A stretch of DNA of 64,000 nucleotides from Marispirochaeta sp. (GCA_963676835.2 CAXXFF010000003.1:608001-672000), one strand, 5' to 3'. Positions 1-64,000 are shown, counted from the first letter of the stretch. Made by a program: numbers and translations. Notes: generated from the sequence alone by a model not told the origin.

Positions 1-1063
1 CCATACAGGCAGTTTCACAGTATTCCCGGGGATATTTCTTCTCTTTTATGGAAAGCAGGTAGGATCTGACCAGATCAACAGCTTTCTGCTGCTGCCGGCT
101 TCTCAGAAGCAGCAGCAGATCTTCCCTGGAGGAAAACGAAGGTAGATCTACCCAGCTCTGACGGCTTTCGTCGGTTGAAGAGTGAAGATGAATAATATTC
201 CGTCCCTCATGATAACAGCGCTCTGAAGCATTCAGAGCCTGACGGTAGGCTTCAGGAAGATCGGTAATTTCAGGGACCAAGGTGCTTATTCCGGCAATGG
301 TATCAACACCCCGGCCGTTGAGGGCTGCAATCAACGTCTTTGCCACCTCATAATAGCTCTTATCCTTTATTCTGCTGGTTTTTGCATCATCGTTGCTTAT
401 AAGAACAATCCTGCCGGCCTCATCAATGAGCAGTTCCATGTAGGGAACCTCTGGAAGATCCTCCGCAGGGACCGCTGAAGCAGCGGCAATAACCGTAACA
501 ACAAAGCCTCCCGGATCGAGGGGTATACGAAAGAGTTCCCAGCGGTCCTGTATTGCCTTTGGGCTTCCTCCATGCTTTCCATTCAGCAGGGTAAGCAGAA
601 ACCGGCTCTTAAGACTGCTGGTATCCGGCTGGGGGGTTACCTGGTTCTGAATGGAAAGAAGCCGGTGCCTTTCATCCAGCAGGATGGTATCCTTTGCTTC
701 AATTACGGTTTCCCGGAACTCCTCGGGATTAATGGGCTTGAGATTATAGGCCAGCACACCCGCATGTAAAGCTGCCCTGGCATAATGAAAGTCTTCATAC
801 CCGGTTAAAATGATTATTTTTATCTGTGGATATTTGAGGCGGACCTTTTTGGCAAGTTCAACCCCGTTTATAAAGGGAATATTAATATCAACGATCATAA
901 GAAGGGGCCGGAGATTCTCCACCATATTCAGGGCGGTTTCCCCATCCTCGGCTTCTCCGACTATTTCGAAACCGAGATCCTCCCAGTCGATGGAATTTCG
1001 TACAAGGCTCCGAATAAGGTACTCATCATCAACAATAAGTACCGGAATACGCATTTTTGCCAT
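1..1063 (-). CDS. Two-component response regulator, YesN-like (receiver domain; 3' end outside window)
   Basis: Not in ORF track. Manual translation from ATG at 1063 gives MAKMRIPVLIVDDEYLIRSLVRNSIDWEDLGFEIVGEAEDGE, a typical YesN-type receiver start; begins 1 nt after the kinase stop. Confidence 0.9.
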   Translation of the reverse strand, partial: MAKMRIPVLIVDDEYLIRSLVRNSIDWEDLGFEIVGEAEDGETALNMVENLRPLLMIVDINIPFINGVELAKKVRLKYPQIKIIILTGYEDFHYARAALHAGVLAYNLKPINPEEFRETVIEAKDTILLDERHRLLSIQNQVTPQPDTSSLKSRFLLTLLNGKHGGSPKAIQDRWELFRIPLDPGGFVVTVIAAASAVPAEDLPEVPYMELLIDEAGRIVLISNDDAKTSRIKDKSYYEVAKTLIAALNGRGVDTIAGISTLVPEITDLPEAYRQALNASERCYHEGRNIIHLHSSTDESRQSWVDLPSFSSREDLLLLLRSRQQQKAVDLVRSYLLSIKEKKYPREYCETACM

Positions 1064-1064
1064 A

Positions 1065-2870
1065 TCAATGAATCTCCGAAATAAACGGCAGACGAACAAT
1101 AACCTTGGCAAAATGCCCCGGCCGGCTGCGGAAACTGAGACCGTACTCCTCACCGAAAAAGAGTTTTATCCGCTGATCTACACTGGTCATGCCGAAGCCC
1201 CGGTCATCTTCATCGGGAGCCCTGGCGCTGACAAGCATTCTGATTCTCTGCTCGTCAAAGCCCTGACCGTTATCCACCACCTGAAGAGAGACTATATCAT
1301 CAATGAGCCTGCCGGTAACCCATATCCTGCCTTTTCTGCGAACACTTTTAAGTCCATGATAGATTGAATTTTCAACCAGCGGCTGAAGAGAGAGTTTGAT
1401 TATTTTCTGATCAAGAATCTTTTCCTCAACATCAAGAATAAAATCAAACTTGTCCTGATAGCGGATCTCCTGGATAGCCATGTAGTTCTTCAGAGTGCTG
1501 ATCTCTTCCCCAATGGTTACCACCGGTCTTCCTTCGCTCAATACTCCCCGGTAGAACATGGAGAGAGATTTACCAAGGCGATAGCTGTCTTCGTTTCTAC
1601 CCAGCTGAGAAAGAGCACAGAGACTTTCCAGTGAATTATACAAAAAATGGGGGTTTATCTGGGACTGAAGCGCAAGAAGTTCCAGCTCCCGCTGCCGCTT
1701 CTGTTCGTGGTAAACCTGATCCACCAGTCCGGCGATTCTCTGAACCATATTGTTGAAACTGCCCGCCAGCAGTCCGATTTCATCGTTTCCGCTTACCCTG
1801 GCCCTAATCTGCAGATCTCCCTGAGCCGCATCGGACATGGAATCCGAAAGCGATTTTATAGGTTTTGAAATAGCCTGGGACATCCAGAAGGAAAACAACA
1901 GCTCGAATATAATTGAGACCAGCCCTATAAGATATATGGAATAGGTCATTCGCCTGCTGTAATCCATCAGTTCATTCAGAGGTACCATTCCGATAATAAG
2001 CCAGCCCAGCCTTTCCAGGTGATTGGAAATAACAACAAACTGCTCCCGGCCGAAGGTCGTTATCTTACCCTCGGAGTTGATATCCGACAGCCAGTCAACA
2101 TAGCGGTTTCTGAGGAACTGATTATAGAGTCCGTAGTCGTTGGTTTCGGGAAACACCAGCATCCTCTGCCGGTTGACCACAATAAAACGGCCGGTTTTCC
2201 CATAATCCAGATGACTGTAGAGGCGGGAGAAAATACTCTCGTTCATTTTCATCTCAAGAATGCCGACGTTCTCACCCACATTTCCCCGCTGTACAATTCT
2301 GAATAACGTGGGGCCCGAATCTTCCGGATATTCCAGGGTATACGGAAGGGTTCCCGGGTCGGTCCAGACCTTTCGCCCTTTGGAGTCGGAAACCATATTG
2401 ATAAATTCCGGAGCCAGCTGTTTATGCTGAATCTCCTGCCGGTGACTGAGAAAGCCTGCGCCGGCCATAGTCCCGTCAAGACGATAAACACTTATACTGT
2501 CGATATATCCGCGGAGATACATAATCTTGTCCAGTACAGAATTGACAAGAAAATACTGATCCAGCCCCTCCATCTGATCCGGTTCAATCTGCCGGGTAAG
2601 CACTGCCTGAACAACAGGGTCGGACGCAACCCGTTCCGCTCCGGTTTCGATATCGTTCAGTGCGCTGTCAAGACTCTGCATGATAATATCGAGGCTCTGC
2701 TGGGTGTTACTTACAATCCGCTTGAGCATAAGCTCCGAGGCAACATGGTTGGCGATATATCCGGACAAAAGAATAAGCAGGGAGATAATAATAATATTAG
2801 GAAAGTAGATCTTCTTGAGGATGGACAGATTGGCATAAAAGGTTTTTATACGAACCAGTGGATTAGACAC
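1065..2870 (-). CDS. Sensor histidine kinase, YesM/LytS-like (Cache, HAMP, His_kinase)
   Basis: Two TM segments, HAMP (DEIGLLAGSFNNM), QINPHFLYNSL H-box, LQPLVENS N-box, DNGQG. Confidence 0.92.
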   Translation of the reverse strand: MSNPLVRIKTFYANLSILKKIYFPNIIIISLLILLSGYIANHVASELMLKRIVSNTQQSLDIIMQSLDSALNDIETGAERVASDPVVQAVLTRQIEPDQMEGLDQYFLVNSVLDKIMYLRGYIDSISVYRLDGTMAGAGFLSHRQEIQHKQLAPEFINMVSDSKGRKVWTDPGTLPYTLEYPEDSGPTLFRIVQRGNVGENVGILEMKMNESIFSRLYSHLDYGKTGRFIVVNRQRMLVFPETNDYGLYNQFLRNRYVDWLSDINSEGKITTFGREQFVVISNHLERLGWLIIGMVPLNELMDYSRRMTYSIYLIGLVSIIFELLFSFWMSQAISKPIKSLSDSMSDAAQGDLQIRARVSGNDEIGLLAGSFNNMVQRIAGLVDQVYHEQKRQRELELLALQSQINPHFLYNSLESLCALSQLGRNEDSYRLGKSLSMFYRGVLSEGRPVVTIGEEISTLKNYMAIQEIRYQDKFDFILDVEEKILDQKIIKLSLQPLVENSIYHGLKSVRRKGRIWVTGRLIDDIVSLQVVDNGQGFDEQRIRMLVSARAPDEDDRGFGMTSVDQRIKLFFGEEYGLSFRSRPGHFAKVIVRLPFISEIH

Positions 2871-2872
2871 GG

Positions 2873-3952
2873 TCAGCGGATCTCCTTGAGCAGACTGTAG
2901 GGCAGATCTGAATCAACAAAGATTATGTCGGATAATTCCGGTTTCGCATAGCTTACTGCATCTTCTCCGGTTAACAGCTGGGGGTCAAGCTTCATCCAGG
3001 AATCAAGCTTTTCTCCCCGTACAAGCCGTACTGCACTGCGGAGGACTGTCATTCCCTGCCATGTGGGAGTTGAAATTGCTGCAAAATCAAAATCGGGATA
3101 CTGGTCTTTATATTTCAGGTAGAGTTTGAACAGGCCGTTGTAGTCATCTCCTGTCACCGGCACCAGAGGGTGCCCCGCATCCAGGAGTGCTTTAAGGGCA
3201 CCTGCTGCGACCTGCCCGCCGTCGGCCCAGATGCCGTCGATATGCTTGTGATCTTTCAGCAGCCCGGACATTATTTCGTAAGCCCGATCCTCCTGCCAGT
3301 AGGCATCCCGATAAGCAAGAATCCTGATTGAACTGGAATCAATAACCTCAAGGGCTCCTTTCATAGCCATTGCAGTACCGGGATTTCCGGGGATACCCCC
3401 AAGCATCACAATGCTGCCGGAACCGCCTATCTTATTCTGCAGCCAGGAAGCCCATTTTCTGCCCCGTTCCCGTTCGTCCGGCCCGATATATACATCGTAA
3501 CTGTCTGAATCTTCCAGAGGCAGATTACAGTGAAGAACCTTTATACCAAGTTTCCTGGCTTTTTTAAGAGAAGGAGTAACCGCGATTGAAGAATTGGGAA
3601 TCAGGATAATGGCATCAACTTTAAGTGCGATAAAAGACTCAATATCCTGAATCTGTTTATTTATATCTCCCCGGCCGTCCCGGACAAGAAGTTCAAGATC
3701 AGAATGACGCAGGGCTTCCTGACGCATGGATGCCATCAGTTCCGCCCGCCAGGAGTTGTCAGTAAATCCATTACTGAAACCGACAACCACCGTCTCTTCC
3801 ACAGCTTCCGGGCGAACCTTCTGAGCCGCCACCTGAACCCTTCCGGGAACACAGGCGGTTATACCTGCAACAAACGCTGCAAGAAGAAGATAATTGAGTA
3901 TTGCTGAAAATGTATGCTTATTGAGTAAAAGCAACCGCCGGGCTATATCCAC
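2873..3952 (-). CDS. Sugar-binding periplasmic (lipo)protein, RbsB-like, co-transcribed with the kinase
   Basis: GFSNGFTDNSWR, Peripla_BP-type layout, possible lipobox ITAC; 2 nt from the kinase start. Confidence 0.85.
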   Translation of the reverse strand: MDIARRLLLLNKHTFSAILNYLLLAAFVAGITACVPGRVQVAAQKVRPEAVEETVVVGFSNGFTDNSWRAELMASMRQEALRHSDLELLVRDGRGDINKQIQDIESFIALKVDAIILIPNSSIAVTPSLKKARKLGIKVLHCNLPLEDSDSYDVYIGPDERERGRKWASWLQNKIGGSGSIVMLGGIPGNPGTAMAMKGALEVIDSSSIRILAYRDAYWQEDRAYEIMSGLLKDHKHIDGIWADGGQVAAGALKALLDAGHPLVPVTGDDYNGLFKLYLKYKDQYPDFDFAAISTPTWQGMTVLRSAVRLVRGEKLDSWMKLDPQLLTGEDAVSYAKPELSDIIFVDSDLPYSLLKEIR

Positions 3953-3957
3953 GGGGC

Positions 3958-3987
3958 ATTATACCGGCGGTTACTGCAGTCTGTCAA
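3958..3987 (-). promoter_or_regulatory. Sigma70-type promoter, probably leaderless
   Basis: TTGACA-N18-TATAAT, then 5 nt to GTG at 3952; no SD. Confidence 0.7.
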
Positions 3988-4013
3988 AATTTACCGGTTC
4001 TATAGAACAGGTA

Positions 4014-4829
4014 TCAGTTCATTTCATAACCGCCGTCTACGTTCAGAGTCTGACCGGTTATAAAATCAGCATCTTCTGAACAGAGGAAACTCACCGCTCC
4101 GCCGATATCATCGGTTGTACCGATCCTTGCAAGGGGTATTTTTGTAATCATCTCGGCAGTTGCCTCTTCTACGGAAATTCCAAGGGACTCCGCCTTGCCT
4201 TTAATACTGGCATCCCACATGGGGGTAGAAACTACACTGGGAGAAATCGCATTTACATTAATACCGTAGGGTGCAAAAGCCATGGCACTGGACTGGGTAA
4301 TACTGATAATTGCCGCCTTGGATGCAGCGTAATGTATCTGGAAGGATCGTCCCCTGCGGCCTGCAATAGAGGAAAAGTTAACAATTTTGCCTCCGCAGAC
4401 AGGGCGCTTGCCTTCCGGCAGACTCTGAACCTGGTCTACCATCTGCTGACCGACAATCTGGCAGGCAAAGGCAGTTCCCTTCTGGTTGATTGCTATAATT
4501 CTGTCCCAGTCCTTCTCTTCCACCTCAAGGAATTCCCGACTCTGGACAATGCCCGCAGCATTTACCATAAAGTCGATCCGGCCGAAGCTGTCCAGGGTAA
4601 ACTTTACAACCTTGCGGATGTCATCTGTCTTTGAGATATCCGCTGCAATACTGACTGCGTCAGTGCCTTTTGCTTTACACTCATCCACAGCCGCTTTAAG
4701 CTGTTCTTCGCTTATATCGGACAGAACCATTTTTGCTCCATCCGCAGCCAGACGGAGGGCAACACCTTTACCTATTCCGGAAGCCGATCCGAAAACAAGG
4801 GCAATCTTATCTTTATGACGCTTTTCCAT
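4014..4829 (-). CDS. SDR-family NAD-dependent oxidoreductase (polyol/sorbitol dehydrogenase-like)
   Basis: GSASGIG, NAAG, YAASK catalytic motif, GQTLNVDGG. Confidence 0.88.
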   Translation of the reverse strand: MEKRHKDKIALVFGSASGIGKGVALRLAADGAKMVLSDISEEQLKAAVDECKAKGTDAVSIAADISKTDDIRKVVKFTLDSFGRIDFMVNAAGIVQSREFLEVEEKDWDRIIAINQKGTAFACQIVGQQMVDQVQSLPEGKRPVCGGKIVNFSSIAGRRGRSFQIHYAASKAAIISITQSSAMAFAPYGINVNAISPSVVSTPMWDASIKGKAESLGISVEEATAEMITKIPLARIGTTDDIGGAVSFLCSEDADFITGQTLNVDGGYEMN

Positions 4830-4880
4830 TTAACTCTCCAGTTATTCGATTCTCAAGTATTCAAGCACACCGAACCTTTC

Positions 4881-4897
4881 GGTCCAATTATTATACC
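4881..4897. promoter_or_regulatory. Operator copy 1 (GGTCCAATTATTATACC)
   Basis: Degenerate match to a palindrome found 5 times; lies just downstream of TTGCCT-N17-TATAAT on the minus strand. Confidence 0.65.
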
Positions 4898-4966
4898 TAT
4901 TATATCCTCACTCCCGATCTAAGGCAACAAGAAGAATATTGCAGATACAGCGAAAATAGAGCCATC

Positions 4967-4994
4967 AAAAAAAATGCGCCGCAAAAACGGCGCA
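4967..4994 (-). terminator. Rho-independent terminator after dhaL
   Basis: Stem TGCGCCG/CGGCGCA followed by U8 on the minus strand. Confidence 0.75.
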
Positions 4995-5023
4995 CTCACT
5001 TAGATTTTTACATAACCTGAAAA

Positions 5024-5644
5024 TCATCTGAAGACTTCGGCAAAGCCCTGTATAAGATAGAGCCCGGCGGTTGCCCCGGGGTCCTGGTGCCCCAGTGACT
5101 GTTCCAAATAGTAGGCTGCACGGCCATGGGTGGCCTGCATCTCTTTTGTTGATTCCAGCCCGGCCTCTGCAGCAGTAAGAGCCGCCCTTAAAGCTGAAGC
5201 GAGATCTGAATGACTTTCGGCAAGCGCATCAGCGACCGGCCCGATAACATCAATGATGGTTTTCTCTCCCCTGTCGGATTTACCCCGCTCTTTAAGTCCC
5301 TCTTCGAAGGCCTGAAAGAAATCAGCCAGACTGCCTGCTGAAATCTCCTCCACTCCCTTAAGGGCCTTACCTCCCCGCATAAAACCTGTGGCCATGAGGG
5401 TGCCCATTGTACTGGGAGCCGCATTGTTCATGGCCATGCCGGCTTTAGCAAGAAACTTACCGATATCTGTCTCCCCCTCAGCCGGTTCAAGAGCGGCTGC
5501 TGCGGTGAAGGCACGGGCCATGGTAAGTCCCAGGTCTCCGTCTCCCATTCTGGCATCAAGCTCTATTAACAGATCACGGCCCTCTTCCATTTTCTTTTCC
5601 AGGCTGCGAAAAAGAAGTTTTATGCTGCTGATATCATAAGCCAT
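5024..5644 (-). CDS. dhaL: Dihydroxyacetone kinase family, L (nucleotide-binding) subunit
   Basis: GDGDLG, GEKTIID, HGRAAY, DPGA motifs. Confidence 0.92.
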   Translation of the reverse strand: MAYDISSIKLLFRSLEKKMEEGRDLLIELDARMGDGDLGLTMARAFTAAAALEPAEGETDIGKFLAKAGMAMNNAAPSTMGTLMATGFMRGGKALKGVEEISAGSLADFFQAFEEGLKERGKSDRGEKTIIDVIGPVADALAESHSDLASALRAALTAAEAGLESTKEMQATHGRAAYYLEQSLGHQDPGATAGLYLIQGFAEVFR

Positions 5645-5653
5645 GACGATCTC

Positions 5654-6661
5654 CTAAAACTGTATCTGCGTAAAGAAGGGTGTATCCGCGGGTTTTGCCA
5701 GCAGACGCTTCAGTTCATCATCCAGTTTTATCACGGAAATAGAGAAGCCGGTCATTTCCATGGAAGTGGCAAACTCACCAAGGTAGGCACGAAAAACAGT
5801 TATACCTTTTTCTTTAAGAATCTGATTCACTCTGCGGTAGATAATATACTGCTCCTCTTTCGGCGTCGAACCAAGACCATTAATGAGAACTGAAACTTCA
5901 TCTCCGGTCGCTGCTTCCAGGTCGGGGAGAATCTGGTCCATCATTTCATTTACCACATTATCCGCAGTTTCCAGGGGTCCTTTTCGTATCCCAGGCTCTC
6001 CATGGATACCCATGCCTATTTCCATTTCGCCATCGGCAATGGTAAAGGAGGGTTTTCCCACTTCGGGGATAATAACCGGAGAGAGGGCAACACCCATGGT
6101 TCTGACTGATGCACCGGCTTTTTCTGCTATCCGTTTAACTTCAGTTAGTTCTGCCCCCTCATCTGCCATGGCACCGGCACATTTGTAGACATAAAAAATA
6201 CCCGCAACACCGCGGCGTTTTCCAGCATTGTCTTTGGATGCGCTGGCAACATCATCGGCAGCGATATAGGTTTCGACCTTGATATCCTCAAAATCCGCCA
6301 TTTCGGCAGCCATATCGAAGTTCATGATATCTCCACCGTAGTTACCGTAGATATACAAAACACCTTTACCGCTGTCTATGCTTTTTGTTATCTCAAACAT
6401 CTGCTGGGCACTGGGACTCTGAAAAACACCTCCCACGGCACAGCCGTCCAGAAGACCTGCCCCGACATAGCCCAGGAAAAGGGGCAAATGACCGGAACCG
6501 CCGCCCGTGGCAAGTGCAACCTTTCCTTTGACCGGCGCATCTGCCCGAATAATAGCCCGGGGCTCACCTTCCAAACCTTTAAGGCGGTCCGGGTGGGCTG
6601 AGAGGATTCCTTCCACCATTTCATCAACAAAATCTTCGGGCTTATTTAAGAATTTTTTCAT
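5654..6661 (-). CDS. dhaK: Dihydroxyacetone kinase family, K (substrate-binding) subunit
   Basis: GGGSGHLP, NYGGD, GMGIHGEPG motifs. Confidence 0.93.
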   Translation of the reverse strand: MKKFLNKPEDFVDEMVEGILSAHPDRLKGLEGEPRAIIRADAPVKGKVALATGGGSGHLPLFLGYVGAGLLDGCAVGGVFQSPSAQQMFEITKSIDSGKGVLYIYGNYGGDIMNFDMAAEMADFEDIKVETYIAADDVASASKDNAGKRRGVAGIFYVYKCAGAMADEGAELTEVKRIAEKAGASVRTMGVALSPVIIPEVGKPSFTIADGEMEIGMGIHGEPGIRKGPLETADNVVNEMMDQILPDLEAATGDEVSVLINGLGSTPKEEQYIIYRRVNQILKEKGITVFRAYLGEFATSMEMTGFSISVIKLDDELKRLLAKPADTPFFTQIQF

Positions 6662-6673
6662 TGCTACGCTCCC

Positions 6674-7645
6674 CTATTTAGATCCGCCCACAGGGTGCAG
6701 ATTGCCCCGGCCTTCTATCACGGAGATAACATTATCCATGGACATGTTCGCCATGTTAAAGGTTGCCTCAAGAGTTCCTGCACCGATGTGGGGGGTAACA
6801 ATAAAGCGGTCGTCATTCAGCAGTTTCGAAGCCGTGGGCGGTTCGAATTCAAAAACATCTACCGCCGCCCGGGCTACTATGCCGTCACAAACCGCCTGAT
6901 AAAGATCCTCTTCAGCAACTACACCGCCCCGGGCAATATTCACCAGGAACAGGCCTTTTTTGGCTGTGGACAGAAGTTTTTTATCCACCAGGTGGTTGGT
7001 CTCAGCTGTCAACGGTAGATGAACAGAGATAAAATCCGATTGGGCAAAGATCTCTTCAAGGGAAGCAAATTCAACACCCAGGGAAGCAGCCGCTGCCTTG
7101 TCCTGAAACAGATCATAGGCAAGGGTTTTTGTTCCAAAGGGTTTCAGGTAGGAGGCAACTTTTTTTCCGATATTGCCGAAACCTAAAATTCCCACAGTTT
7201 TCCCGGCGAGCTCGCTGCCCACATAGACACCGAACTTTTTGTTCCGCAGATCGTTGCAAAGATTCTGGACATTGCGGGCCAGATTCAGCATAAGCCCCAT
7301 GGTAACTTCCGCAACAGCATTGCTGTTTGACCCAGGACAGTTTGAAACTGAAATCCCCCGCTCAATGGCGGCTGGAATGTCAATATTATCCGTGCCTACT
7401 CCGAATTTGGAAATTGCTTTCAGCTGGGGAGCTGCATCCATTACAGCAGGACTGACCTTCTCAAGCCCCACAATAAAGCCGGCCACATCGTCAACCGCCT
7501 TTATTACTTCAGATTCATCAAGAGGCTCCCAGCTGTATATGGGTTTCATTTCGTACCCTGCCTCCGACAAGGTACGATCCATGTGATCATGTACAAGCTC
7601 TTCAATACTGGGCTGCACAGTTACAAGTATCTTTTTTCTACTCAT
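6674..7645 (-). CDS. D-isomer-specific 2-hydroxyacid dehydrogenase (phosphoglycerate dehydrogenase-like, no ACT domain)
   Basis: GVGTDNID, GFGNIG, NIARG, DVFEFEP, TPHIG; start moved to ATG 7645 after SD GAGG. Confidence 0.88.
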   Translation of the reverse strand: MSRKKILVTVQPSIEELVHDHMDRTLSEAGYEMKPIYSWEPLDESEVIKAVDDVAGFIVGLEKVSPAVMDAAPQLKAISKFGVGTDNIDIPAAIERGISVSNCPGSNSNAVAEVTMGLMLNLARNVQNLCNDLRNKKFGVYVGSELAGKTVGILGFGNIGKKVASYLKPFGTKTLAYDLFQDKAAAASLGVEFASLEEIFAQSDFISVHLPLTAETNHLVDKKLLSTAKKGLFLVNIARGGVVAEEDLYQAVCDGIVARAAVDVFEFEPPTASKLLNDDRFIVTPHIGAGTLEATFNMANMSMDNVISVIEGRGNLHPVGGSK

Positions 7646-7655
7646 TTTATTTTCC

Positions 7656-8939
7656 TCAGGCAAAACCAAGCAGTCGTGGTACAAACAGTACCAGGTCGGG
7701 AATAAAGGTAATCAGCATCAGTGCCGCAATTTCCATCAGAATAAACGGCGCTATAGCCCTGGAGATCTTCATCATGCTGACCCCGGCTATAGGACAGGCA
7801 ACAAAGAGACATACTCCAAGAGGCGGGGTAGCCAGACCGATATTCAGGTTTACCAGCATAATAAGAGCAAAATGAACCGGATGGATTCCAAGACGAATAG
7901 CCAGGGGCATAAGGATCGGTCCAAGCAGAATGGCATTGGCCCCGGTTTCCATAATCATACCCATGAAAAGTAGCAGAACATTTACCAGCAGCAGAAACTG
8001 CACTCTGCCGAGGTTTGCACCAACCAGGGCTTTTGCAAGAGCCTGGGGTATCCGTTCTATGGAAAGAGTCCAGCTTAAAACACTGGCAAATCCTACAATC
8101 AGAATAAGAATTGAAGTAGTGGTTGCACTTTTCAGAAGGCATGCAGGGATATCACTCAGTTTAAGAGTCTTGAAAATAAAGAACCCCACAAACAGGGCGT
8201 AGCAGGTTGCGACCGCTGCAGCTTCGGTGGGAGTAAACACTCCGCTTAAAATTCCGCCGATAATAATAACCGGCATAAGCAGTGCCAGAATTGCATCCTT
8301 GGTTCCCCGCACCAGCTCCATGGCTCCCACTTTTTCCTTGCGGTAGGGGTGGTTTCGCTTAACACCAATTATGTAGGCCATAATCATAAGTGCGATTCCC
8401 ACAAGGAGTCCCGGAATAAATCCGGCTGCAAAAAGGGCACCGATGGATATTCCCATAATCGAACCGAATACAACCATAATAATGCTGGGGGGAATAATAG
8501 GCCCGATAACCGAAGAGGCTGCCGTAACGGCTGCGCTGTAGTCGGGTTCGAAACCATCCTCAACCATGGCGGGAATTAAGATTGATCCGATGGCGGAGGT
8601 ATCGGAAACTCCCGCTCCGGTAAGGCCTGCAAAGAGAATACTGGCGCCGATATTTGCCTGAGCAAGACCTCCCCTCAAGCGTCCCACCACAAGGCCTGCA
8701 AACTTTACCAGTCTGGTGGTTATTCCGGTTTTGTTCATCAGCTCACCGGCCAGGATAAAAAACGGAATAGAAAGAAGAACGAATACATCAACGGAGCTGT
8801 AAAAACGCTGGGCAATTACTGTAAAGGGAACCTTGTCCCATACAATAAGAAAGGTTGTGGCACTGATACCCAGGGCAAAAGCAATGGGAACGCCGACAAG
8901 AAGAGTAACAAGAAAGGGTATAAAAATCCATGCTGACAT
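7656..8939 (-). CDS. dctM: TRAP transporter large permease
   Basis: IPFFILAGELM, IIPPS, FTPTEAA, TPPLG motifs; polytopic. Confidence 0.95.
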   Translation of the reverse strand: MSAWIFIPFLVTLLVGVPIAFALGISATTFLIVWDKVPFTVIAQRFYSSVDVFVLLSIPFFILAGELMNKTGITTRLVKFAGLVVGRLRGGLAQANIGASILFAGLTGAGVSDTSAIGSILIPAMVEDGFEPDYSAAVTAASSVIGPIIPPSIIMVVFGSIMGISIGALFAAGFIPGLLVGIALMIMAYIIGVKRNHPYRKEKVGAMELVRGTKDAILALLMPVIIIGGILSGVFTPTEAAAVATCYALFVGFFIFKTLKLSDIPACLLKSATTTSILILIVGFASVLSWTLSIERIPQALAKALVGANLGRVQFLLLVNVLLLFMGMIMETGANAILLGPILMPLAIRLGIHPVHFALIMLVNLNIGLATPPLGVCLFVACPIAGVSMMKISRAIAPFILMEIAALMLITFIPDLVLFVPRLLGFA

Positions 8940-9448
8940 CAGGCTGCCTCCTTGCCGGTTGTAGAGAACAGATCCTGTATTTCCGCTAACAGCAGATAAA
9001 TTACATGGATCACTATCAGTATTGAACCGATGGGCAGGGCCATCTTCGGAAAATACATGGTTATTTCAATAGTTGTAGCCTTTACCTTCTGTGCCGCTTC
9101 TGCAGCAAGAAAACTGTATTTGGCAAAAAAGAACAGAAACCATATCAGGGTGCCTTTTATCAAAATAGATAAAATCTGGCTTAATTTTTTCGGCAGAATA
9201 GTAATCAGAAAATCGACTCCCACATGGAGCCCCTGTTTGGCAGCAATCCCTGCACCAAGCATGCCGATCCAGATCAGCAGCATACGGGAAAGCTCCTCAG
9301 ACCAGGGCACCGAAGCCCGGGCAGCTCTCAGGGTTACCTGGACCATAACAACTACCAGCATAACTGCAACCAGCACCATGCATATGTAGCCTACAAACTT
9401 TTCCAGGATATCGCTTATACGTTTAAGAACATCAACTAGTTTCCCCAC
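8939..9448 (-). CDS. dctQ: TRAP transporter small permease
   Basis: WSEEL and HVGVD motifs, 4 TM, between dctP and dctM. Confidence 0.93.
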   Translation of the reverse strand: MGKLVDVLKRISDILEKFVGYICMVLVAVMLVVVMVQVTLRAARASVPWSEELSRMLLIWIGMLGAGIAAKQGLHVGVDFLITILPKKLSQILSILIKGTLIWFLFFFAKYSFLAAEAAQKVKATTIEITMYFPKMALPIGSILIVIHVIYLLLAEIQDLFSTTGKEAA

Positions 9449-9573
9449 TTCAAGAACCTCCTCTCAAGGAATAATCATATGAGGTTTCCGCCTGTTCCGG
9501 GTGGTGGACGGACAGAACAAAACCCGCCCCCGGTTTAACAGGGACGGGCCGTAATTACTTTTACATGGATAAA

Positions 9574-10731
9574 TCAGCGGTAGCCGAATTTCTTCTCTGA
9601 CTCTGCAACTGCAGCCATCAGACCATCGATATACTTGGCATCAACCTTTCCACGGAGATACTCAAGAACTGGAGGCTGGGCTATATCTGCATACTGCTGT
9701 TTTTCTGCAACAGTGGGGGTATAGATCTGCATTCCGACTTCAGCCAGGTGGGCAAGACCGGTACTCTGGGAGTGGATGGTCTCAACAGCACGGTTTACAA
9801 CTGCAGCCTGATGGGCGGCAACCTGTACAATCTGCTGAAGGTCAGCGGGAAGGCTGTTAAGGAAATCAGAGTTCATAACAAAGTAGTCTTCACTCCAGAG
9901 GTGACCATCGAGGGTAATGTAATCCTGAACTTCATAGAGTGCATTGGTTGAAATAACGGAGATGGGGTTTTCCTGTCCGTCTACAACACCGGTCTGAAGA
10001 GAGGTATACAGCTCGCTCCATGCGATAGGCACCGCGTCGGCGCCGAAGGCTTTCATCATTTCAACAAAGATCGGAGAGGTCATTACACGGATACGCTCGC
10101 CTTTAAGGTCTGCAGGAGTCTTAATCTGCTTTTTTGAGTGGGTAAAATGACGGGTTCCGTTCTGGCCCATGGCAAGTACAGTCAGGCCGGTCTCTTTTTC
10201 GAAATCCGCACAGAAATCCTTCCAGAACTGGCTGTTGTCCAGAACATCCCAGGCAATCTCTTCAGATTTGAACAGGTAGGGAATGTAGAGAATTTCGAAG
10301 GGCGCAAAGAACTGACCCATGGTTCCGGTTCCAACCGCTGCTTCAAGAGCGCCGCTCTGAGCCATTTCACAGGTTGCCTTGTGGTCTCCCAGCTGTCCGT
10401 CGGGATAGACTTCTACATTAATCCTTCCGCCTGCACGGGCTTCTACAATATGCTCGAAGATATCACACAGAGCATATTCCTGTTCCCACTGAACTGTTGG
10501 AACAGCCTGGTACGAAGGCGCATTGATGGCGATACGGATAGTATACTCCGCGTCGGCAACTGCAGGATTTTCCTTCTTTTCAGGAGCCGGGGGAATAGGA
10601 TTTGTCACAGCGGCTTCTTTCTTCTCTGCTGCAGGTGCAGCGGAAGCAGTCTCCTTCTCAGAGCCACCACAGCCGACAAACACTACAAGTACTGCAAGAA
10701 TTAACAGGACGGCAAGTAATCTGGATCTCAT
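9574..10731 (-). CDS. dctP: TRAP substrate-binding lipoprotein
   Basis: Lipobox FVGC; YPDGQLG, LKGERIRV, ELYTSLQTGVVDGQENP; start ATG 10731 after AAGGAGG. Confidence 0.93.
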   Translation of the reverse strand: MRSRLLAVLLILAVLVVFVGCGGSEKETASAAPAAEKKEAAVTNPIPPAPEKKENPAVADAEYTIRIAINAPSYQAVPTVQWEQEYALCDIFEHIVEARAGGRINVEVYPDGQLGDHKATCEMAQSGALEAAVGTGTMGQFFAPFEILYIPYLFKSEEIAWDVLDNSQFWKDFCADFEKETGLTVLAMGQNGTRHFTHSKKQIKTPADLKGERIRVMTSPIFVEMMKAFGADAVPIAWSELYTSLQTGVVDGQENPISVISTNALYEVQDYITLDGHLWSEDYFVMNSDFLNSLPADLQQIVQVAAHQAAVVNRAVETIHSQSTGLAHLAEVGMQIYTPTVAEKQQYADIAQPPVLEYLRGKVDAKYIDGLMAAVAESEKKFGYR

Positions 10732-10805
10732 AAATTTCCTCCTTTCATGAGACACATTTTATTTCCCGGTCCGGAGGACCGGTATCAACTGTGACCGCTT
10801 AACGG

Positions 10806-11741
10806 TCACTGAATACCACGGTTCTTTTTAGCCTCCGCATAACGTGCATCCAGGGCTTTGAGATCGGCATAGAAAGCTTTTTCTTCATCTGCTGTCAGTT
10901 TGAGCTGGGGCGCCCGCATCTGATAGTCGCTTATGATTCCACGGTAAACCAGGGCAGCCTTGAAATAAGCCATATTTCCCCCGTTTCTTAGGACATTGGC
11001 ATAGTCATCGGCAAAGTGCTGATGAAAAAGGGCAAGCTCCCAGTCGTTGGCTTTTATTGCCTCATACATATCAACGTAGGGTTCGGGATAAGCTGAAGAA
11101 CAGCCGGAAACGGTACCGTCGGCACCAAGGGACATAATCGCCGGCAGCAGGGCATCTGAACCGTGCATAACCGAAAAGTCCCCTCCCCGCACGCGGGTAT
11201 ACTCAGCGGTGCGGCGGAAGTCGGCCCAGCTGTACTTGATGCCCACAATGTTTTTCCGGGCCCGGGCTATCTCCTCCACAATTGCCGTGGGCAGGTCGTT
11301 CACGGCCAGCTGGGGAATGCCGTAGAGGTATACCGGATACCCTGAAGGTACCGCATCGGCCAGAGCCAGGTAGAACTCTTTGATTTCCCTGGGATTTGCT
11401 CCAAAATAGGCGGGTGTTACTGCACCGATTCCATCGGCGCCGGCAGATGCTGCATGCTGTGCAAGCTCAATAACATCTTCCTGCTTCATTGCTCCCACAT
11501 GGATATAGACCGGGAGCCGGTCTTTCGCGGTTGAGATTACAGTCTCTGCAATCTTTTTCCGTTCTTCCACACTGAGGCGATACATCTCACCGGTTGTGCC
11601 GAGGGGGTACAGAGAGTGGACCCCTTTTTCGATAAGAAAGTCTGTAAATTTTCTGGTTGATTCAAGATCGATGCTGCTGTCTGCCTTGAAGAGGCTGACC
11701 ATTGCTGTTGTTATTCCATATAACAGTTTGGTGTTTCCCAC
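10806..11741 (-). CDS. DHDPS/NanA-family lyase (pyruvate-dependent class I aldolase)
   Basis: GTTGE, YLYGIP, Schiff-base Lys in GIKYS. Confidence 0.9.
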   Translation of the reverse strand: MGNTKLLYGITTAMVSLFKADSSIDLESTRKFTDFLIEKGVHSLYPLGTTGEMYRLSVEERKKIAETVISTAKDRLPVYIHVGAMKQEDVIELAQHAASAGADGIGAVTPAYFGANPREIKEFYLALADAVPSGYPVYLYGIPQLAVNDLPTAIVEEIARARKNIVGIKYSWADFRRTAEYTRVRGGDFSVMHGSDALLPAIMSLGADGTVSGCSSAYPEPYVDMYEAIKANDWELALFHQHFADDYANVLRNGGNMAYFKAALVYRGIISDYQMRAPQLKLTADEEKAFYADLKALDARYAEAKKNRGIQ

Positions 11742-11804
11742 GATGCTTTCCTTTTCTTAAAAGCTGTCTGCCGCCGGATTTCTCCGGCAGCAGCAAGTGT
11801 GAGA

Positions 11805-11833
11805 ATTTTAACCCGGCTTATGTCATATGTCAA
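11805..11833 (-). promoter_or_regulatory. Promoter of the lyase-TRAP-dhaKL operon with overlapping near-palindrome TGACATATGACA
   Basis: TTGACA-N17-TAAAAT. Confidence 0.65.
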
Positions 11834-11850
11834 CTTTTCTCTTTGCTATT

Positions 11851-12939
11851 TTATTGAGGATCATCGGGAAGGGAAAGCATGAAGGTTCTCAGATATTCAA
11901 GAAAAGCATCATAACCCTGGAAGAATTCCCGCATGGTTCGATGAAAGGCGCCGTAGTCGTTAAACTCCCCGGGAGTCATCCCGTCTTCGTGATAAATCTT
12001 CGCATATTCCGGCAGATTGCTGAGAAGTTCATTGATAACCGTCTCCGGCACCGGCTGGTCCATCCGGTCTTCTACCGGTACTGAACATCCTTCAAGGCGT
12101 CTCCACCAGACAGGATTAACCGTAAGGATAAGATCACCCCCGAGGAAATGAGACCAGAGCCAGTGGCTGTGGTTCAGCGCACCGAGGATACGCAGCCGGT
12201 AACCGCGTTCACGGAAAAGGGTATAGGCTTTTTTCATAATAGCTACACCTGCGAGTTCCACAGAATCGGGAGCCACCGGCAGGTTATCCCTCGCAACAAG
12301 GGCGGTCATATAATCATTTATCCGTCCCACCATTATGGTACAGCTTGGGTTGAGTGAGCTGATATCAAGGCCCTCTTTTTCCCGCCGCTTCAAGCCCCGC
12401 TCTACCGCCTCGGCAACTGCTACAGCCTGAGGAATTCCGAAGCAGACGGTTCCGTTGACGCTTACACCGTGATAAATGCACTCTTCTATTGCAGCCACTG
12501 CCGCAGTGGAGACCGGCATCTTTATAAGGATGTTTTCATTCAGTGACGAGAGCGCCCGGGCATGGGCTACTGTTTTTGCCGTACTGCGGTAATATCGCGG
12601 GTTAACCTGCAGCGCCTGCCAGCCCCTGCTGCCTTTTGTTTCCCGGAACATGGGCATAAACATTTCCGAACTGGCTTTTCCCGCCTCTTCCGTAAGTTTC
12701 CAGCAGAGCTCCTCGTCGGAAGCTTCGGGAATTTCTTTTTCCAGAAGAGAGTCAATGCGTCCCCGCCAGTTCTGCATCTCATCCTTAAGGATTCTTCCAA
12801 CTATCACCGGGTTGGATGTGGCCCCGACGGCTCCCCGTTTCATGGCAAATTCCACTTCTGCGGCACCGCAGGAATCGTTCCAGAGCTCGGTCTGGGGAAA
12901 ACGAACAGCAGCTTCATGGAGAGGACTCAAATATTGCAT
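11851..12939 (-). CDS. Transaldolase-family protein (long form, Gln at the acid/base position)
   Basis: WNDS, GATSNP, LQVNP, IKMP (Schiff-base Lys), NGT, VGR. Confidence 0.85.
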   Translation of the reverse strand: MQYLSPLHEAAVRFPQTELWNDSCGAAEVEFAMKRGAVGATSNPVIVGRILKDEMQNWRGRIDSLLEKEIPEASDEELCWKLTEEAGKASSEMFMPMFRETKGSRGWQALQVNPRYYRSTAKTVAHARALSSLNENILIKMPVSTAAVAAIEECIYHGVSVNGTVCFGIPQAVAVAEAVERGLKRREKEGLDISSLNPSCTIMVGRINDYMTALVARDNLPVAPDSVELAGVAIMKKAYTLFRERGYRLRILGALNHSHWLWSHFLGGDLILTVNPVWWRRLEGCSVPVEDRMDQPVPETVINELLSNLPEYAKIYHEDGMTPGEFNDYGAFHRTMREFFQGYDAFLEYLRTFMLSLPDDPQ

Positions 12940-12959
12940 GTCTGACTAACCACCTTTTT

Positions 12960-12976
12960 GGTCTAATAATTAATAC
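12960..12976. promoter_or_regulatory. Operator copy 2 (GGTCTAATAATTAATAC)
   Basis: Between TTGCGC-N17-CATAAT (minus) and the transaldolase start. Confidence 0.65.
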
Positions 12977-13117
12977 AATTAAGATGTTCAGTAATATTAT
13001 GCCAGCACTTTTTCCACCGCGCAAGAAAAACTGTTCTGTTTCTGCTATAGCCTTTCAATTATCCTGCAAATCTTATAAAAGTATGGGTATTATCTATTGG
13101 TCCGAGGAGATTCATAC

Positions 13118-13822
13118 ATGCCGAGAAAGCGCCCCAAGGTATATGAGGAGGTTATTTCTACTCTTGAAGAGATTATCGACAAAGATAATCTTACCGCAGG
13201 AGACCGCCTCCCCTCGGAATCGGAACTGGCAGAGATGATGGAGGTTGGGACAAGGTCCATCAGAGAAGCCTACGCAACCCTCCGTACCATGGGAATAGTG
13301 GAAGTCCAGCATGGCAAGGGAATTTTTCTTGCCGAAAACAGTATGGATCACTTCCTGGAATCACTGGCTACATCCATTAAATTCACTTTTTCCGACACGC
13401 GGAGCCTTCTTCTTGAGTTAACCGATGTCCGTCTTCTTATTGAAACAGGCATTATCCATGATTTCGCCCTGGAACGGACCGAAGAGGACGTTGAAAATCT
13501 CCGTAAAATCACCGCGGACATGCAGACATTTAATGCGGAGAAGGATCTGATTAATTTCAACCTGAAGGATCTGGAGTTTCATGCCTATCTGGTGCAGAGC
13601 TTTCCCAACCGGATCATTAAATCACTGTACATTCACCTTCAGCGGCTGCTCAGGCAGAGTATACAGCTTACCCAGTATTACGGAGGGGAAGAATCTCTCT
13701 GTCTGGATCAGCATCAGGAAATGCTTGAATTAATTGCCGCGGGAGACGGTGACGGTGCGCGGAGAGTTCTTTCCGAGCACCTGCAGCGAACCCGGAAAAC
13801 CGTAGAATCCCTGCAGATTTAG
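13118..13822 (+). CDS. GntR/FadR-family transcriptional regulator
   Basis: GDRLPSESELA...IREA HTH plus FCD domain; ATG 13118 after GAGGAG. Confidence 0.92.
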   Translation: MPRKRPKVYEEVISTLEEIIDKDNLTAGDRLPSESELAEMMEVGTRSIREAYATLRTMGIVEVQHGKGIFLAENSMDHFLESLATSIKFTFSDTRSLLLELTDVRLLIETGIIHDFALERTEEDVENLRKITADMQTFNAEKDLINFNLKDLEFHAYLVQSFPNRIIKSLYIHLQRLLRQSIQLTQYYGGEESLCLDQHQEMLELIAAGDGDGARRVLSEHLQRTRKTVESLQI

Positions 13823-13842
13823 CCGGTAAGAATAATCCTGTT

Positions 13843-14559
13843 TCAGCTGCCGGTGCTGATATTATATGCCTTGATAAGGTGTTCCCGCATAAGGGTTTCC
13901 GCGAGATCAGGCTTCTGATCCCGGATGGCGTCAGCCACGGTGCGGTGATCTATCAGGGCTTCTTCCGGGACACCGCCTCTGGAAAGGGTTATCTCCCGGG
14001 TATTTTCAATCAGATCTTCAACAAGCTGGGAAAGACCGAAAAGAAAATCATTCTCTGAAGCCCGTGCAATAGCCAGGTGATAGGCATGATCACCAGCCAT
14101 ACCTATACCTCCGGAACCGAGGTCCTTCTCCATATCATCCAGGGCTTTGTAGATCTCTTTCAGATCATCTTCAGTACGGCGCTCAGCCGCCAGAGCCGCG
14201 GATTTTGTCTCAAGAATTAAACGGACTTCAATTATATCACTGACCATCTGGTTGGTACGGCGAAACAGGGTCTGCACCACATTAAGGGCGTGATTAAGAG
14301 AAACCTCGCGGATAAATGTTCCGCCCGAAACCCCTACCCGGGTTTCAACTTCTCCCATAAGCTCCAGGGCACGGATTGCCTCGCGCACCGAGGTTCTGCT
14401 GACTCCAAGCTGCTCAGCAAGCTCCCTCTCGGGAGGGAGCTGATCGCCGGGATTGAGAGTCCCGGCATCTATAAGGCTTCGAATCATCTCTGCGACGTCT
14501 TCAAAGACCTTCTTTTTTTTAAGTTTACCGAAAAGATTGTCCTGTTTGTTTGTCATCAT
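13843..14559 (-). CDS. GntR/FadR-family transcriptional regulator
   Basis: GDQLPPERELAEQLGVSRTSVREA HTH plus FCD domain; exact start uncertain. Confidence 0.92.
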   Translation of the reverse strand: MMTNKQDNLFGKLKKKKVFEDVAEMIRSLIDAGTLNPGDQLPPERELAEQLGVSRTSVREAIRALELMGEVETRVGVSGGTFIREVSLNHALNVVQTLFRRTNQMVSDIIEVRLILETKSAALAAERRTEDDLKEIYKALDDMEKDLGSGGIGMAGDHAYHLAIARASENDFLFGLSQLVEDLIENTREITLSRGGVPEEALIDHRTVADAIRDQKPDLAETLMREHLIKAYNISTGS

Positions 14560-14614
14560 ACCACCGGGCAAAAACTTACCACATCAACGGCAAAGATGAC
14601 AAGAAAGGAAATCA

Positions 14615-15283
14615 TCAGCCGGTGATCCAGTTCTTATCACCAAAAGCTTTTTTCCAGGAGCCTTCGAACTTCGCCCAGCGGTCGATAGTATAGGCATTGG
14701 CAAAAAAGAGCTTCCAGAGACCATAGGAACAGGTCATTTCGTCTGCACCCATACGGAAACCGTCTACAATCTGCTGAAGAGACCGCGCGGCACTCATGAC
14801 TTTAGTATCGATTCCTCCGGCCATGTATGCCTCGGTAACACCCTGCATAAGATCGTTGGTAGACCGTTCATCAGCTTCACCAAGAAGTCCAAGGAAGATT
14901 GCAGCATGATCAGCACCGGCTTTGGCAACCACAAGGGCTTCCATGGTGGTGTGGATAGCTGTTGCACAGATTTCGATGTCCGTGGTTTCCTTTATTTTCT
15001 GAATAGCCTTGATGCCTTCAATACTGGTCTGAACCTTAACAACCACCTTGTCGCCCAGGGAGTTGATGATTTTTGCCTCTTCCACCATGGTCTTTGCATC
15101 GGGTGCACTGACCTGTGAAAAAACTTTACATGATACAGTCTTACAGATATCGGTGAAGGTTTTCTTGAAATCACCGCCGACGGCTGCCATCATGCTGGGA
15201 TTCATGGTTACTCCGTCAAGGATTCCCCACTCATTGATCTCCTTGATTTCATCAAGAACACAGGAGTTAAGATAAAATTCCAT
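14615..15283 (-). CDS. Divergent transaldolase/fructose-6-phosphate aldolase (FSA)-family protein
   Basis: 222 aa; GVTMNPS, VVVKV (Schiff-base Lys), AKAGA, GADEMT. Confidence 0.85.
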   Translation of the reverse strand: MEFYLNSCVLDEIKEINEWGILDGVTMNPSMMAAVGGDFKKTFTDICKTVSCKVFSQVSAPDAKTMVEEAKIINSLGDKVVVKVQTSIEGIKAIQKIKETTDIEICATAIHTTMEALVVAKAGADHAAIFLGLLGEADERSTNDLMQGVTEAYMAGGIDTKVMSAARSLQQIVDGFRMGADEMTCSYGLWKLFFANAYTIDRWAKFEGSWKKAFGDKNWITG

Positions 15284-15341
15284 TGCTGATTCCTCCAGCT
15301 GTTACTACAGATATTACCCCGCCGCATCGCTGCAGCGTATT

Positions 15342-15358
15342 GGTCTAATAATTAGACG
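15342..15358. promoter_or_regulatory. Operator copy 3 (GGTCTAATAATTAGACG)
   Basis: Perfect 7-1-7 palindrome GTCTAAT-A-ATTAGAC directly after TTGACT-N17-TATAAC (minus). Confidence 0.8.
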
Positions 15359-15398
15359 TTATACCATGAATCATGACTGCAGTCAAAGCCCAAATACC

Positions 15399-15426
15399 GA
15401 TAAAGCCGCAAAAATGCGGCTTTATC
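15399..15426 (-). terminator. Hairpin/terminator after the SBP gene
   Basis: 12-bp perfect stem GATAAAGCCGCA/TGCGGCTTTATC. Confidence 0.65.
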
Positions 15427-15447
15427 TTACTGTTCAAGCTGAAAATA

Positions 15448-16518
15448 TCAGGGAAGCGGATCTGCAGGAGCAGGTTTGCCTGCCTTTGCACTTGCAATCA
15501 GCTCCTGTACCCAATCCTGGGGATAGGATAGGTCAGCAAGGCCGCCCTTTTGGGTATGCTCAAGAAAATAGTCCAGCTGTTCTTCCCCGAAGACCATGGG
15601 ACTCATGTGGATCTCTTTGGGAACTTCTTCGCCGTTGAGAATCTCAAGGGCAGTCCAGAATGCGGTACTGACGGAACCGGGAACAATGCTTACCGACATG
15701 GAAGGATAGCTTCCGCCGTTCTTTTCCTGCATCTCTTTCCAGATTACCAGCTCATCATAGCGGTGACCGAAAATCTGCAGAGGCGCAGGACGTCCGGCAT
15801 TCTCAAAGGCCTTGAGGCTTCCATAGCCGTCACCGCCCTGGGCCACAACCGCCTTGATTTCGGGCAGAGAAGGAAGAATTCCGGCGACCTCTTTCTGGGC
15901 TACCGACTGGGTCCAGTTTCCGTATACTTCACCCACGACGCTCAGGTTGCTGTATTTATCTGCTGTTTCAACAATAGCTTTATGGATTTCATCATCTGCA
16001 AAGGTTCCGGCCATTCCGCGGATTTCGAGAATATTTACCGGCTGAGATGGAAATGCCTTGTGGAGGTGCTCAACCTCTGCTTCTCCCATATCGTAAAAAT
16101 CTGTAATCAGCTTCCAGGCTGAAGGATCTGTTACGGTCTGATCAAAACAAACCACAGGGATTCCGGCTTCAACAGCTTTTGCAACCGCACCGTTAAGGGC
16201 AGTCGGGGATGCCGCATCCAGTACAATAGCATCATAGCCTTCGAGAACCAGATTCTGCAGTAGAGCAGCCTGCTCGGCGGCACTGGATTCATTGGTGGTA
16301 AATGCGGGACCTTCGGCAATAAGACCATCGGCCTTGGCCTGTTCTACAACGGCTTCCCAGTTTTTAATCATCTGCTGCCGCCAGGAGTTTCCCGCATAGT
16401 TGTTACACAGGGCAATCCGCCACTCTCCGCTTTTCTTTTCTCCCTGACCACCTGCGAACAGGGTAACCATTGCCAGGAGAGATACAAGAATCAGACTTAC
16501 AACTCTTCTCATACACAT
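15448..16518 (-). CDS. Sugar ABC-type substrate-binding protein (no adjacent permease)
   Basis: Signal peptide ending LFAGGQGE; ALCNNYAGNSWRQQM; RbsB-like. Confidence 0.88.
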   Translation of the reverse strand: MCMRRVVSLILVSLLAMVTLFAGGQGEKKSGEWRIALCNNYAGNSWRQQMIKNWEAVVEQAKADGLIAEGPAFTTNESSAAEQAALLQNLVLEGYDAIVLDAASPTALNGAVAKAVEAGIPVVCFDQTVTDPSAWKLITDFYDMGEAEVEHLHKAFPSQPVNILEIRGMAGTFADDEIHKAIVETADKYSNLSVVGEVYGNWTQSVAQKEVAGILPSLPEIKAVVAQGGDGYGSLKAFENAGRPAPLQIFGHRYDELVIWKEMQEKNGGSYPSMSVSIVPGSVSTAFWTALEILNGEEVPKEIHMSPMVFGEEQLDYFLEHTQKGGLADLSYPQDWVQELIASAKAGKPAPADPLP

Positions 16519-16584
16519 TACCTTCCTTATTTTGGTAATTTTCCGGAAACATCCTCCTTGTTCCGGATATCCATCAATCTTTAT

Positions 16585-16601
16585 GGATTAATTGATAGAC
16601 C
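16585..16601. promoter_or_regulatory. Operator copy 4 (GGATTAATTGATAGACC)
   Basis: 5 nt downstream of TTGACG-N18-TACAAT (minus). Confidence 0.55.
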
Positions 16602-16659
16602 TTTGAATTGTATGGTCCAAAAATCTGAGCCGTCAAGGATTTTTATTTTTAAGAACTCT

Positions 16660-16709
16660 TTGACAGAGACCGAGGTAAATGATATTGTTTTAGGGCTAAT
16701 TATTAGACC
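16660..16709 (+). promoter_or_regulatory. Promoter TTGACA-N17-TATTGT plus operator copy 5 (GGGCTAATTATTAGACC, 16693-16709)
   Basis: Operator overlaps the predicted TSS of the ALDH-sucCD operon. Confidence 0.75.
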
Positions 16710-16740
16710 TTTATTGCGACGCATAGAATATGGAGGAAAT

Positions 16741-18096
16741 ATGAGCGCAGATATACAGGAACTGGTAGCCCGGTCCCGGAAAGCACTTACAGAGATTGAA
16801 AACTACAGCCAGGAGCAGGTTGATGCACTGGTAAAGATTATAGGCAAAGTAGTTTATGACAATGCTGAAATGTTTGCCCGCATGGCAGTTGAAGAATCCA
16901 AAATGGGTAATTTTGATGACAAACTGAAGAAAAAGCTTGGTAAATCAAAGATTCTCTGGCACAGCCTGAAGGGCAAAAAAAGTATCGGTATCCTTTCACG
17001 GGATCCTGAAACAGGTATTACCGAGATTGCAAAACCTGTGGGTGTCGTGGGTGCCGTTCAGCCCTGTACCAACCCTATTGTTACCCCCATGGCCAATGCG
17101 ATGGCAGCAATAAAGGGACGTAACACCATTATCGTAACTCCTCACCCCCGTACCGCCAACTGTACCAAGGTATTTATCGATATGGTAAAGGAAGCCTGGG
17201 CGCATCTGAATCCGCCGAATGATATTTTCCTGTGTGTGGAGAATCCCACCATCGAATCCACCACGGAGCTTATGAAGAGCGTGGATGTGGTTGTGGCAAC
17301 CGGCGGTCCCGGAATGGTTAAATCAGCCTATTCCAGCGGCAAGCCCTCCTTCGGTGTAGGTCCCGGAAACGTTCAGTGTCTTCTCGATGAGGGCATTGAC
17401 CTGAAAAAGGCCATCGACATGATTGTTACCGGACGTACCTTTGATAACGGCATTATCTGCTCCGGCGAGCAGACCATTATTATGCCCTCCTCCATGAAGG
17501 AAGCAGTTGAAGCTGAGCTGAAAGCCCGGGGAGTATATGTTGCCAGTGCAGAAGAAGCGGAAGCTCTGAAGAACACCTGCTATCCCGAAGGAAGAATAAG
17601 CAAGGATATGGTCGGCCAGTCTGTTCAGACCATGACCAAAGCAGCAGGCCTCTCCGTTCCCGAAGACTGCCCCCTGGTTTCTGTATGGGTGGATAAGAAC
17701 GACCGGGACAGCGTCTTAAGGAAAGAGAAGATGTTCCCCCTGAATGTACTGCTTACCTATGATTCCTTCGACGAGGCTGTTGAAATTGCCAACCACAACC
17801 TCTCCATGGAAGGCAAGGGACACTCCGTAAGTATCCACTCCCACAACCAGGAGCATATTGAACAGTTAGGTACAGCAGCCAAGGTAAGCCGGGTTATTGT
17901 CAATGCAATCTGTTCCACTACTTCCGGCGGAAGCTTTACCAACGGGCTCAACCCCACCAGTACCCTGGGATGCGGAAGCTGGGGAAACAACAGTATCTCC
18001 GAGAACTTCTACTACCGGCACCTGCTGAATATAACCCGTATAGCCCTTCCCCTGGAAAACAAGAAAGTTCCTACAGACGAAGAGATCTGGGGGTAA
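16741..18096 (+). CDS. CoA-acylating aldehyde dehydrogenase (clostridial succinate-semialdehyde / sulfoacetaldehyde dehydrogenase-like)
   Basis: PCTNP, ATGGPGMV, GVGPGN, FDNGIICSGEQ (catalytic Cys), EKMFP, LGCGSWG; ATG 16741 after GGAGG. Confidence 0.9.
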   Translation: MSADIQELVARSRKALTEIENYSQEQVDALVKIIGKVVYDNAEMFARMAVEESKMGNFDDKLKKKLGKSKILWHSLKGKKSIGILSRDPETGITEIAKPVGVVGAVQPCTNPIVTPMANAMAAIKGRNTIIVTPHPRTANCTKVFIDMVKEAWAHLNPPNDIFLCVENPTIESTTELMKSVDVVVATGGPGMVKSAYSSGKPSFGVGPGNVQCLLDEGIDLKKAIDMIVTGRTFDNGIICSGEQTIIMPSSMKEAVEAELKARGVYVASAEEAEALKNTCYPEGRISKDMVGQSVQTMTKAAGLSVPEDCPLVSVWVDKNDRDSVLRKEKMFPLNVLLTYDSFDEAVEIANHNLSMEGKGHSVSIHSHNQEHIEQLGTAAKVSRVIVNAICSTTSGGSFTNGLNPTSTLGCGSWGNNSISENFYYRHLLNITRIALPLENKKVPTDEEIWG

Positions 18097-18102
18097 TTTT
18101 TA

Positions 18103-19248
18103 ATGAAACTTCTTGAATATCAGGCCCATGTACTCTTTGAAGAGTACGGCCTCCCTTCAAGCTCGGGGGATGTTGCATCTTCTGTGGCGGAGCTTGCCAG
18201 CATTTCAGCGGGTATAAGCACATTTCCTGTTGTGGTTAAAGCACAGGTGCAGACCGGCGGCCGGGGCAAGGCAGGCGGTGTCCAGCTTGCAGCCAACGCG
18301 GAGGAGCTCAAAAGCAAGGGAGAAACCATCCTGGGTCTTACCATAAAAGATCTGAAAGTGGAAAAGGTATTTATTACCCCTGCAGTTGAGATTGCAAAAG
18401 AGATGTATCTGAGCATTATCATGGACCGGAAAACCAAGTGTCCGGTGCTGATCTTCTCTGCGGAAGGCGGAATTGATATCAACGATATCGCAGACCGTCA
18501 TCCCGAAAAGATCGTAAAGCTTGAGATTATGCCCGACCAGGGTATTCAGAGCTATCATGCAAAATATATTGCCGACTATTCCGGGATTCCCGAACTCGCC
18601 GGTCAGATTGAGGATGTGCTGAAAAAGCTCTACACCCTCTTTTCCGAAAAAAACTGTATGCTGGCGGAGATTAATCCCCTGGTGGTTAAAAAGGACGGAA
18701 ATCTGGCCTGTCTCGATGGAAAAATCGACGTTGACGACAGTTCCCTGTTTAAGCACGAACAGTTCCGGGTATGGAGAGATGAGGGAGAGACCAATCCCCT
18801 TATTCTTGAAGCCCGGGAATTCCGCTTTACCTATATTCCCGTTGAAGACGCCGGCAACATAGCGGTTATAAGCAATGGTTCGGGAATGCTCATGTCCAGC
18901 ATCGACCTGATCAGTGCCGCAGGACATTCGGTATGTTCCGTCCTCGACCTGGGCGGCGGTGCCACCGCGGAACGCATAAAAGAAGCTGTCCGCATTATGT
19001 TGAAAAATCCCAAGGTAAAGCTGCTTTTTATCAACATCTTCGGGGGAATTACCCGCTGTGACGAAGTTGCCCGGGGTGTACTTGAAGCAACCCAGGACGG
19101 TCACACACCGGAGCAGTTTGTACTCCGTCTGGAGGGAACCAACAAAGCGGAGGGTATAGAGATTGCCTCAGGTATAGATATCCCCGTAGCTTTCGCCGAC
19201 GACCTGGTAGATGGTGTAGCGAAAATTGATGAAAGGATGAAAGCATGA
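18103..19248 (+). CDS. sucC: ADP-forming acyl-CoA ligase beta subunit (succinyl-CoA synthetase family, divergent)
   Basis: LLEYQ, KAQVQTGGRGKAGGV, EINPL, NIFGGITRCD, RLEGTN. Confidence 0.88.
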   Translation: MKLLEYQAHVLFEEYGLPSSSGDVASSVAELASISAGISTFPVVVKAQVQTGGRGKAGGVQLAANAEELKSKGETILGLTIKDLKVEKVFITPAVEIAKEMYLSIIMDRKTKCPVLIFSAEGGIDINDIADRHPEKIVKLEIMPDQGIQSYHAKYIADYSGIPELAGQIEDVLKKLYTLFSEKNCMLAEINPLVVKKDGNLACLDGKIDVDDSSLFKHEQFRVWRDEGETNPLILEAREFRFTYIPVEDAGNIAVISNGSGMLMSSIDLISAAGHSVCSVLDLGGGATAERIKEAVRIMLKNPKVKLLFINIFGGITRCDEVARGVLEATQDGHTPEQFVLRLEGTNKAEGIEIASGIDIPVAFADDLVDGVAKIDERMKA

Positions 19249-20117
19249 GCGTTCTGATAGATGAAAATACCCGATTGATCGTCCAGGGAATCACCGGCCG
19301 GGAAGGCTCGTTCCACACCCGGCAGATGCTGGACTACGGAACCAACGTTGTTGCAGGGGTAACCCCCGGCAAGGGCGGAACCACCGTCGAAGGGGTACCG
19401 GTATACAACACCGTTCATGAAGCAATGAGACGCCATGATGCCAATGCGTCAGTTCTCTTTGTTCCCCCGAAGTTCACTTACGGCGGAGCCCAGGAGGCAA
19501 TTGTCAGCGGAGTACCCCTGGTAATTACCATTGCCGAAGGTGTACCGGTATACGATATGTACCAGCTTTACCACCTGGCTCACGCCCACGGCAGCCGCCT
19601 GATAGGCCCCAACTCCTTCGGAATTATATCTCCCGGAAAGAGCAAGGCGGGCTTTATGGCCCACCGGATTTTCAGCCCCGGTAATGTTTCCATTCTTTCA
19701 CGGAGTGCAACCAACGCATACGAGACAGTGTTCCGTCTTACCAACAACGGCATTGGCCAGTCTACCGTAATCGGTGTCGGCGGCGATATGATTGCCGGTT
19801 CCAGCTTTACCGATCTCCTGCCCCTGCTTGAAGCAGACCCCGATACCAAAGTAATTGTAATTATCGGAGAGATCGGCGGAGGCGAAGAGGAGCTTGCAGC
19901 AGCATACATAAAGGAAAATGTCAGCAAACCTGTTGTTGCCTTTATTGCTGGAAAGAACGCACCCAAAGACCGCAGTATGGGTCATGCCGGTGCCATTGTA
20001 AGCCCCGACGGCGAAGGCAGTGCGGAAAACAAGGAAGCCGCCATGAAGGATGCCGGAGCTGTTATCGCAGACAGTACAGTTCACATTACCCAGCTTGTGG
20101 CAGATATTCTGAAATAA
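19245..20117 (+). CDS. sucD: ADP-forming acyl-CoA ligase alpha subunit (succinyl-CoA synthetase family, divergent)
   Basis: VQGITG, GVTPGKGG, GEIGG, MGHAGA (phospho-His); ATGA overlap with beta subunit. Confidence 0.9.
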   Translation: MSVLIDENTRLIVQGITGREGSFHTRQMLDYGTNVVAGVTPGKGGTTVEGVPVYNTVHEAMRRHDANASVLFVPPKFTYGGAQEAIVSGVPLVITIAEGVPVYDMYQLYHLAHAHGSRLIGPNSFGIISPGKSKAGFMAHRIFSPGNVSILSRSATNAYETVFRLTNNGIGQSTVIGVGGDMIAGSSFTDLLPLLEADPDTKVIVIIGEIGGGEEELAAAYIKENVSKPVVAFIAGKNAPKDRSMGHAGAIVSPDGEGSAENKEAAMKDAGAVIADSTVHITQLVADILK

Positions 20118-20139
20118 CCTGGGATTTGTATACGCTTGA

Positions 20140-20173
20140 GGGCATGCTCATACGGGCATGCCCCTTTTTTTTT
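20140..20173 (+). terminator. Rho-independent terminator
   Basis: GGGCATGCTC-ATAC-GGGCATGCCC stem followed by a T-run. Confidence 0.85.
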
Positions 20174-20337
20174 ATTCTTTTTTGCCCCTTTTTCAACTCT
20201 TTTTACTGGCCTCTGCCTGTTGCATGACAGAAGCACTGGTTGCATAGTGACCTGCTGAACAGCTATACCCTGAATTACCAGCTTCTTTGCGTACAAAGCC
20301 TGATTTCCGTTTATCTATAGTAGAAAAAAAGTTTTTC

Positions 20338-20395
20338 TTGACAGCGCACACGTTTGCACATACCATTACCCAGAACAACGGACACGTGTCCGTTG
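20338..20395 (+). promoter_or_regulatory. Promoter TTGACA-N17-TACCAT with two LacI-type operators
   Basis: GCACACGTTTGCAC in the spacer; perfect 20-bp palindrome CAACGGACACGTGTCCGTTG at 20376-20395; both CG-centred. Confidence 0.7.
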
Positions 20396-20415
20396 CAATC
20401 AAGGAGGATTTCTAA

Positions 20416-21699
20416 ATGAAGAAAATCGTGTTTGTTCTATTTCTGATCTCACTATTTTCGCTGAACCTCTTCTGCGGGGGGCAGGCGGAACCGGAAAAAC
20501 AGAAACTGGTCTTCTGGGGAAAACAGGCTCAGGACCGCGCCACCGACGAACTGATCCGCGACATTCTCATGGAATGGGGTGAACTGAATGATGTAGAAGT
20601 GGAGTACACTACCATAACATCGGAAGTTCAGAAAGAAAAATTTGCAGCAGCCTTCGAAACAGGCAATGTACCGGATGTAATTACCTTCGACGGTGATTTT
20701 TGTAAATACTATGCCACCCAGGGGGTTCTTGAACCTCTGGACGATTTTTACGCAGAGCTCAGCAAACGCGGCGGCGGAATGTTCGATGGAGTACTTCCGG
20801 TGTTGAAGAACGAAGGTGATTTGTATGGAATCCCTTTCCAGAACGATATTTATTTCTTCTACGTCCGTAAAGACCTTGTAGAGGGAGTGGGAGAAGCACT
20901 GCCGCAAACATGGGATGATGTCGAGAGAATCTCCCTGAAAATCAAAGACAAATACGGTATGCCCGCATTTGGTCATCCTCTTGCGGAAATTAACGATGCG
21001 GAATTCTCAACCAGAATTATCATGTGGGCCTTTGATTCACATATTTTTGATGAAAAAGGAAATATCGACTTTGATACACCGGAAACTCTGGAAGTTTTCA
21101 AATACATCAAGCGTATGTATGAAGACGAGAAGAATATTCCCAAAGGTGCAATAACCTGGAACGACAGCGGTAATAATCAGGCATATCAGATGAAACAGTC
21201 TGCTTTTATTATTAATCCGGGCAGTGTATACCGTTGGGTAAAGGAAAACGATGACACCCTGCATGAAAATACCATTCTCGCCCGGATGCCCGCCGGCCCC
21301 CGGGGCACCAGAGCCAACCTGACTGCCTGCTGGGCAGTTTCCCTGCCTAAAGATTCACCCAATCATGAACTTGCAAAAGAAGCTTTGCGCTACCTGTACC
21401 AGGTTGATAAATACAACACTATAATCGAATCTGCAGGCGCACGTTATCTGCCGGTATACCGGGATCTCTTCGATACTCCTTTCTGGAAAAGCAATCCCAA
21501 ATTTGCCGAACTCGGCATGATGCTTGAAGAAGCAAAGGTTGTAGGCTATGAGGGTCCTTCCAGCGCTGCAGCATCTGAAATGCTTGTTCAGAGGGTAGTA
21601 ATGAAAGCCTTCTCCGACATGCTTGTACGCGGAGTTTCGCCCGAGGAAGCAATAGCGAAGGCGGAAACCCAGATGAAAGAGATAGCATCCAAATTTTAA
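20416..21699 (+). CDS. Carbohydrate ABC transporter (CUT1) substrate-binding protein
   Basis: Signal peptide LFCGGQAE, GNVPDV, LYGIP; precedes two permeases. Confidence 0.92.
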   Translation: MKKIVFVLFLISLFSLNLFCGGQAEPEKQKLVFWGKQAQDRATDELIRDILMEWGELNDVEVEYTTITSEVQKEKFAAAFETGNVPDVITFDGDFCKYYATQGVLEPLDDFYAELSKRGGGMFDGVLPVLKNEGDLYGIPFQNDIYFFYVRKDLVEGVGEALPQTWDDVERISLKIKDKYGMPAFGHPLAEINDAEFSTRIIMWAFDSHIFDEKGNIDFDTPETLEVFKYIKRMYEDEKNIPKGAITWNDSGNNQAYQMKQSAFIINPGSVYRWVKENDDTLHENTILARMPAGPRGTRANLTACWAVSLPKDSPNHELAKEALRYLYQVDKYNTIIESAGARYLPVYRDLFDTPFWKSNPKFAELGMMLEEAKVVGYEGPSSAAASEMLVQRVVMKAFSDMLVRGVSPEEAIAKAETQMKEIASKF

Positions 21700-21766
21700 A
21701 AAGAAAAATACGCTGCCGGAGCTGATTCTGCTGCTCCGGCAACTATCTACAGGGGAAGATAACAGC

Positions 21767-22675
21767 ATGAAAACCGACGTACTGACCCACCCTGCACTGT
21801 CTCCGATAAAACGCAAGGAAGCACAAACTGCCTATCTTTTTATAATGCCTACACTCCTGATACTGGCGCTGGTAATTCTTTATCCATTCCTTACCGCCGT
21901 CTGGATCTCGTTTACCAATAAAAGCCTGGGAGGTAAAGGCGGATTTATCGGACTTGCAAACTTTACAAAACTATTTGCTTCAGATGAATTTCGGAGGGCG
22001 TTCTTCAACTCCTTTTATTACACAATCGCTTCTGTTCTGCTGAAGTTTGGGATAGGGTTGGTAACAGCCCTTGTTCTTAATTCGGTGTTCCCGTTTAAAG
22101 GTGCCGTCAGAGTTTTGATTATACTTCCATGGGCAATATCACCCTATATTGCTGCTCTTACATGGCGGTGGATCTTTGATGACTATAACGGTTTTTTCAA
22201 TATCATCCTCATGAAAACCAACCTGATCACAGAACCTATCTACTGGTTGTCCGACCCGAGGTTTGCAATGATAAGTGTTATTATTGCCGCCACCTGGCAG
22301 GGATACCCGTTCTATACAATGATGCTGCTTGCCGGGCTGGTAACAATACCGCGGGAGCTGTATGAGGCGGTAGAAATTGACGGCGGAAATAAACTCCACA
22401 GCTTTCTGTATATAACCCTGCCAAGTCTTACCAATATAATTATTACAACCATGCTCCTCTCATTTATCTGGACCTTCAACCAGTTTCAGTATGTCTACTC
22501 AATGACGGGAGGAGGACCAGGAGGAATGACTCACATCCTGTCTACATTAACATTCAAGTACGGTATTGAGATGCGCAATATCTCCCTGGCCTCGGCAGTA
22601 TCAATGACTGCGCTGCCGGTATTTGCCGTATTAACCATATATCTCACACGAACAATGCTTAAAAAGGAATCCTGA
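21767..22675 (+). CDS. Carbohydrate ABC permease (MalF-like)
   Basis: FIGLANF, EAA-loop LYEAVEIDGG. Confidence 0.93.
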   Translation: MKTDVLTHPALSPIKRKEAQTAYLFIMPTLLILALVILYPFLTAVWISFTNKSLGGKGGFIGLANFTKLFASDEFRRAFFNSFYYTIASVLLKFGIGLVTALVLNSVFPFKGAVRVLIILPWAISPYIAALTWRWIFDDYNGFFNIILMKTNLITEPIYWLSDPRFAMISVIIAATWQGYPFYTMMLLAGLVTIPRELYEAVEIDGGNKLHSFLYITLPSLTNIIITTMLLSFIWTFNQFQYVYSMTGGGPGGMTHILSTLTFKYGIEMRNISLASAVSMTALPVFAVLTIYLTRTMLKKES

Positions 22676-22676
22676 T

Positions 22677-23516
22677 ATGAGTACATTCAGAAAGCTCTCT
22701 ATGACCAGGATTTTGTTTATTGTCATAACCATATCGGCGGTTCTCTGGGCGGTATTTCCGATAGTATGGATCCTCTTAACTGCCCTACGGCCTTCAGCGG
22801 ATTTTTATGCGGGGAACGTCAGTATTATTCCTGAACACTGGAGTCTTGAAAATTTCAAGGATGTAATAGATCGGGGAAACTTCATTCATTATATGAAAAA
22901 TTCCCTGTTTGTCGGCGTAATTGTAACACTCCTGTCTATTGTATTTTCAACTATGAGTGCGTATGCCATTACACGGCTGGACTTTCCGGGGCGTATGTTT
23001 ATTGCACGGAGCATAATAGCCAGTTATCTTATTCCTGCGGCCTTGCTGTTTATCCCTCTCTTTTTCCTGATTACCCGGATCGGACTTCAGAATACACGCT
23101 CGGCACTGATTGTCTCCTACCTGAGCGCAACGGTTCCATTCTGTACCTGGATGCTTTACGGTTACTTCTCTACCCTGCCATCCAGCCTTGATGAAGCCGC
23201 TGTACTTGACGGATGCTCAAAAGCACAAATTCTTATTCGTATTTTTATCCCTCTCTCACTTCCGGGAATTGCAGTGGTAGCCCTTTATTCATTTACCCTG
23301 TGCTGGAATGAGTTCCTCTACGCATTGGTCTTTATATCGAGTACAAAAAGCATGACTATCCCGGCCGGGATAGTGCAATGGATAGTTGAGGATGATTTTG
23401 CCTGGGGACGCCTGATGGCAGCATCAGCATTATCAGTTATACCAACATTTGCTCTCTATTTCCTCGCCCAGAGCTCCTTTAAAAGCGGGCTTGTGGCCGG
23501 GGCAGTGAAACAATAA
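22677..23516 (+). CDS. Carbohydrate ABC permease (MalG-like)
   Basis: LDEAAVLDGCS, WNEFLYAL, GAVK end. Confidence 0.93.
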   Translation: MSTFRKLSMTRILFIVITISAVLWAVFPIVWILLTALRPSADFYAGNVSIIPEHWSLENFKDVIDRGNFIHYMKNSLFVGVIVTLLSIVFSTMSAYAITRLDFPGRMFIARSIIASYLIPAALLFIPLFFLITRIGLQNTRSALIVSYLSATVPFCTWMLYGYFSTLPSSLDEAAVLDGCSKAQILIRIFIPLSLPGIAVVALYSFTLCWNEFLYALVFISSTKSMTIPAGIVQWIVEDDFAWGRLMAASALSVIPTFALYFLAQSSFKSGLVAGAVKQ

Positions 23517-23556
23517 GGCAGTTTTTCACCATGTACAAACAACAGAGGTATCTACA

Positions 23557-24489
23557 ATGAGCAGAATATTAGGAATTGGCGGAACAGCTTATGATATGCT
23601 GGCTGTTATCCCGCACATGCCGGCATGGGAAGAGGTTGAATACATTGAAGAATATGAAGTGCAGCAGGGAGGAATGGTTGCAACCGGAATTGTTGCGGCC
23701 AGTAGATTGGGCGCGAAAACAGAATATATCGGCGCCCTGGGCGATGATCCGGAAGCACAGTTTCATATTGAGAATTTTACACGCCATAATGTACTACAGG
23801 AAAAAGTTATCACCTATCCTGGTGAAAGCAGCGCAATTACAGTAGTTCTTGTTCATGCCGGTACCGGAAGACGCAGCTTTATTCATTACAAAGGGGTAAA
23901 CGCAAAACCCAGGCTTGATTTACAGGAATTTGATTTCTCCGAAGTCTCTCACCTTCTGCTCGACGGGTTCTTTTTTGATACAGCCATGGAGGCTGCAAGA
24001 GAAGCCCGCAGGCTCAACATAACTACAGTAACTGATATGAGCCCGCGAACACGAAATCCGAACCTGCCTGAATACTTGAACCTTATTGACTACCCGGTGC
24101 TTTCTGAACTTTTTCTCTGCCCCTACACTAATATCCAGAATCCCCTGGAAGCCGGGAAGTCAATCATTCAACAGGGGAATAAATCGTTGATTGTCACCTG
24201 CGGAGAAAAAGGCAGCTATATCATTACCCATGAAGGAACAGAACATCTGCCCACATATCCTATACAGATGGTGGACTCAACCGGCGCGGGTGATGTTTTT
24301 CACGGCGGTTTTATCTTCGCTTTGTGGAAGGGATATTCAGTTTCAGATTCTGTACGCTTTGCAAGTGCCTGCGCTGCCCTTAATTGTACCCGTATCGGCG
24401 GACAGAAAGGGATTCCCGACTATATAGAAGTCTGTAATTTTTTACTGCAGCAGAATCCAGGAAATAAAAGCTGGATAAAACCGGCTTAA
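23557..24489 (+). CDS. PfkB-family sugar kinase
   Basis: GGMVATGIVAASRLG, VTCGEKG, DSTGAGDVFHGG. Confidence 0.92.
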   Translation: MSRILGIGGTAYDMLAVIPHMPAWEEVEYIEEYEVQQGGMVATGIVAASRLGAKTEYIGALGDDPEAQFHIENFTRHNVLQEKVITYPGESSAITVVLVHAGTGRRSFIHYKGVNAKPRLDLQEFDFSEVSHLLLDGFFFDTAMEAAREARRLNITTVTDMSPRTRNPNLPEYLNLIDYPVLSELFLCPYTNIQNPLEAGKSIIQQGNKSLIVTCGEKGSYIITHEGTEHLPTYPIQMVDSTGAGDVFHGGFIFALWKGYSVSDSVRFASACAALNCTRIGGQKGIPDYIEVCNFLLQQNPGNKSWIKPA

Positions 24490-24501
24490 AAAGGAAATAT
24501 A

Positions 24502-25599
24502 ATGAAACTTATAAATCTCCATACTCTTCTTGAGCCTACACTGAACAGTAACTATGCTCATCCGGCTTTTAACATAACCGCTTTTCATCAGCTCAAAGGG
24601 GTACTCGAGGTACATGAAACCTTGAGAACACCGGCGGTAATACAGATTGGGATGATGGCTATCGGTTTTCTTGGAAATGCAGATGATTTTACCAGTACAG
24701 GGATAGAGGAAAAAGCCGCCGGTGCAGACAGACTGTTCAGCTATCTGAGAAGACTGGACAGCAGTTTCAGTATTCCCGTTGTAATACACGCTGACCACTG
24801 TAAGGATCTTGAAACCATACAAATGCTGGTAGACAAGGGTTTCACTTCCGTAATGATCGACGGCTCCCATCTCCCGTTTTCCGAGAATATTGCCCTGACT
24901 CGCAGAGCCGTGGAGATAGCACATCCTCATGGAGTGAGCGTTGAAGCAGAGCTGGGAGTCCTTGCGGGGACCGAGGACAATATCTTCTCTGAAAACAGTA
25001 CCTATACCAACCCGATGAGAGTACCGGAGTTTATCGAAAAAACCGGAGCAGACTGCCTGGCCCTCTCATTCGGAACAAAGCACGGAGTAAAGAAAGGGAC
25101 AGATGTTAAACTGAGAAAAGAAATTGTCTGTTCAGCCAGAGAGTGTCTGCTTCACTCAGGGTTTTCAACCCCCCTTGTATCACACGGATCATCTACTGTA
25201 CCCGCCTATATTGTCCAGGCAATCAATCAGCTTGGTGGGAAAATGGAGGGTGTTGGCGGAATCCCCATTCCGGCGTTAAAACAGGTTATTGAGAACGGTA
25301 TCGGAAAAATCAATATTGATACTGATATGAGGCTGAGTATCACCAGGAATATACGGACCCTGCTTTCAGAAAGCGATTACACAACAACAGATGAAAAGGC
25401 TCTGAAGGTAGAAGAGTTACTGAAGCAGATTCCTTCTGAAATCGACTTCAGAAAATTTCTTTTTCCGGTAAAAAATACACTCTTAACGGGTGAAACCAGC
25501 TCTGCCTTTACAATTGCAGTGGCAGCAGCCCTGGAACGGGGTGCGGCGGAGATTGCCGCCCAGTTGTTGGTAAATTTTAATGCCATTGGAAAATTGTAA
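24502..25599 (+). CDS. Class II (metal-dependent) ketose-bisphosphate aldolase
   Basis: HADH, SVMIDGSH, EAELG, GTKHG, HGSS, KINIDTD. Confidence 0.92.
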   Translation: MKLINLHTLLEPTLNSNYAHPAFNITAFHQLKGVLEVHETLRTPAVIQIGMMAIGFLGNADDFTSTGIEEKAAGADRLFSYLRRLDSSFSIPVVIHADHCKDLETIQMLVDKGFTSVMIDGSHLPFSENIALTRRAVEIAHPHGVSVEAELGVLAGTEDNIFSENSTYTNPMRVPEFIEKTGADCLALSFGTKHGVKKGTDVKLRKEIVCSARECLLHSGFSTPLVSHGSSTVPAYIVQAINQLGGKMEGVGGIPIPALKQVIENGIGKINIDTDMRLSITRNIRTLLSESDYTTTDEKALKVEELLKQIPSEIDFRKFLFPVKNTLLTGETSSAFTIAVAAALERGAAEIAAQLLVNFNAIGKL

Positions 25600-25612
25600 G
25601 CTTTAGTTTGTT

Positions 25613-26629
25613 TTATTTCCTTTGTCTGAGTTTGGAGCCACAGGAATCTCTTATAATAAGCTCAGGTTTCAGAAGAACATTCCTGACTGATCCGGTGTAG
25701 CCGGTTTTCATTTTATCAAGCAGAATATCGCCAGCCTCTCTGGCAATGGATTCAAGAGACTGTCGCACCGTAGTCAGCGGAACCGCTGCCATTCTGGCAA
25801 CTGAAATATCATCAAAACCTACAAGTGCAAGATCTTCCGGTATGTGCAGGTTCTTTTCATAAATATACTGTCCAAATGCCAATGCGGTTATATCATTAAC
25901 AGCAAAAACAGCTTCCAACCCGGGCATTGCAGATAAGAGGTCGGCCGCAGCTGACAGACCATCGATAAAGGTAGAGTCACACCCTGCAATGGCTGTATTC
26001 TCAGCCAACCCGGCTTCGGCCATTGCATCCTGATACCCTTTTAAACGTGCTTTGCTGGCATCAGCATGGCCCGGACCGGCAATATGTCCGATTTTTTTAT
26101 ATCCGAGTTTGATAAGGTGATTAACTGCTAGTTTTGCTCCAAAGTAATTATCACCAACAACTGAATCTATCCCGTCGTTTCTTCCATCATGATCAATCAG
26201 CACAACAGGTACATCCGAGGTTACTGCTTTTCGATAAGCCCCGTTCTCAGGGTCTGAAGGTATCATCACCAGCCCACTGACCTGCTGTTCTAGGAGATAA
26301 GCAACATAGTCTGTTTCTTTATCCTCATCCCTGTCTGAATTACAGATTAAAACACGATAATCATTATTCTCAAAAAAACGGATAAGTTTTTTACTTAAAG
26401 AGGCATAAAAGGGGTTTTCGATGTCCGGCAGAATTATGCCGACCGAAGTCGATTTCTTGCCCACAAGATTGCGGGCATGCGCATTCGGGCGATAGTTTTT
26501 TTCCCTGGCCAGCAGGCGCACTTTTTCCTTCATAGCCTCGCTTATTTCCGGACTGTTCCGAAGGGCTCGTGAGACTGTTGAATGAGAAACACCCAGCTCC
26601 CGGGCAAGATCTTTGATGGTTACTCCCAT
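25613..26629 (-). CDS. LacI-family transcriptional regulator
   Basis: TIKDLARELGVSHSTVSRAL, YRPN, VGFDD, LTTV; ATG 26629 lies 6 nt after TTGAAA-N17-TACAGT. Confidence 0.95.
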   Translation of the reverse strand: MGVTIKDLARELGVSHSTVSRALRNSPEISEAMKEKVRLLAREKNYRPNAHARNLVGKKSTSVGIILPDIENPFYASLSKKLIRFFENNDYRVLICNSDRDEDKETDYVAYLLEQQVSGLVMIPSDPENGAYRKAVTSDVPVVLIDHDGRNDGIDSVVGDNYFGAKLAVNHLIKLGYKKIGHIAGPGHADASKARLKGYQDAMAEAGLAENTAIAGCDSTFIDGLSAAADLLSAMPGLEAVFAVNDITALAFGQYIYEKNLHIPEDLALVGFDDISVARMAAVPLTTVRQSLESIAREAGDILLDKMKTGYTGSVRNVLLKPELIIRDSCGSKLRQRK

Positions 26630-26769
26630 AAACTGACTGTACACAACAAAAACAGTGCTTTCAAGGCGGGATAAAATATAAACTTTTTACGTAATAAATA
26701 TTGCCATTAATCATTTATTCGTATATTTTCTATCTATCACTACGTTTTTCGTACTGCATGGAGGAATAT

Positions 26770-27879
26770 ATGATCATAGGCTGCCCCAAAGAGATTAAAA
26801 AACACGAATATCGTGTCGGGCTTACTCCCCACTGCGTTAAGGGATATATAAACAGAGGACACCGGGTTCTGGTGGAAAAAGGTGCCGGTGAAGGATCGGG
26901 ATTTGAAGATGAAGAATACGCCAATGCCGGAGCCATTCTGGTGGACGGAGCGAAAGAAGCATGGGATGCGGACATGGTGGTAAAGGTAAAGGAACCGCTT
27001 CCCGAAGAATACGGCTTTTTCCGCAAAGACCTGATTCTCTACACCTACCTGCACCTTGCAGCAGCAGAAGACCTGACCAAGGCGCTTCTTTCCACTAAGG
27101 TAAAAGCCCTTGCCTATGAGACAATTCAGACCGACAGTGGGCACCTGCCCTGCCTTACTCCCATGAGTGAAATAGCAGGGCGGCTGAGTGTCCAGGAAGG
27201 AGCCAAGTACCTGGAGCGGACCTTCGGCGGACGGGGCATACTTCTGGGAGGCGTTCCCGGTGTTGAACGGGGCAAAATCGCCATTCTCGGCGGCGGAGTT
27301 GTTGGACTGAATGCCCTTAAAGTAGCTGTCGGAATTGGTGCGGAGGTAACTATTCTTGATATAAACACCGCCCGCCTGGCCTACCTGGATGATATTTTTC
27401 AGGGAAGGATAACCACTCTGGTGAGCAACGAACGGAATATCGAAAAGATTGCCAGAGAAAGCGATCTGATAATCGGTGCAGTGCTTATCCCCGGAGCAAA
27501 GGCGCCCCGGCTTATCCGCAAGGAGCACCTGGGAATGATGAAGAAAGGTGCAGTACTGGTGGATGTTGCCGTAGACCAGGGAGGCTGTTTTGAAACCACC
27601 CATGCAACCTACCACGATGACCCTGTCTACACAGTGGACAATGTAATTCACTACTGCGTAGCCAACATGCCCGGTGCGGTAGCACGGACTTCAACCATTG
27701 CCCTTACCAACGCAACCCTGATAAACGGTCTGAACCTTGCAGATATGGGTGTGGAGGAAGCCTGCCGTCAGTCGGAGACTCTGCGCAGAGGGCTTAACAT
27801 CTACGATGGAAAGTGTACCTACCGCGGTGTTGCAGAAGCATTTGATATCCCCTACACTCCGCCTGAGCAGGTGATATAA
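26770..27879 (+). CDS. ald: Alanine dehydrogenase
   Basis: IGCPKEIK..EYRVG, VKVKEP, PMSEIAG, DVAVDQGGC, YCVANMPGAV; ATG after GGAGG. Confidence 0.96.
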   Translation: MIIGCPKEIKKHEYRVGLTPHCVKGYINRGHRVLVEKGAGEGSGFEDEEYANAGAILVDGAKEAWDADMVVKVKEPLPEEYGFFRKDLILYTYLHLAAAEDLTKALLSTKVKALAYETIQTDSGHLPCLTPMSEIAGRLSVQEGAKYLERTFGGRGILLGGVPGVERGKIAILGGGVVGLNALKVAVGIGAEVTILDINTARLAYLDDIFQGRITTLVSNERNIEKIARESDLIIGAVLIPGAKAPRLIRKEHLGMMKKGAVLVDVAVDQGGCFETTHATYHDDPVYTVDNVIHYCVANMPGAVARTSTIALTNATLINGLNLADMGVEEACRQSETLRRGLNIYDGKCTYRGVAEAFDIPYTPPEQVI

Positions 27880-27910
27880 GCAAGTCGGGCATTCGAGTTG
27901 CAGAGGTGAT

Positions 27911-28354
27911 ATGAAACGTATAGAACTGGATGATCTGGACAGTAAAATTGTTGCCCGCCTGAGGGTGGAAAACATTAACAACAGCGCCCTGGCTGAAGAG
28001 TTAGGGCTGTCTGAAGGTACGATCCGTCAGCGGATTAAGCGGCTGAAGGATTCGGGTGTCCTGAAAATCCGGGCGGTAATTAATCCTGACAGCCTTGTGC
28101 GGCAGCAGCTGGCCATGGTGGCGGTTAACGTCACCGAGTCCCGGCAGCTGGATGCCAAGGCTCAGGAGATTGCCGATCTTGCAAACGTACTCTCCGTATC
28201 TATCACCTCAGGACAGTACGACCTGATGGTTGAAGTTCTGGTGGACTCAAACCACGGCCTGGTGGAGTTTCTTACCGAAGATCTGGCTGCCATAAACGGT
28301 ATTGCCCGTACCGAAAGCTTTCTTATGCTGAAAAATTACCATAAGTACGTCTAA
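27911..28354 (+). CDS. Lrp/AsnC-family regulator (likely controls ald)
   Basis: LDDLD..I, LAEELGLSEGTIRQRIKRL, SGQYDL. Confidence 0.9.
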   Translation: MKRIELDDLDSKIVARLRVENINNSALAEELGLSEGTIRQRIKRLKDSGVLKIRAVINPDSLVRQQLAMVAVNVTESRQLDAKAQEIADLANVLSVSITSGQYDLMVEVLVDSNHGLVEFLTEDLAAINGIARTESFLMLKNYHKYV

Positions 28355-28457
28355 AATCCAGACACTCTATAACCCTGAAACTTTAAAAGATAGGTGACTG
28401 AATAAATCATAGTTTCGCTTTTCAGCAAATCCATATTATAATGCTGGCTGCAGAACT

Positions 28458-29558
28458 ATGATTAATAATGCCATACATCAATACCTGTACTTCATGGTCT
28501 TCGTCCTGTTTACTTTTATAGGGATTCAGCAGCTGACTTTCAGAAAAAAGCTGCAGCTGAACTATTTTCTTGCCATACTCTTCTGGGCCGGCGCATACAA
28601 TATGCTCTATTTCTGGGCTTACGATTTTGGTATTCAGGAGAAAATTCCCCTTCTGATAAATAGCGAAATTGTTGTCTCATTTCTGGTTGGGCCCTGCTTG
28701 TATCTATACTTTTCAGCCCTGATGGGCCGAAATGATATTCCCGGTAGAATACTTCTTCTTCATGGCCTGCCTTTTCTTGTTTCCCTGATATTGCTGGCAG
28801 GCATGAATCTGTTTTACCCGGCGCTGAATGCGACCTTCGGAGTTGCTTTCCGACCGGCACCGGATTACTCCTATAACACAACAGTATTTATTGTTAATAC
28901 CCTTTGCGACCTCTCCATTGCGCTCTACTTTCTGGCTGCCTTAATCAGGACGGTTTTGCTGTTTAAAGGACGTAAAGTTACCGTCCGTACAATGCTCATT
29001 ATTATCTATCTGGTATCATTCAGCTTGTCAGCAATTATGATGCTAATTGCCAATTTTACAAGAAACACAGCACTTCTGCAGATCAGCTTTGTGTTTATAA
29101 GTGCTATTGCCACAAGCTTCATTATTTTTTCTTTCCGTAATCCCGACTATGCAATTAAAGTAATCAGCGAAACCCGGGGAATACGGAAAAGTAAAGCCCT
29201 GGACAAAATTGATGATATTGAGGAAAGAAGTGCATCCATTACCAGGCTGATGCGGGAAAAAACTTTCTACCGTCAGCCGGACATTACTCTTCCCGGTTTG
29301 AGTAAACAACTTACGATAAAACCCCACGAGCTCTCATACATCCTGAACAATGTTTTGATGATGAACTTCAACTCCTACATCAACTCATTTCGTATTGAGG
29401 AAGCCAAGTCTCTGCTTTTGCAGCAGGACAAGATGAATGTTACCGAGATTGCCTTTCATGTAGGGTTTAACTCAACTTCTTCTTTTTACCGCTCCTTTGT
29501 AAAGGAGACAGGAGTCCCGCCAAAAGAGTTTATGAGAGGCGGGACCGGGCCTGCATGA
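28458..29558 (+). CDS. Membrane-bound AraC-family regulator (multi-TM N-terminus, C-terminal HTH)
   Basis: About 6-7 hydrophobic segments; NFNSYINSFRIEEAK, IAFHVGFNSTSSFYRSF. Confidence 0.9.
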   Translation: MINNAIHQYLYFMVFVLFTFIGIQQLTFRKKLQLNYFLAILFWAGAYNMLYFWAYDFGIQEKIPLLINSEIVVSFLVGPCLYLYFSALMGRNDIPGRILLLHGLPFLVSLILLAGMNLFYPALNATFGVAFRPAPDYSYNTTVFIVNTLCDLSIALYFLAALIRTVLLFKGRKVTVRTMLIIIYLVSFSLSAIMMLIANFTRNTALLQISFVFISAIATSFIIFSFRNPDYAIKVISETRGIRKSKALDKIDDIEERSASITRLMREKTFYRQPDITLPGLSKQLTIKPHELSYILNNVLMMNFNSYINSFRIEEAKSLLLQQDKMNVTEIAFHVGFNSTSSFYRSFVKETGVPPKEFMRGGTGPA

Positions 29559-30803
29559 TTACTTTGAATAAAGATAGGCTGCTCCGGCGTTGGTACCCTT
29601 CTCGTCTTCATAGCTTGCTCCCACGATAATTGCATCATCGGATATCGCAAGGGACGTCCCGTACCAGTCAGAATCAGCCCGGTCTGACGCCGTCAATTTC
29701 TTTGTCAGAGTCCAGTCACCGGATTCGGTTTGCCTCGTAAAGATATACGCCGAACCGGATCCGTTGGTGTCTCCAGTGGCACCGATAACTGCCGTATTTC
29801 CGGATATGGCAACAGAAGACCCAAAAGAATGTCCACCACCCGCATCATCGGCAAACAACTGCTGCGTCTGGCTCCAGACACCTGTATCACTGTTTCGGGT
29901 GAAAATGTAAGCCGCACCTATTTCTCTCAGATTTTCGTCCATGTAATACTTCGCACCTGCAATAGCGGTATCACCGGAGATGCAGACAGACTCGCCGAAA
30001 TAATCCCCGGTTCCACCGTCTGAAGCGGTCAGTATTGCAGTCTGGGACCAATGGGGATCTGCGGCTGAATTGTAGGTAAAGATGTAGGCCTTACCTGTTT
30101 CAGAGGTATCTCCATAGGCCCCGATAATAGCTGTTTCTCCATCCACAGAGACAGATGAACCGAACAGATTTCCTGAAGAACCGTCTGATGCTGTTACTTT
30201 TTGTTCCTCTTCACCTTCATAAAAATAGGCCGCCCCTTCATTGGTGCTATCACCGGGAGCCCCGATAAGACAACAAGAGAATCCTTCCAGTGAAACAGCA
30301 TAGCCGTAGCGAGCACTTGCTGCTGCATTATCGGGGTATTGTTTTTCCGATGAAAGTACCCAGGTGTTATTTATGTTTGCAGCTGCATACACTGTACCTG
30401 CGTTGCTGCCATTATCATCATTACCATAGGCACCGATAATGGCTATATTGCCGGAAACAGAAACTGCACAGCCAAAGTAATCACCCGCGGCTCCATCAGT
30501 GGGGACCAGTTTTGTTAACTGAGTCGCTGAGCCGCCGCTTGTGGAATAAATATAGGCTGAACCGGAGCTACTGCCCTTATCATCATTACCTTCTGCGCCA
30601 ACAATAAAGGTTTCTCCGGATAAAGAAAGTACACGACCGAAGCCGTCGGAAGCTGCACCGTCATCGGCGAGTACCTTATTTTCTATAGCATCGTCCCAGG
30701 TTGTGTCGCCTGTTGTGTCTCCCGAACCGCTTCCTCCAGCCCCGGTATCTCCGCAGGAAAAAATCAATACAAGAATAAATACTACTATTGGTATCTGTTT
30801 CAT
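29559..30803 (-). CDS. FG-GAP repeat (beta-propeller) lipoprotein
   Basis: Lipobox LIFSC; about 7 repeats of ASDG...D.FG.SV.ISG...VGA...G.AYIF. Confidence 0.88.
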   Translation of the reverse strand: MKQIPIVVFILVLIFSCGDTGAGGSGSGDTTGDTTWDDAIENKVLADDGAASDGFGRVLSLSGETFIVGAEGNDDKGSSSGSAYIYSTSGGSATQLTKLVPTDGAAGDYFGCAVSVSGNIAIIGAYGNDDNGSNAGTVYAAANINNTWVLSSEKQYPDNAAASARYGYAVSLEGFSCCLIGAPGDSTNEGAAYFYEGEEEQKVTASDGSSGNLFGSSVSVDGETAIIGAYGDTSETGKAYIFTYNSAADPHWSQTAILTASDGGTGDYFGESVCISGDTAIAGAKYYMDENLREIGAAYIFTRNSDTGVWSQTQQLFADDAGGGHSFGSSVAISGNTAVIGATGDTNGSGSAYIFTRQTESGDWTLTKKLTASDRADSDWYGTSLAISDDAIIVGASYEDEKGTNAGAAYLYSK

Positions 30804-30867
30804 ACATTCACTCCCTTACTTACTGTTTTTCAGTTTTTCACCAAAATTGTAGCCGTGTCCGGGATAC

Positions 30868-30898
30868 AACTCTTCCTGATTTATAATCTGGGAATAAA
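30868..30898. promoter_or_regulatory. Conserved upstream element, copy A
   Basis: AACTCTTCCTGATTTATAATCTGGGAATAAA, near-identical to 32239-32269. Confidence 0.65.
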
Positions 30899-30939
30899 TT
30901 TGTAAGTAAAGACAGTTTCTTGATGTAAGACACTGAATC

Positions 30940-32181
30940 TTACTTTGTGTATATATAGGCTGCCCCGTTCCAGGAATCTGTATATGAACCAACAATGACC
31001 GAATCACCGGAAAGGGCAACGGAATTGATGCAAAATCCACCACTGGTCCAATGGCCGGGGAGCTTTCTGATCTGGGACCATTCCCCTGTACCAGAATTGC
31101 CGGTAAAGATATAGGCCGAACCGTAGCTGCCGTTCAGAGCATACATTCCTATTACAGCAGTACTGCCATCAATTGCCACGGAATATCCAAAATGATCCCC
31201 CCCGCTACCATCCAAAGCGGTCAGTTTCTCTTTCTCAAGCCATTCTTCACTTGCCGAATCATATGTGAATATGTATGCAGAACCGGAAGAATCTCCTTTA
31301 TCATCATCAGAATCAGATCCAACAATGGCAGTCAGCCCGGATATACCGACTGAGACCCCGAAACGATCATATTGTTCGGCATCTGATGCTGTTAGTTTTG
31401 CCACCTGTGACCAAAGGCCGGTATCTGTATTATAGGAAAAGATATAGGAAGCACCAGACGCACTCCCGCTATCATCATCATACCAGGATCCGATAAGAGC
31501 TATATCCCCATCTATTGCTACAGAACAGCCAAATCCATCCCCTGCAGCTTCATCTCCAGAGTGAAGTTTCGCAGTCTGGCTCCAGTTTCCATTTGTCGGA
31601 TTATATTCAAAGATATAGACAGAGCCAGAACCGGCCCCTTTATCATCATCACCAGGCGCGCCAATGATGGCTCTATTCCCGGAAAGAGAAACTGAAGAGC
31701 CGAAAGCATCATCTGAAGCGCCATCTCCCGGAGTTATTTTTTGCGGGAGCAACCCGCCATAAATATAAACCGAGCCCGAATCTTCACCCATGTCATCTTC
31801 CCCTTGTGCGCCGACTATTACCCAATCATCACAAATTGATACCGCTCCACCGTATGAATCGTCTTCTGCACCATCACCAGCATAGAGTTTAGAAATCTGC
31901 GACCAACTGGTGCCATTCCTCGAAAAAATATAAGCCGCGCCTGAATCATTTACATTGCCATCTCCATCTCTGGCCCCGATAACAGCTCTATCCCCTGAAA
32001 TCGACACGGACCGACCAAAATAATCGAGCTGCGAAGGGTCACTTGCAGCAATTCTTTTTTCTACAATGTCATCCCAGGTGGACTCCACTGATGTTTCCTG
32101 GCTCCCCCCTCCCCCTGCTCCGGTCTCGCCGCAGGAGAAAAAGAGAAGAATACCCAAAAAACTCATCAACGCACATTTCAT
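30940..32181 (-). CDS. FG-GAP repeat (beta-propeller) lipoprotein, paralog
   Basis: Lipobox LFFSC; same repeats; shared N-terminus SCG.TGAGG.GS...TWDD..E. Confidence 0.88.
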   Translation of the reverse strand: MKCALMSFLGILLFFSCGETGAGGGGSQETSVESTWDDIVEKRIAASDPSQLDYFGRSVSISGDRAVIGARDGDGNVNDSGAAYIFSRNGTSWSQISKLYAGDGAEDDSYGGAVSICDDWVIVGAQGEDDMGEDSGSVYIYGGLLPQKITPGDGASDDAFGSSVSLSGNRAIIGAPGDDDKGAGSGSVYIFEYNPTNGNWSQTAKLHSGDEAAGDGFGCSVAIDGDIALIGSWYDDDSGSASGASYIFSYNTDTGLWSQVAKLTASDAEQYDRFGVSVGISGLTAIVGSDSDDDKGDSSGSAYIFTYDSASEEWLEKEKLTALDGSGGDHFGYSVAIDGSTAVIGMYALNGSYGSAYIFTGNSGTGEWSQIRKLPGHWTSGGFCINSVALSGDSVIVGSYTDSWNGAAYIYTK

Positions 32182-32238
32182 GCATACACTCCATTGCTTA
32201 CTGTTTATTCAATGAAATTGTATCCATGGGTGGGAAAA

Positions 32239-32269
32239 AACTCTTCCCAGTTTATAATCTGGGAATAAA
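32239..32269. promoter_or_regulatory. Conserved upstream element, copy B (palindrome TTCCCAG-N8-CTGGGAA)
   Basis: AACTCTTCCCAGTTTATAATCTGGGAATAAA. Confidence 0.65.
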
Positions 32270-32568
32270 AAAAGGTTTTTAGTACCATAAACCGAGTTTC
32301 TGCGGCCCTCTGCTTTCCTGTTTCCACTTCTTTTGCACTCCTGCCCGCCCCCCTTATCACGCATCCTGATATGTGCTATAGTCCGTTTAATTGCGGCTCA
32401 TTTTGGTTGAGACCGCAGCTTTTGATCAGTGCATCCAACCTTTAATCCCTACCAGGAATAATCAAACCCTGTTATGCAAAGACAAGCTGAATGCTTGTAA
32501 TCTGCGGTTGTATGTCAGAATCATCAGACTGATCCGGGAAATCCGGTATACAACAGGCGGAAATTGAC

Positions 32569-34275
32569 ATGACAGAATTCTCATCTCTCCCTTTGAAGCA
32601 GGAGCTTATTAATGCCTGCTCAGCCCTCGGCTTTGAGAAGCCGACCCCTATTCAGGCACGGGCCATCCCTGCCCTTATTGAATCATCCAGCGACCTCGTA
32701 GCCCTGGCCGGCACGGGTACAGGAAAAACTGCAGCCTTCGGACTGCCTATGCTGCATAAGCTTGATCCCGACTCCCGAACCATTCAGGCCCTGGTTCTGA
32801 GCCCTACCCGGGAGCTCTGCTGCCAGATAAGCGCAGACCTGAAGAACTTTGCCAAAGAGCTTCCAGGCGTACGCATTGTTCCCGTCTACGGCGGAGCCAG
32901 TATGGGAACCCAGATTCGGGACCTTAAAAGAAACCCCCAGATTGTGGTTGCCACACCGGGCCGGCTGATTGACCATCTGGAACGGGGAAATATCGACCTT
33001 ACCAATCTTGCAACCCTTGTTCTGGACGAAGCGGACGAAATGCTTTCCATGGGGTTCCGGGAAGAGCTTGAAACCATTATTGCCGGTACCTCCGGCGAAA
33101 AGCAGACCTGCCTCTTTTCAGCGACAATGCCCCGGGATATCCGCAGCATTATCAGTTCCTACCTGAATGACCCTCAGGAAATTTCAGTGCCGAAGGAACA
33201 CCAGGACACAGGCAAGGTAGACCACCGCTACTGCATGGTAAAGCAGCATGAACGTTTTGAAACTTTAAGCAGGTTTATTGCCCGCCACAGCGACATGTAC
33301 GGTATTGTATTCTGCCGAACCAAGGACCAGACCAGAGAGATTGCCGACAAGCTTGGTGAAGCAGGTTTTGCAGCGGAAGCAATCCACGGGGATCTCTCCC
33401 AGCAGCAGCGTGACTATGTTATGCAGCGTTTCCGCAACCGCATTGTAAAGATTCTGGTTGCCACCGACGTAGCTGCCCGGGGAATCGATGTAAACGACCT
33501 TTCCCATGTTATTCACTATGAACTTCCCCATAACGCGGAATCCTATGTACACCGTTCAGGCAGAACCGGACGGGCCGGCAAGGAAGGAACTTCCGTTGCC
33601 ATAGTTACTCCGAAAGACGGCTACAAGGTACGCTCCCTGGGCAAGCGGATTAACAGTGAAGTAACCAAGATGAACGTTCCCACGGGAAACGAAATTCTTG
33701 CCTATCATATATCCGAATTCGTTGAAGAGATAAAAAACCCTGCACCCATGGGAGACCATGAGCGGGAACATTTCTCCAACGCGGTGGAGGAGCTGAATGA
33801 ACTGTCCAAAGAAGAACTCATTGAGCGGATTCTCTACTCCCGCTTCGGTGAACAGATTGAATATTACCGCAGCCGGCAGGACATAAAAGGCCACTCCGAG
33901 GATTCCGGAAGACGAGGCAGATACGACCGTAATGACCGGTATGACCGCAATGAAAGAAGCGACAGAAACCGCGGTGACCGGGGGAACAACAGACGGGCCG
34001 GCAATCCCCGGGATAGAAGAGACCGCGGCGGTTTTGATGACAACAGAAATGTGGACTTCGCCCGGGTAATGTTTCCCATGGGCTCCAAAGACGGACTCAG
34101 AAAGGGCGACCTTATCGGTCTTGCCAACAAGGTAATGAAGGGAAAGCAGTTCCCCGTCGGCAAGGTTATGTTGAAAACCAACAGTGCCACCATTGAAGTT
34201 CCCCGGGATATGTCCGCGGAACTGGCAAAAAGGCTGGATGGCAAGGTTGTCAAGGAAAAGAAGAAAAGCGCTTAA
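32569..34275 (+). CDS. DEAD-box RNA helicase (DeaD/CshA-like, C-terminal DbpA-type RNA-binding domain)
   Basis: PTPIQ, GTGKT, PTREL, TPGR, DEAD, SAT, ARGID, HRSGRTGR; R/D-rich linker. Confidence 0.96.
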   Translation: MTEFSSLPLKQELINACSALGFEKPTPIQARAIPALIESSSDLVALAGTGTGKTAAFGLPMLHKLDPDSRTIQALVLSPTRELCCQISADLKNFAKELPGVRIVPVYGGASMGTQIRDLKRNPQIVVATPGRLIDHLERGNIDLTNLATLVLDEADEMLSMGFREELETIIAGTSGEKQTCLFSATMPRDIRSIISSYLNDPQEISVPKEHQDTGKVDHRYCMVKQHERFETLSRFIARHSDMYGIVFCRTKDQTREIADKLGEAGFAAEAIHGDLSQQQRDYVMQRFRNRIVKILVATDVAARGIDVNDLSHVIHYELPHNAESYVHRSGRTGRAGKEGTSVAIVTPKDGYKVRSLGKRINSEVTKMNVPTGNEILAYHISEFVEEIKNPAPMGDHEREHFSNAVEELNELSKEELIERILYSRFGEQIEYYRSRQDIKGHSEDSGRRGRYDRNDRYDRNERSDRNRGDRGNNRRAGNPRDRRDRGGFDDNRNVDFARVMFPMGSKDGLRKGDLIGLANKVMKGKQFPVGKVMLKTNSATIEVPRDMSAELAKRLDGKVVKEKKKSA

Positions 34276-34952
34276 TCCTCAAACTGAATCAACTCACGGT
34301 CCCTGTCGGTTATTTCACCATAGGGGCCGCGCATTTCCCGGGGCAGCAGATCAGCCAGCTGAACCATCATGGCTCTGGCAAGGGCCTGCCGCTCCTCCTT
34401 GCCGATCTTCTCGGGTTTGGCAAGGCGAAAGGTTTTACCCACCTTGAATACTATTCTTGTTCTGCGGAAACGGCGTACATTCCGGGAAATGTTCTGACTT
34501 CCGTAATGAGCAACAGGAATAACCGGCACATCGTTTTTAACCGCAAGGGTTACAACTCCCGGGTTGGCAGGCAGCAGAATACCGTTCCGGGAGCGGGTAC
34601 CTTCCGGAGCAAGCCCGATAATTGCATCTTCAGAAAGCAAGTCACCAATTTTACGGAATGTTGCTCCCGGAGAAGCCCCCCGCTCGATAGGAATTCCTCC
34701 CCAGCGCTTTGCAATGGTACTGATTACGGGAATCCGGGAAATTTCAACCTTCATAATTCCATAGATGGTTCTGGGCCGCATGAGCAGATAGAACATCGGG
34801 GCTTCAAGAAAGTTGATATGATTGAATATCAGAATAAGCGGCCCCTTCTCCGGCATTTTTTCCCGCAATTCAGAATCATCTATAGAACAGACCATTCGCA
34901 GCAGAAGAGAAACAACTCCATCGAAAATACGTCCCAGCATATTACCATCCAT
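34272..34952 (-). CDS. Lysophospholipid acyltransferase (PlsC family)
   Basis: NHINFLE (HX4E variant), PIERG, APEGTRS, VPVIPV. Confidence 0.88.
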   Translation of the reverse strand: MDGNMLGRIFDGVVSLLLRMVCSIDDSELREKMPEKGPLILIFNHINFLEAPMFYLLMRPRTIYGIMKVEISRIPVISTIAKRWGGIPIERGASPGATFRKIGDLLSEDAIIGLAPEGTRSRNGILLPANPGVVTLAVKNDVPVIPVAHYGSQNISRNVRRFRRTRIVFKVGKTFRLAKPEKIGKEERQALARAMMVQLADLLPREMRGPYGEITDRDRELIQFED

Positions 34953-35020
34953 AGCAGAAAGAACTGAGCTACCAAGATAACAGGAAAAAGCAGACTATAG
35001 TACCTTTTTTTGATAATATA

Positions 35021-35758
35021 ATGACAATGGAAGAAAACAGGTCCTCCAATGGAAAATTTCCTGAATTTGCCAAGGGCGCCAGGGATACTATTCCCCTTCT
35101 TTTAGGGGCTCTGCCCTTCGGACTTATTTACGGAACCATGGCCATTACCGCCGGAATGAGTCGTACCGCAGCAGCTGCAATGTCGGCCTTTGTCTTTGCC
35201 GGGTCTGCCCAGTTTATTGCCGTAGGCCTGATCGGAGCAGGGACACCGGTGCTGGTCGTTGTTGCCACCACCTTTGTGGTTAATCTCCGGCATATGCTCT
35301 ACAGTGCAACACTGCTGCCGAGCCTTAAAAAACTGCCCGTTTCATGGCGGGCTGTACTGGCCTTTTTTTTAACCGACGAAACCTTCGCTGTTTCGGTCCA
35401 CCGCTGGAACGCAACGGACAAATCGGAAAACAAACACTGGTATCAGCTTGGCTCCTCTTTAGCCATGTATCTCAACTGGCAGTTCTGGTGCTTTACCGGA
35501 ACCCTTATTGGTTCGAGCATTCCCGATGCCGCCGACTGGGGTCTGGATGTGGCCATGCCGGTTACCTTTATCGGTATGACCATCCCTTTTGTGCGCTCTG
35601 TTCCCATGGTTGTCTGTGTAGCTGCAGCGGCAATAACCGCTCTTCTCTTTAACGGACTCCCCTATAAAGCGGGGCTCATGATAGCCGCTGCGGTTGGCAT
35701 TATCAGCGGCCTTGCAGCAGAAAGAGTAAAGCTCAGGCGGAGAGGTGCGAAAGTATGA
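35021..35758 (+). CDS. azlC: AzlC-family branched-chain amino acid exporter
   Basis: [22 protein letters not shown]. Confidence 0.93.
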
Positions 35759-36090
35759 CTTTAACAGAATTACTGATTATTGCCGGGATGCTTCTGGTTA
35801 CTTACAGCATCCGCAGTATCCTTCTGCTGTTTTCCGGCAAAATACAGCTCTCATCCGGAATTGAGCGGGCCCTCGCCTATGTTCCGCCAGCAGTACTCAC
35901 TGCGATAACCGTCCCGGCGGTTTTAATGCCCCGGGGAGGAATAGAAGTCAGTATGGGGAATCACTATCTTCTCAGTGCCGCTGCCGCTGTAACTGCTGGG
36001 GTAATCTTTCACCGCATAGCATTATGGGCGGCTATTGTTACAGGGCTTGCAGTCTTTGTGCTCTGGAAAATATTTTATCCCCTTGCTTAA
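35755..36090 (+). CDS. azlD: AzlD-family protein
   Basis: [21 protein letters not shown] overlap with azlC. Confidence 0.9.
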
Positions 36091-36118
36091 GCATCCCCGG
36101 GATAGTAGAATTTGACCA

Positions 36119-37120
36119 GTGGTGGAAGATAAAGAAATAAACGAAGACAAAAAGTCCGTACTTCTCTCCAGGGCGGCCATTTTCTCCGACCTTACCAGTG
36201 ACGAAATTAAAGTCCTTGCAGTTCATTCTGCATATTACACTTTTAACGCCGATGAGTTTCTGTACCGGAAAGGAAGCAGTGAAACAGAACTGTTCGTTCT
36301 GGATACAGGAGAGGTCAATATTATACGGGAGAGCGATTCCGGAAGAAGTCAGGTGGTTGCCCGTTTTGTTTCGGGAGAAAGCTTCGGAGAACTGGATCTT
36401 CTCTCAATGTCCCCCAGAGAAGAGTCGGCTCAGACAACCACAACAACTAATATTCTGATTTTTCCCGCCCGGGGGATCTCTTTTCAGAAAATACTCTCAT
36501 CCAATCCCGCTTGGGCGAACAGAGTGCTGAAAAAATTCATGTGCTCCGTTGCCGATAGAATCCGGCAGTCAAATAAACGGATAAAAGAAAATTCCCCATG
36601 GATACAGGAACTTCGCAGAAAATTTTATACCGATTTTCGCACCGGACTGCCGAACAGAACCTTTCTTGAAGACAATCTGTCCGGCTTTTTCTCATCAGGA
36701 CGTTGCAGTCTGCTCATGTTCAAGCCGGATAATTTCAAGGAAATTAACGACAGCTTCGGCCATAAAGCCGGTGATATTGCCATAGAAGAGATCGGCGAGT
36801 TTTTTTCCGGGATAATTGCAGAAGATGAAACAGCCGTCAGATTTATGAGTAACGAGTTTGCCGTAATTCTGCCCGACTCAGATCTGGAGAAGGCAAAAAT
36901 ACGGGCCGGAGAAATTCAGGATATGCAGTGCAGAATGAATTTCAGAAAAGCCACCGGCGGCACCAGTATGGATATAACCGTATCTGTGGGTATTGCACAG
37001 TACCCTGATCACGCAGATACCCCGGCGGAGATTATACGTCTGGCCCATGAGTACGCAATGATGGGCCGGCAGAACGGACGAAGACGGATTCTTGTTGCCG
37101 GCGAAGAGGTCTCCCCATGA
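36119..37120 (+). CDS. cNMP-binding domain plus degenerate GGDEF domain protein
   Basis: SFGEL..SPREESA; TGLPNR, NFKEINDSFGHKAGD, signature RFMSNEF. Confidence 0.88.
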   Translation: MVEDKEINEDKKSVLLSRAAIFSDLTSDEIKVLAVHSAYYTFNADEFLYRKGSSETELFVLDTGEVNIIRESDSGRSQVVARFVSGESFGELDLLSMSPREESAQTTTTTNILIFPARGISFQKILSSNPAWANRVLKKFMCSVADRIRQSNKRIKENSPWIQELRRKFYTDFRTGLPNRTFLEDNLSGFFSSGRCSLLMFKPDNFKEINDSFGHKAGDIAIEEIGEFFSGIIAEDETAVRFMSNEFAVILPDSDLEKAKIRAGEIQDMQCRMNFRKATGGTSMDITVSVGIAQYPDHADTPAEIIRLAHEYAMMGRQNGRRRILVAGEEVSP

Positions 37121-39267
37121 TCCGCTTTGATTTTCTGAAAACCGTGGATATCTTTAAATCCCTTGACCGCTACGAACTGGAAAACCTGTCGGGCTTCCTT
37201 ACCCGCCGGGCTATTTATCGTGACGAGATCCTTTTTCATGAAGGCGATGACGGGGATGAACTCTATATAGTCTATAAAGGCAGGCTGGGAGTTTCAGTGG
37301 AGCTTCCCAGCGGAGACAGCGTGGAAGTTGCCGAGTTCGGACCGGGAGATTTTTTCGGTGAGATGAGCATTTTCCAGCAGGAACCCCGTTCTGCCGCCTG
37401 TGTGGTAAAAGAGAACGGAGTGCTTCTTTCCCTCAAGGCGGACGACTTTTTCCGCCTTGGCGACACCCGTCCCCGGACGTCAGTCCGTATTATCCACAGA
37501 ATGCTGGACATTACCGTAAGCCGTCTGCGTAATACCAACGGACTGCTTTCGGATATGGTACAGTGGGGCGAAGAGGCCAGCCGAAGAGCAGCCACAGATG
37601 AGCATACAGGTCTGTATAACCGGGAGTTCTTTGACACGACCCTTAAACAGCGTTTACGGGAAAGCAGGAGAAGAAAGGAACCCCTATGCCTTGCCATGGT
37701 AGATCTTGACAGATTCGGTAAGCTTAATGAACAATATGGAGAGGCACTGTGCGACAGTATACTGAAAACCTGTGCCGGGGTATTTACGGAGGTTTTTTCG
37801 GAACGGGATATAATTACCCGCTACGGAGGAGACGAATTTGCCATTATTTTACCAGGCAGATCCATTACGGAAGCCGCGGAACTCTGCACCAGGGTTTGCC
37901 GTGGAATACGAAATGCAGAGGCTAAGGATAATTCCGGAAAGAAGATTTCCCTGACAGCGAGTATCGGAGTTGCATCGGTACAGCGGCAGAGAATTTCCGG
38001 TGAGGAATTGATTCGAAGAGCGGACGAATCATTATATCAGGCAAAAGATGCCGGCAGAGACCGTTCAGTCTGCTACGGGGTAAGAAAGGACAAACCAATG
38101 AAAAAGTCGGATATTACCAGCATTGCCCAGAAAAACCGGATTACCAGGAATATCGCCAGAGCTATGCAGGAAGGTGAAACATTCCTCATCCTGGGTCACC
38201 ATAACCCCGATGAAGACTGTATTGCATCCATGGTCTCTATTTCTCTGCTTTTGAAAAAGCTGAATAAAAGTGTTTTTATACTTCTTACTGAAGAGGTTCA
38301 TGAACGCTATCACTACCTGCTGAATATCTGCCGTTATAATGCAATCCGCACAATATCAGACTGCAGTGAGGTCGATGATCACTTCGACACCATCTGCGTG
38401 GTTGATACACCAAAACCGGCAATGCTTCAGACATGCCCTTCTGCGGACAGACTCCTGAAGTCCCCCGAAGTCCGTATTCTCGAATTTGATCACCATCTCG
38501 CGGCCGACTCAGCCTATATTGCACCCCTGCAGTATGCCCTTGTGGCTGATGCATCCTCCACCTGTGAGCATATCGGGTATCTGGCTCTTAAAATGTGCCT
38601 GCGCCCGGAACTGGCTGGAAATATAGATACGGAACATCTTTTTACCCGCAATTTTGTCCTTGCGGTTCTTACGGGGATTGTCGGGGACTCCAAGATGGGA
38701 AAATACATCAAGAACAGAAAAGAACAGTGGTATTACGACCTTTTCAGTACTACCTTTGCCCATCTTCTGGAAGAGACAACCGAAAAAGGCTCCTCCAACC
38801 TTTCCAATATTGATGAAGTTTTTGATGAGATTACCCGGCTTTCAAAGCTTGAAGAACTCTGTTTCTCCTGGTTTATGGAGGATATCGGCGAATCACCCCT
38901 GGTCCACTACAGCCTTCTGCCCAGGAAACACACAAATCCGCTGCCCCCGGATATAGACCTCGATCTTTTGATCAACACCGCCCGGGCAGTTACGGACTCC
39001 ATGGCCGAAAAGAGCGGCAAACTCGGAATGGTGGTCTATTATGACCCCCTTGAAAAGAGTGATCTTATTCAGTTCAGGCTGCGCCGCAGTCACACCTACC
39101 GGGGGCTGGACTTGAGAAACATCCTTTCAGAAGCAGGGATTACCAATGGCGGCGGCCATGAAGGGGCTGTAGGCTTTCGGATTCCCCGGACAGAGGTTCC
39201 GGATCTGCAGGCCTTTGTAGACTCCCTGATACGTATCATCGAAGGACTTGCGGAGAACTCCGCCTAA
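37117..39267 (+). CDS. cNMP-binding + GGDEF + DHH/DHHA1 phosphoesterase fusion
   Basis: FFGEM..EPRSA; RYGGDEF; GHHNPDED, VVDT, FDHH, SSTCE, GIVGDS, GGGHEGA. Confidence 0.88.
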   Translation: MIRFDFLKTVDIFKSLDRYELENLSGFLTRRAIYRDEILFHEGDDGDELYIVYKGRLGVSVELPSGDSVEVAEFGPGDFFGEMSIFQQEPRSAACVVKENGVLLSLKADDFFRLGDTRPRTSVRIIHRMLDITVSRLRNTNGLLSDMVQWGEEASRRAATDEHTGLYNREFFDTTLKQRLRESRRRKEPLCLAMVDLDRFGKLNEQYGEALCDSILKTCAGVFTEVFSERDIITRYGGDEFAIILPGRSITEAAELCTRVCRGIRNAEAKDNSGKKISLTASIGVASVQRQRISGEELIRRADESLYQAKDAGRDRSVCYGVRKDKPMKKSDITSIAQKNRITRNIARAMQEGETFLILGHHNPDEDCIASMVSISLLLKKLNKSVFILLTEEVHERYHYLLNICRYNAIRTISDCSEVDDHFDTICVVDTPKPAMLQTCPSADRLLKSPEVRILEFDHHLAADSAYIAPLQYALVADASSTCEHIGYLALKMCLRPELAGNIDTEHLFTRNFVLAVLTGIVGDSKMGKYIKNRKEQWYYDLFSTTFAHLLEETTEKGSSNLSNIDEVFDEITRLSKLEELCFSWFMEDIGESPLVHYSLLPRKHTNPLPPDIDLDLLINTARAVTDSMAEKSGKLGMVVYYDPLEKSDLIQFRLRRSHTYRGLDLRNILSEAGITNGGGHEGAVGFRIPRTEVPDLQAFVDSLIRIIEGLAENSA

Positions 39268-40220
39268 CTCTTCTTTTGTGAAGTCACATGCAGAAACTTT
39301 ACAAACACCTCTTTCCTGTCCAGAGATTCAGCAAGAACTTCGCCGTTAATCCAGACACCGCCGGGCTTATCCTGGTGAGAGAAAAAGATGCGAAGATCCA
39401 TAAAGCGGGTAAGCACTCCATCGGGATTTTCAATAAATGCACCCTTCCGGGTTATCCGGTAGAGAGAGGTCTTTACCGGGGCCCCTTCCTTTCCGTCGAT
39501 TTTAATAAACACCTTAAAATCCCGATTCTGCTTTTTCCCCGATACCTCACCCCAGCGGGTTACCGGTATTTCATCAGAATGTTTTAACACCAGACGTTCC
39601 GGACTTCCCTTTGTCTCAGGTCTGGTAACAAACGCGAGAATACCTGTCCGGTGAGGAATGTGAATTACCATGAAAGAATCCTGAAATGGCAGGGATTTTC
39701 CCTCCAGGGTAAAGCTCTCTTTTGAAGCGGCTGTTACCCGGGCGTCTATTATTTTTCCATTGGAAGCCTCTATTTTAACCGGAGTTCCCGGAACAAGACT
39801 TCTGGTACCTTCTCTGCTCTTTTCTACCACAGGAGAGAGAAACCCGGCCTTCTCCCCTATACGCTGCATCATATCTGCGGAAAAAACTGCCTTCTGCTGT
39901 TTTTTCAGTTCTTCACAGCAGTTCTGAAAGGTATTCTCATTGCTTACAATAAGGTACTTCTTCCAGGGCTTATCAAGACAGCCGGAAAGGCTATCGATAA
40001 AATCAAGCTCATTTATGGTCAGATCGAGAACGCGTATTCTGTCCCTGTAGAGCCTCTGTGCAAGCTTTCTGTTGGCAGCAGCCTGTCTGCGCTTAACAAG
40101 TACTGCGGTAATCAGCAGAAAAATTAGAAAGCCCGCAAGAATACTTAAACCAAGACTCACATAGCTGGGACTCTTCTGAAACCCCTGCGCCAGAGCCTGA
40201 ATAAAATCACTAATAGACAT
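39264..40220 (-). CDS. Membrane-anchored hypothetical protein, possibly degenerate PilZ-like
   Basis: Single N-terminal TM; beta-rich C-terminus; canonical PilZ motifs not intact. Confidence 0.6.
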   Translation of the reverse strand: MSISDFIQALAQGFQKSPSYVSLGLSILAGFLIFLLITAVLVKRRQAAANRKLAQRLYRDRIRVLDLTINELDFIDSLSGCLDKPWKKYLIVSNENTFQNCCEELKKQQKAVFSADMMQRIGEKAGFLSPVVEKSREGTRSLVPGTPVKIEASNGKIIDARVTAASKESFTLEGKSLPFQDSFMVIHIPHRTGILAFVTRPETKGSPERLVLKHSDEIPVTRWGEVSGKKQNRDFKVFIKIDGKEGAPVKTSLYRITRKGAFIENPDGVLTRFMDLRIFFSHQDKPGGVWINGEVLAESLDRKEVFVKFLHVTSQKKS

Positions 40221-40321
40221 TACCCGCTACCCCCGAAAAACATTCACTCTGAACCATTATAGCAGATAAAACCCCTCAGGCGGTAATGGACAGAAAAAAC
40301 AGCCCACCGTAGAATGTGCGG

Positions 40322-41533
40322 ATGAAGAAGACCGCCGTTATCGGAGCAGGCCCCGCAGGCTTTATGGCTGCCATCCATGCCGCAGAGTGCGGTGAGGTTG
40401 TTCTCTTTGAGAAAATGGGCTCTCCTGCCCGCAAGCTGTTAATCAGCGGATCCGGACAGTGCAATATTACCCATGCCGGATCTCCGGGAGATTTTATTCA
40501 TCACTACGGCTATGCCGGTAAATTCCTGAGACCCGCCCTGTTCGCATTTACTCCGGAGAATCTTACAGCGTTTTTCGTTTCCGACGGATTACGATTTGTA
40601 ACAGAAAACAACGGCAAGATTTTCCCTTCAAGCCGCAAAGCCCGGGACGTACTGCAGGTTCTGAAAAACAGGGCGGAAGCGAAAGGTATTATCCTTAAGA
40701 CCGCCGTAGAAATTATCAACATTGAACATAAAAACCAGGAGTTTGAGATTGTAACCTCCCGCAGGACTGAAGGCCCCTTTACGCACCTTATACTGGCCTG
40801 CGGCGGTAAATCCTACCCCACCACCGGATCAGACGGCAGCGGATACAAACTGGCATCAGACCTGGGACACAGCATCGTGGAACCCCGCCCGGCGTTGACG
40901 GACATCCGGATAAAATCATTTCCCCTCTCGAAAGCAGCGGGGTCATCATACTCAGGAATCAACCTGATTGCTCTGTCAGAGGGGAAGACCCTCTTTAAAA
41001 AAGAGGGGGAGCTGCTGATTACCCACAACGGGTTTTCCGGCCCTCTTATTCTTGATAATTCCCGCTCTATGAAAACCGGTGACCAGGTAATTCCCGACTT
41101 CTGCGGCCTTGGTGAGAATGCGGATCCTATCCTCAGGGACCACTGCAGCCGGGAAGGAAACCGGCAGATAAGCAGCCTCTCCTCCATGTTTACCGCAAGT
41201 GCCGCTCTTTTTACCCTGCTCATGGAACAGGCCGGAATTGACACCGGGGCGAAACTTGCAGAAGTATCAAAAAAACAGCGAAAAACCATCCTTTCCGCGC
41301 TGCGGGAGCAGGAGTATGAGATTTCCGGACTTGGTGATTTTTCCAGGGCCATGGCAACTGCTGGAGGCGTTTCAAGAAATGAGATCAATCCCAAAACCAT
41401 GGAGAGCAGGATTGTTCCGGGGCTCTATTTTGCCGGTGAAATGATTGATATAGACGGAGATACCGGCGGCTATAATCTGCAGGCTGCATTCTCCACCGGG
41501 GAACTGGCGGGAAGATCAATCTGCGGGACCTGA
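40322..41533 (+). CDS. HI0933/BaiN-family FAD-dependent oxidoreductase
   Basis: GAGPAG, KLLISGSGQCNITH, GGKSYPTTGSDG, ATAGGV, GDTGGYNLQAAFSTG. Confidence 0.93.
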   Translation: MKKTAVIGAGPAGFMAAIHAAECGEVVLFEKMGSPARKLLISGSGQCNITHAGSPGDFIHHYGYAGKFLRPALFAFTPENLTAFFVSDGLRFVTENNGKIFPSSRKARDVLQVLKNRAEAKGIILKTAVEIINIEHKNQEFEIVTSRRTEGPFTHLILACGGKSYPTTGSDGSGYKLASDLGHSIVEPRPALTDIRIKSFPLSKAAGSSYSGINLIALSEGKTLFKKEGELLITHNGFSGPLILDNSRSMKTGDQVIPDFCGLGENADPILRDHCSREGNRQISSLSSMFTASAALFTLLMEQAGIDTGAKLAEVSKKQRKTILSALREQEYEISGLGDFSRAMATAGGVSRNEINPKTMESRIVPGLYFAGEMIDIDGDTGGYNLQAAFSTGELAGRSICGT

Positions 41534-41539
41534 TAACTG

Positions 41540-41938
41540 CTACCTTCTCTTCTTAAAGGGTGGAAACAGAACAAAAAGGGCGGCAACAAGCAGTCCGAAG
41601 CCGGTGTAAAGAACTATAAAAAACCAATCCGGCAGATTATAAAACATAAACTTGCGTATAATCCTGCCTACAAAGGTAATATCGCCTTCAGCAGTCTGAC
41701 CTGCAAGCATCCTCAGGCGGTATTCCCAGACAGTGAGCGGGCACCACATACCAATAACTGATTCAAAAGCAACAAAAAGCACCGAGACAAGATGAGCAAT
41801 TCTGAACGGTACATTGTGGATGAGATCACATTTAAGAATACCGCCGATAAGGGTTATGACTGCACTGCCTAGAGTAAACAGAAGAAAAGCAAAATGAAGA
41901 ATCAGAATAATATCTGCAAGTAGAGCGTATACTGCCAT
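41540..41938 (-). CDS. DUF2784-like membrane protein
   Basis: LADIILILH, FRIAHL, CPLTVWE..LR. Confidence 0.8.
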   Translation of the reverse strand: MAVYALLADIILILHFAFLLFTLGSAVITLIGGILKCDLIHNVPFRIAHLVSVLFVAFESVIGMWCPLTVWEYRLRMLAGQTAEGDITFVGRIIRKFMFYNLPDWFFIVLYTGFGLLVAALFVLFPPFKKRR

Positions 41939-41962
41939 ACCCCCGTATTTTATCAGAGACTG

Positions 41963-42331
41963 CTATTCCAGGACAGTAAAACGACCCCACATGCCCATGG
42001 CACGGTGGTTTCCAACGCTGCAATAGAACTCAAAACTGCCGGCAGTGTCTGCGGAAAATTCAACAGTCTGCGATTTTCCACCAGGCATTTTTGCTGTGGC
42101 AGCACCAAATTCATCCAGAACCCAGTCGTGAAACCCGCCGCCATTTTCATAGGTCAGCCGGACAGTATCACCTTTTTTGACTACAATCTCTGCTGGAATA
42201 AAGGTAAAACCCTGGTTTGTGACCTTTATCTCTTTTATACCTGGGCCATCAGCAGAGAGATCAACCTTTTCCTGTGCAGCAAGGGGCATGAGCATTGTAA
42301 TCAGCAATGCAAAAGTAACTAATGTTTTCAT
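41963..42331 (-). CDS. Secreted cupredoxin-domain protein
   Basis: Signal peptide from MKTLV (ATG 42331); type-1 Cu ligands H...YCSVGNHRAMGM. Confidence 0.88.
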   Translation of the reverse strand: MKTLVTFALLITMLMPLAAQEKVDLSADGPGIKEIKVTNQGFTFIPAEIVVKKGDTVRLTYENGGGFHDWVLDEFGAATAKMPGGKSQTVEFSADTAGSFEFYCSVGNHRAMGMWGRFTVLE

Positions 42332-42362
42332 AGGTATAAATTCTCTATCATGACTATATTTG

Positions 42363-42851
42363 TCAAGTTTTTCTCGCCATAAGAAGCAGCATAGCCCCGG
42401 TTCCAGCCGCAGCCGCCACCAGATACTGGTAGATAAAGAGTACCGGGACCAGACCTGACAGAATACCTGCTGCAATCTGCACAATTCCACCCGCAACCAG
42501 CAGGCGGGGCGACCACCACAGCGCATTCAGAATAAACGCAGTTCCCATGAGTATCAGCCAGAAGGGGCCAAGATAGCTGATGAGAATCATTACAGGCGTC
42601 CATTTAAATACAAGGAAAGAAAGCCCCATACCCACAGCAAGAACAAAAAGCCAGAGCAGCATAATTTTACGCATCTTAGGAGACTTCATAGGCATATACA
42701 TCACCATGGGGATTATTCCTGCAATGGTCAGTACCAGCCACACCCAGTTAACCCTCGGATCAGGCCAGAAATGCGTAATCAGCCATCCGGAAAGTTCAAC
42801 CAAGGCCCAGACAAAAAAAACTATACGCGGTTTGGTCCAGAAATGTTTCAT
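42363..42851 (-). CDS. Hypothetical polytopic membrane protein
   Basis: About 6 short hydrophobic segments. Confidence 0.7.
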   Translation of the reverse strand: MKHFWTKPRIVFFVWALVELSGWLITHFWPDPRVNWVWLVLTIAGIIPMVMYMPMKSPKMRKIMLLWLFVLAVGMGLSFLVFKWTPVMILISYLGPFWLILMGTAFILNALWWSPRLLVAGGIVQIAAGILSGLVPVLFIYQYLVAAAAGTGAMLLLMARKT

Positions 42852-42906
42852 ACTTTGAATATACTAAACTTTTATACTCAGGTTTAACTTACTTGCGTTA
42901 CTCCCG

Positions 42907-43776
42907 GTGATTGACTATATTAGGCCAATGATATCCCTTGGAGTCCCCCTCACCGGGACGGTAAAAAGCATCGGTAGCGGAACCTGTATACTCACAGTAG
43001 AGGGAACCGATGTTCCCATGAATATCTGGGAGCTCCCGCCTAAGAGCAAGCCCGGTAAAGAGTTTACTGTATTTGTCTACAATGATGCCAAAGAGAGCTA
43101 CAAAGCAACACGGCAGACACCCCTGGCAGGGTTGAATGAGTTTGCCGTTCTTACAGTAAAAGAGGTTAAGCCCTGGGGAGCTTTCCTCGAATGGGGTATT
43201 CCCAAAGACCTGTTTCTGCCGGAACGGGAAATGTCCGGTCCAATCAATCCCGGACAGAAGGTTATTATACGGGTTGTCCTGGACCATGAGAAAACAGGCC
43301 TTATTGCCACTTCAAAACTTGATTCTCACTTTAACTATGAGACTTCAACGCTTAATACCGGGGATGAGGTTGAAATGCTGGTCTTTGCCAGCACAAAACT
43401 CGGCTATCCAGTACTAGTGAATAACCAATACCGGGGAATGCTTTACCGGAATGAAGTCTTCACAAACCTCGATTTGGGACAGAAGGTTACGGGAATAATA
43501 AAAAATATCCGCGAAGACGGCCGGCTGGACTGCTCCCTGCAGCAGGTTGGTTTTGTTCCGGCTATGGAAGATGCAAAAGAGACCTTGCTGAATACCCTCG
43601 ACTCCTTTAACGGCTTTCTTCCTCTTACCGACAAGAGCAGCCCCGATGAAATAGCCTCCATCCTCTCCATGAGCAAGAAGAATTTCAAAAAAGCCCTGGG
43701 GATTCTCTACAAGGAAAGAGTGGTCCGAATAGACAAAGATGGAATCCGGCTGGCAAAAAAGAGAAGGCAGAAATAA
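42907..43776 (+). CDS. cvfB: CvfB/YitL-family S1 RNA-binding protein
   Basis: VFVYND, GAFLEWGIPKDLFLP, DKSSPDEI, MSKKNFKKALG. Confidence 0.9.
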   Translation: MIDYIRPMISLGVPLTGTVKSIGSGTCILTVEGTDVPMNIWELPPKSKPGKEFTVFVYNDAKESYKATRQTPLAGLNEFAVLTVKEVKPWGAFLEWGIPKDLFLPEREMSGPINPGQKVIIRVVLDHEKTGLIATSKLDSHFNYETSTLNTGDEVEMLVFASTKLGYPVLVNNQYRGMLYRNEVFTNLDLGQKVTGIIKNIREDGRLDCSLQQVGFVPAMEDAKETLLNTLDSFNGFLPLTDKSSPDEIASILSMSKKNFKKALGILYKERVVRIDKDGIRLAKKRRQK

Positions 43777-43837
43777 ATATTTTCCGCCCCATTGAAATTA
43801 CGACTGAAATGCTTACAATTACTGGTGTGGTTTGGAC

Positions 43838-45967
43838 ATGAAACTTCATAAAACAGGGCTGGTTGCTTTTTACCTGTTGCTCATCCTTACAGTAGTATTA
43901 CCCGTCTACCCCGATGCCCCTCAGCAAACAATATTAATCCTTAACTCATATCACAGTGGATACCCCTGGTCCGATTCCATTGTACAGGGAATAAAATCAG
44001 TAATTCCCCCGGAGATACAGATTTCCATAGAGTATATGGATACCAAGCGCTTCAGTTATGCAAGGATGGAACCTCATATTCATGATTTTCTCCATGAGAA
44101 ATACCGGGAGAAACTGCCTGCCGGTATAATTTCCACCGACGATAATGCTCTCACTTTTTTGCTGGCACATCATGAGGATATTTTCCCCAATGTACCGCTT
44201 GTTTTCTGCGGTGTAAATCAGACACCTCCGGATCTTCACCTCCACCGTGACCATACCACCGGTCTTTTTGAAAACAATGAACACAGGGAAACCCTGCTCA
44301 CCGCACTCAAACTTCTTCCCAGGACAAAGAAAATCTACTTTATTAATGACAATACTGTCAGTGGAACAGTACAGTACAATAAAATACGGGCCATTGCAGA
44401 GGCAGACCTTACCGGATTAGAAACTGTTTTCTTAAATGAAGACAGGAGAATTAATCTTGAACGAATATATACTGCCCTGAAGAATGCACCTCCTGACAGT
44501 ATGGTCTACTTTGCCGACCTGAATATAGATGACCGTGAAAACACCATTGATTACCAGGTTGTTCTGCCGGAACTCACCAGCGCCTATTCTCCCCCTGTCT
44601 TCGCCTCCATTGACACTTATCTTCCCTACGGAATAGTCGGCGGGAAAGTTACCTCCGGCTTTCATCAGGGAGAGCTTGCCGCCAAAATGGTGCTGGAAAC
44701 CCTTAATGGAAAACCGCCAGGGGAAATTTCCATTGAAAGTACCCTGCCCAACAGATACATATTCAATGCAAAACAGCTGAAGCGCTTCGGGATTTCCCGT
44801 GACAGCCTTCCCGCAAATAGCATCCTTATCAATAATGAGCCCTCTGTATTTATTCAGGCCCTTGGCTGGATTCTTCCCGTACTGCTGATGGCTCTTTTTT
44901 TCTTTATTCTTGCATCAGCACTTCTATTCAATATGTACAGGAGGAGAAAAGCGGAAAAGGCCCTGGCCTATGAACAGATGCTCATTAAATCCATGCTCGA
45001 TAATATTCCCGATCATATCTACTTCAAGGATGAAAAGAGCAGGTATCTTAAAATCAATGCAGCCATGGCACGGTATTTCGGCTTGCAAAATCCGGAGGAT
45101 GCAGAAGGATTAAGCAACAAAGATTTCCTTCCCGGGGACTATGCTGTTTTCATGCAGGAAACCGAGAAGAAAATTTTTGAGTCGGGCCATCCTGTAACAA
45201 TAGAGGAAGCATCCTTCACGGCGATAGGAAAGCCGCTCCGCTGGGAGTCCAATATAAAAATTCCCCTTATTAACGAAAAGGGAGAAACCATTGGAACAAT
45301 GGGAGTATCAAGGGATATTTCACAGCAGAAGACGATTAAAGAGGAGCTTGAAAAGTCACTTCACGAAAAGGAAGTGCTCCTCCGTGAGATACACCACAGG
45401 GTAAAGAACAATCTCACCATGATTGTAAGCCTGATCAGCCTGCAGGAAGGTGATATAGAAGATCCCCATACCGTGTCGTTCTATGCTTCCTTAAGAAACC
45501 GTATTCACTCCATTTCATTGATTCATGAAAGAATTTACCGGAGCAGTGATTTTACCCGGATAAATATCAAAGAATATATCGAGGACCTGTCGCAATCCAT
45601 TGCTGCTGCCTTCGGCAGTCAGTATTCCGACCTTACCATCGATATTGATGCTGATGAAACATCCCTGGTTCTGGAAAAGGCTATTCCCGCAGGGATTATT
45701 CTGAACGAGCTTATAACCAACTCCCTTAAGCATGGCATGAACAATGATGGGAAAAACATCCTTGCCATAGCATCACATAAAGAAGGGAACCTACTGATAA
45801 TAACTGTCCGCGATATGGGGAGCGGTTTTCCGGAATCATTCAAGCCGGAACAATCCAGCTCCCTGGGATTCAGACTTATACAGGCGCTGACTGCTCAACT
45901 GGATGGAACATTTATATGGAGCAACAGCGAGGGTGCAGAGAGCCGTATATCATTTCCCCTGGATTGA
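43838..45967 (+). CDS. Sensor histidine kinase (periplasmic binding domain, PAS, HisKA_2)
   Basis: ILNSYH..YPW; PAS IYFKD; EIHHRVKNNL, NELITNSLKH, SLG. Confidence 0.92.
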   Translation: MKLHKTGLVAFYLLLILTVVLPVYPDAPQQTILILNSYHSGYPWSDSIVQGIKSVIPPEIQISIEYMDTKRFSYARMEPHIHDFLHEKYREKLPAGIISTDDNALTFLLAHHEDIFPNVPLVFCGVNQTPPDLHLHRDHTTGLFENNEHRETLLTALKLLPRTKKIYFINDNTVSGTVQYNKIRAIAEADLTGLETVFLNEDRRINLERIYTALKNAPPDSMVYFADLNIDDRENTIDYQVVLPELTSAYSPPVFASIDTYLPYGIVGGKVTSGFHQGELAAKMVLETLNGKPPGEISIESTLPNRYIFNAKQLKRFGISRDSLPANSILINNEPSVFIQALGWILPVLLMALFFFILASALLFNMYRRRKAEKALAYEQMLIKSMLDNIPDHIYFKDEKSRYLKINAAMARYFGLQNPEDAEGLSNKDFLPGDYAVFMQETEKKIFESGHPVTIEEASFTAIGKPLRWESNIKIPLINEKGETIGTMGVSRDISQQKTIKEELEKSLHEKEVLLREIHHRVKNNLTMIVSLISLQEGDIEDPHTVSFYASLRNRIHSISLIHERIYRSSDFTRINIKEYIEDLSQSIAAAFGSQYSDLTIDIDADETSLVLEKAIPAGIILNELITNSLKHGMNNDGKNILAIASHKEGNLLIITVRDMGSGFPESFKPEQSSSLGFRLIQALTAQLDGTFIWSNSEGAESRISFPLD

Positions 45968-45978
45968 CGGAACAACAG

Positions 45979-46554
45979 TTAGTAAGATGCAGTTCCGTCA
46001 AGGATCAAGTCTGCACAGAGCTGCGGATTATGTAATGAGAAATAGTTTTCCTCCCAGGGAATCCATTCAGTCTGCCATTTTTCCTGCTTCCACGCTGGAT
46101 CCCTGCGCAGGATGCGTTTGAGACGTTCATCAGACGGAATAGTTATAAACAGTTTATAGCTGTAATAGTCCCGCAGTTCTTTCCGCAGGGAGGAAACTCC
46201 CTCAACTACAACCAGCCCGGAAAGGTTATAGGACCGCTCGCTGCCGTAACTGCCGGCAGCGCAGTCAAAAGGAGCGCTGTCTACATTGGAACTTCCGAGG
46301 TTTTTCAGTATTTCAGCTTCCAGCCTCTCCCATTCGATATTTCCCATTGGTTCAGCAAGGCGTGACTCAGACCGCTTCTCAAAGGGCAGGAAGAAATCAT
46401 CCACATGGATAACTTCCGCCGGAAGCTCCGCTGCTATTCGTTCTGCCAGAGTTGTTTTTCCTGAAGTTCCCGGACCATCAATTGCAAGGCAAAAAGGCTC
46501 TTCTTTACGGGAGGCGAGGTATTCAATTAGTTGATCTGCCGATTTCACAGCCAT
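45979..46554 (-). CDS. Uridine kinase-like P-loop protein
   Basis: IDGPGTSGKTT, HVDDF, VVEGV, RILRRD. Confidence 0.82.
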   Translation of the reverse strand: MAVKSADQLIEYLASRKEEPFCLAIDGPGTSGKTTLAERIAAELPAEVIHVDDFFLPFEKRSESRLAEPMGNIEWERLEAEILKNLGSSNVDSAPFDCAAGSYGSERSYNLSGLVVVEGVSSLRKELRDYYSYKLFITIPSDERLKRILRRDPAWKQEKWQTEWIPWEENYFSLHNPQLCADLILDGTASY

Positions 46555-46628
46555 ACAGTACCGCTACACCCCACGTATTGTAAAGCGCATGGCTGTGGTA
46601 CTACTATGAAGATCAGAAAGAGGTATGC

Positions 46629-48284
46629 ATGACAAAAGCATGGTGGAAGGAAGCAGTTGTCTACCAGATTTACTGCCGCAGCTTTATGGATTCCAACGGG
46701 GACGGAATCGGTGATATCCCGGGAATAATAAGCAAACTTGATTACCTGAAAAACCTGGGAGTTGATACCATCTGGCTTAACCCGATATACAACTCTCCCA
46801 ATGATGATAACGGCTACGATATCAGCGATTACCGAAATATAATGGACGAATTCGGTACCATGGGGGATTTCGACATTCTCCTTGAAAAAGTTCACTCTCA
46901 TGGTATGCGGCTTATAATGGATCTTGTGGTGAACCATACCTCCGATGAACACCCATGGTTTGCAGAAAGCCGCTCTTCCGCTGACAATCCCAAAAGGGAT
47001 TACTATATCTGGCAGCCTGGAAAAGATGGAGAAATTCCCAACAACTGGAACAGTTTTTTTGAGGGCCCCGCCTGGGAACTGGACAGTGCAACTGGCGAAT
47101 ATTACCTGCATCTCTTTACCCGTAAACAACCGGATCTCAACTGGGACAATCCGGCAGTACGCAGGGAAGTAAGGGAGATTATACAGTTCTGGATGAAAAA
47201 AGGCATAGACGGCTTCCGCATGGATGTAATTAACCTTATATCCAAAACTCCCGGGCTGCCTGACGGCACCGATCCCCACAACATTCGCGGCCATGAATAT
47301 TTCGCCAACGGACCGAAGATTGACGAGTACCTGAGCTGGGTACAGAAAAGCCTTGAAGGCTATAACGCCATGACCGTAGGAGAAACGGTCTGCGCAGATC
47401 TGGATACCGTATCCCGCTATGTGGACGAGGAGACGGGATTTCTCAATATGGCGATCAACTTTGAACATGTCAGCATCGACCGGAACCTTGGACCCTTTGA
47501 CGAGATTCCTCTGGAAATCCCCAGACTTAAACGCTGTCTCTCATCATGGCAGGAAAAACTGGACGGCAGGGGCTGGAACTGTCTCTATATGAGCAACCAC
47601 GACCAGCCGAGACAGGTCTCCCGCTACGGCAGGGATGATAAATATCACCGGGAATCGGCAACCCTCCTGGCAACTCTGCTCCATACCCTTCAGGGGACAC
47701 CATTTATAATGCAGGGAGAAGAGCTGGGCATGACCAACGTCTCCTTTGCCTCTATCGAAGAATACAGAGATGTAGCCACCCTGAACTATTATAGAGAATC
47801 CATCCAGAATGGTGATGCACCGGAAGATGTGTTGAAGCGTGTCAACCGCTGCAGCCGGGATAACGCCCGCACCCCCATGCAGTGGACCAGCGAGACCAAC
47901 GGCGGATTTACCACCGGCACTCCCTGGATCGGACTTAACCCGAACTACACCCAGATAAACGCCCGTGATCAGGAGTGTAATCCGGATTCTGTTCTTAACT
48001 ACTACCGCAGGCTCATAAATCTGAGACGGAAACATGCTGTTATGGTGTATGGAAATTTCAGAGAGATAGATCCGCCGCATCCGCAGGTTTATGCATACCG
48101 GCGCCTTTATAACGGCAGTGAACTAACGGTAGTTCTGAACATGTCCGATACCGGGACAGAGTTTCAGCTGCATGAGACACAAAAGCAGCAGGATCTTCTT
48201 ATCGGGAACTATGCCGACAGTCCAGAGTACAGAGCGTCCATACAGCTGAGACCCTGGGAAGCTTCAGTCTGGATCAGTCTCTGA
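46629..48284 (+). CDS. GH13 oligo-1,6-/alpha-glucosidase
   Basis: WWKEAVVYQIY, DNGYD, DLVVNHTS, QPDLN, GFRMDV, VGE, NHD, RDNARTPMQW. Confidence 0.95.
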   Translation: MTKAWWKEAVVYQIYCRSFMDSNGDGIGDIPGIISKLDYLKNLGVDTIWLNPIYNSPNDDNGYDISDYRNIMDEFGTMGDFDILLEKVHSHGMRLIMDLVVNHTSDEHPWFAESRSSADNPKRDYYIWQPGKDGEIPNNWNSFFEGPAWELDSATGEYYLHLFTRKQPDLNWDNPAVRREVREIIQFWMKKGIDGFRMDVINLISKTPGLPDGTDPHNIRGHEYFANGPKIDEYLSWVQKSLEGYNAMTVGETVCADLDTVSRYVDEETGFLNMAINFEHVSIDRNLGPFDEIPLEIPRLKRCLSSWQEKLDGRGWNCLYMSNHDQPRQVSRYGRDDKYHRESATLLATLLHTLQGTPFIMQGEELGMTNVSFASIEEYRDVATLNYYRESIQNGDAPEDVLKRVNRCSRDNARTPMQWTSETNGGFTTGTPWIGLNPNYTQINARDQECNPDSVLNYYRRLINLRRKHAVMVYGNFREIDPPHPQVYAYRRLYNGSELTVVLNMSDTGTEFQLHETQKQQDLLIGNYADSPEYRASIQLRPWEASVWISL

Positions 48285-48617
48285 TTCTCCCCAGGTAGTG
48301 GCGTTCAGGGCATCAAATCCCGGAGTAGCCATGGCATCATCAAAACTGATAAATCGGTAGCCCACACACTTTGTATCATCCAGGGCATAGTAGTTGGTTC
48401 CGTCCACCGCGTAAAGCCAGCGGCCTTCGCTGCCCTCCTGACTTTCGAGAATGCGAAAGGTAAAGGGAGAGGACTCGGTGGGAAGCCGGAAATCGGCACT
48501 GGTAAGCATAAGCCGCAGGTTACCGCCCAGGGGAGTAAAGAACACTGCCCCGAGGGAGAAAAAAAGTACCGCTGCTGCTATTTGAAGAGAAATCTTAAGA
48601 ATCCGTCTGATATTCAT
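48264..48617 (-). CDS. Hypothetical protein with N-terminal TM
   Basis: ATG ORF with hydrophobic N-terminus; 21-bp tail overlap with GH13 gene. Confidence 0.6.
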   Translation of the reverse strand: MNIRRILKISLQIAAAVLFFSLGAVFFTPLGGNLRLMLTSADFRLPTESSPFTFRILESQEGSEGRWLYAVDGTNYYALDDTKCVGYRFISFDDAMATPGFDALNATTWGESETDPD

Positions 48618-48706
48618 TGCTTAACCTGCCGGGTAAAATCTACAGAAAAAACCCCGGACTGAAAAGTACCATTTACCCCCGTCCTCTCTGCAGGTAGACT
48701 GTAACC

Positions 48707-49429
48707 ATGCCTCATAAGAGTCTGGAATGGCTGCTGTCCCGGCAGACAAAAACAGTACAAAAAGACCCCCGCTTTGCCCTGCTTGAGAAGTATCTCCACC
48801 AGGACCTTCAACTTAAAGGCGTAAAGCTCGGTAAGCGTGAATACAGGCTTATGAGCAAAGGGGTGATACAACCGAAGCATGTCTCCAATTTTATACAAAC
48901 CTACCGCATGCCCCGGCATCCCTTTTTCCTGCTCTTTTTCGAATTGAAACAGGATGAAGCTCTGCAAAAGGAGATCAGAAAATCCTCAAAGAAAGACTTT
49001 ATCCTGAAACAGCTTAAAGAGCTTCCCGGGGATGTACGCAACTATCTTTCTGCTCTGGCAAAAATAGAACAGAATATTAACCATGCAGGAAAGAATCCTG
49101 TCTGGAACAGAATAATGGTTCCCTCTACAAAAAAGGCCGCCATGGAATACCGCAATTTCAGCCTTGCAGACTGGGAATCCTTAACAGAACGCTTCGGGCG
49201 ACAGATATCTGTGAGATATCCCGGCGTTCCTGAAGATAGCTGGAAAAAGATGTTCAGTGCTTTTTTACTCGGATACCTGCCTGAGCCGGGGCTGATTCTG
49301 CCTGCAGACCCGGAAGAGATTCGCCGTCAGTACCGCAGGATGTCCCTGGAGTGTCATCCCGATACCGGGGGAAATGAAGTAATTTTCAGAATGCTGAAAG
49401 ATGCCCGGGATAGCCTGCTGGAATCCTAG
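48707..49429 (+). CDS. Protein with C-terminal J-domain
   Basis: EIRRQYRRMSLECHPDTGG...F..L..A. Confidence 0.8.
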   Translation: MPHKSLEWLLSRQTKTVQKDPRFALLEKYLHQDLQLKGVKLGKREYRLMSKGVIQPKHVSNFIQTYRMPRHPFFLLFFELKQDEALQKEIRKSSKKDFILKQLKELPGDVRNYLSALAKIEQNINHAGKNPVWNRIMVPSTKKAAMEYRNFSLADWESLTERFGRQISVRYPGVPEDSWKKMFSAFLLGYLPEPGLILPADPEEIRRQYRRMSLECHPDTGGNEVIFRMLKDARDSLLES

Positions 49430-49456
49430 GCTTTTTGCCTGTTTGCCTTTGACTTA

Positions 49457-49496
49457 CAACTCTGCAACTCTGCAGCTCTGCAGCACTGCAGCTCTC
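49457..49496. repeat. Five tandem 8-bp units (CA[A/G]C[T/A]CT[G/C])
   Basis: caactctg caactctg cagctctg cagcactg cagctctc between convergent genes. Confidence 0.75.
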
Positions 49497-49509
49497 CCGG
49501 GTTAAGCCT

Positions 49510-50337
49510 TTACATAGCCCGTTTAATTACCCAGTCGAAGATACGGTCCGGAAGTAAGGAACGGAGAAATATTGAAGGCTTTGCCATGAAACCGACGGCA
49601 TACCGGGTTTTCGGTCTGCGGGCCTTCAGGGATTTTGCTATTGTCCCGGCAATGAGTTCGGGCTGAGACAAGCCTTTTCCCCGGTACATCTTCTCTATAC
49701 GGTCTGCAGCAGCCAGAGCCTGCTTTTCGTAGGCACCACCGGTGGATGTCTTTCTCAAGTTTTCCGCAGCGATAATGCCCCAGTCGGTTTTTATTCCACC
49801 GGGCTCAATAATGATTACATCGATGCCAAAGGGTGCAGTTTCAAGACGCAGGGAATCGGAAAGACCTTCAAGGGCATGCTTGGTAGCATGATACCAGCCG
49901 CCGAAGGGGGTATAAATCTTTCCCCCCATGGAAGAGATGTTTACGATTTTTCCCCAGGATTGGTGCCGCATGGAAGGAAGAACCAGCTGGGAAAGCCGGG
50001 CAAGGCCGAAAATATTTACCTCAAACTGACGCCGGGCTTCCTGTACCGGGACATCTTCCAGCGCCCCGTAAGAGCCGTAACCTGCGTTGTTGATCAGTAT
50101 GTCGATGGAGCCTTCATTTTTTATAATAGCATCTACACCGGACTGCATTGATCCGTCGTCTGTTACATCCATGGCAAGAACCTCGGCTCCGCCGGATGAA
50201 AGCTCCTGCATCAATTCAAGCCTGCGCGCAGCGGCATACACTTTTACGCCCTCTTGAAGAAGATCTCTGACCACTGCCTTGCCAATCCCTGATGATGCTC
50301 CAGTTACAAGGGCTGTTTTTCCGGAAAGTCCTGCCAC
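49510..50337 (-). CDS. SDR-family oxidoreductase
   Basis: TGASSGIG, NNAGYG, YHATK. Confidence 0.92.
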   Translation of the reverse strand: MAGLSGKTALVTGASSGIGKAVVRDLLQEGVKVYAAARRLELMQELSSGGAEVLAMDVTDDGSMQSGVDAIIKNEGSIDILINNAGYGSYGALEDVPVQEARRQFEVNIFGLARLSQLVLPSMRHQSWGKIVNISSMGGKIYTPFGGWYHATKHALEGLSDSLRLETAPFGIDVIIIEPGGIKTDWGIIAAENLRKTSTGGAYEKQALAAADRIEKMYRGKGLSQPELIAGTIAKSLKARRPKTRYAVGFMAKPSIFLRSLLPDRIFDWVIKRAM

Positions 50338-50394
50338 AAGCGCCTCCTATACTTCATAGAAAATAGTGATCATGGCAGGAACAGTCAAAACTAA

Positions 50395-51057
50395 TTATCC
50401 CCGGGCTTTTACCAGAGCATTTTCCACGGCAGACATTATCCCGTGACAGCTGGCAGTTGCTCCGCTGACGGTATCAACATCTGTACTCTGGGCAGTAATA
50501 ATGCGATCGGGCATCAGATCATCCACACGGACAAACCAGCGCAGTGTTTCAGAATGGGAAACATAACTGATATCGGTAATTTCACCCCCGGCTACGGTAA
50601 CCGATACAGTAAGGCCGGGAGCGTATCCATCTGCAGTTCCGGTGTATGTACCGTCTGTAAGCTGCATACCGGTGAAATCAATCCCCTGGGGAATTGTTGC
50701 ATTGGACATATGATGCCCTCTGGCCCAGGTGCTGTAGGAGAACTGAAGAAGTACAGCAACACCGAGCACAGTAACAATCTGTGACGGAATACGCTTACGG
50801 GAAAACAGTTTCCTGAGTCTTTCCGGAATCATTTTAACTGTGGTGTTAACCAGCCATTTTGCATGAAGCACAGTGTGCAGCGCTGCCAGTACTACCAGCG
50901 CAATTCCGGACCAGTCGTGAAGAAGCGCCACGGTTAAATAGGTGGAATCGGTCATTAGAATATTGAGTTCCGGAAACTTTATAATTCCGGTTATTCCACA
51001 GATCAGCAGGGAAACCAGCATTCCCATATCTACAATATAATTAACGGTTCTTTTCAT
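50395..51057 (-). CDS. DUF4405-like membrane domain plus FMN-binding domain protein
   Basis: LHDWSG...LHTVLHAKW; DGTYTG..GY; flavinylation-type motif VDTVSGAT. Confidence 0.82.
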   Translation of the reverse strand: MKRTVNYIVDMGMLVSLLICGITGIIKFPELNILMTDSTYLTVALLHDWSGIALVVLAALHTVLHAKWLVNTTVKMIPERLRKLFSRKRIPSQIVTVLGVAVLLQFSYSTWARGHHMSNATIPQGIDFTGMQLTDGTYTGTADGYAPGLTVSVTVAGGEITDISYVSHSETLRWFVRVDDLMPDRIITAQSTDVDTVSGATASCHGIMSAVENALVKARG

Positions 51058-51077
51058 GGAATCCTCCCGATGAACAT

Positions 51078-51332
51078 TTACAATCTGAATATGGCACGAT
51101 TCTGTAAAGCGATTGTGAAGAAAATATGGAGATTATGTGAAGCTAAAACAGCAGCTGCATCTTCCGGGTTGCCCGTAACAGGGATAACCAGGGGGACTGC
51201 ATCTACAGCCTCAAGGGCGTCTATATAATCACGGCTGAGAGATACCAGCTCCATTCCGGGAATTACGAATTTTTCAGGCAGAATTGTACCGCTGGAAAGA
51301 CCAATAACCGGTCTTTTCTTGTTAGTACTCAT
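51078..51332 (-). pseudogene. Truncated peptidase C26 / PuuD-like glutamine amidotransferase (N-terminal fragment)
   Basis: KRPVIGLS...DYIDALEAVDAVPLVIP, then ends before the GG.D and catalytic Cys motifs. Confidence 0.7.
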
Positions 51333-51337
51333 TAAAT

Positions 51338-52108
51338 TTACTCCGAAAATTTTTCCGTAAAGCTGTTGCAGACACGGTTGCGGCCGCCCTCTTTTGCAGC
51401 ATAAAGACATTTATCCGCAACACTGTAAAGCTCTTTACTGCTTAAGGCAGTGGTACTGTCCATCATGCAGTAGCCGATGGAGACTGTTAAGGCAACCGGT
51501 TCAGGGGAGGTATTGAAATTGAACCGAAGGTTTTCTATATGCTCACGGATTCGCTCGCACACCTGTAAAGCCGATTCACGGTCTGTCTCCACCAGCAGGA
51601 GAGCAAACTCCTCTCCTCCGATACGCCCTACCATATCCACAATGCGAAGCTCTTCACGGAGAACATCAGCAACCTTTCTGATAACATCATCACCTGCCAG
51701 ATGGCCGTAGTTGTCGTTTATTGCCTTGAAGTAGTCGAGATCCATCATGACAAATGCCATACTGTGCCCGTATCTTCTGCTGCGCAGAATTTCCGCTTCC
51801 AGGCCTTCAAAGAATGCCCCCCTGTTCAGCAAGCCCGTGAGGCTGTCCATGCGGCTTAAGAGGGTGATTTTCTCAAGGGCTTCTTCAAGCTGGCGGTTTG
51901 CAGATCCTAAAAGATTTCTGTTTTTCCAGATGCTGCGGTAAAAAAGGTAGGACATGGGCATACCTATGGCTATAGGCTTATAAATACTGTCAGCATAAAA
52001 AACCCCGTCAAAAAGTTGACTCCAGCCTGCAGAAAAGGCCGCGCCAAGTATTCCCACAAGGAGGGAGACCTGCCATGGTTTTATTCTATCTACAAAAGGT
52101 CGGTCCAT
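51338..52108 (-). CDS. Diguanylate cyclase (GGEEF), probably 5'-truncated or frameshifted
   Basis: DSLTGLLNR, DLDYFKAINDNYGHLAGD, I-site RIVD, RIGGEEF. Confidence 0.88.
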   Translation of the reverse strand: MDRPFVDRIKPWQVSLLVGILGAAFSAGWSQLFDGVFYADSIYKPIAIGMPMSYLFYRSIWKNRNLLGSANRQLEEALEKITLLSRMDSLTGLLNRGAFFEGLEAEILRSRRYGHSMAFVMMDLDYFKAINDNYGHLAGDDVIRKVADVLREELRIVDMVGRIGGEEFALLLVETDRESALQVCERIREHIENLRFNFNTSPEPVALTVSIGYCMMDSTTALSSKELYSVADKCLYAAKEGGRNRVCNSFTEKFSE

Positions 52109-52176
52109 CTGACCCCAGATACTGCCATCTTTTGAGAACTTTTACCAGTAGCAGGTGCACTCCAATTCCCGTAATA

Positions 52177-53124
52177 CTACTCACCGGCCTTACTGAGAAG
52201 CATAATATCTTCTGCGTCCAGAGACAGTTCCGGTGCCTCAAACAGGGTCTGCAGCTGTCTGGTACTGGTGGCACTTACAATTGGAGCTGTTATTAGGGGA
52301 TTGGCAAGAAGCCATGCAAGAGACACTGCCGCAGGGGAAGAATTATGCTTTTCTGATACCATATCCAAAGCCTCAAGAACTGCTTTACCCCGTTTATCAA
52401 AATATTTCTTGATTGCTCCGCCCCGGGTTGTTTTATCAAAGTCCTCTTCCGATCGGTATTTCCCTGTAAGAAAACCGGCCTCAAGAGACCAGTAGGTAAA
52501 AACACTTAATCCGTATTTCTTAACCACCGGTGCATACTCGTTCTCAAACTGTTCCCGAACAATCAGGTTGTAATGGGGCTGAAGAGAGGTGTATTTTGCA
52601 TATCCATTTTTTTCTGCAGCATCCATAGATTCGTTGATTCGTGCAGGAGACACATTTGAGGCTGCTATATAGCGTACTTTTCCCGCTTTAACGAGGGAAT
52701 CATAGGCCGCCATGGTTTCCTCCACAGGAGTCTTCTCATCATCAAAATGGGTATAGTAGAGATCGATGTAATCTGTCTGCAGCCGGGCAAGGCTTTCATC
52801 TACAGACTTTAGAATATGCTTTCTGCTTATATCTTTGGGGTGCTCCTTTGTCTCCGAGCCTACCTTGGTTGCAATTACAACCTTGTCCCTGTTGCCCCTG
52901 GCATTGAGCCATTTACCGATAATGGTTTCCGACTGACCACCCTTTCCGTCCACCCACCAGGCGTAGGTATCGGCGGTGTCGATAAAATTGAAGCCGTTGC
53001 CGGTAAACGCATCGAGAATTTCAAAGGACTGTTTTTCGTCCAGAGTCCAGCCAAAGACATTGCCGCCGAAGTTAATGGGGGCAATCTGCAGATCTGTGTG
53101 ATTAATAGTTACTGTTTTTGCCAT
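52177..53124 (-). CDS. Aldo/keto reductase
   Basis: GGNVFG, FIDTADTY, IATKVG, LQTDYIDLYY, QPHYNL. Confidence 0.93.
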   Translation of the reverse strand: MAKTVTINHTDLQIAPINFGGNVFGWTLDEKQSFEILDAFTGNGFNFIDTADTYAWWVDGKGGQSETIIGKWLNARGNRDKVVIATKVGSETKEHPKDISRKHILKSVDESLARLQTDYIDLYYTHFDDEKTPVEETMAAYDSLVKAGKVRYIAASNVSPARINESMDAAEKNGYAKYTSLQPHYNLIVREQFENEYAPVVKKYGLSVFTYWSLEAGFLTGKYRSEEDFDKTTRGGAIKKYFDKRGKAVLEALDMVSEKHNSSPAAVSLAWLLANPLITAPIVSATSTRQLQTLFEAPELSLDAEDIMLLSKAGE

Positions 53125-53321
53125 AATGTATTGTCCTTATAGTGAACAGTGCTGAGACTGTATCTGTTTTAACAAAAGGTACAAATGGTTACCGCTGCAG
53201 TCAAGTTTGGGGTTTTGGAGGGTTTCATAGAAAATTGCATATAAGAAACGTAATAATTACTGCATTATTCTTTACTTAAAATGAGTATTTAGATCCGTAC
53301 ATACAAAGATTATTTTTTCTT

Positions 53322-53583
53322 ATGCAGGTTGAATGGGATGAAAAGTCCTGATTATCTCCGCGAGGAAAGCGAATAAACTGGCACAGAGGAACTAAAGAAT
53401 CCAGATATTAACTACAGCGATATCGACGAACTTTCAGATGATTTCTGGGAGAATGCAAGAATCGAACAGCCGCAGAAAGTTTCGATTACCATTCGCCTGG
53501 ATGAAGATCTTATAGACTTCATTAAACAGAGCAGCCCGGGATCCCAGACACGCATTAATAGAATCGTGCGGCATTTACCATAA
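53322..53583 (+). pseudogene. Decayed BrnT/BrnA toxin-antitoxin pair
   Basis: MQVEWDEK* followed in another frame by VLIISARKANK (BrnT ends only); then start-less DINYSDI...ITIRLDED...QTRIN (BrnA). Confidence 0.8.
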
Positions 53584-53688
53584 ACTTGATTTTTATTTCG
53601 AATCTCCTTTAATCAGCCAAACCGGCGCTTCTGTCTGTGTCTTAATTAATAATTGGGAAGCACTGCTGCATAAATAGATCATCCTGGT

Positions 53689-53721
53689 GTATGAAATCTG
53701 CCAAAAAAGGTATGAGATCCC
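53689..53721. repeat. Direct repeats GTATGA(A/G)AT, 21-bp period (2 copies)
   Basis: Starts at 53689 and 53710; same context recurs at 55857-55921. Confidence 0.6.
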
Positions 53722-53817
53722 CTATATAGTCCCATCCTCTTCAATTGCACCAAACAGATATTTTACCCGGGGTCTTTTATCTTGCATACAAATATTTAAC
53801 CCCATATACTATTCTCT

Positions 53818-55212
53818 ATGAAAAGAAAGCAACTAAAAGAGCTGCATATATGGCTGAATAATCCCCGGAGAAAACCCTTAGTACTAAGAGGCGCACGGCA
53901 GGTGGGGAAATCTACCTTGGTAAGACTGTTCTCAAAGGAGATAGAGCTTGAACTTGTAGAAATAAACCTTGAACTCCACAGGGATCTGAATCGGGTATTC
54001 GAATCACTTGACCTGGAACGGATCATTCAGAACCTTTCTTCCGTGGCGGGAAAACAGATTAACTCGGGAACGCTTCTTTTTCTGGATGAAATACAGGCAA
54101 CCCCCCAAGCCCTGGCCGCGTTAAGATATTTTTACGAACAACGACCGGATATCGCCCTCGTAGCAGCGGGCTCTCTTTTGGAGTTCACCCTTAAGGAACA
54201 CTCCTTCTCCATGCCCGTAGGACGCATTCAGTACTTGCATTTGGGACCCATGACTTATTTCGAGTTTCTTGAGGAAACCGATCCCTACTTGTTTTCCCTT
54301 ATGGAAAATTTCTCACTCGCCCGCCCCCTTCCGGAAGCATCCCATAAAAAACTCATCAGTAGTCAGAGGGATTTCATGCTTACCGGGGGCATGCCCGAAG
54401 CAGTGCTGGAATATAAGGAGAGCCGGTCCTTCTCACGGGTCAAAGATGTTCACAGATCTATCGGCAATACTTATATGGATGATTTTTCAAAATACGCCCA
54501 AAGCGGCTACCTGGCCGATCTCCAGTCATTGTTCAGGAAAATACCTGCCCAGGTAGGAAAAAAAGTTAAATACGTAAACCTTCTGCCGAATGCCAGGAGC
54601 GCCTATACGGCAAACATGCTGGAACTGCTCAGCAATGCCAGAGTTATTTCCAAAATACATACAAGCGATTTGAGCGGTATCCCTCTGGGCGCGGGGAAAA
54701 ATGAAAAAAAATTCAAGCTGCTCTTCCTTGATGTGGGTCTCCTATCTGCCATGCTCGGACTGGATATTATAGATCTGCAGGGACTCACCGAGAGGGAGCT
54801 TCTTAATGAAGGGACACTCGCCGAACAGTATGTGGGCCAGCATCTTCTTGAGGGTAATTCTTCCGATATGGATTCAGGATTGTATTACTGGATGAGAGAA
54901 GCATCAAAAAGCAATGCGGAAGTAGATTTTGCCATTGCCAGGGGAATGCAAATCTTTCCCATTGAAGTGAAATCAGGCCTTTCGGGCAGTTTGAAATCGC
55001 TTCATCAGCTTATGTTTGAAAAACAACTGCTCTACGCCTTCCGTTTTGATTTACAACCTCACTCGGTTCAAGAGATAGAAACCAAGGTTTCAACCAAAGA
55101 TGGATTAAAAGATTGCCGTTACACTCTCGTCACGCTTCCTTTATATGCTGTAGAGAAAATCCCCTCTGTTATTGATAATATCCGGCAGGGGTCAGTAGAC
55201 CCGGTCCCCTGA
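53818..55212 (+). CDS. AAA_14 ATPase with DUF4143 domain
   Basis: GARQVGKS, LFLDEIQ, AAGSLL, GGMPE, EVDF, PIEVKSG. Confidence 0.92.
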   Translation: MKRKQLKELHIWLNNPRRKPLVLRGARQVGKSTLVRLFSKEIELELVEINLELHRDLNRVFESLDLERIIQNLSSVAGKQINSGTLLFLDEIQATPQALAALRYFYEQRPDIALVAAGSLLEFTLKEHSFSMPVGRIQYLHLGPMTYFEFLEETDPYLFSLMENFSLARPLPEASHKKLISSQRDFMLTGGMPEAVLEYKESRSFSRVKDVHRSIGNTYMDDFSKYAQSGYLADLQSLFRKIPAQVGKKVKYVNLLPNARSAYTANMLELLSNARVISKIHTSDLSGIPLGAGKNEKKFKLLFLDVGLLSAMLGLDIIDLQGLTERELLNEGTLAEQYVGQHLLEGNSSDMDSGLYYWMREASKSNAEVDFAIARGMQIFPIEVKSGLSGSLKSLHQLMFEKQLLYAFRFDLQPHSVQEIETKVSTKDGLKDCRYTLVTLPLYAVEKIPSVIDNIRQGSVDPVP

Positions 55213-55250
55213 AGAAAACTTTGGATGATTTCGTTAATCGCTTGCCGTAA

Positions 55251-55371
55251 TTATTTAGATAGTAGGACGTTTATTTCCGCCTGTTCGGCAAAACGGCTGT
55301 AGTTCAGTTCCTGCCCCATCTGTCCTGCCAGAAGGCGGAGCAGCAGTTCGAAGGCCTGCTGGTTCTCCAGG
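55251..55371 (-). pseudogene. Internal fragment of a second AAA/DUF4143-type ATPase
   Basis: Translates as LENQQAFELLLRLLAGQMGQELNYSRFAEQAEI; no start; ends approximate. Confidence 0.55.
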
Positions 55372-55410
55372 ACAGAGGGCAAGTGCTCAATCAGCGCTGA
55401 AACGACTTAT

Positions 55411-55770
55411 TTAATCATCAAAGCGATATGTTGTATTAGTATCGGCGTCATAACCAAATAAATATCCACCGGCAAAGTCACAGCCTAGGGTTCCCAAACT
55501 AGAGTTGGTAATAACGGTGGCACTCGTCTCCGTGTAAGTGTAGGTTCCTGTAATAGTCCAATCATTCGCAGGGTCTAAAACTAATGATTGTCCATGACTA
55601 TTTAAGATCATATAATAATCTGTTTTCACAAAGGAATCATTCAGTAAATACCAGGTCCCCTCAAAATTATTCGTAATCGTCGTATCCGTATCCGAAGCGC
55701 CAGTGTCGGCGCAAGAGGCCAATGCAATCACAATCGATATCAGCACTAATCCCCAAAATTTTATCTTCAT
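55411..55770 (-). CDS. Small hypothetical lipoprotein
   Basis: Lipobox LASC; SD AGGAG; FEGTW suggests a lipocalin-like beta fold. Confidence 0.78.
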   Translation of the reverse strand: MKIKFWGLVLISIVIALASCADTGASDTDTTITNNFEGTWYLLNDSFVKTDYYMILNSHGQSLVLDPANDWTITGTYTYTETSATVITNSSLGTLGCDFAGGYLFGYDADTNTTYRFDD

Positions 55771-55866
55771 CTTCTGTCTCCTTCTTAAAACAGCCCCTTC
55801 GGCTGTTCCGTATCTTTGTTAATAAAATGATAGTGAGGGCCGTCAGCATAAATAAATCATCCCGGT

Positions 55867-55921
55867 GTATGAATTCTACCTGTACAGAGTATGAGATTAC
55901 CGGGAAAAGGTATGAGATCCC
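55867..55921. promoter_or_regulatory. Three direct repeats GTATGA(A/G)(A/T)T at 21-22 bp period
   Basis: Starts at 55867, 55889 and 55910, upstream of the lipoprotein, divergent from the NarL-type regulator. Confidence 0.6.
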
Positions 55922-56212
55922 GGATGGAATCACCCCTTCTTATACCAGAGGAAGGCAATTCTCATCTTTTTTATCTCATATCTCATTCTTTGGGATGATT
56001 TCTAACATTCCCGGTTCCTTTTACTATTATGTGCAGACTCCTATGAATCTGACCCGGTTTACCGGTGGAACTAATTCCGATACCAACTCCATCTTCCATG
56101 TCTGCGAACAGGCGCCAAGGCTTTCTTCCCGGGCTGGAAATGGCCGGATGTTTCAGAAACGCGGAGCCAAGCAAAGCAAAATTTGAATTGAGCATGGAAA
56201 GGAATTAGACTT

Positions 56213-56896
56213 ATGCCAAGATGGATAAAAAGAATGATTAGGGTATACCTGGTTGACGATCATAAAATTTTACTCCCCGGCCTTAAAATGGCCGTTGAAA
56301 CCCTTCAGGGCTTTACCGTTACAGGACAGGCTACCGACGGTTTGACCGCGGTCAGGGAGATGGTTGAAAAGGAACCGGATATCTGTATATGCGATCTCTC
56401 CGTTCCCCTGCTGAACGGTTTCGGTATAATACGCAGACTCAAGGAGGAGAAGCTGAAAACAAAGGTAATCCTTCTTACCTCCTATTCGGATGACGGGGTG
56501 ATAAATGAGGCAATGCAGCTACAGGTGGCCGGTTACCTGCTCAAGGAGAACAGCGCCGAAGAGCTGGATATAGCCCTGGAGAATGTGGCTAAGGGTTACC
56601 GCTACTTCACTCCCCGTATCATGACACGCATGGTGGACAGTTTCAAAGGTGGACTGATCGATGAACCCCTTTCCGAGACCCGCCTGAGTCTGGATTCTCT
56701 CACTGCCCGGGAAAAGGATGTCCTTTCCCTTGTCATAAGCGGACTGTCCGGGAAGGAGATCGCTGATAATCTGAACATCTCCGAGCCTACCATGAAAACC
56801 CATAAATCCAATATTCTTAAAAAACTGCATGTTAAAACGACCAGGGAGCTGATTCTTCTTGTCAAAGAGGGGGAACAGCTTCCCTTTCTTATATAA
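56213..56896 (+). CDS. NarL/LuxR-family response regulator
   Basis: LVDDH, phospho-Asp in ICDL, GYLLK, LTAREKDVL...KTHKSNI. Confidence 0.93.
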   Translation: MPRWIKRMIRVYLVDDHKILLPGLKMAVETLQGFTVTGQATDGLTAVREMVEKEPDICICDLSVPLLNGFGIIRRLKEEKLKTKVILLTSYSDDGVINEAMQLQVAGYLLKENSAEELDIALENVAKGYRYFTPRIMTRMVDSFKGGLIDEPLSETRLSLDSLTAREKDVLSLVISGLSGKEIADNLNISEPTMKTHKSNILKKLHVKTTRELILLVKEGEQLPFLI

Positions 56897-58731
56897 TGTG
56901 CTTGGGAGCACTTGTGAAAGACAGGATTCACGATGGAAAAATGCTCTCTTTTTGTTTGATTCTGCTGATCTTTCTCCCTTCCCTGTACTCCGAGCAGAGA
57001 CATGTTTTTTTTCTGCACACCTATTCCAGTTCCAATGCCCTGCCCTGGATGAAGGGAATAAACGACGGGGTGGATCGGGCTCTGGCCCTGCGTCCCGGCT
57101 GGATCCTTCATTCCGAATATCTCGGCTGGCCCGATACGAAGGACGGCCTGAGCAACAGGGAGTGGTGTGATTACATCTCAAAAAAGTACGGACAGATAGA
57201 GTTTTCCGCCGTTCTCGCCGAAGCATCAATGGCCAGTTCCTTTATCAATAGCTATGGGGAAGAGCTTTTCGGGGATATTCCCAAGGTTCTCTACTCTGTT
57301 GAGGCTCTGGAAGAGAAGCCCAATACCTTCTATCTGAAGAGTGACCAGGATCAATCGATCAGGGAAACCTTTGCACTGGCCCGTGAACAGAACCCGGAAA
57401 GCCCGGAAGTCTTTGTTATTAATAATCAACCCGATCTTTTTGGAAAATCCATGGATGCCATAGGAGACCTTGCCGCCCGGGAGGGTATGACCTTTACCGT
57501 CCTGACCGATTTTTCCAGAGAATCTCTTTTAGAAGAGATGGATAAACTCAAGGGTGATGAGATCGTTTTTTATTTCCTTGTTTATGGAGATAACCGGGGG
57601 AACCGTTTCATCCCCGGAGAAATTCTTCAGGATATCTGCGCTCATAGCGCAGCCCCGGTTTACTCATTCTGGAGTTCCCTCATGGGAAGAGGTCTGGCGG
57701 GGGGCGTTATGCTGGATTCGGGAAAGATCGCCTCGGAGATGTTCCAGGCCGTGGACGATTTCCTTTCCCGGGGCGGTTTCGCCGGCGATTACTCCACATT
57801 ACAGACCTATCTGGACTGGAATACGGTCAAACCCCATAGTCTGCAGACGGATAATCTCCCGGAGGACATTATAATCCTTAACCGTCCTCTCCCTTTCTAT
57901 TCTGTCTATTACAAGCAGATTCTGACCCTGGGGATAGCCGTGCTGCTTCTCATTCTCTCTCTGGTCCTATTCAGCAGGCACCATATCGTCCGGGCCCACC
58001 GGAAACTGGAGAAGATGTACTGGCTTCAGGAAAGGCAGGCGCGAATGGGGGAAATGATGAATTTCGTGGCCCACCAATGGCAGCAGTATCTCTATAGTAT
58101 CTCCCTTTATGTCAACGGCATGGTGAAAAAGGAGCTGCTGAAACCGGAACGTGAACGGCATACGGAATCTCTGGCAGGAATAAAAAACACCCTTGAAAGC
58201 ATGTTCACAACCCTCAAGAATTTCCGTAATTACATTAATCCCCGGAAGAACAGGGAGCTCTTTTCCGTTTCGGAGCAGTGCGAAGCGGTCCTCTCTCTTC
58301 TGGAGGACCTTTTATCAGCCAGTGGAGTAGATCTGACCTATTCCGACCAGGGAGATTCTATGGTCTGGGGAGTAAGGAATGAACTGGAACAGGTCTTGAT
58401 AAATCTGATTGGGAATGCGGTTAACATCTTTAAAGAGAGGACTATCATACAGCCTTTCATTATTCTGACTGTAACAGGAGAAAGTGACCGGGTTCTGGTG
58501 AAAATAGAAGATAACGGGGGCGGTGTTCGACCCGAGCTGGCGGAGGAAATATTTGAAAAATACCTTACAACACGGGAGGAGGGTTCGGGCCTGGGCCTCT
58601 ACATGTCCCGGAGGATTATCCGGGAACGTTTCTACGGCAGCCTGACCCTTGAAAAAGGGGAGAAAGGGGCTCTCTTTATTATTGATATTCCCCGGGAGCC
58701 CCGCATAAAGAAGAGAGGTTCCGGACGGTAA
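56896..58731 (+). CDS. Sensor histidine kinase
   Basis: Periplasmic domain, TM, AHQWQQ H-box, QVLINLIGNA, DNGGG, GSGLGL. Confidence 0.9.
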   Translation: MCLGALVKDRIHDGKMLSFCLILLIFLPSLYSEQRHVFFLHTYSSSNALPWMKGINDGVDRALALRPGWILHSEYLGWPDTKDGLSNREWCDYISKKYGQIEFSAVLAEASMASSFINSYGEELFGDIPKVLYSVEALEEKPNTFYLKSDQDQSIRETFALAREQNPESPEVFVINNQPDLFGKSMDAIGDLAAREGMTFTVLTDFSRESLLEEMDKLKGDEIVFYFLVYGDNRGNRFIPGEILQDICAHSAAPVYSFWSSLMGRGLAGGVMLDSGKIASEMFQAVDDFLSRGGFAGDYSTLQTYLDWNTVKPHSLQTDNLPEDIIILNRPLPFYSVYYKQILTLGIAVLLLILSLVLFSRHHIVRAHRKLEKMYWLQERQARMGEMMNFVAHQWQQYLYSISLYVNGMVKKELLKPERERHTESLAGIKNTLESMFTTLKNFRNYINPRKNRELFSVSEQCEAVLSLLEDLLSASGVDLTYSDQGDSMVWGVRNELEQVLINLIGNAVNIFKERTIIQPFIILTVTGESDRVLVKIEDNGGGVRPELAEEIFEKYLTTREEGSGLGLYMSRRIIRERFYGSLTLEKGEKGALFIIDIPREPRIKKRGSGR

Positions 58732-58742
58732 GGGTACATATG

Positions 58743-58861
58743 CTAGCCTATAAGCGCGATTAACTTTTCCTGTATTTCAGTAATACTTTTATCATCGATT
58801 GTTTCAATGTAGATCGCTTTTCCGGCCTGCCAATCCAGGTTTTTTACCTGATCAGCCAGGG
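58743..58861 (-). pseudogene. mazF: 3' part of MazF toxin gene, split by IS21
   Basis: LADQVKNLDWQAGKA...IQEKLIALIG* matches the MazF C-terminus. Confidence 0.9.
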
Positions 58862-58963
58862 TGTGTATTCCGATGATTTCGGACAGTGATTCCGGCGGAA
58901 AACGGACAGCTGCCTGAAGGAAGTAAATCCTCGTCTTCAGTATGATCAGGTGTCCGTTTTGCG

Positions 58964-59704
58964 TCAATCTACAGCATAGAGTTTCCTCCTTACCGAGTCC
59001 CCGGTTATTACAATTCTATGAGAATGAAAGGCAAGACGGTCCATTATGGCATCGGCAATCGTGGGGTCACCGATAATGCTGTGCCAGTTTTCTACCGGCT
59101 GTTGGGCGATCACTATCGTAGATTTTCTCCGGTGTCGATCTTCAAGGATTTCAAGAAATGCCATCCGTGCAGTATGCTCCAGCGGTTCCAGACCGAAGTC
59201 ATCGATAATGACCAGCTTGTTTTTCATTATGCGTGACAAGTGCTTCAGGTAGGTTCCATCATCCCTTGCCGCCGCTATTTCATTGAATAAACGCGTTGTG
59301 GAAAAGTAAGCGACGGTATACCCATACTGACATGCCTGATGTCCGAAAGCCGATCCAAGAAAACTTTTTCCTCCTCCGGTCGGACCCGTGATGAGCAGGT
59401 CCTGCCCCCGGGATATCCAGGAGCAGGCTGCAAGTCTTAAGATCTGGTTTTTGTCCAGATTCCGGTCGAAGGTATAGTCGATATCTTCAATCGCTGCCTT
59501 ATAGCGGAAACGGGCCGCATTGGCAAGGCGCGCCAGTCGGCGATTGTGTTTCTCATCCCATTCTGAGTCGACAAGGTAGCTGATAACCTCATCGGTCGTA
59601 AGATCCATATGGCGTCCGGTCTCCTGCAGTGTACGGAAGGCCTGTACCATTCCGTGGAGACGCATCTCGGTCATCTTGTTGATTGTCGCCTGATTATTAT
59701 TCAT
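58964..59704 (-). CDS. istB: IS21 helper ATPase
   Basis: GPTGGGKS, IIDDFG, ADAIMDRL, GDSVR. Confidence 0.95.
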   Translation of the reverse strand: MNNNQATINKMTEMRLHGMVQAFRTLQETGRHMDLTTDEVISYLVDSEWDEKHNRRLARLANAARFRYKAAIEDIDYTFDRNLDKNQILRLAACSWISRGQDLLITGPTGGGKSFLGSAFGHQACQYGYTVAYFSTTRLFNEIAAARDDGTYLKHLSRIMKNKLVIIDDFGLEPLEHTARMAFLEILEDRHRRKSTIVIAQQPVENWHSIIGDPTIADAIMDRLAFHSHRIVITGDSVRRKLYAVD

Positions 59705-59712
59705 CGGTTACC

Positions 59713-61260
59713 TCATTTGTAGATTGCAGAATCCCGCAGGTTCTTGTGATCGGCGAAGAGAAACACCTGTTTGTTCTGCTGTTCATCCTTTTCTTGTCGC
59801 ATGATTTCATCCAGATATGCACGAACATCCCGATAACTGATTCTCGAGTAGTTCAACGCACGTCGGCAGGCCCAGTTCAGCCGGTGTGATCCGGCATCCT
59901 TTGCCAGGTTCAGCACACCAAGGCAGGATTTGTACGCCTGCTGCTCATGTGGCTTGCTGTTTAATAGATGTGAAATCACCAGGAACGTCTCTTCTCCAAT
60001 CGACTGAGCCCAGGTGGTAAACTTCTCCGCCGACCATGATTCAACAAACTGATGGTGCCTGGGCATGTGTGCGGACTGTGTGGAGTATTGTCCTTTCTTT
60101 CTGCTCCGGCGGTGCTGGGCTACGCGTACATTCTTGTGATATACCGCTATAATTCGCTCATCAAAGATCACTTTGACCTGTTCTCCCTTCAGCTGCCAGG
60201 GAACAGAGTAGTAGTGCTTATCTTTTGACAGGATAAAGTGATAGTCCGGTGCAATCTTGTGAGTTTCGAAGTATTTCATTGGATACGGTTCGCCCGGCAG
60301 CGTCTTCAGCGCAGACCGTTCGATCTCTTCAAACAACTGACGCCGTGAGATTTGCAGCTTTGTCAGTTTCCGGGTATTGTGTTCTTCAAGAAGTTCTGCG
60401 ATGGCCTGGTTGAGCTCAGCCAACGAATGGAACCTCTTGCCGTACAGCGGGGCGAATATCCGCTGATAGGTTAACTTGACGGCATTCTCCGCCAGGGATT
60501 TGTCTTTCGGTTTATAGGCCCTGGCGGGGATTATCGTCGTCCGGTAGTAATCGGCAAAATCATCGAACAACGGATTAAGCTCCGGCTCATATTTACTCGC
60601 ACTGAGCACGGCCGCCTTCAGGTTATCCGGGACGAGAGCTCGCGGAACCCCGCCGAAGTACCTCAGAGCCCGTTCTGTGGAGCGGACAAAGGCCTCTTGT
60701 TTCTGGCTCTCACTTGCTTCAACATAGGCCAGCTGACTTGCTCCGAGTACCGCAACGAATATTTGTGCCCGCTGCTCATCTCCATCAGGATAGTAAGGGA
60801 ACGTTTCTCCGGCATAGTCGAGATATGCCATATCTCCAGGCTCGTGGGGCTGACGCATCGTCACCTCACCGGAGTCCAGAAACACCGTAAAGTGGTGACA
60901 GAACTGACTGTATCTATATCCGTTTGGATACTTTCTACGGTATTCCTTCCATAGGAACTGCTTCGTCATCCCCCGCTGTTTCAGCCGTTTGGCGTACTCG
61001 GGGAACAGTGTCGTTAGTTGTGTATACTGCTCACTTTCTTCCTGCTTTTTCTCTTCGAACAGGCCAAGCAGCTGCTCATCGGTAAGCTTTTGGCTTGCTG
61101 CATAGCTGATCCCGGTGCGGCGGAATCGCACCAGATATTCGCTGACTGTGGTTTTAGATACTCCGGTCAGTTGGGATACATCCCGAAGTCCCAGCTTGCT
61201 CTCGTACGTGAGCGCAAGCAGTTTACGCATGTGTTTCACATGAATCCTCGCTCTCGACAT
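59713..61260 (-). CDS. istA: IS21 DDE transposase
   Basis: HTH GVSKTTV; LDYAG, VPDNLK, KPKDKSLAE, YYSVP. Confidence 0.95.
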   Translation of the reverse strand: MSRARIHVKHMRKLLALTYESKLGLRDVSQLTGVSKTTVSEYLVRFRRTGISYAASQKLTDEQLLGLFEEKKQEESEQYTQLTTLFPEYAKRLKQRGMTKQFLWKEYRRKYPNGYRYSQFCHHFTVFLDSGEVTMRQPHEPGDMAYLDYAGETFPYYPDGDEQRAQIFVAVLGASQLAYVEASESQKQEAFVRSTERALRYFGGVPRALVPDNLKAAVLSASKYEPELNPLFDDFADYYRTTIIPARAYKPKDKSLAENAVKLTYQRIFAPLYGKRFHSLAELNQAIAELLEEHNTRKLTKLQISRRQLFEEIERSALKTLPGEPYPMKYFETHKIAPDYHFILSKDKHYYSVPWQLKGEQVKVIFDERIIAVYHKNVRVAQHRRSRKKGQYSTQSAHMPRHHQFVESWSAEKFTTWAQSIGEETFLVISHLLNSKPHEQQAYKSCLGVLNLAKDAGSHRLNWACRRALNYSRISYRDVRAYLDEIMRQEKDEQQNKQVFLFADHKNLRDSAIYK

Positions 61261-61458
61261 TCTGTACTCCGTCAAATAGTAGTTTTGCTATTGTGACGAG
61301 AGTGCTCGTGTTAATCGAGGATTTCTTATTTCAGGTTAAAGCAATTCCGGCGCTCCGGAAAAACTGTCCGTTTTCGGCCGGAACAGGTGTCCGTTTTTGC
61401 CCGGAATCACTGTCCGCTTTCCTCCGGAATGGGTGTCCGTTTTCGGCCGGTGTACACA

Positions 61459-61679
61459 AGGGCGGCTCCGGAAATTTTATCACCGTTAATTATTGTTTCA
61501 AAAGGATAACCTTTTATTCTGCTCGTTACCGGACAGCCGATCATTAGTCCGGTTTTCCGGTTGTATTCAAAAGGAGATAAAACAACCGCAGGCCGTTTAC
61601 CCCCCTGCTCATGTCCGGACTGGGAAGTAAAATTCAACCAAACTATATCACCTTTTTCAGGTATGTAACTTTTTCTCAC
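61459..61679 (-). pseudogene. mazF: 5' part of MazF toxin gene, split by IS21
   Basis: GTG start overlapping the mazE stop; YIPEKGDIVWLNF..GHEQGGKRPAVVLSP..YN..CPVTS..KGYPFE. Confidence 0.92.
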
Positions 61680-61912
61680 CAGATTTCTTTGCCTTCGGAG
61701 TTTCCCCAATCAAGCTGGCTATGCAGATTCGCTTCGGTAATCTTATCCAGCAGAGAATTGATGTCCCGGTTTCTGTTGGTTTCGATAATAATTTTGTCCT
61801 GGTCCTCTTCTATATTTACAGTGGACCCGTTTTCAAGGGATAAGTTTTTAATCATACTCATTGGAATACGTATTCCCAAGCTGTTGCCCCATTTTTGTAT
61901 CTTTGCTTTCAC
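61676..61912 (-). CDS. mazE: MazE/AbrB-type antitoxin
   Basis: KIQKWGNSLGIRIP...LLDKIT..N.H..DWG..GKEIW; start GTG 61912 or ATG 61918. Confidence 0.93.
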   Translation of the reverse strand: MKAKIQKWGNSLGIRIPMSMIKNLSLENGSTVNIEEDQDKIIIETNRNRDINSLLDKITEANLHSQLDWGNSEGKEIW

Positions 61913-61918
61913 ATTCAT

Positions 61919-61947
61919 AGTATATACTTTGTTTATACGATATTCAA
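61919..61947 (-). promoter_or_regulatory. mazEF promoter with operator palindrome
   Basis: TTGAAT-N17-TATACT; palindrome AGTATATACT (61919-61928) overlaps the -10. Confidence 0.75.
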
Positions 61948-62020
61948 GAAACAATCCATTCCACCTTATGATTATAAATACACTCAAAGAGTATTCAGTC
62001 TTTTTGTTCCAAAGATTTTA

Positions 62021-62944
62021 CTATGACCGATCACCCATTGGGATTACTAAATTCAAACAAGTATCTTCCCATTTTGAACCAGAATAAACATCAAGGATTG
62101 TAAAACGAATGACTGTTTCACCGTCATCTATTTTCTTCGGCAAACGTATCTCCTGAAACTGCGGTGTATCAGTAAGCACTACCTCGAAATCAATATCATG
62201 TTCTTCAATTTGAATCCGCATTTTTTTTATTCGAGAGTTATATTCATATAAATAAGGTTTTGAAAAATCCACATACCCATTAGAAATCAGCAGAAAATCA
62301 ACCGGCCAGTTCCACGTCACGGTTTCAATTTCGAACCATTCGCCAATACCCTGCCCGTCAATACCTTCTACCCAGGGGATGTTATCAGTAGAGGAAAATT
62401 GAATGGTGTTTTGACCATTGTAATCTTTATTGCCTTCAACCAAGGATGAACTACTACGAACTGAAACAACCCTTGGGTTTGCCCCACTCCATCTCAATCC
62501 CTCATCAGAACTAAACAAGAGAAAATTCTTATCAAATAAAAGTAATTTTCGAGGATGCACAAGCATTCCCAGTTTTTCTTTGTAAGTGTAATTTTTATTG
62601 CTGCTCAGGTATAAGTAATCAAAGTTATATTCTTTTTTTGATTGCCAGGTACCACGTTCGTAATAAGAGCTATTTGGAAATACAGAATCAGTCTTAATAG
62701 GCTGAGGTAAACTAAATCTTAAGGACGATTCTTTATTTTGGGCATTATCCAAGCGAAACTCATAAAAAGATCGATCAAACAAAAAATTGCCCATATAACA
62801 TGAGTAACCACTTTGGTCGAGCTTAACATAATCAAATCCTCCAAAGTAGCTTAGACGATTATTTAACTCGATTGGTCCTAAATAATCTTCTGCAAGACAT
62901 ACCAAAACCAAATTCAGTATTATGAAAATTATAACTTTATTCAT
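62021..62944 (-). CDS. Secreted protein, putative Rhs immunity protein with C-terminal discoidin/NADase-type glycan-binding-like domain
   Basis: Signal peptide; PWVEG..G.GIGEW, ISNGY, NSRIK, ILDVYSGSKWEDTC; AT-rich; 20 nt after the Rhs stop. Confidence 0.7.
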   Translation of the reverse strand: MNKVIIFIILNLVLVCLAEDYLGPIELNNRLSYFGGFDYVKLDQSGYSCYMGNFLFDRSFYEFRLDNAQNKESSLRFSLPQPIKTDSVFPNSSYYERGTWQSKKEYNFDYLYLSSNKNYTYKEKLGMLVHPRKLLLFDKNFLLFSSDEGLRWSGANPRVVSVRSSSSLVEGNKDYNGQNTIQFSSTDNIPWVEGIDGQGIGEWFEIETVTWNWPVDFLLISNGYVDFSKPYLYEYNSRIKKMRIQIEEHDIDFEVVLTDTPQFQEIRLPKKIDDGETVIRFTILDVYSGSKWEDTCLNLVIPMGDRS

Positions 62945-62964
62945 AGCTTCTCCTAATTAAATGA

Positions 62965-64000
62965 TCACCTAGTCCAGTTCTTTGGAGTTTCATAACTAAA
63001 ACCCAATATACTCATGCCAAAACTTTCACCTTGTTTAAAACCAATCCCATCAATCGAATTTCTTAACCTTTCATAATCTTTGTTAGAAAAAATTTGGCAC
63101 CCCCAACTCAGAGCATTAGGCCGCTCTGGAAAATTTTTACTACCAGTTGAATGTATCCAAAAATTCCAAATCTTCTCAATTCCTTTTTTCTCAAGACCAT
63201 GGAGTTGTGCTGTTTCACTTGTTATTGACATAGCGTTCTTATAACTATTGGTTTCTCCGATTAGCTCTACTTGATAATCCTCACCAATAGGAAGTGTTGC
63301 GTTTGGATAATTTACATTACTTAAATCATCATCATGCTTTTCCAATTCAGTTTGATCTCCCGACCTATAATTCTTCTCACTCTGAACACCCGCATATTCC
63401 TGAAGGACTTGGTTCCCTACATACAGTTTTGCACTATCATTCTGATCAACTCGACCTTCACCTCGCTGAATTTCCAGGTGCGTTTCCTGTTTAAGGTCTC
63501 TTCCCTCATAAGCAAGTATTGGGTTGCCATTTACATCATCTGCATAAACCTCTGCCAAACCCGTTGGATCCACATACTTCAAAGGATTATTACTACAATA
63601 CCCATACCAGTTCATCCCATCCATCGCCGGGTCACTCGACATCCACCGCCCCCGCTTCGGATCAAGATACCGCGCTCCGTAATAATACAACCCTGTCTCC
63701 TCATCGTACTCCTTTCCGGTAAACCGAAACGGAATCACATCCGCCAGGGGATCAGTCTGCTCCTCCCACAGCTCTCCATAAGGAGTATACTCCAGGTGTT
63801 CATATTTCTCACCTTCATGGTCCGTAACAAACTGGGCACTACCTAAATGATCAGGGTGATAGTAGTAGGTATTTACCCGCTCATAGTCGAAGTTGGTACC
63901 GGACACATTGTCCTTTTCCAGGCTCAACCGCGTGGCTATCCTACTTTCTCCAAGGTATATATGCTTACTCTGCCGAAAATCAGACCCTTCGATTACCCCC
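62965..64000 (-). CDS. Rhs repeat protein (3' part): core domain plus C-terminal toxin domain
   Basis: Frame open to the window edge (SKHIYLGESRIATRL); YYHPDHLGS, FTGKEYDEETGLYYYGARY, NPLKYVDPTG. Confidence 0.93.
   Translation of the reverse strand, partial: GVIEGSDFRQSKHIYLGESRIATRLSLEKDNVSGTNFDYERVNTYYYHPDHLGSAQFVTDHEGEKYEHLEYTPYGELWEEQTDPLADVIPFRFTGKEYDEETGLYYYGARYLDPKRGRWMSSDPAMDGMNWYGYCSNNPLKYVDPTGLAEVYADDVNGNPILAYEGRDLKQETHLEIQRGEGRVDQNDSAKLYVGNQVLQEYAGVQSEKNYRSGDQTELEKHDDDLSNVNYPNATLPIGEDYQVELIGETNSYKNAMSITSETAQLHGLEKKGIEKIWNFWIHSTGSKNFPERPNALSWGCQIFSNKDYERLRNSIDGIGFKQGESFGMSILGFSYETPKNWTR

Follow-up and report, generated by a model that had tools for sequence, protein, structure and literature searches.

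A candidate malate-forming catabolic module with a transaldolase-fold protein of an uncharacterised clade in Marispirochaeta sp.

Results

In a 64,000-nucleotide stretch of Marispirochaeta sp. DNA (the window), we identified a candidate undescribed catabolic module that unites an SDR dehydrogenase, a transaldolase-fold enzyme, a CoA-acylating semialdehyde dehydrogenase (ALDH) and a variant SucCD, and that is supported by the co-occurrence of homologues in other genomes. Malate is the probable product of its later steps. For the complete chain, in which a deoxy sugar acid, once imported, would undergo oxidation and then cleavage by the aldolase to D-malic semialdehyde, which would proceed through malyl-CoA to D-malate and ATP, then to L-malate and pyruvate, we consider the chances even.

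Gene content of the island and its conservation in relatives

Gene calls and profile scores located in the island all the genes that an earlier note on this DNA had named (Table 1). The best NCBIfam model for the SDR is L-iditol 2-dehydrogenase, at 244 against a cut-off of 338, and its orthologues in four distant core loci are 58-60% identical. The solute-binding protein (SBP), closest among solved structures to 4PE6 (E 7e-45), occurs in one of the 14 other clade loci (G002). Its earlier description as an orphan needs qualifying: a 60% paralogue, together with ATPase and permeases, lies just before the window, at about 602,800-607,300 of G000:C3. Queried against the PDB, the SBP and DctP sequences yielded no ligand names; a single-sequence model of the SBP (pLDDT 46) was too poor for structure search.

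Table 1. Features of the island, in positions of the whole window
Feature	Position	Strand	Remark
SDR dehydrogenase, sorbitol-dehydrogenase/acetoin-reductase-like	4014..4829	-	core gene
Operator GGTCCAATTATTATACC	4881..4897	.	directly 3' of SDR -10 box; same sequence in G002
dhaL + dhaK, triose-kinase family	5024..6661	-	side operon, outside core
D-2-hydroxyacid dehydrogenase, SerA-like	6674..7645	-	side operon
TRAP transporter dctM, dctQ, dctP	7656..10731	-	side operon
DHDPS/NanA-family aldolase	10806..11741	-	first gene of side operon
Sigma-70-type promoter of side operon, without operator	11805..11833	-	pattern match only
362-aa transaldolase-family enzyme	11851..12939	-	D22, N43, Q111, K140, N162, T164, M203, R206
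Operator between 362-aa gene and GntR1	12960..12976	.	
GntR/FadR regulator 1	13118..13822	+	
FadR regulator 2 (FadR2)	13843..14559	-	likely cognate repressor (predicted)
222-aa transaldolase-fold aldolase (putative), new clade	14615..15283	-	core gene
Operator 5' of 222-aa gene	15342..15358	.	
ABC-type solute-binding protein (SBP)	15448..16518	-	genus-specific accessory
Weak operator 3' of SBP promoter	16585..16601	.	4 mismatches, PWM 14.6
Operator 3' of ALDH promoter (16660-16688)	16693..16709	.	
CoA-acylating semialdehyde dehydrogenase (ALDH), C. kluyveri SucD-like	16741..18096	+	core gene; true start ATG 16741
SucC-like ADP-forming ligase beta subunit	18103..19248	+	core gene; SNGSGM signature
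SucD-like alpha subunit	19245..20117	+	core gene; SRSATN[AC]YE and GGDM signatures; MGHAG phospho-His motif kept
Terminator-like hairpin closing ALDH-sucCD	20140..20163	+	

The full core (SDR, aldolase, ALDH, SucC and SucD) is present in 5 of the 14 other clade loci (G002, G735, G780, G463 and G559), mostly accompanied by FadR, and in G735 and G780 the genes form a single run, ALDH-sucC-sucD-SDR-aldolase-fadR; G002 and the source genome (G000) are close kin and not independent. Seven of the 13 top aldolase matches lie on contigs equal in length to that of a top ALDH match or its cluster mate, an indirect sign of linkage. In 8 of the 14 loci, several of them short contigs, the aldolase lies without SDR or ALDH, often in a bare TRAP operon, and it can exist without the back end, since no ALDH was found genome-wide in G003, G005 and G555. 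Searches with the ALDH returned a best match of 40% among 400 other genomes of the phylum, with many matches of AdhE length, none at E <= 1e-125 in the 401 genomes of the G887 class, and none for the five centres.

A shared operator and its probable regulon

The palindrome GGTCTAATWATTAGACC, previously noted as linking these genes, proved to be real, with five sites in the island. Scored against the consensus used for the genome count, GGTCTAATNATTAGACC, the 4.43-Mb genome contains two sites with one mismatch, both within the island, two with two mismatches, one of them within it, and nine with three mismatches, again with one inside; the fifth island site, at 16585, has four. This count is circular, because the consensus was derived from the same island sites. 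Independent support is provided by the recurrence of sites in two genomes outside the training set, G002 (PWM 27.7, 25.9, 23.9 and 12.1) and G003 (24.0 and 23.4), and by the placement of three sites directly 3' of the predicted -10 boxes of the SDR, SBP (SBP2) and ALDH genes, which fits a repressor. The genes sharing the palindrome likely form a FadR regulon, and FadR2, orthologues of which (44-49% identity) occur in three of the four distant core loci, is predicted as the likely cognate repressor. A PWM scan of the G735, G463 and G559 loci found no site (best score 9.4).

Weaker copies of the palindrome lie upstream of the only malic-enzyme gene of the genome (C1:851372) and of a LarA orthologue (C4:285964-287250), with equally high upstream scores at 14 of the 3969 called genes. 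These trans sites score 15.6-19.7, where the top matches in shuffled genomes reach 15-25. At the malic-enzyme gene, G002, a genome with the ALDH, has an identical site; G001, G003 and G005, in which no ALDH was found, lack it. Four of the nine Zn-dehydrogenase genes carry a site, among them those that best match the two Zn-dehydrogenases in the clusters of relatives. In G002 the operator is missing 5' of LarA (PWM 2.3) and weak at the Zn-dehydrogenase (PWM 11.3); the C4 site may belong not to LarA but to the Zn-dehydrogenase gene that diverges from it.

A transaldolase-fold protein of an uncharacterised clade

On sequence grounds, the 222-aa core protein belongs to a tight uncharacterised clade (76 aligned rows, quick tree). 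Its predicted structure is a TAL fold (pLDDT 93.9, TM 0.9), its key residues are N6, N28, Q57, K83, C106, T108, H111, A128, F130, L133, E136, E139 and R167, and it misses the FSA NCBIfam cut-offs (134 < 246, 94 < 306 and 86 < 214). The Schiff-base Lys85 and Gln59 of FSA are matched by K83 and Q57 in all 76 rows; N28 and T108 are likewise invariant in the clade, and T26 and R167 invariant or nearly so. Both transaldolase-family proteins carry Gln where a transaldolase has its acid/base Glu (Q57 here, Q111 in the 362-aa enzyme), and the canonical transaldolase cut-off was missed (112 < 367 bits). The 222-aa protein lacks this Glu and the complete phosphate site of transaldolase (Q57, L133, A166), the site being half lost in the clade (R135 to L, S167 to A/G/V, R169 kept). 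Its donor pocket is FSA-like and hydrophobic (C106, A128), and no cationic residue for a pyruvate carboxylate was found in the pocket of the clade.

Two substitutions set the clade apart from FSA. The position of Tyr131, the dominant proton shuttle of FSA (PMC13259622), holds Phe (F130) in 76 of 76 rows, and that of Asp6 holds Asn (N6) in 74, the other two being gaps. In FSA, Asp6 binds the 3-OH of DHA-type donors and also the 5-OH; with changes at this residue, F6P is no longer cleaved and non-hydroxylated donors are used instead (PMC6099348), and the D6N variant works well as an acetone aldolase (PMC6813633). With the Glu of TAL and the Tyr of FSA both absent, the invariant C106, H111 and E139 were considered for the acid/base role, as candidates only. 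FsaA, the small transaldolases and SqvA share with the 222-aa protein the fold, the Schiff-base Lys, N28 and T108, and the Gln and hydrophobic donor pocket are FSA-like; it differs from these enzymes in Asn for Asp6, Phe for Tyr131, the absence of the phosphate-binding Arg134/Ser166 and the new invariant C106, H111, E115 and E139, with 25-30% identity to solved members. The SF-transaldolase SqvA structure (8BC3) matches at E 5e-18, versus 3e-28 for T. maritima TAL, and an ESM Atlas search matched only generic TAL/FSA clusters.

Among the matches listed, A1-profile scans recovered clade members in 1 of 80 genome loci, the rest being mostly ordinary transaldolases, and in 8 of 80 metagenome loci; by family, the A1 matches were 1 of 38 (that of G559), 2 of 12 (G463) and 2 of 151 (G735). 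The distribution of the clade is under-sampled, because ordinary transaldolases swamped these scans. A class search gave 8 clade matches in 401; five weaker ones were dropped, the two examined being ordinary transaldolases at 32% identity. A single DctP (TRAP) family accompanies the aldolase clade, which makes an acid a more likely substrate than the polyol proposed earlier. The copy of this DctP family in the source genome adjoins KduD.

A second operon and the 362-aa enzyme

The earlier note passed over an operon at 5024-11741 comprising a DHDPS-family aldolase, dctPQM, a 2-hydroxyacid dehydrogenase and then dhaKL. Its predicted promoter (TTGACA-17-TAAAAT, 11833-11805) matches the consensus at 11 of 12 positions, and the operon carries no copy of the operator. 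The aldolase falls below every cut-off, its nearest solved relative being YagE (E 1.5e-33); DhaL passes its cut-off (148 > 138) and DhaK misses it (395 < 406). Orthologues of the TRAP genes follow the 362-aa transaldolase in G735, and dhaKL adjoins a DHDPS-type aldolase in G463 and G735. The operon likely encodes another pathway, with a promoter of its own, in which a 2-keto-3-deoxy acid would yield pyruvate and a triose-type aldehyde for the kinase.

The dhaKL pair is deleted from the G002 island, where the remaining catabolic genes are 92-99% identical and only 49% dhaKL paralogues are retained in the genome, and it is absent from the four distant core loci; relatives of dhaK (58-68%) lie elsewhere in G463, G555, G735 and G780. 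The 362-aa enzyme is under the operator and absent from distant core loci. It combines Q111 with an altered second phosphate motif, has Met (M203) at the TalB F178/FSA Tyr position, as in 6 of 6 aligned homologues, and keeps D22/N162/T201, suited to a DHA donor. The proposal that an FSA-type enzyme releases DHA for DhaKL is not borne out by this distribution, by the absence of Tyr131 from both enzymes or by Asn for Asp6 in the 222-aa clade.

The ALDH-SucCD back end and its probable links to malate

The nearest solved structure to the ALDH is C. kluyveri SucD (8CEI, E 1e-141), whose K66/K70/C242/S243 correspond to K64/K68/C240/S241. K66/K70/S243 were rejected as a specificity test, because every one of the 126 aligned ALDHs, among them a SauS-like one, has both Lys. 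Under the SauS model NF047625 (cut-off 600), the window and G735 ALDHs score 389 and 400, against 520 for a SauS-like control. SucC and SucD pass succinate-CoA ligase cut-offs (410 > 375.55 and 372.7 > 353.2); the malate-CoA ligase MtkA model NF010647 stays below its cut-off (280 < 604). Their divergence, suspected earlier, is evident from the separate canonical sucCD of the genome, which lies beside 2-oxoglutarate dehydrogenase genes (named from their sequences, not by HMM) and has the motifs NGAGLA/SRSGTL/GGDP versus SNGSGM/SRSATN/GGDM.

Malic enzyme lies beside the core in 4 of the 14 loci, and LarA directly follows sucD in G463 and G559. The two LarAs are only 31% alike, and for both the top-scoring model is LarAH6, the malate racemase (485 and 364.5 bits), which is the best family for all five LarAs scanned, including the source-genome orthologue (406 bits). 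The NF052593 cut-off of 500 is passed by one LarA (575.6) and missed by those of G000, G463, G559 and G498 (four scores, in descending order 485, 406, 396 and 364.5). All seven module-linked LarAs have at the W358 position the GHK signature linked to malate-racemase LarAs (PMC7583248), where a lactate-racemase control has DQW. One query found no close LarA match in G780 and G735. Malic enzyme is present in all four congeners, with or without the island, and in the source genome its gene and that of LarA are on contigs other than that of the island.

In Halanaerobiales and in another spirochaete family this ALDH-SucCD back end recurs, its SucCD signatures and LarA included, behind inositol 2-dehydrogenase (419.6 > 355) and lipoamide-complex parts; the racemase that passes the cut-off is from these inositol-type clusters. 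What is new in the island is the aldolase front end and the regulon.

Proposed pathway and alternatives

In the proposed pathway, a carboxylate would be taken up, in most relatives by TRAP, as suggested by the conserved DctP family, and the SDR and/or a Zn-dehydrogenase would convert it to a keto- or aldehydo-acid of C6-C7 length. At K83 of the 222-aa aldolase, retro-aldol cleavage through a Schiff base would release D-malic semialdehyde and a small neutral carbonyl, the donor most likely having no alpha-hydroxyl (acetaldehyde, acetone, or hydroxyacetone via its methyl side) and not being DHA for DhaKL. The ALDH would convert malic semialdehyde, CoA and NAD(P)+ to malyl-CoA, the variant SucCD would convert this with ADP and Pi to D-malate and ATP, and the linked nickel LarA of malate-racemase type and malic enzyme may carry the flux on to L-malate and then pyruvate and CO2. 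Where the earlier note had allowed for a deoxy-, sulfo- or short-chain aldehyde and held that sequence does not reveal the substrate, the context indicates malic semialdehyde and not a sulfo- or short-chain aldehyde, with (R)-3-hydroxy-4-oxobutanoate slightly favoured over 2-hydroxy-4-oxobutanoate. A more tentative suggestion, less likely than not, is that the clade represents a class I aldolase of a new type. Using neither transaldolase Glu nor FSA Tyr, it would cut a non-phosphorylated deoxy acid beside a carbon that bears no hydroxyl, or, in the most daring version, open the ring of quinate, and would supply a fermentation without kinases that gains ATP from malic semialdehyde via malyl-CoA. 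Malic semialdehyde would then be a hub in anaerobic catabolism, fed by front ends that can be exchanged for one another.

Several other readings were weighed against this pathway. Oxidation of a polyol to a ketose, with FSA-type release of DHA (to DhaKL) and a non-glycolytic aldehyde, now seems unlikely, and survives best as a 3-deoxy-heptonate (DAH-type) oxidised at C6 and cleaved, possibly by the 362-aa enzyme, to DHA and 2-hydroxy-4-oxobutanoate. The Gln in both enzymes, the hydrophobic donor pocket, the DHA-suited residues of the 362-aa enzyme and the dhaK relatives elsewhere would agree with it, and D6N could mark a 5-deoxy acceptor, because D6 also binds the 5-OH; it is opposed by the missing Tyr131, by a dhaKL that lacks the operator, is deleted in G002 and pairs with a DHDPS-type aldolase, and by the absence of the 362-aa enzyme from distant core loci. 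Fermentation of quinate, through 3-dehydroquinate and retro-aldol ring opening and cleavage to hydroxyacetone and a C4 semialdehyde, followed by reduction and the malate back end, is somewhat less probable still. C7 equals C3 plus C4, the C1-C2 bond has an alpha-CH2 that fits D6N, TRAP would import the carboxylate, an AroE-like gene adjoins the SDR in G463 and the sister front end of the same back end is a cyclitol route; yet that gene occurs in 1 of 14 loci, G000, G559 and G735 have a single shikimate-dehydrogenase domain each, and the DctP-family copy of the source genome adjoins KduD. An extra AroE, tried as a quinate marker, was not found in three of five genomes. We give the same low weight to oxidative operation of a C. 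kluyveri-type SucD with succinyl-CoA synthetase, from succinic semialdehyde to succinate and ATP: the conserved carboxylate-binding residues of the nearest solved structure and the ligase cut-offs passed would suit it, but it leaves unexplained the two separately recruited malate-racemase-type LarAs after sucD, fumarate reductase and fumarase were not seen in the core-locus gene lists, and the SucCD motifs differ from those of the canonical copy.

The 222-aa protein might instead be a Schiff-base dehydratase/isomerase or a non-catalytic TRAP partner, with malic semialdehyde made by the Zn-dehydrogenase from dihydroxybutyrate (deoxytetronate). This is quite improbable: the protein has no recognised acid/base and in several loci sits between dctP and dctQ without enzymes, but its K83, N28, T108, T26 and R167 are conserved across the 76 rows and it lies within an enzyme operon in G735 and G780. 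Marginally lower stands cleavage of 3-deoxy-heptulosarate (Dha) to pyruvate and tartaric semialdehyde, with tartrate and ATP formed, epimerised by LarA and decarboxylated. An alpha-CH2 donor would fit D6N, malate-racemase-type enzymes also epimerise tartrate weakly (PMC11770544), and direct cleavage would explain the aldolase-only TRAP operons; LarAH62, however, is about 60-fold or more less active on tartrate than on malate (PMC11770544), the donor pocket offers no cation for the pyruvate carboxylate, and the SDR is left unexplained. The least probable is a sulfo-sugar route (SqwD/SqwKL- or sulfo-TAL-like) to sulfoacetate or sulfolactate and ATP. SqwD/SqwKL variants occur in spirochaetes (PMC12890257), and the anion-binding Lys pair is common to a SauS-like ALDH, but the SauS scores are low, the island gene list holds no sulfoquinovosidase, isomerase, transketolase or sulfonate exporter, the SF-transaldolase is more distant than ordinary TAL, and a malic enzyme would make no sense there.

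Discussion

A literature search, subscription papers being outside its scope, did not find this gene combination, and its parts have instructive parallels. The Acholeplasma sulfo-TK variant (SqwD and SqwKL) and the E. gilvus 3-sulfopropionaldehyde branch likewise obtain an anionic aldehyde from C-C cleavage and convert it with an acylating dehydrogenase and an ADP-forming ligase to an acid and ATP (PMC12890257, PMC11659671), as proposed here; the island differs in falling below the SauS cut-off, in having no sulfoquinovose genes and in a product that seems to be processed further, by racemase and malic enzyme, and not exported. The lower L-carnitine pathway of A. baumannii likewise runs from malic semialdehyde through D-malate to pyruvate and CO2, by a non-acylating dehydrogenase and D-malate dehydrogenase and without ATP (PMC11353897), whereas the island is predicted to use acyl-CoA/SucCD, a nickel racemase and malic enzyme on an aldehyde from an aldolase. 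The C. kluyveri succinyl-CoA reductase SucD, whose K66, K70, C242, S243 and H364 are kept in the ALDH, is reductive, toward 4-hydroxybutyrate (PMC10249356), and the island ALDH, in an operon with SucCD, is predicted to be oxidative on a hydroxylated semialdehyde. The phloroglucinol aldolase route of Collinsella, compared by its description in a review, resembles the proposed aldolase step in the retro-aldol cleavage of a beta-hydroxy keto acid, 3-hydroxy-5-oxohexanoate, to a non-hydroxylated donor, acetone, and a semialdehyde, malonic semialdehyde; it differs in the C3 semialdehyde and in its EC 4.1.2.4 (DERA-type) enzyme (PMC13039779).

The operator and the DctP family offer two handles toward the substrate. 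If the proposal is true, it would provide a physiological job for nickel malate racemases, whose in vivo role is an open question (PMC7583248), and place malyl-CoA among the few acyl-CoAs that drive substrate-level phosphorylation. The clade would also be nature's counterpart to the D6X/R134X/S166X aldolases, which have been engineered by chemists to accept non-hydroxylated donors and acceptors without phosphate.

Conserved core and shared putative operator

Gene calls and HMM searches confirmed in the window (G000:C3:608001-672000) every gene named by the earlier note, and revealed between them a side operon that it had missed, encoding a DHDPS-family aldolase, DctPQM, a 2-hydroxyacid dehydrogenase, DhaK and DhaL. 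Besides the locus of the genome under study (G000), the comparison covers 14 loci that carry clade members, that is, relatives of the island's 222-aa transaldolase-fold aldolase. SDR, acylating ALDH, SucC and SucD accompany the aldolase in five: the close relative G002 and the distant core loci of G735, G780, G463 and G559. Eight have the aldolase without SDR, ALDH or SucCD in the 3-23 kb of DNA examined per locus, and the last, in the congener G003, where the ALDH was not found, is a decaying island copy. Orthologues of the island regulator FadR2 occur in three of the four distant core loci, Zn-dehydrogenases in three distant core loci, malic enzyme in 4/14 clade loci, the nickel racemase LarA in 2/14, and a single DctP family (at least 58% identity), represented for instance by L016:2126-3190, in 8/14. 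Among the 14, dhaK is found only in the broken G003 copy; the DHDPS aldolase and the 362-aa enzyme are confined to G002 and G003. Seven of the top 13 aldolase matches pair with top ALDH matches, apparently and by indirect evidence on the same contig; three of the six unpaired matches lie on contigs below 1.5 kb. The earlier grouping of SDR, aldolase, ALDH and SucCD is thus borne out by recurrence in 5/14 loci, and dhaKL, which had been included, drops out, being absent from the distant core loci.

The palindrome GGTCTAATWATTAGACC, 17 bases long and adjoining two GntR/FadR genes, is a putative FadR operator. The site count in the island is circular, as the consensus was built from those same sites. 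Sites were found again in G002 and G003, and three lie directly downstream of predicted -10 boxes. The direct repeat at the side-operon promoter is a possible GntR1 site.

Coordinates of sites, genes and neighbouring units
Feature	Location	Remarks
Palindrome GGTCTAATWATTAGACC	window 4881, 12960, 15342, 16693	weak copy at 16585
Predicted promoter of dhaKL side operon	window 11833-11805	no palindrome site
Direct repeat TGACATA-TGACATA	window 11816-11833	overlaps -35 box of side operon
Perfect-consensus promoter	window 3987-3958	ahead of SBP, sensor kinase, response regulator (window 1-3987)
ABC, PfkB kinase, class II aldolase, LacI unit	window 20416-26644	separate; kept in G002; without operator
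60% paralogue of island SBP	G000:C3 about 601,400-607,300	with ATPase, permeases, two cyclase-family genes; SBP in tandem in G002
LarA orthologue	G000:C4:285964-287250	palindrome at C4:287275
Gene run headed by LarA	G000:C4:280433-287250	presumably resembles [FeFe]-hydrogenase maturation genes, by sequence look
Sole malic-enzyme gene of G000	G000:C1:851372	palindrome at C1:851285
Further candidate FadR2 sites	C2:1580509, C2:1054143, C2:1362864	
G003 island (L014, L220)	G003:C1 about 1,799,700-1,810,700	disrupted aldolase and dhaK genes and a shortened 362-aa gene, flanked at either end by transposase-like ORFs
HIT-family genes with clade	L016:3212-3691, L212:7696-8190, L101:840-1250, L103:5826-6305	
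HIT-family homologue of G000	G000:C2:366034	unlinked
362-aa-enzyme paralogues (44-47%)	G000:C3:816841-820269, L277, L278	with FadR and methylmalonate-semialdehyde dehydrogenase
362-aa-type transaldolase unit	L279:3819-12892 (G559:C2)	with SauS-like acylating ALDH and MmdA carboxyltransferase, beside taurine-type ABC transporter

A distinct clade of probable aldolases

The 222-aa protein has a predicted transaldolase fold (pLDDT 93.9; TM about 0.9) and 63 relatives at 44-90% identity, below which matches drop to about 35%. Only a few clade clusters stand above the ordinary-transaldolase background in an exhaustive profile search, and a quick tree places the 76 clade rows in a single group (support 100). 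The clade occurs in 8 of 401 genomes of the class, so the module is rare. Residues were read by alignment to T. maritima TAL, positions following T. acidophilum numbering. K83, N28 and T108 are kept relative to TAL, and E60 to Q57, N108 to C106 and S130 to A128 are FSA-like exchanges; non-FSA features of the clade are N for D6 and F130 at the FSA Tyr position. At the phosphate site R135 is replaced by L and S167 by A, G or V, with R167 kept. Because of this pattern (Q57, N6, F130, L and A/G/V at R135/S167), the enzyme belongs by membership to neither FSA nor TAL. In the 362-aa enzyme, D22, N162 and R206 are retained, but positions 111 and 203 are Q and M.

According to excerpts of the respective papers, Tyr131 is the proton shuttle of FSA (PMC13259622), and D6, which also binds the 5-OH, is its key position for non-hydroxylated donors, F6P cleavage being lost on change (PMC6099348). 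D6N is absent from the library in that excerpt of PMC6099348, and is described as a good acetone aldolase in part of PMC6813633. The residues make a mono-anionic, unphosphorylated substrate likely and free DHA an unlikely product.

The aldolase gene immediately follows dctP in L013, L015, L098, L100 and L103, none with catabolic enzymes seen adjoining; L013, L015 and L103 have the order dctP-aldolase-dctQ. A HIT-family protein occurs with the clade in four loci, from both spirochaete and high-GC metagenome.

A probable back end leading to malate

The LarAs 3' of sucD in G463 and G559 share 31% identity; for both, the malate-racemase model scores best, and both contain GHK, a malate-racemase signature in the excerpt of PMC7583248. 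LarA and malic enzyme of G000 were sought after this linkage in relatives, their palindromes already standing in an earlier blind genome-wide site list. Upstream sites scoring at least 15.6 occur at 14 of 3969 called genes, and 4 of the 9 Zn-dehydrogenase genes of G000 have sites. The malic-enzyme palindrome is identical in G002 and missing in three congeners where the search found no ALDH. Several points count against this evidence: top scores in shuffled genomes are 15-25, the operator weight matrix found no palindrome upstream of G002 LarA, G002 is closely related to G000, and every congener tested has malic enzyme. Malate is the likely product of the module, and we consider a malate back end quite probable.

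The ALDH and SucCD signatures also occur in 6/72 Halanaerobiales genomes (four opened) and 3/7 genomes of the spirochaete family f20. Upstream, these sister loci encode an ABC transporter, an inositol 2-dehydrogenase, a TIM-barrel protein, an SDR and an M24-family protein. The one inositol 2-dehydrogenase tested scored 419.6, above the cut-off of 355, and the gene lists of these loci showed neither IolD nor IolB. All three f20 loci have a full E1/E2/E3 complex 3' of sucD, the Halanaerobiales DNA examined only E3 plus an E2 tail; LarA was observed in 5/7 sister loci and malic enzyme in 3/7. Thiamine-type cleavage of 2-deoxy-5-keto-D-gluconate, an inositol intermediate, would give (R)-3-hydroxy-4-oxobutanoate and then D-malate, for which a racemase would be needed. 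Because the sister inositol route would yield this compound, the 3-hydroxy isomer is slightly favoured; the alternative, 2-hydroxy-4-oxobutanoate, which leads to the usual malyl-4-CoA, is a little less probable.

Proposed route and alternatives

From the genes, operator-like sites, co-occurrence and residues, all observed directly, we infer a route in which an imported deoxy sugar acid would be oxidised by the SDR or a Zn-dehydrogenase and cleaved by retro-aldol reaction into malic semialdehyde and a small carbonyl; the semialdehyde would be converted to malyl-CoA and this to D-malate with gain of ATP, followed by racemisation and formation of pyruvate and CO2. We give the whole route, from deoxy sugar acid to pyruvate and CO2, an even chance. 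The G000 copy of the DctP family adjoins KduD (328.8, below the cut-off of 338.85), near a UxaA-type dehydratase, and further genes in G463 code for a KduI/IolB-family isomerase, a TIM-barrel protein and an AroE-like product, a context pointing loosely to deoxy-hexonate/heptonate or cyclitol-acid chemistry. A quinate route appears improbable.

The earlier proposal that DHA is released for DhaKL is not supported: dhaKL lacks the operator, has its own predicted promoter, is lost in G002 and pairs with a DHDPS-type aldolase, as do dhaK/dhaL genes in G463 and G735. The G002 loss is an internal deletion that fuses the beginning of dhaK with the last part of dhaL; the only dhaKL relatives left there are 49% paralogues. 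A DHA route, the DAH variant included, is therefore unlikely. Succinate as back-end product also appears improbable. The closest match to the ALDH is C. kluyveri SucD, whose anion-binding residues it keeps, as does a SauS-like control; SucCD has signature motifs of its own and is additional to a canonical copy. For the 222-aa protein a non-aldolase role is very improbable; tartrate as the C4 product is a slimmer prospect still. The module works in like manner to the SqwD/SqwKL branch, as excerpted from PMC12890257, and by the membership features tested the island enzymes fall outside FSA, TAL, SauS and Mtk. A sulfo route is the least credible reading.

Parallel loci and novelty

The L277 and L278 paralogue loci have in addition a Zn-dehydrogenase, a transketolase-like gene and TRAP components. 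With a methylmalonate-semialdehyde dehydrogenase scoring 508 in L278 (cut-off 448.5), the paralogue loci likely represent a parallel route through malonic semialdehyde. The L279 unit, whose SauS-like ALDH (520) and MmdA (751) score below their cut-offs of 600 and 999, may be a malonyl-CoA or sulfo variant.

The ending of the module resembles that of the A. baumannii carnitine route, as excerpted from PMC11353897, and a literature search, with subscription journals outside its scope, returned no paper with the gene combination. The gene set is real and the pathway probably undescribed, its new elements being the aldolase clade as front end, the putative operator, and the apparent reach of that operator to malic enzyme and racemase.
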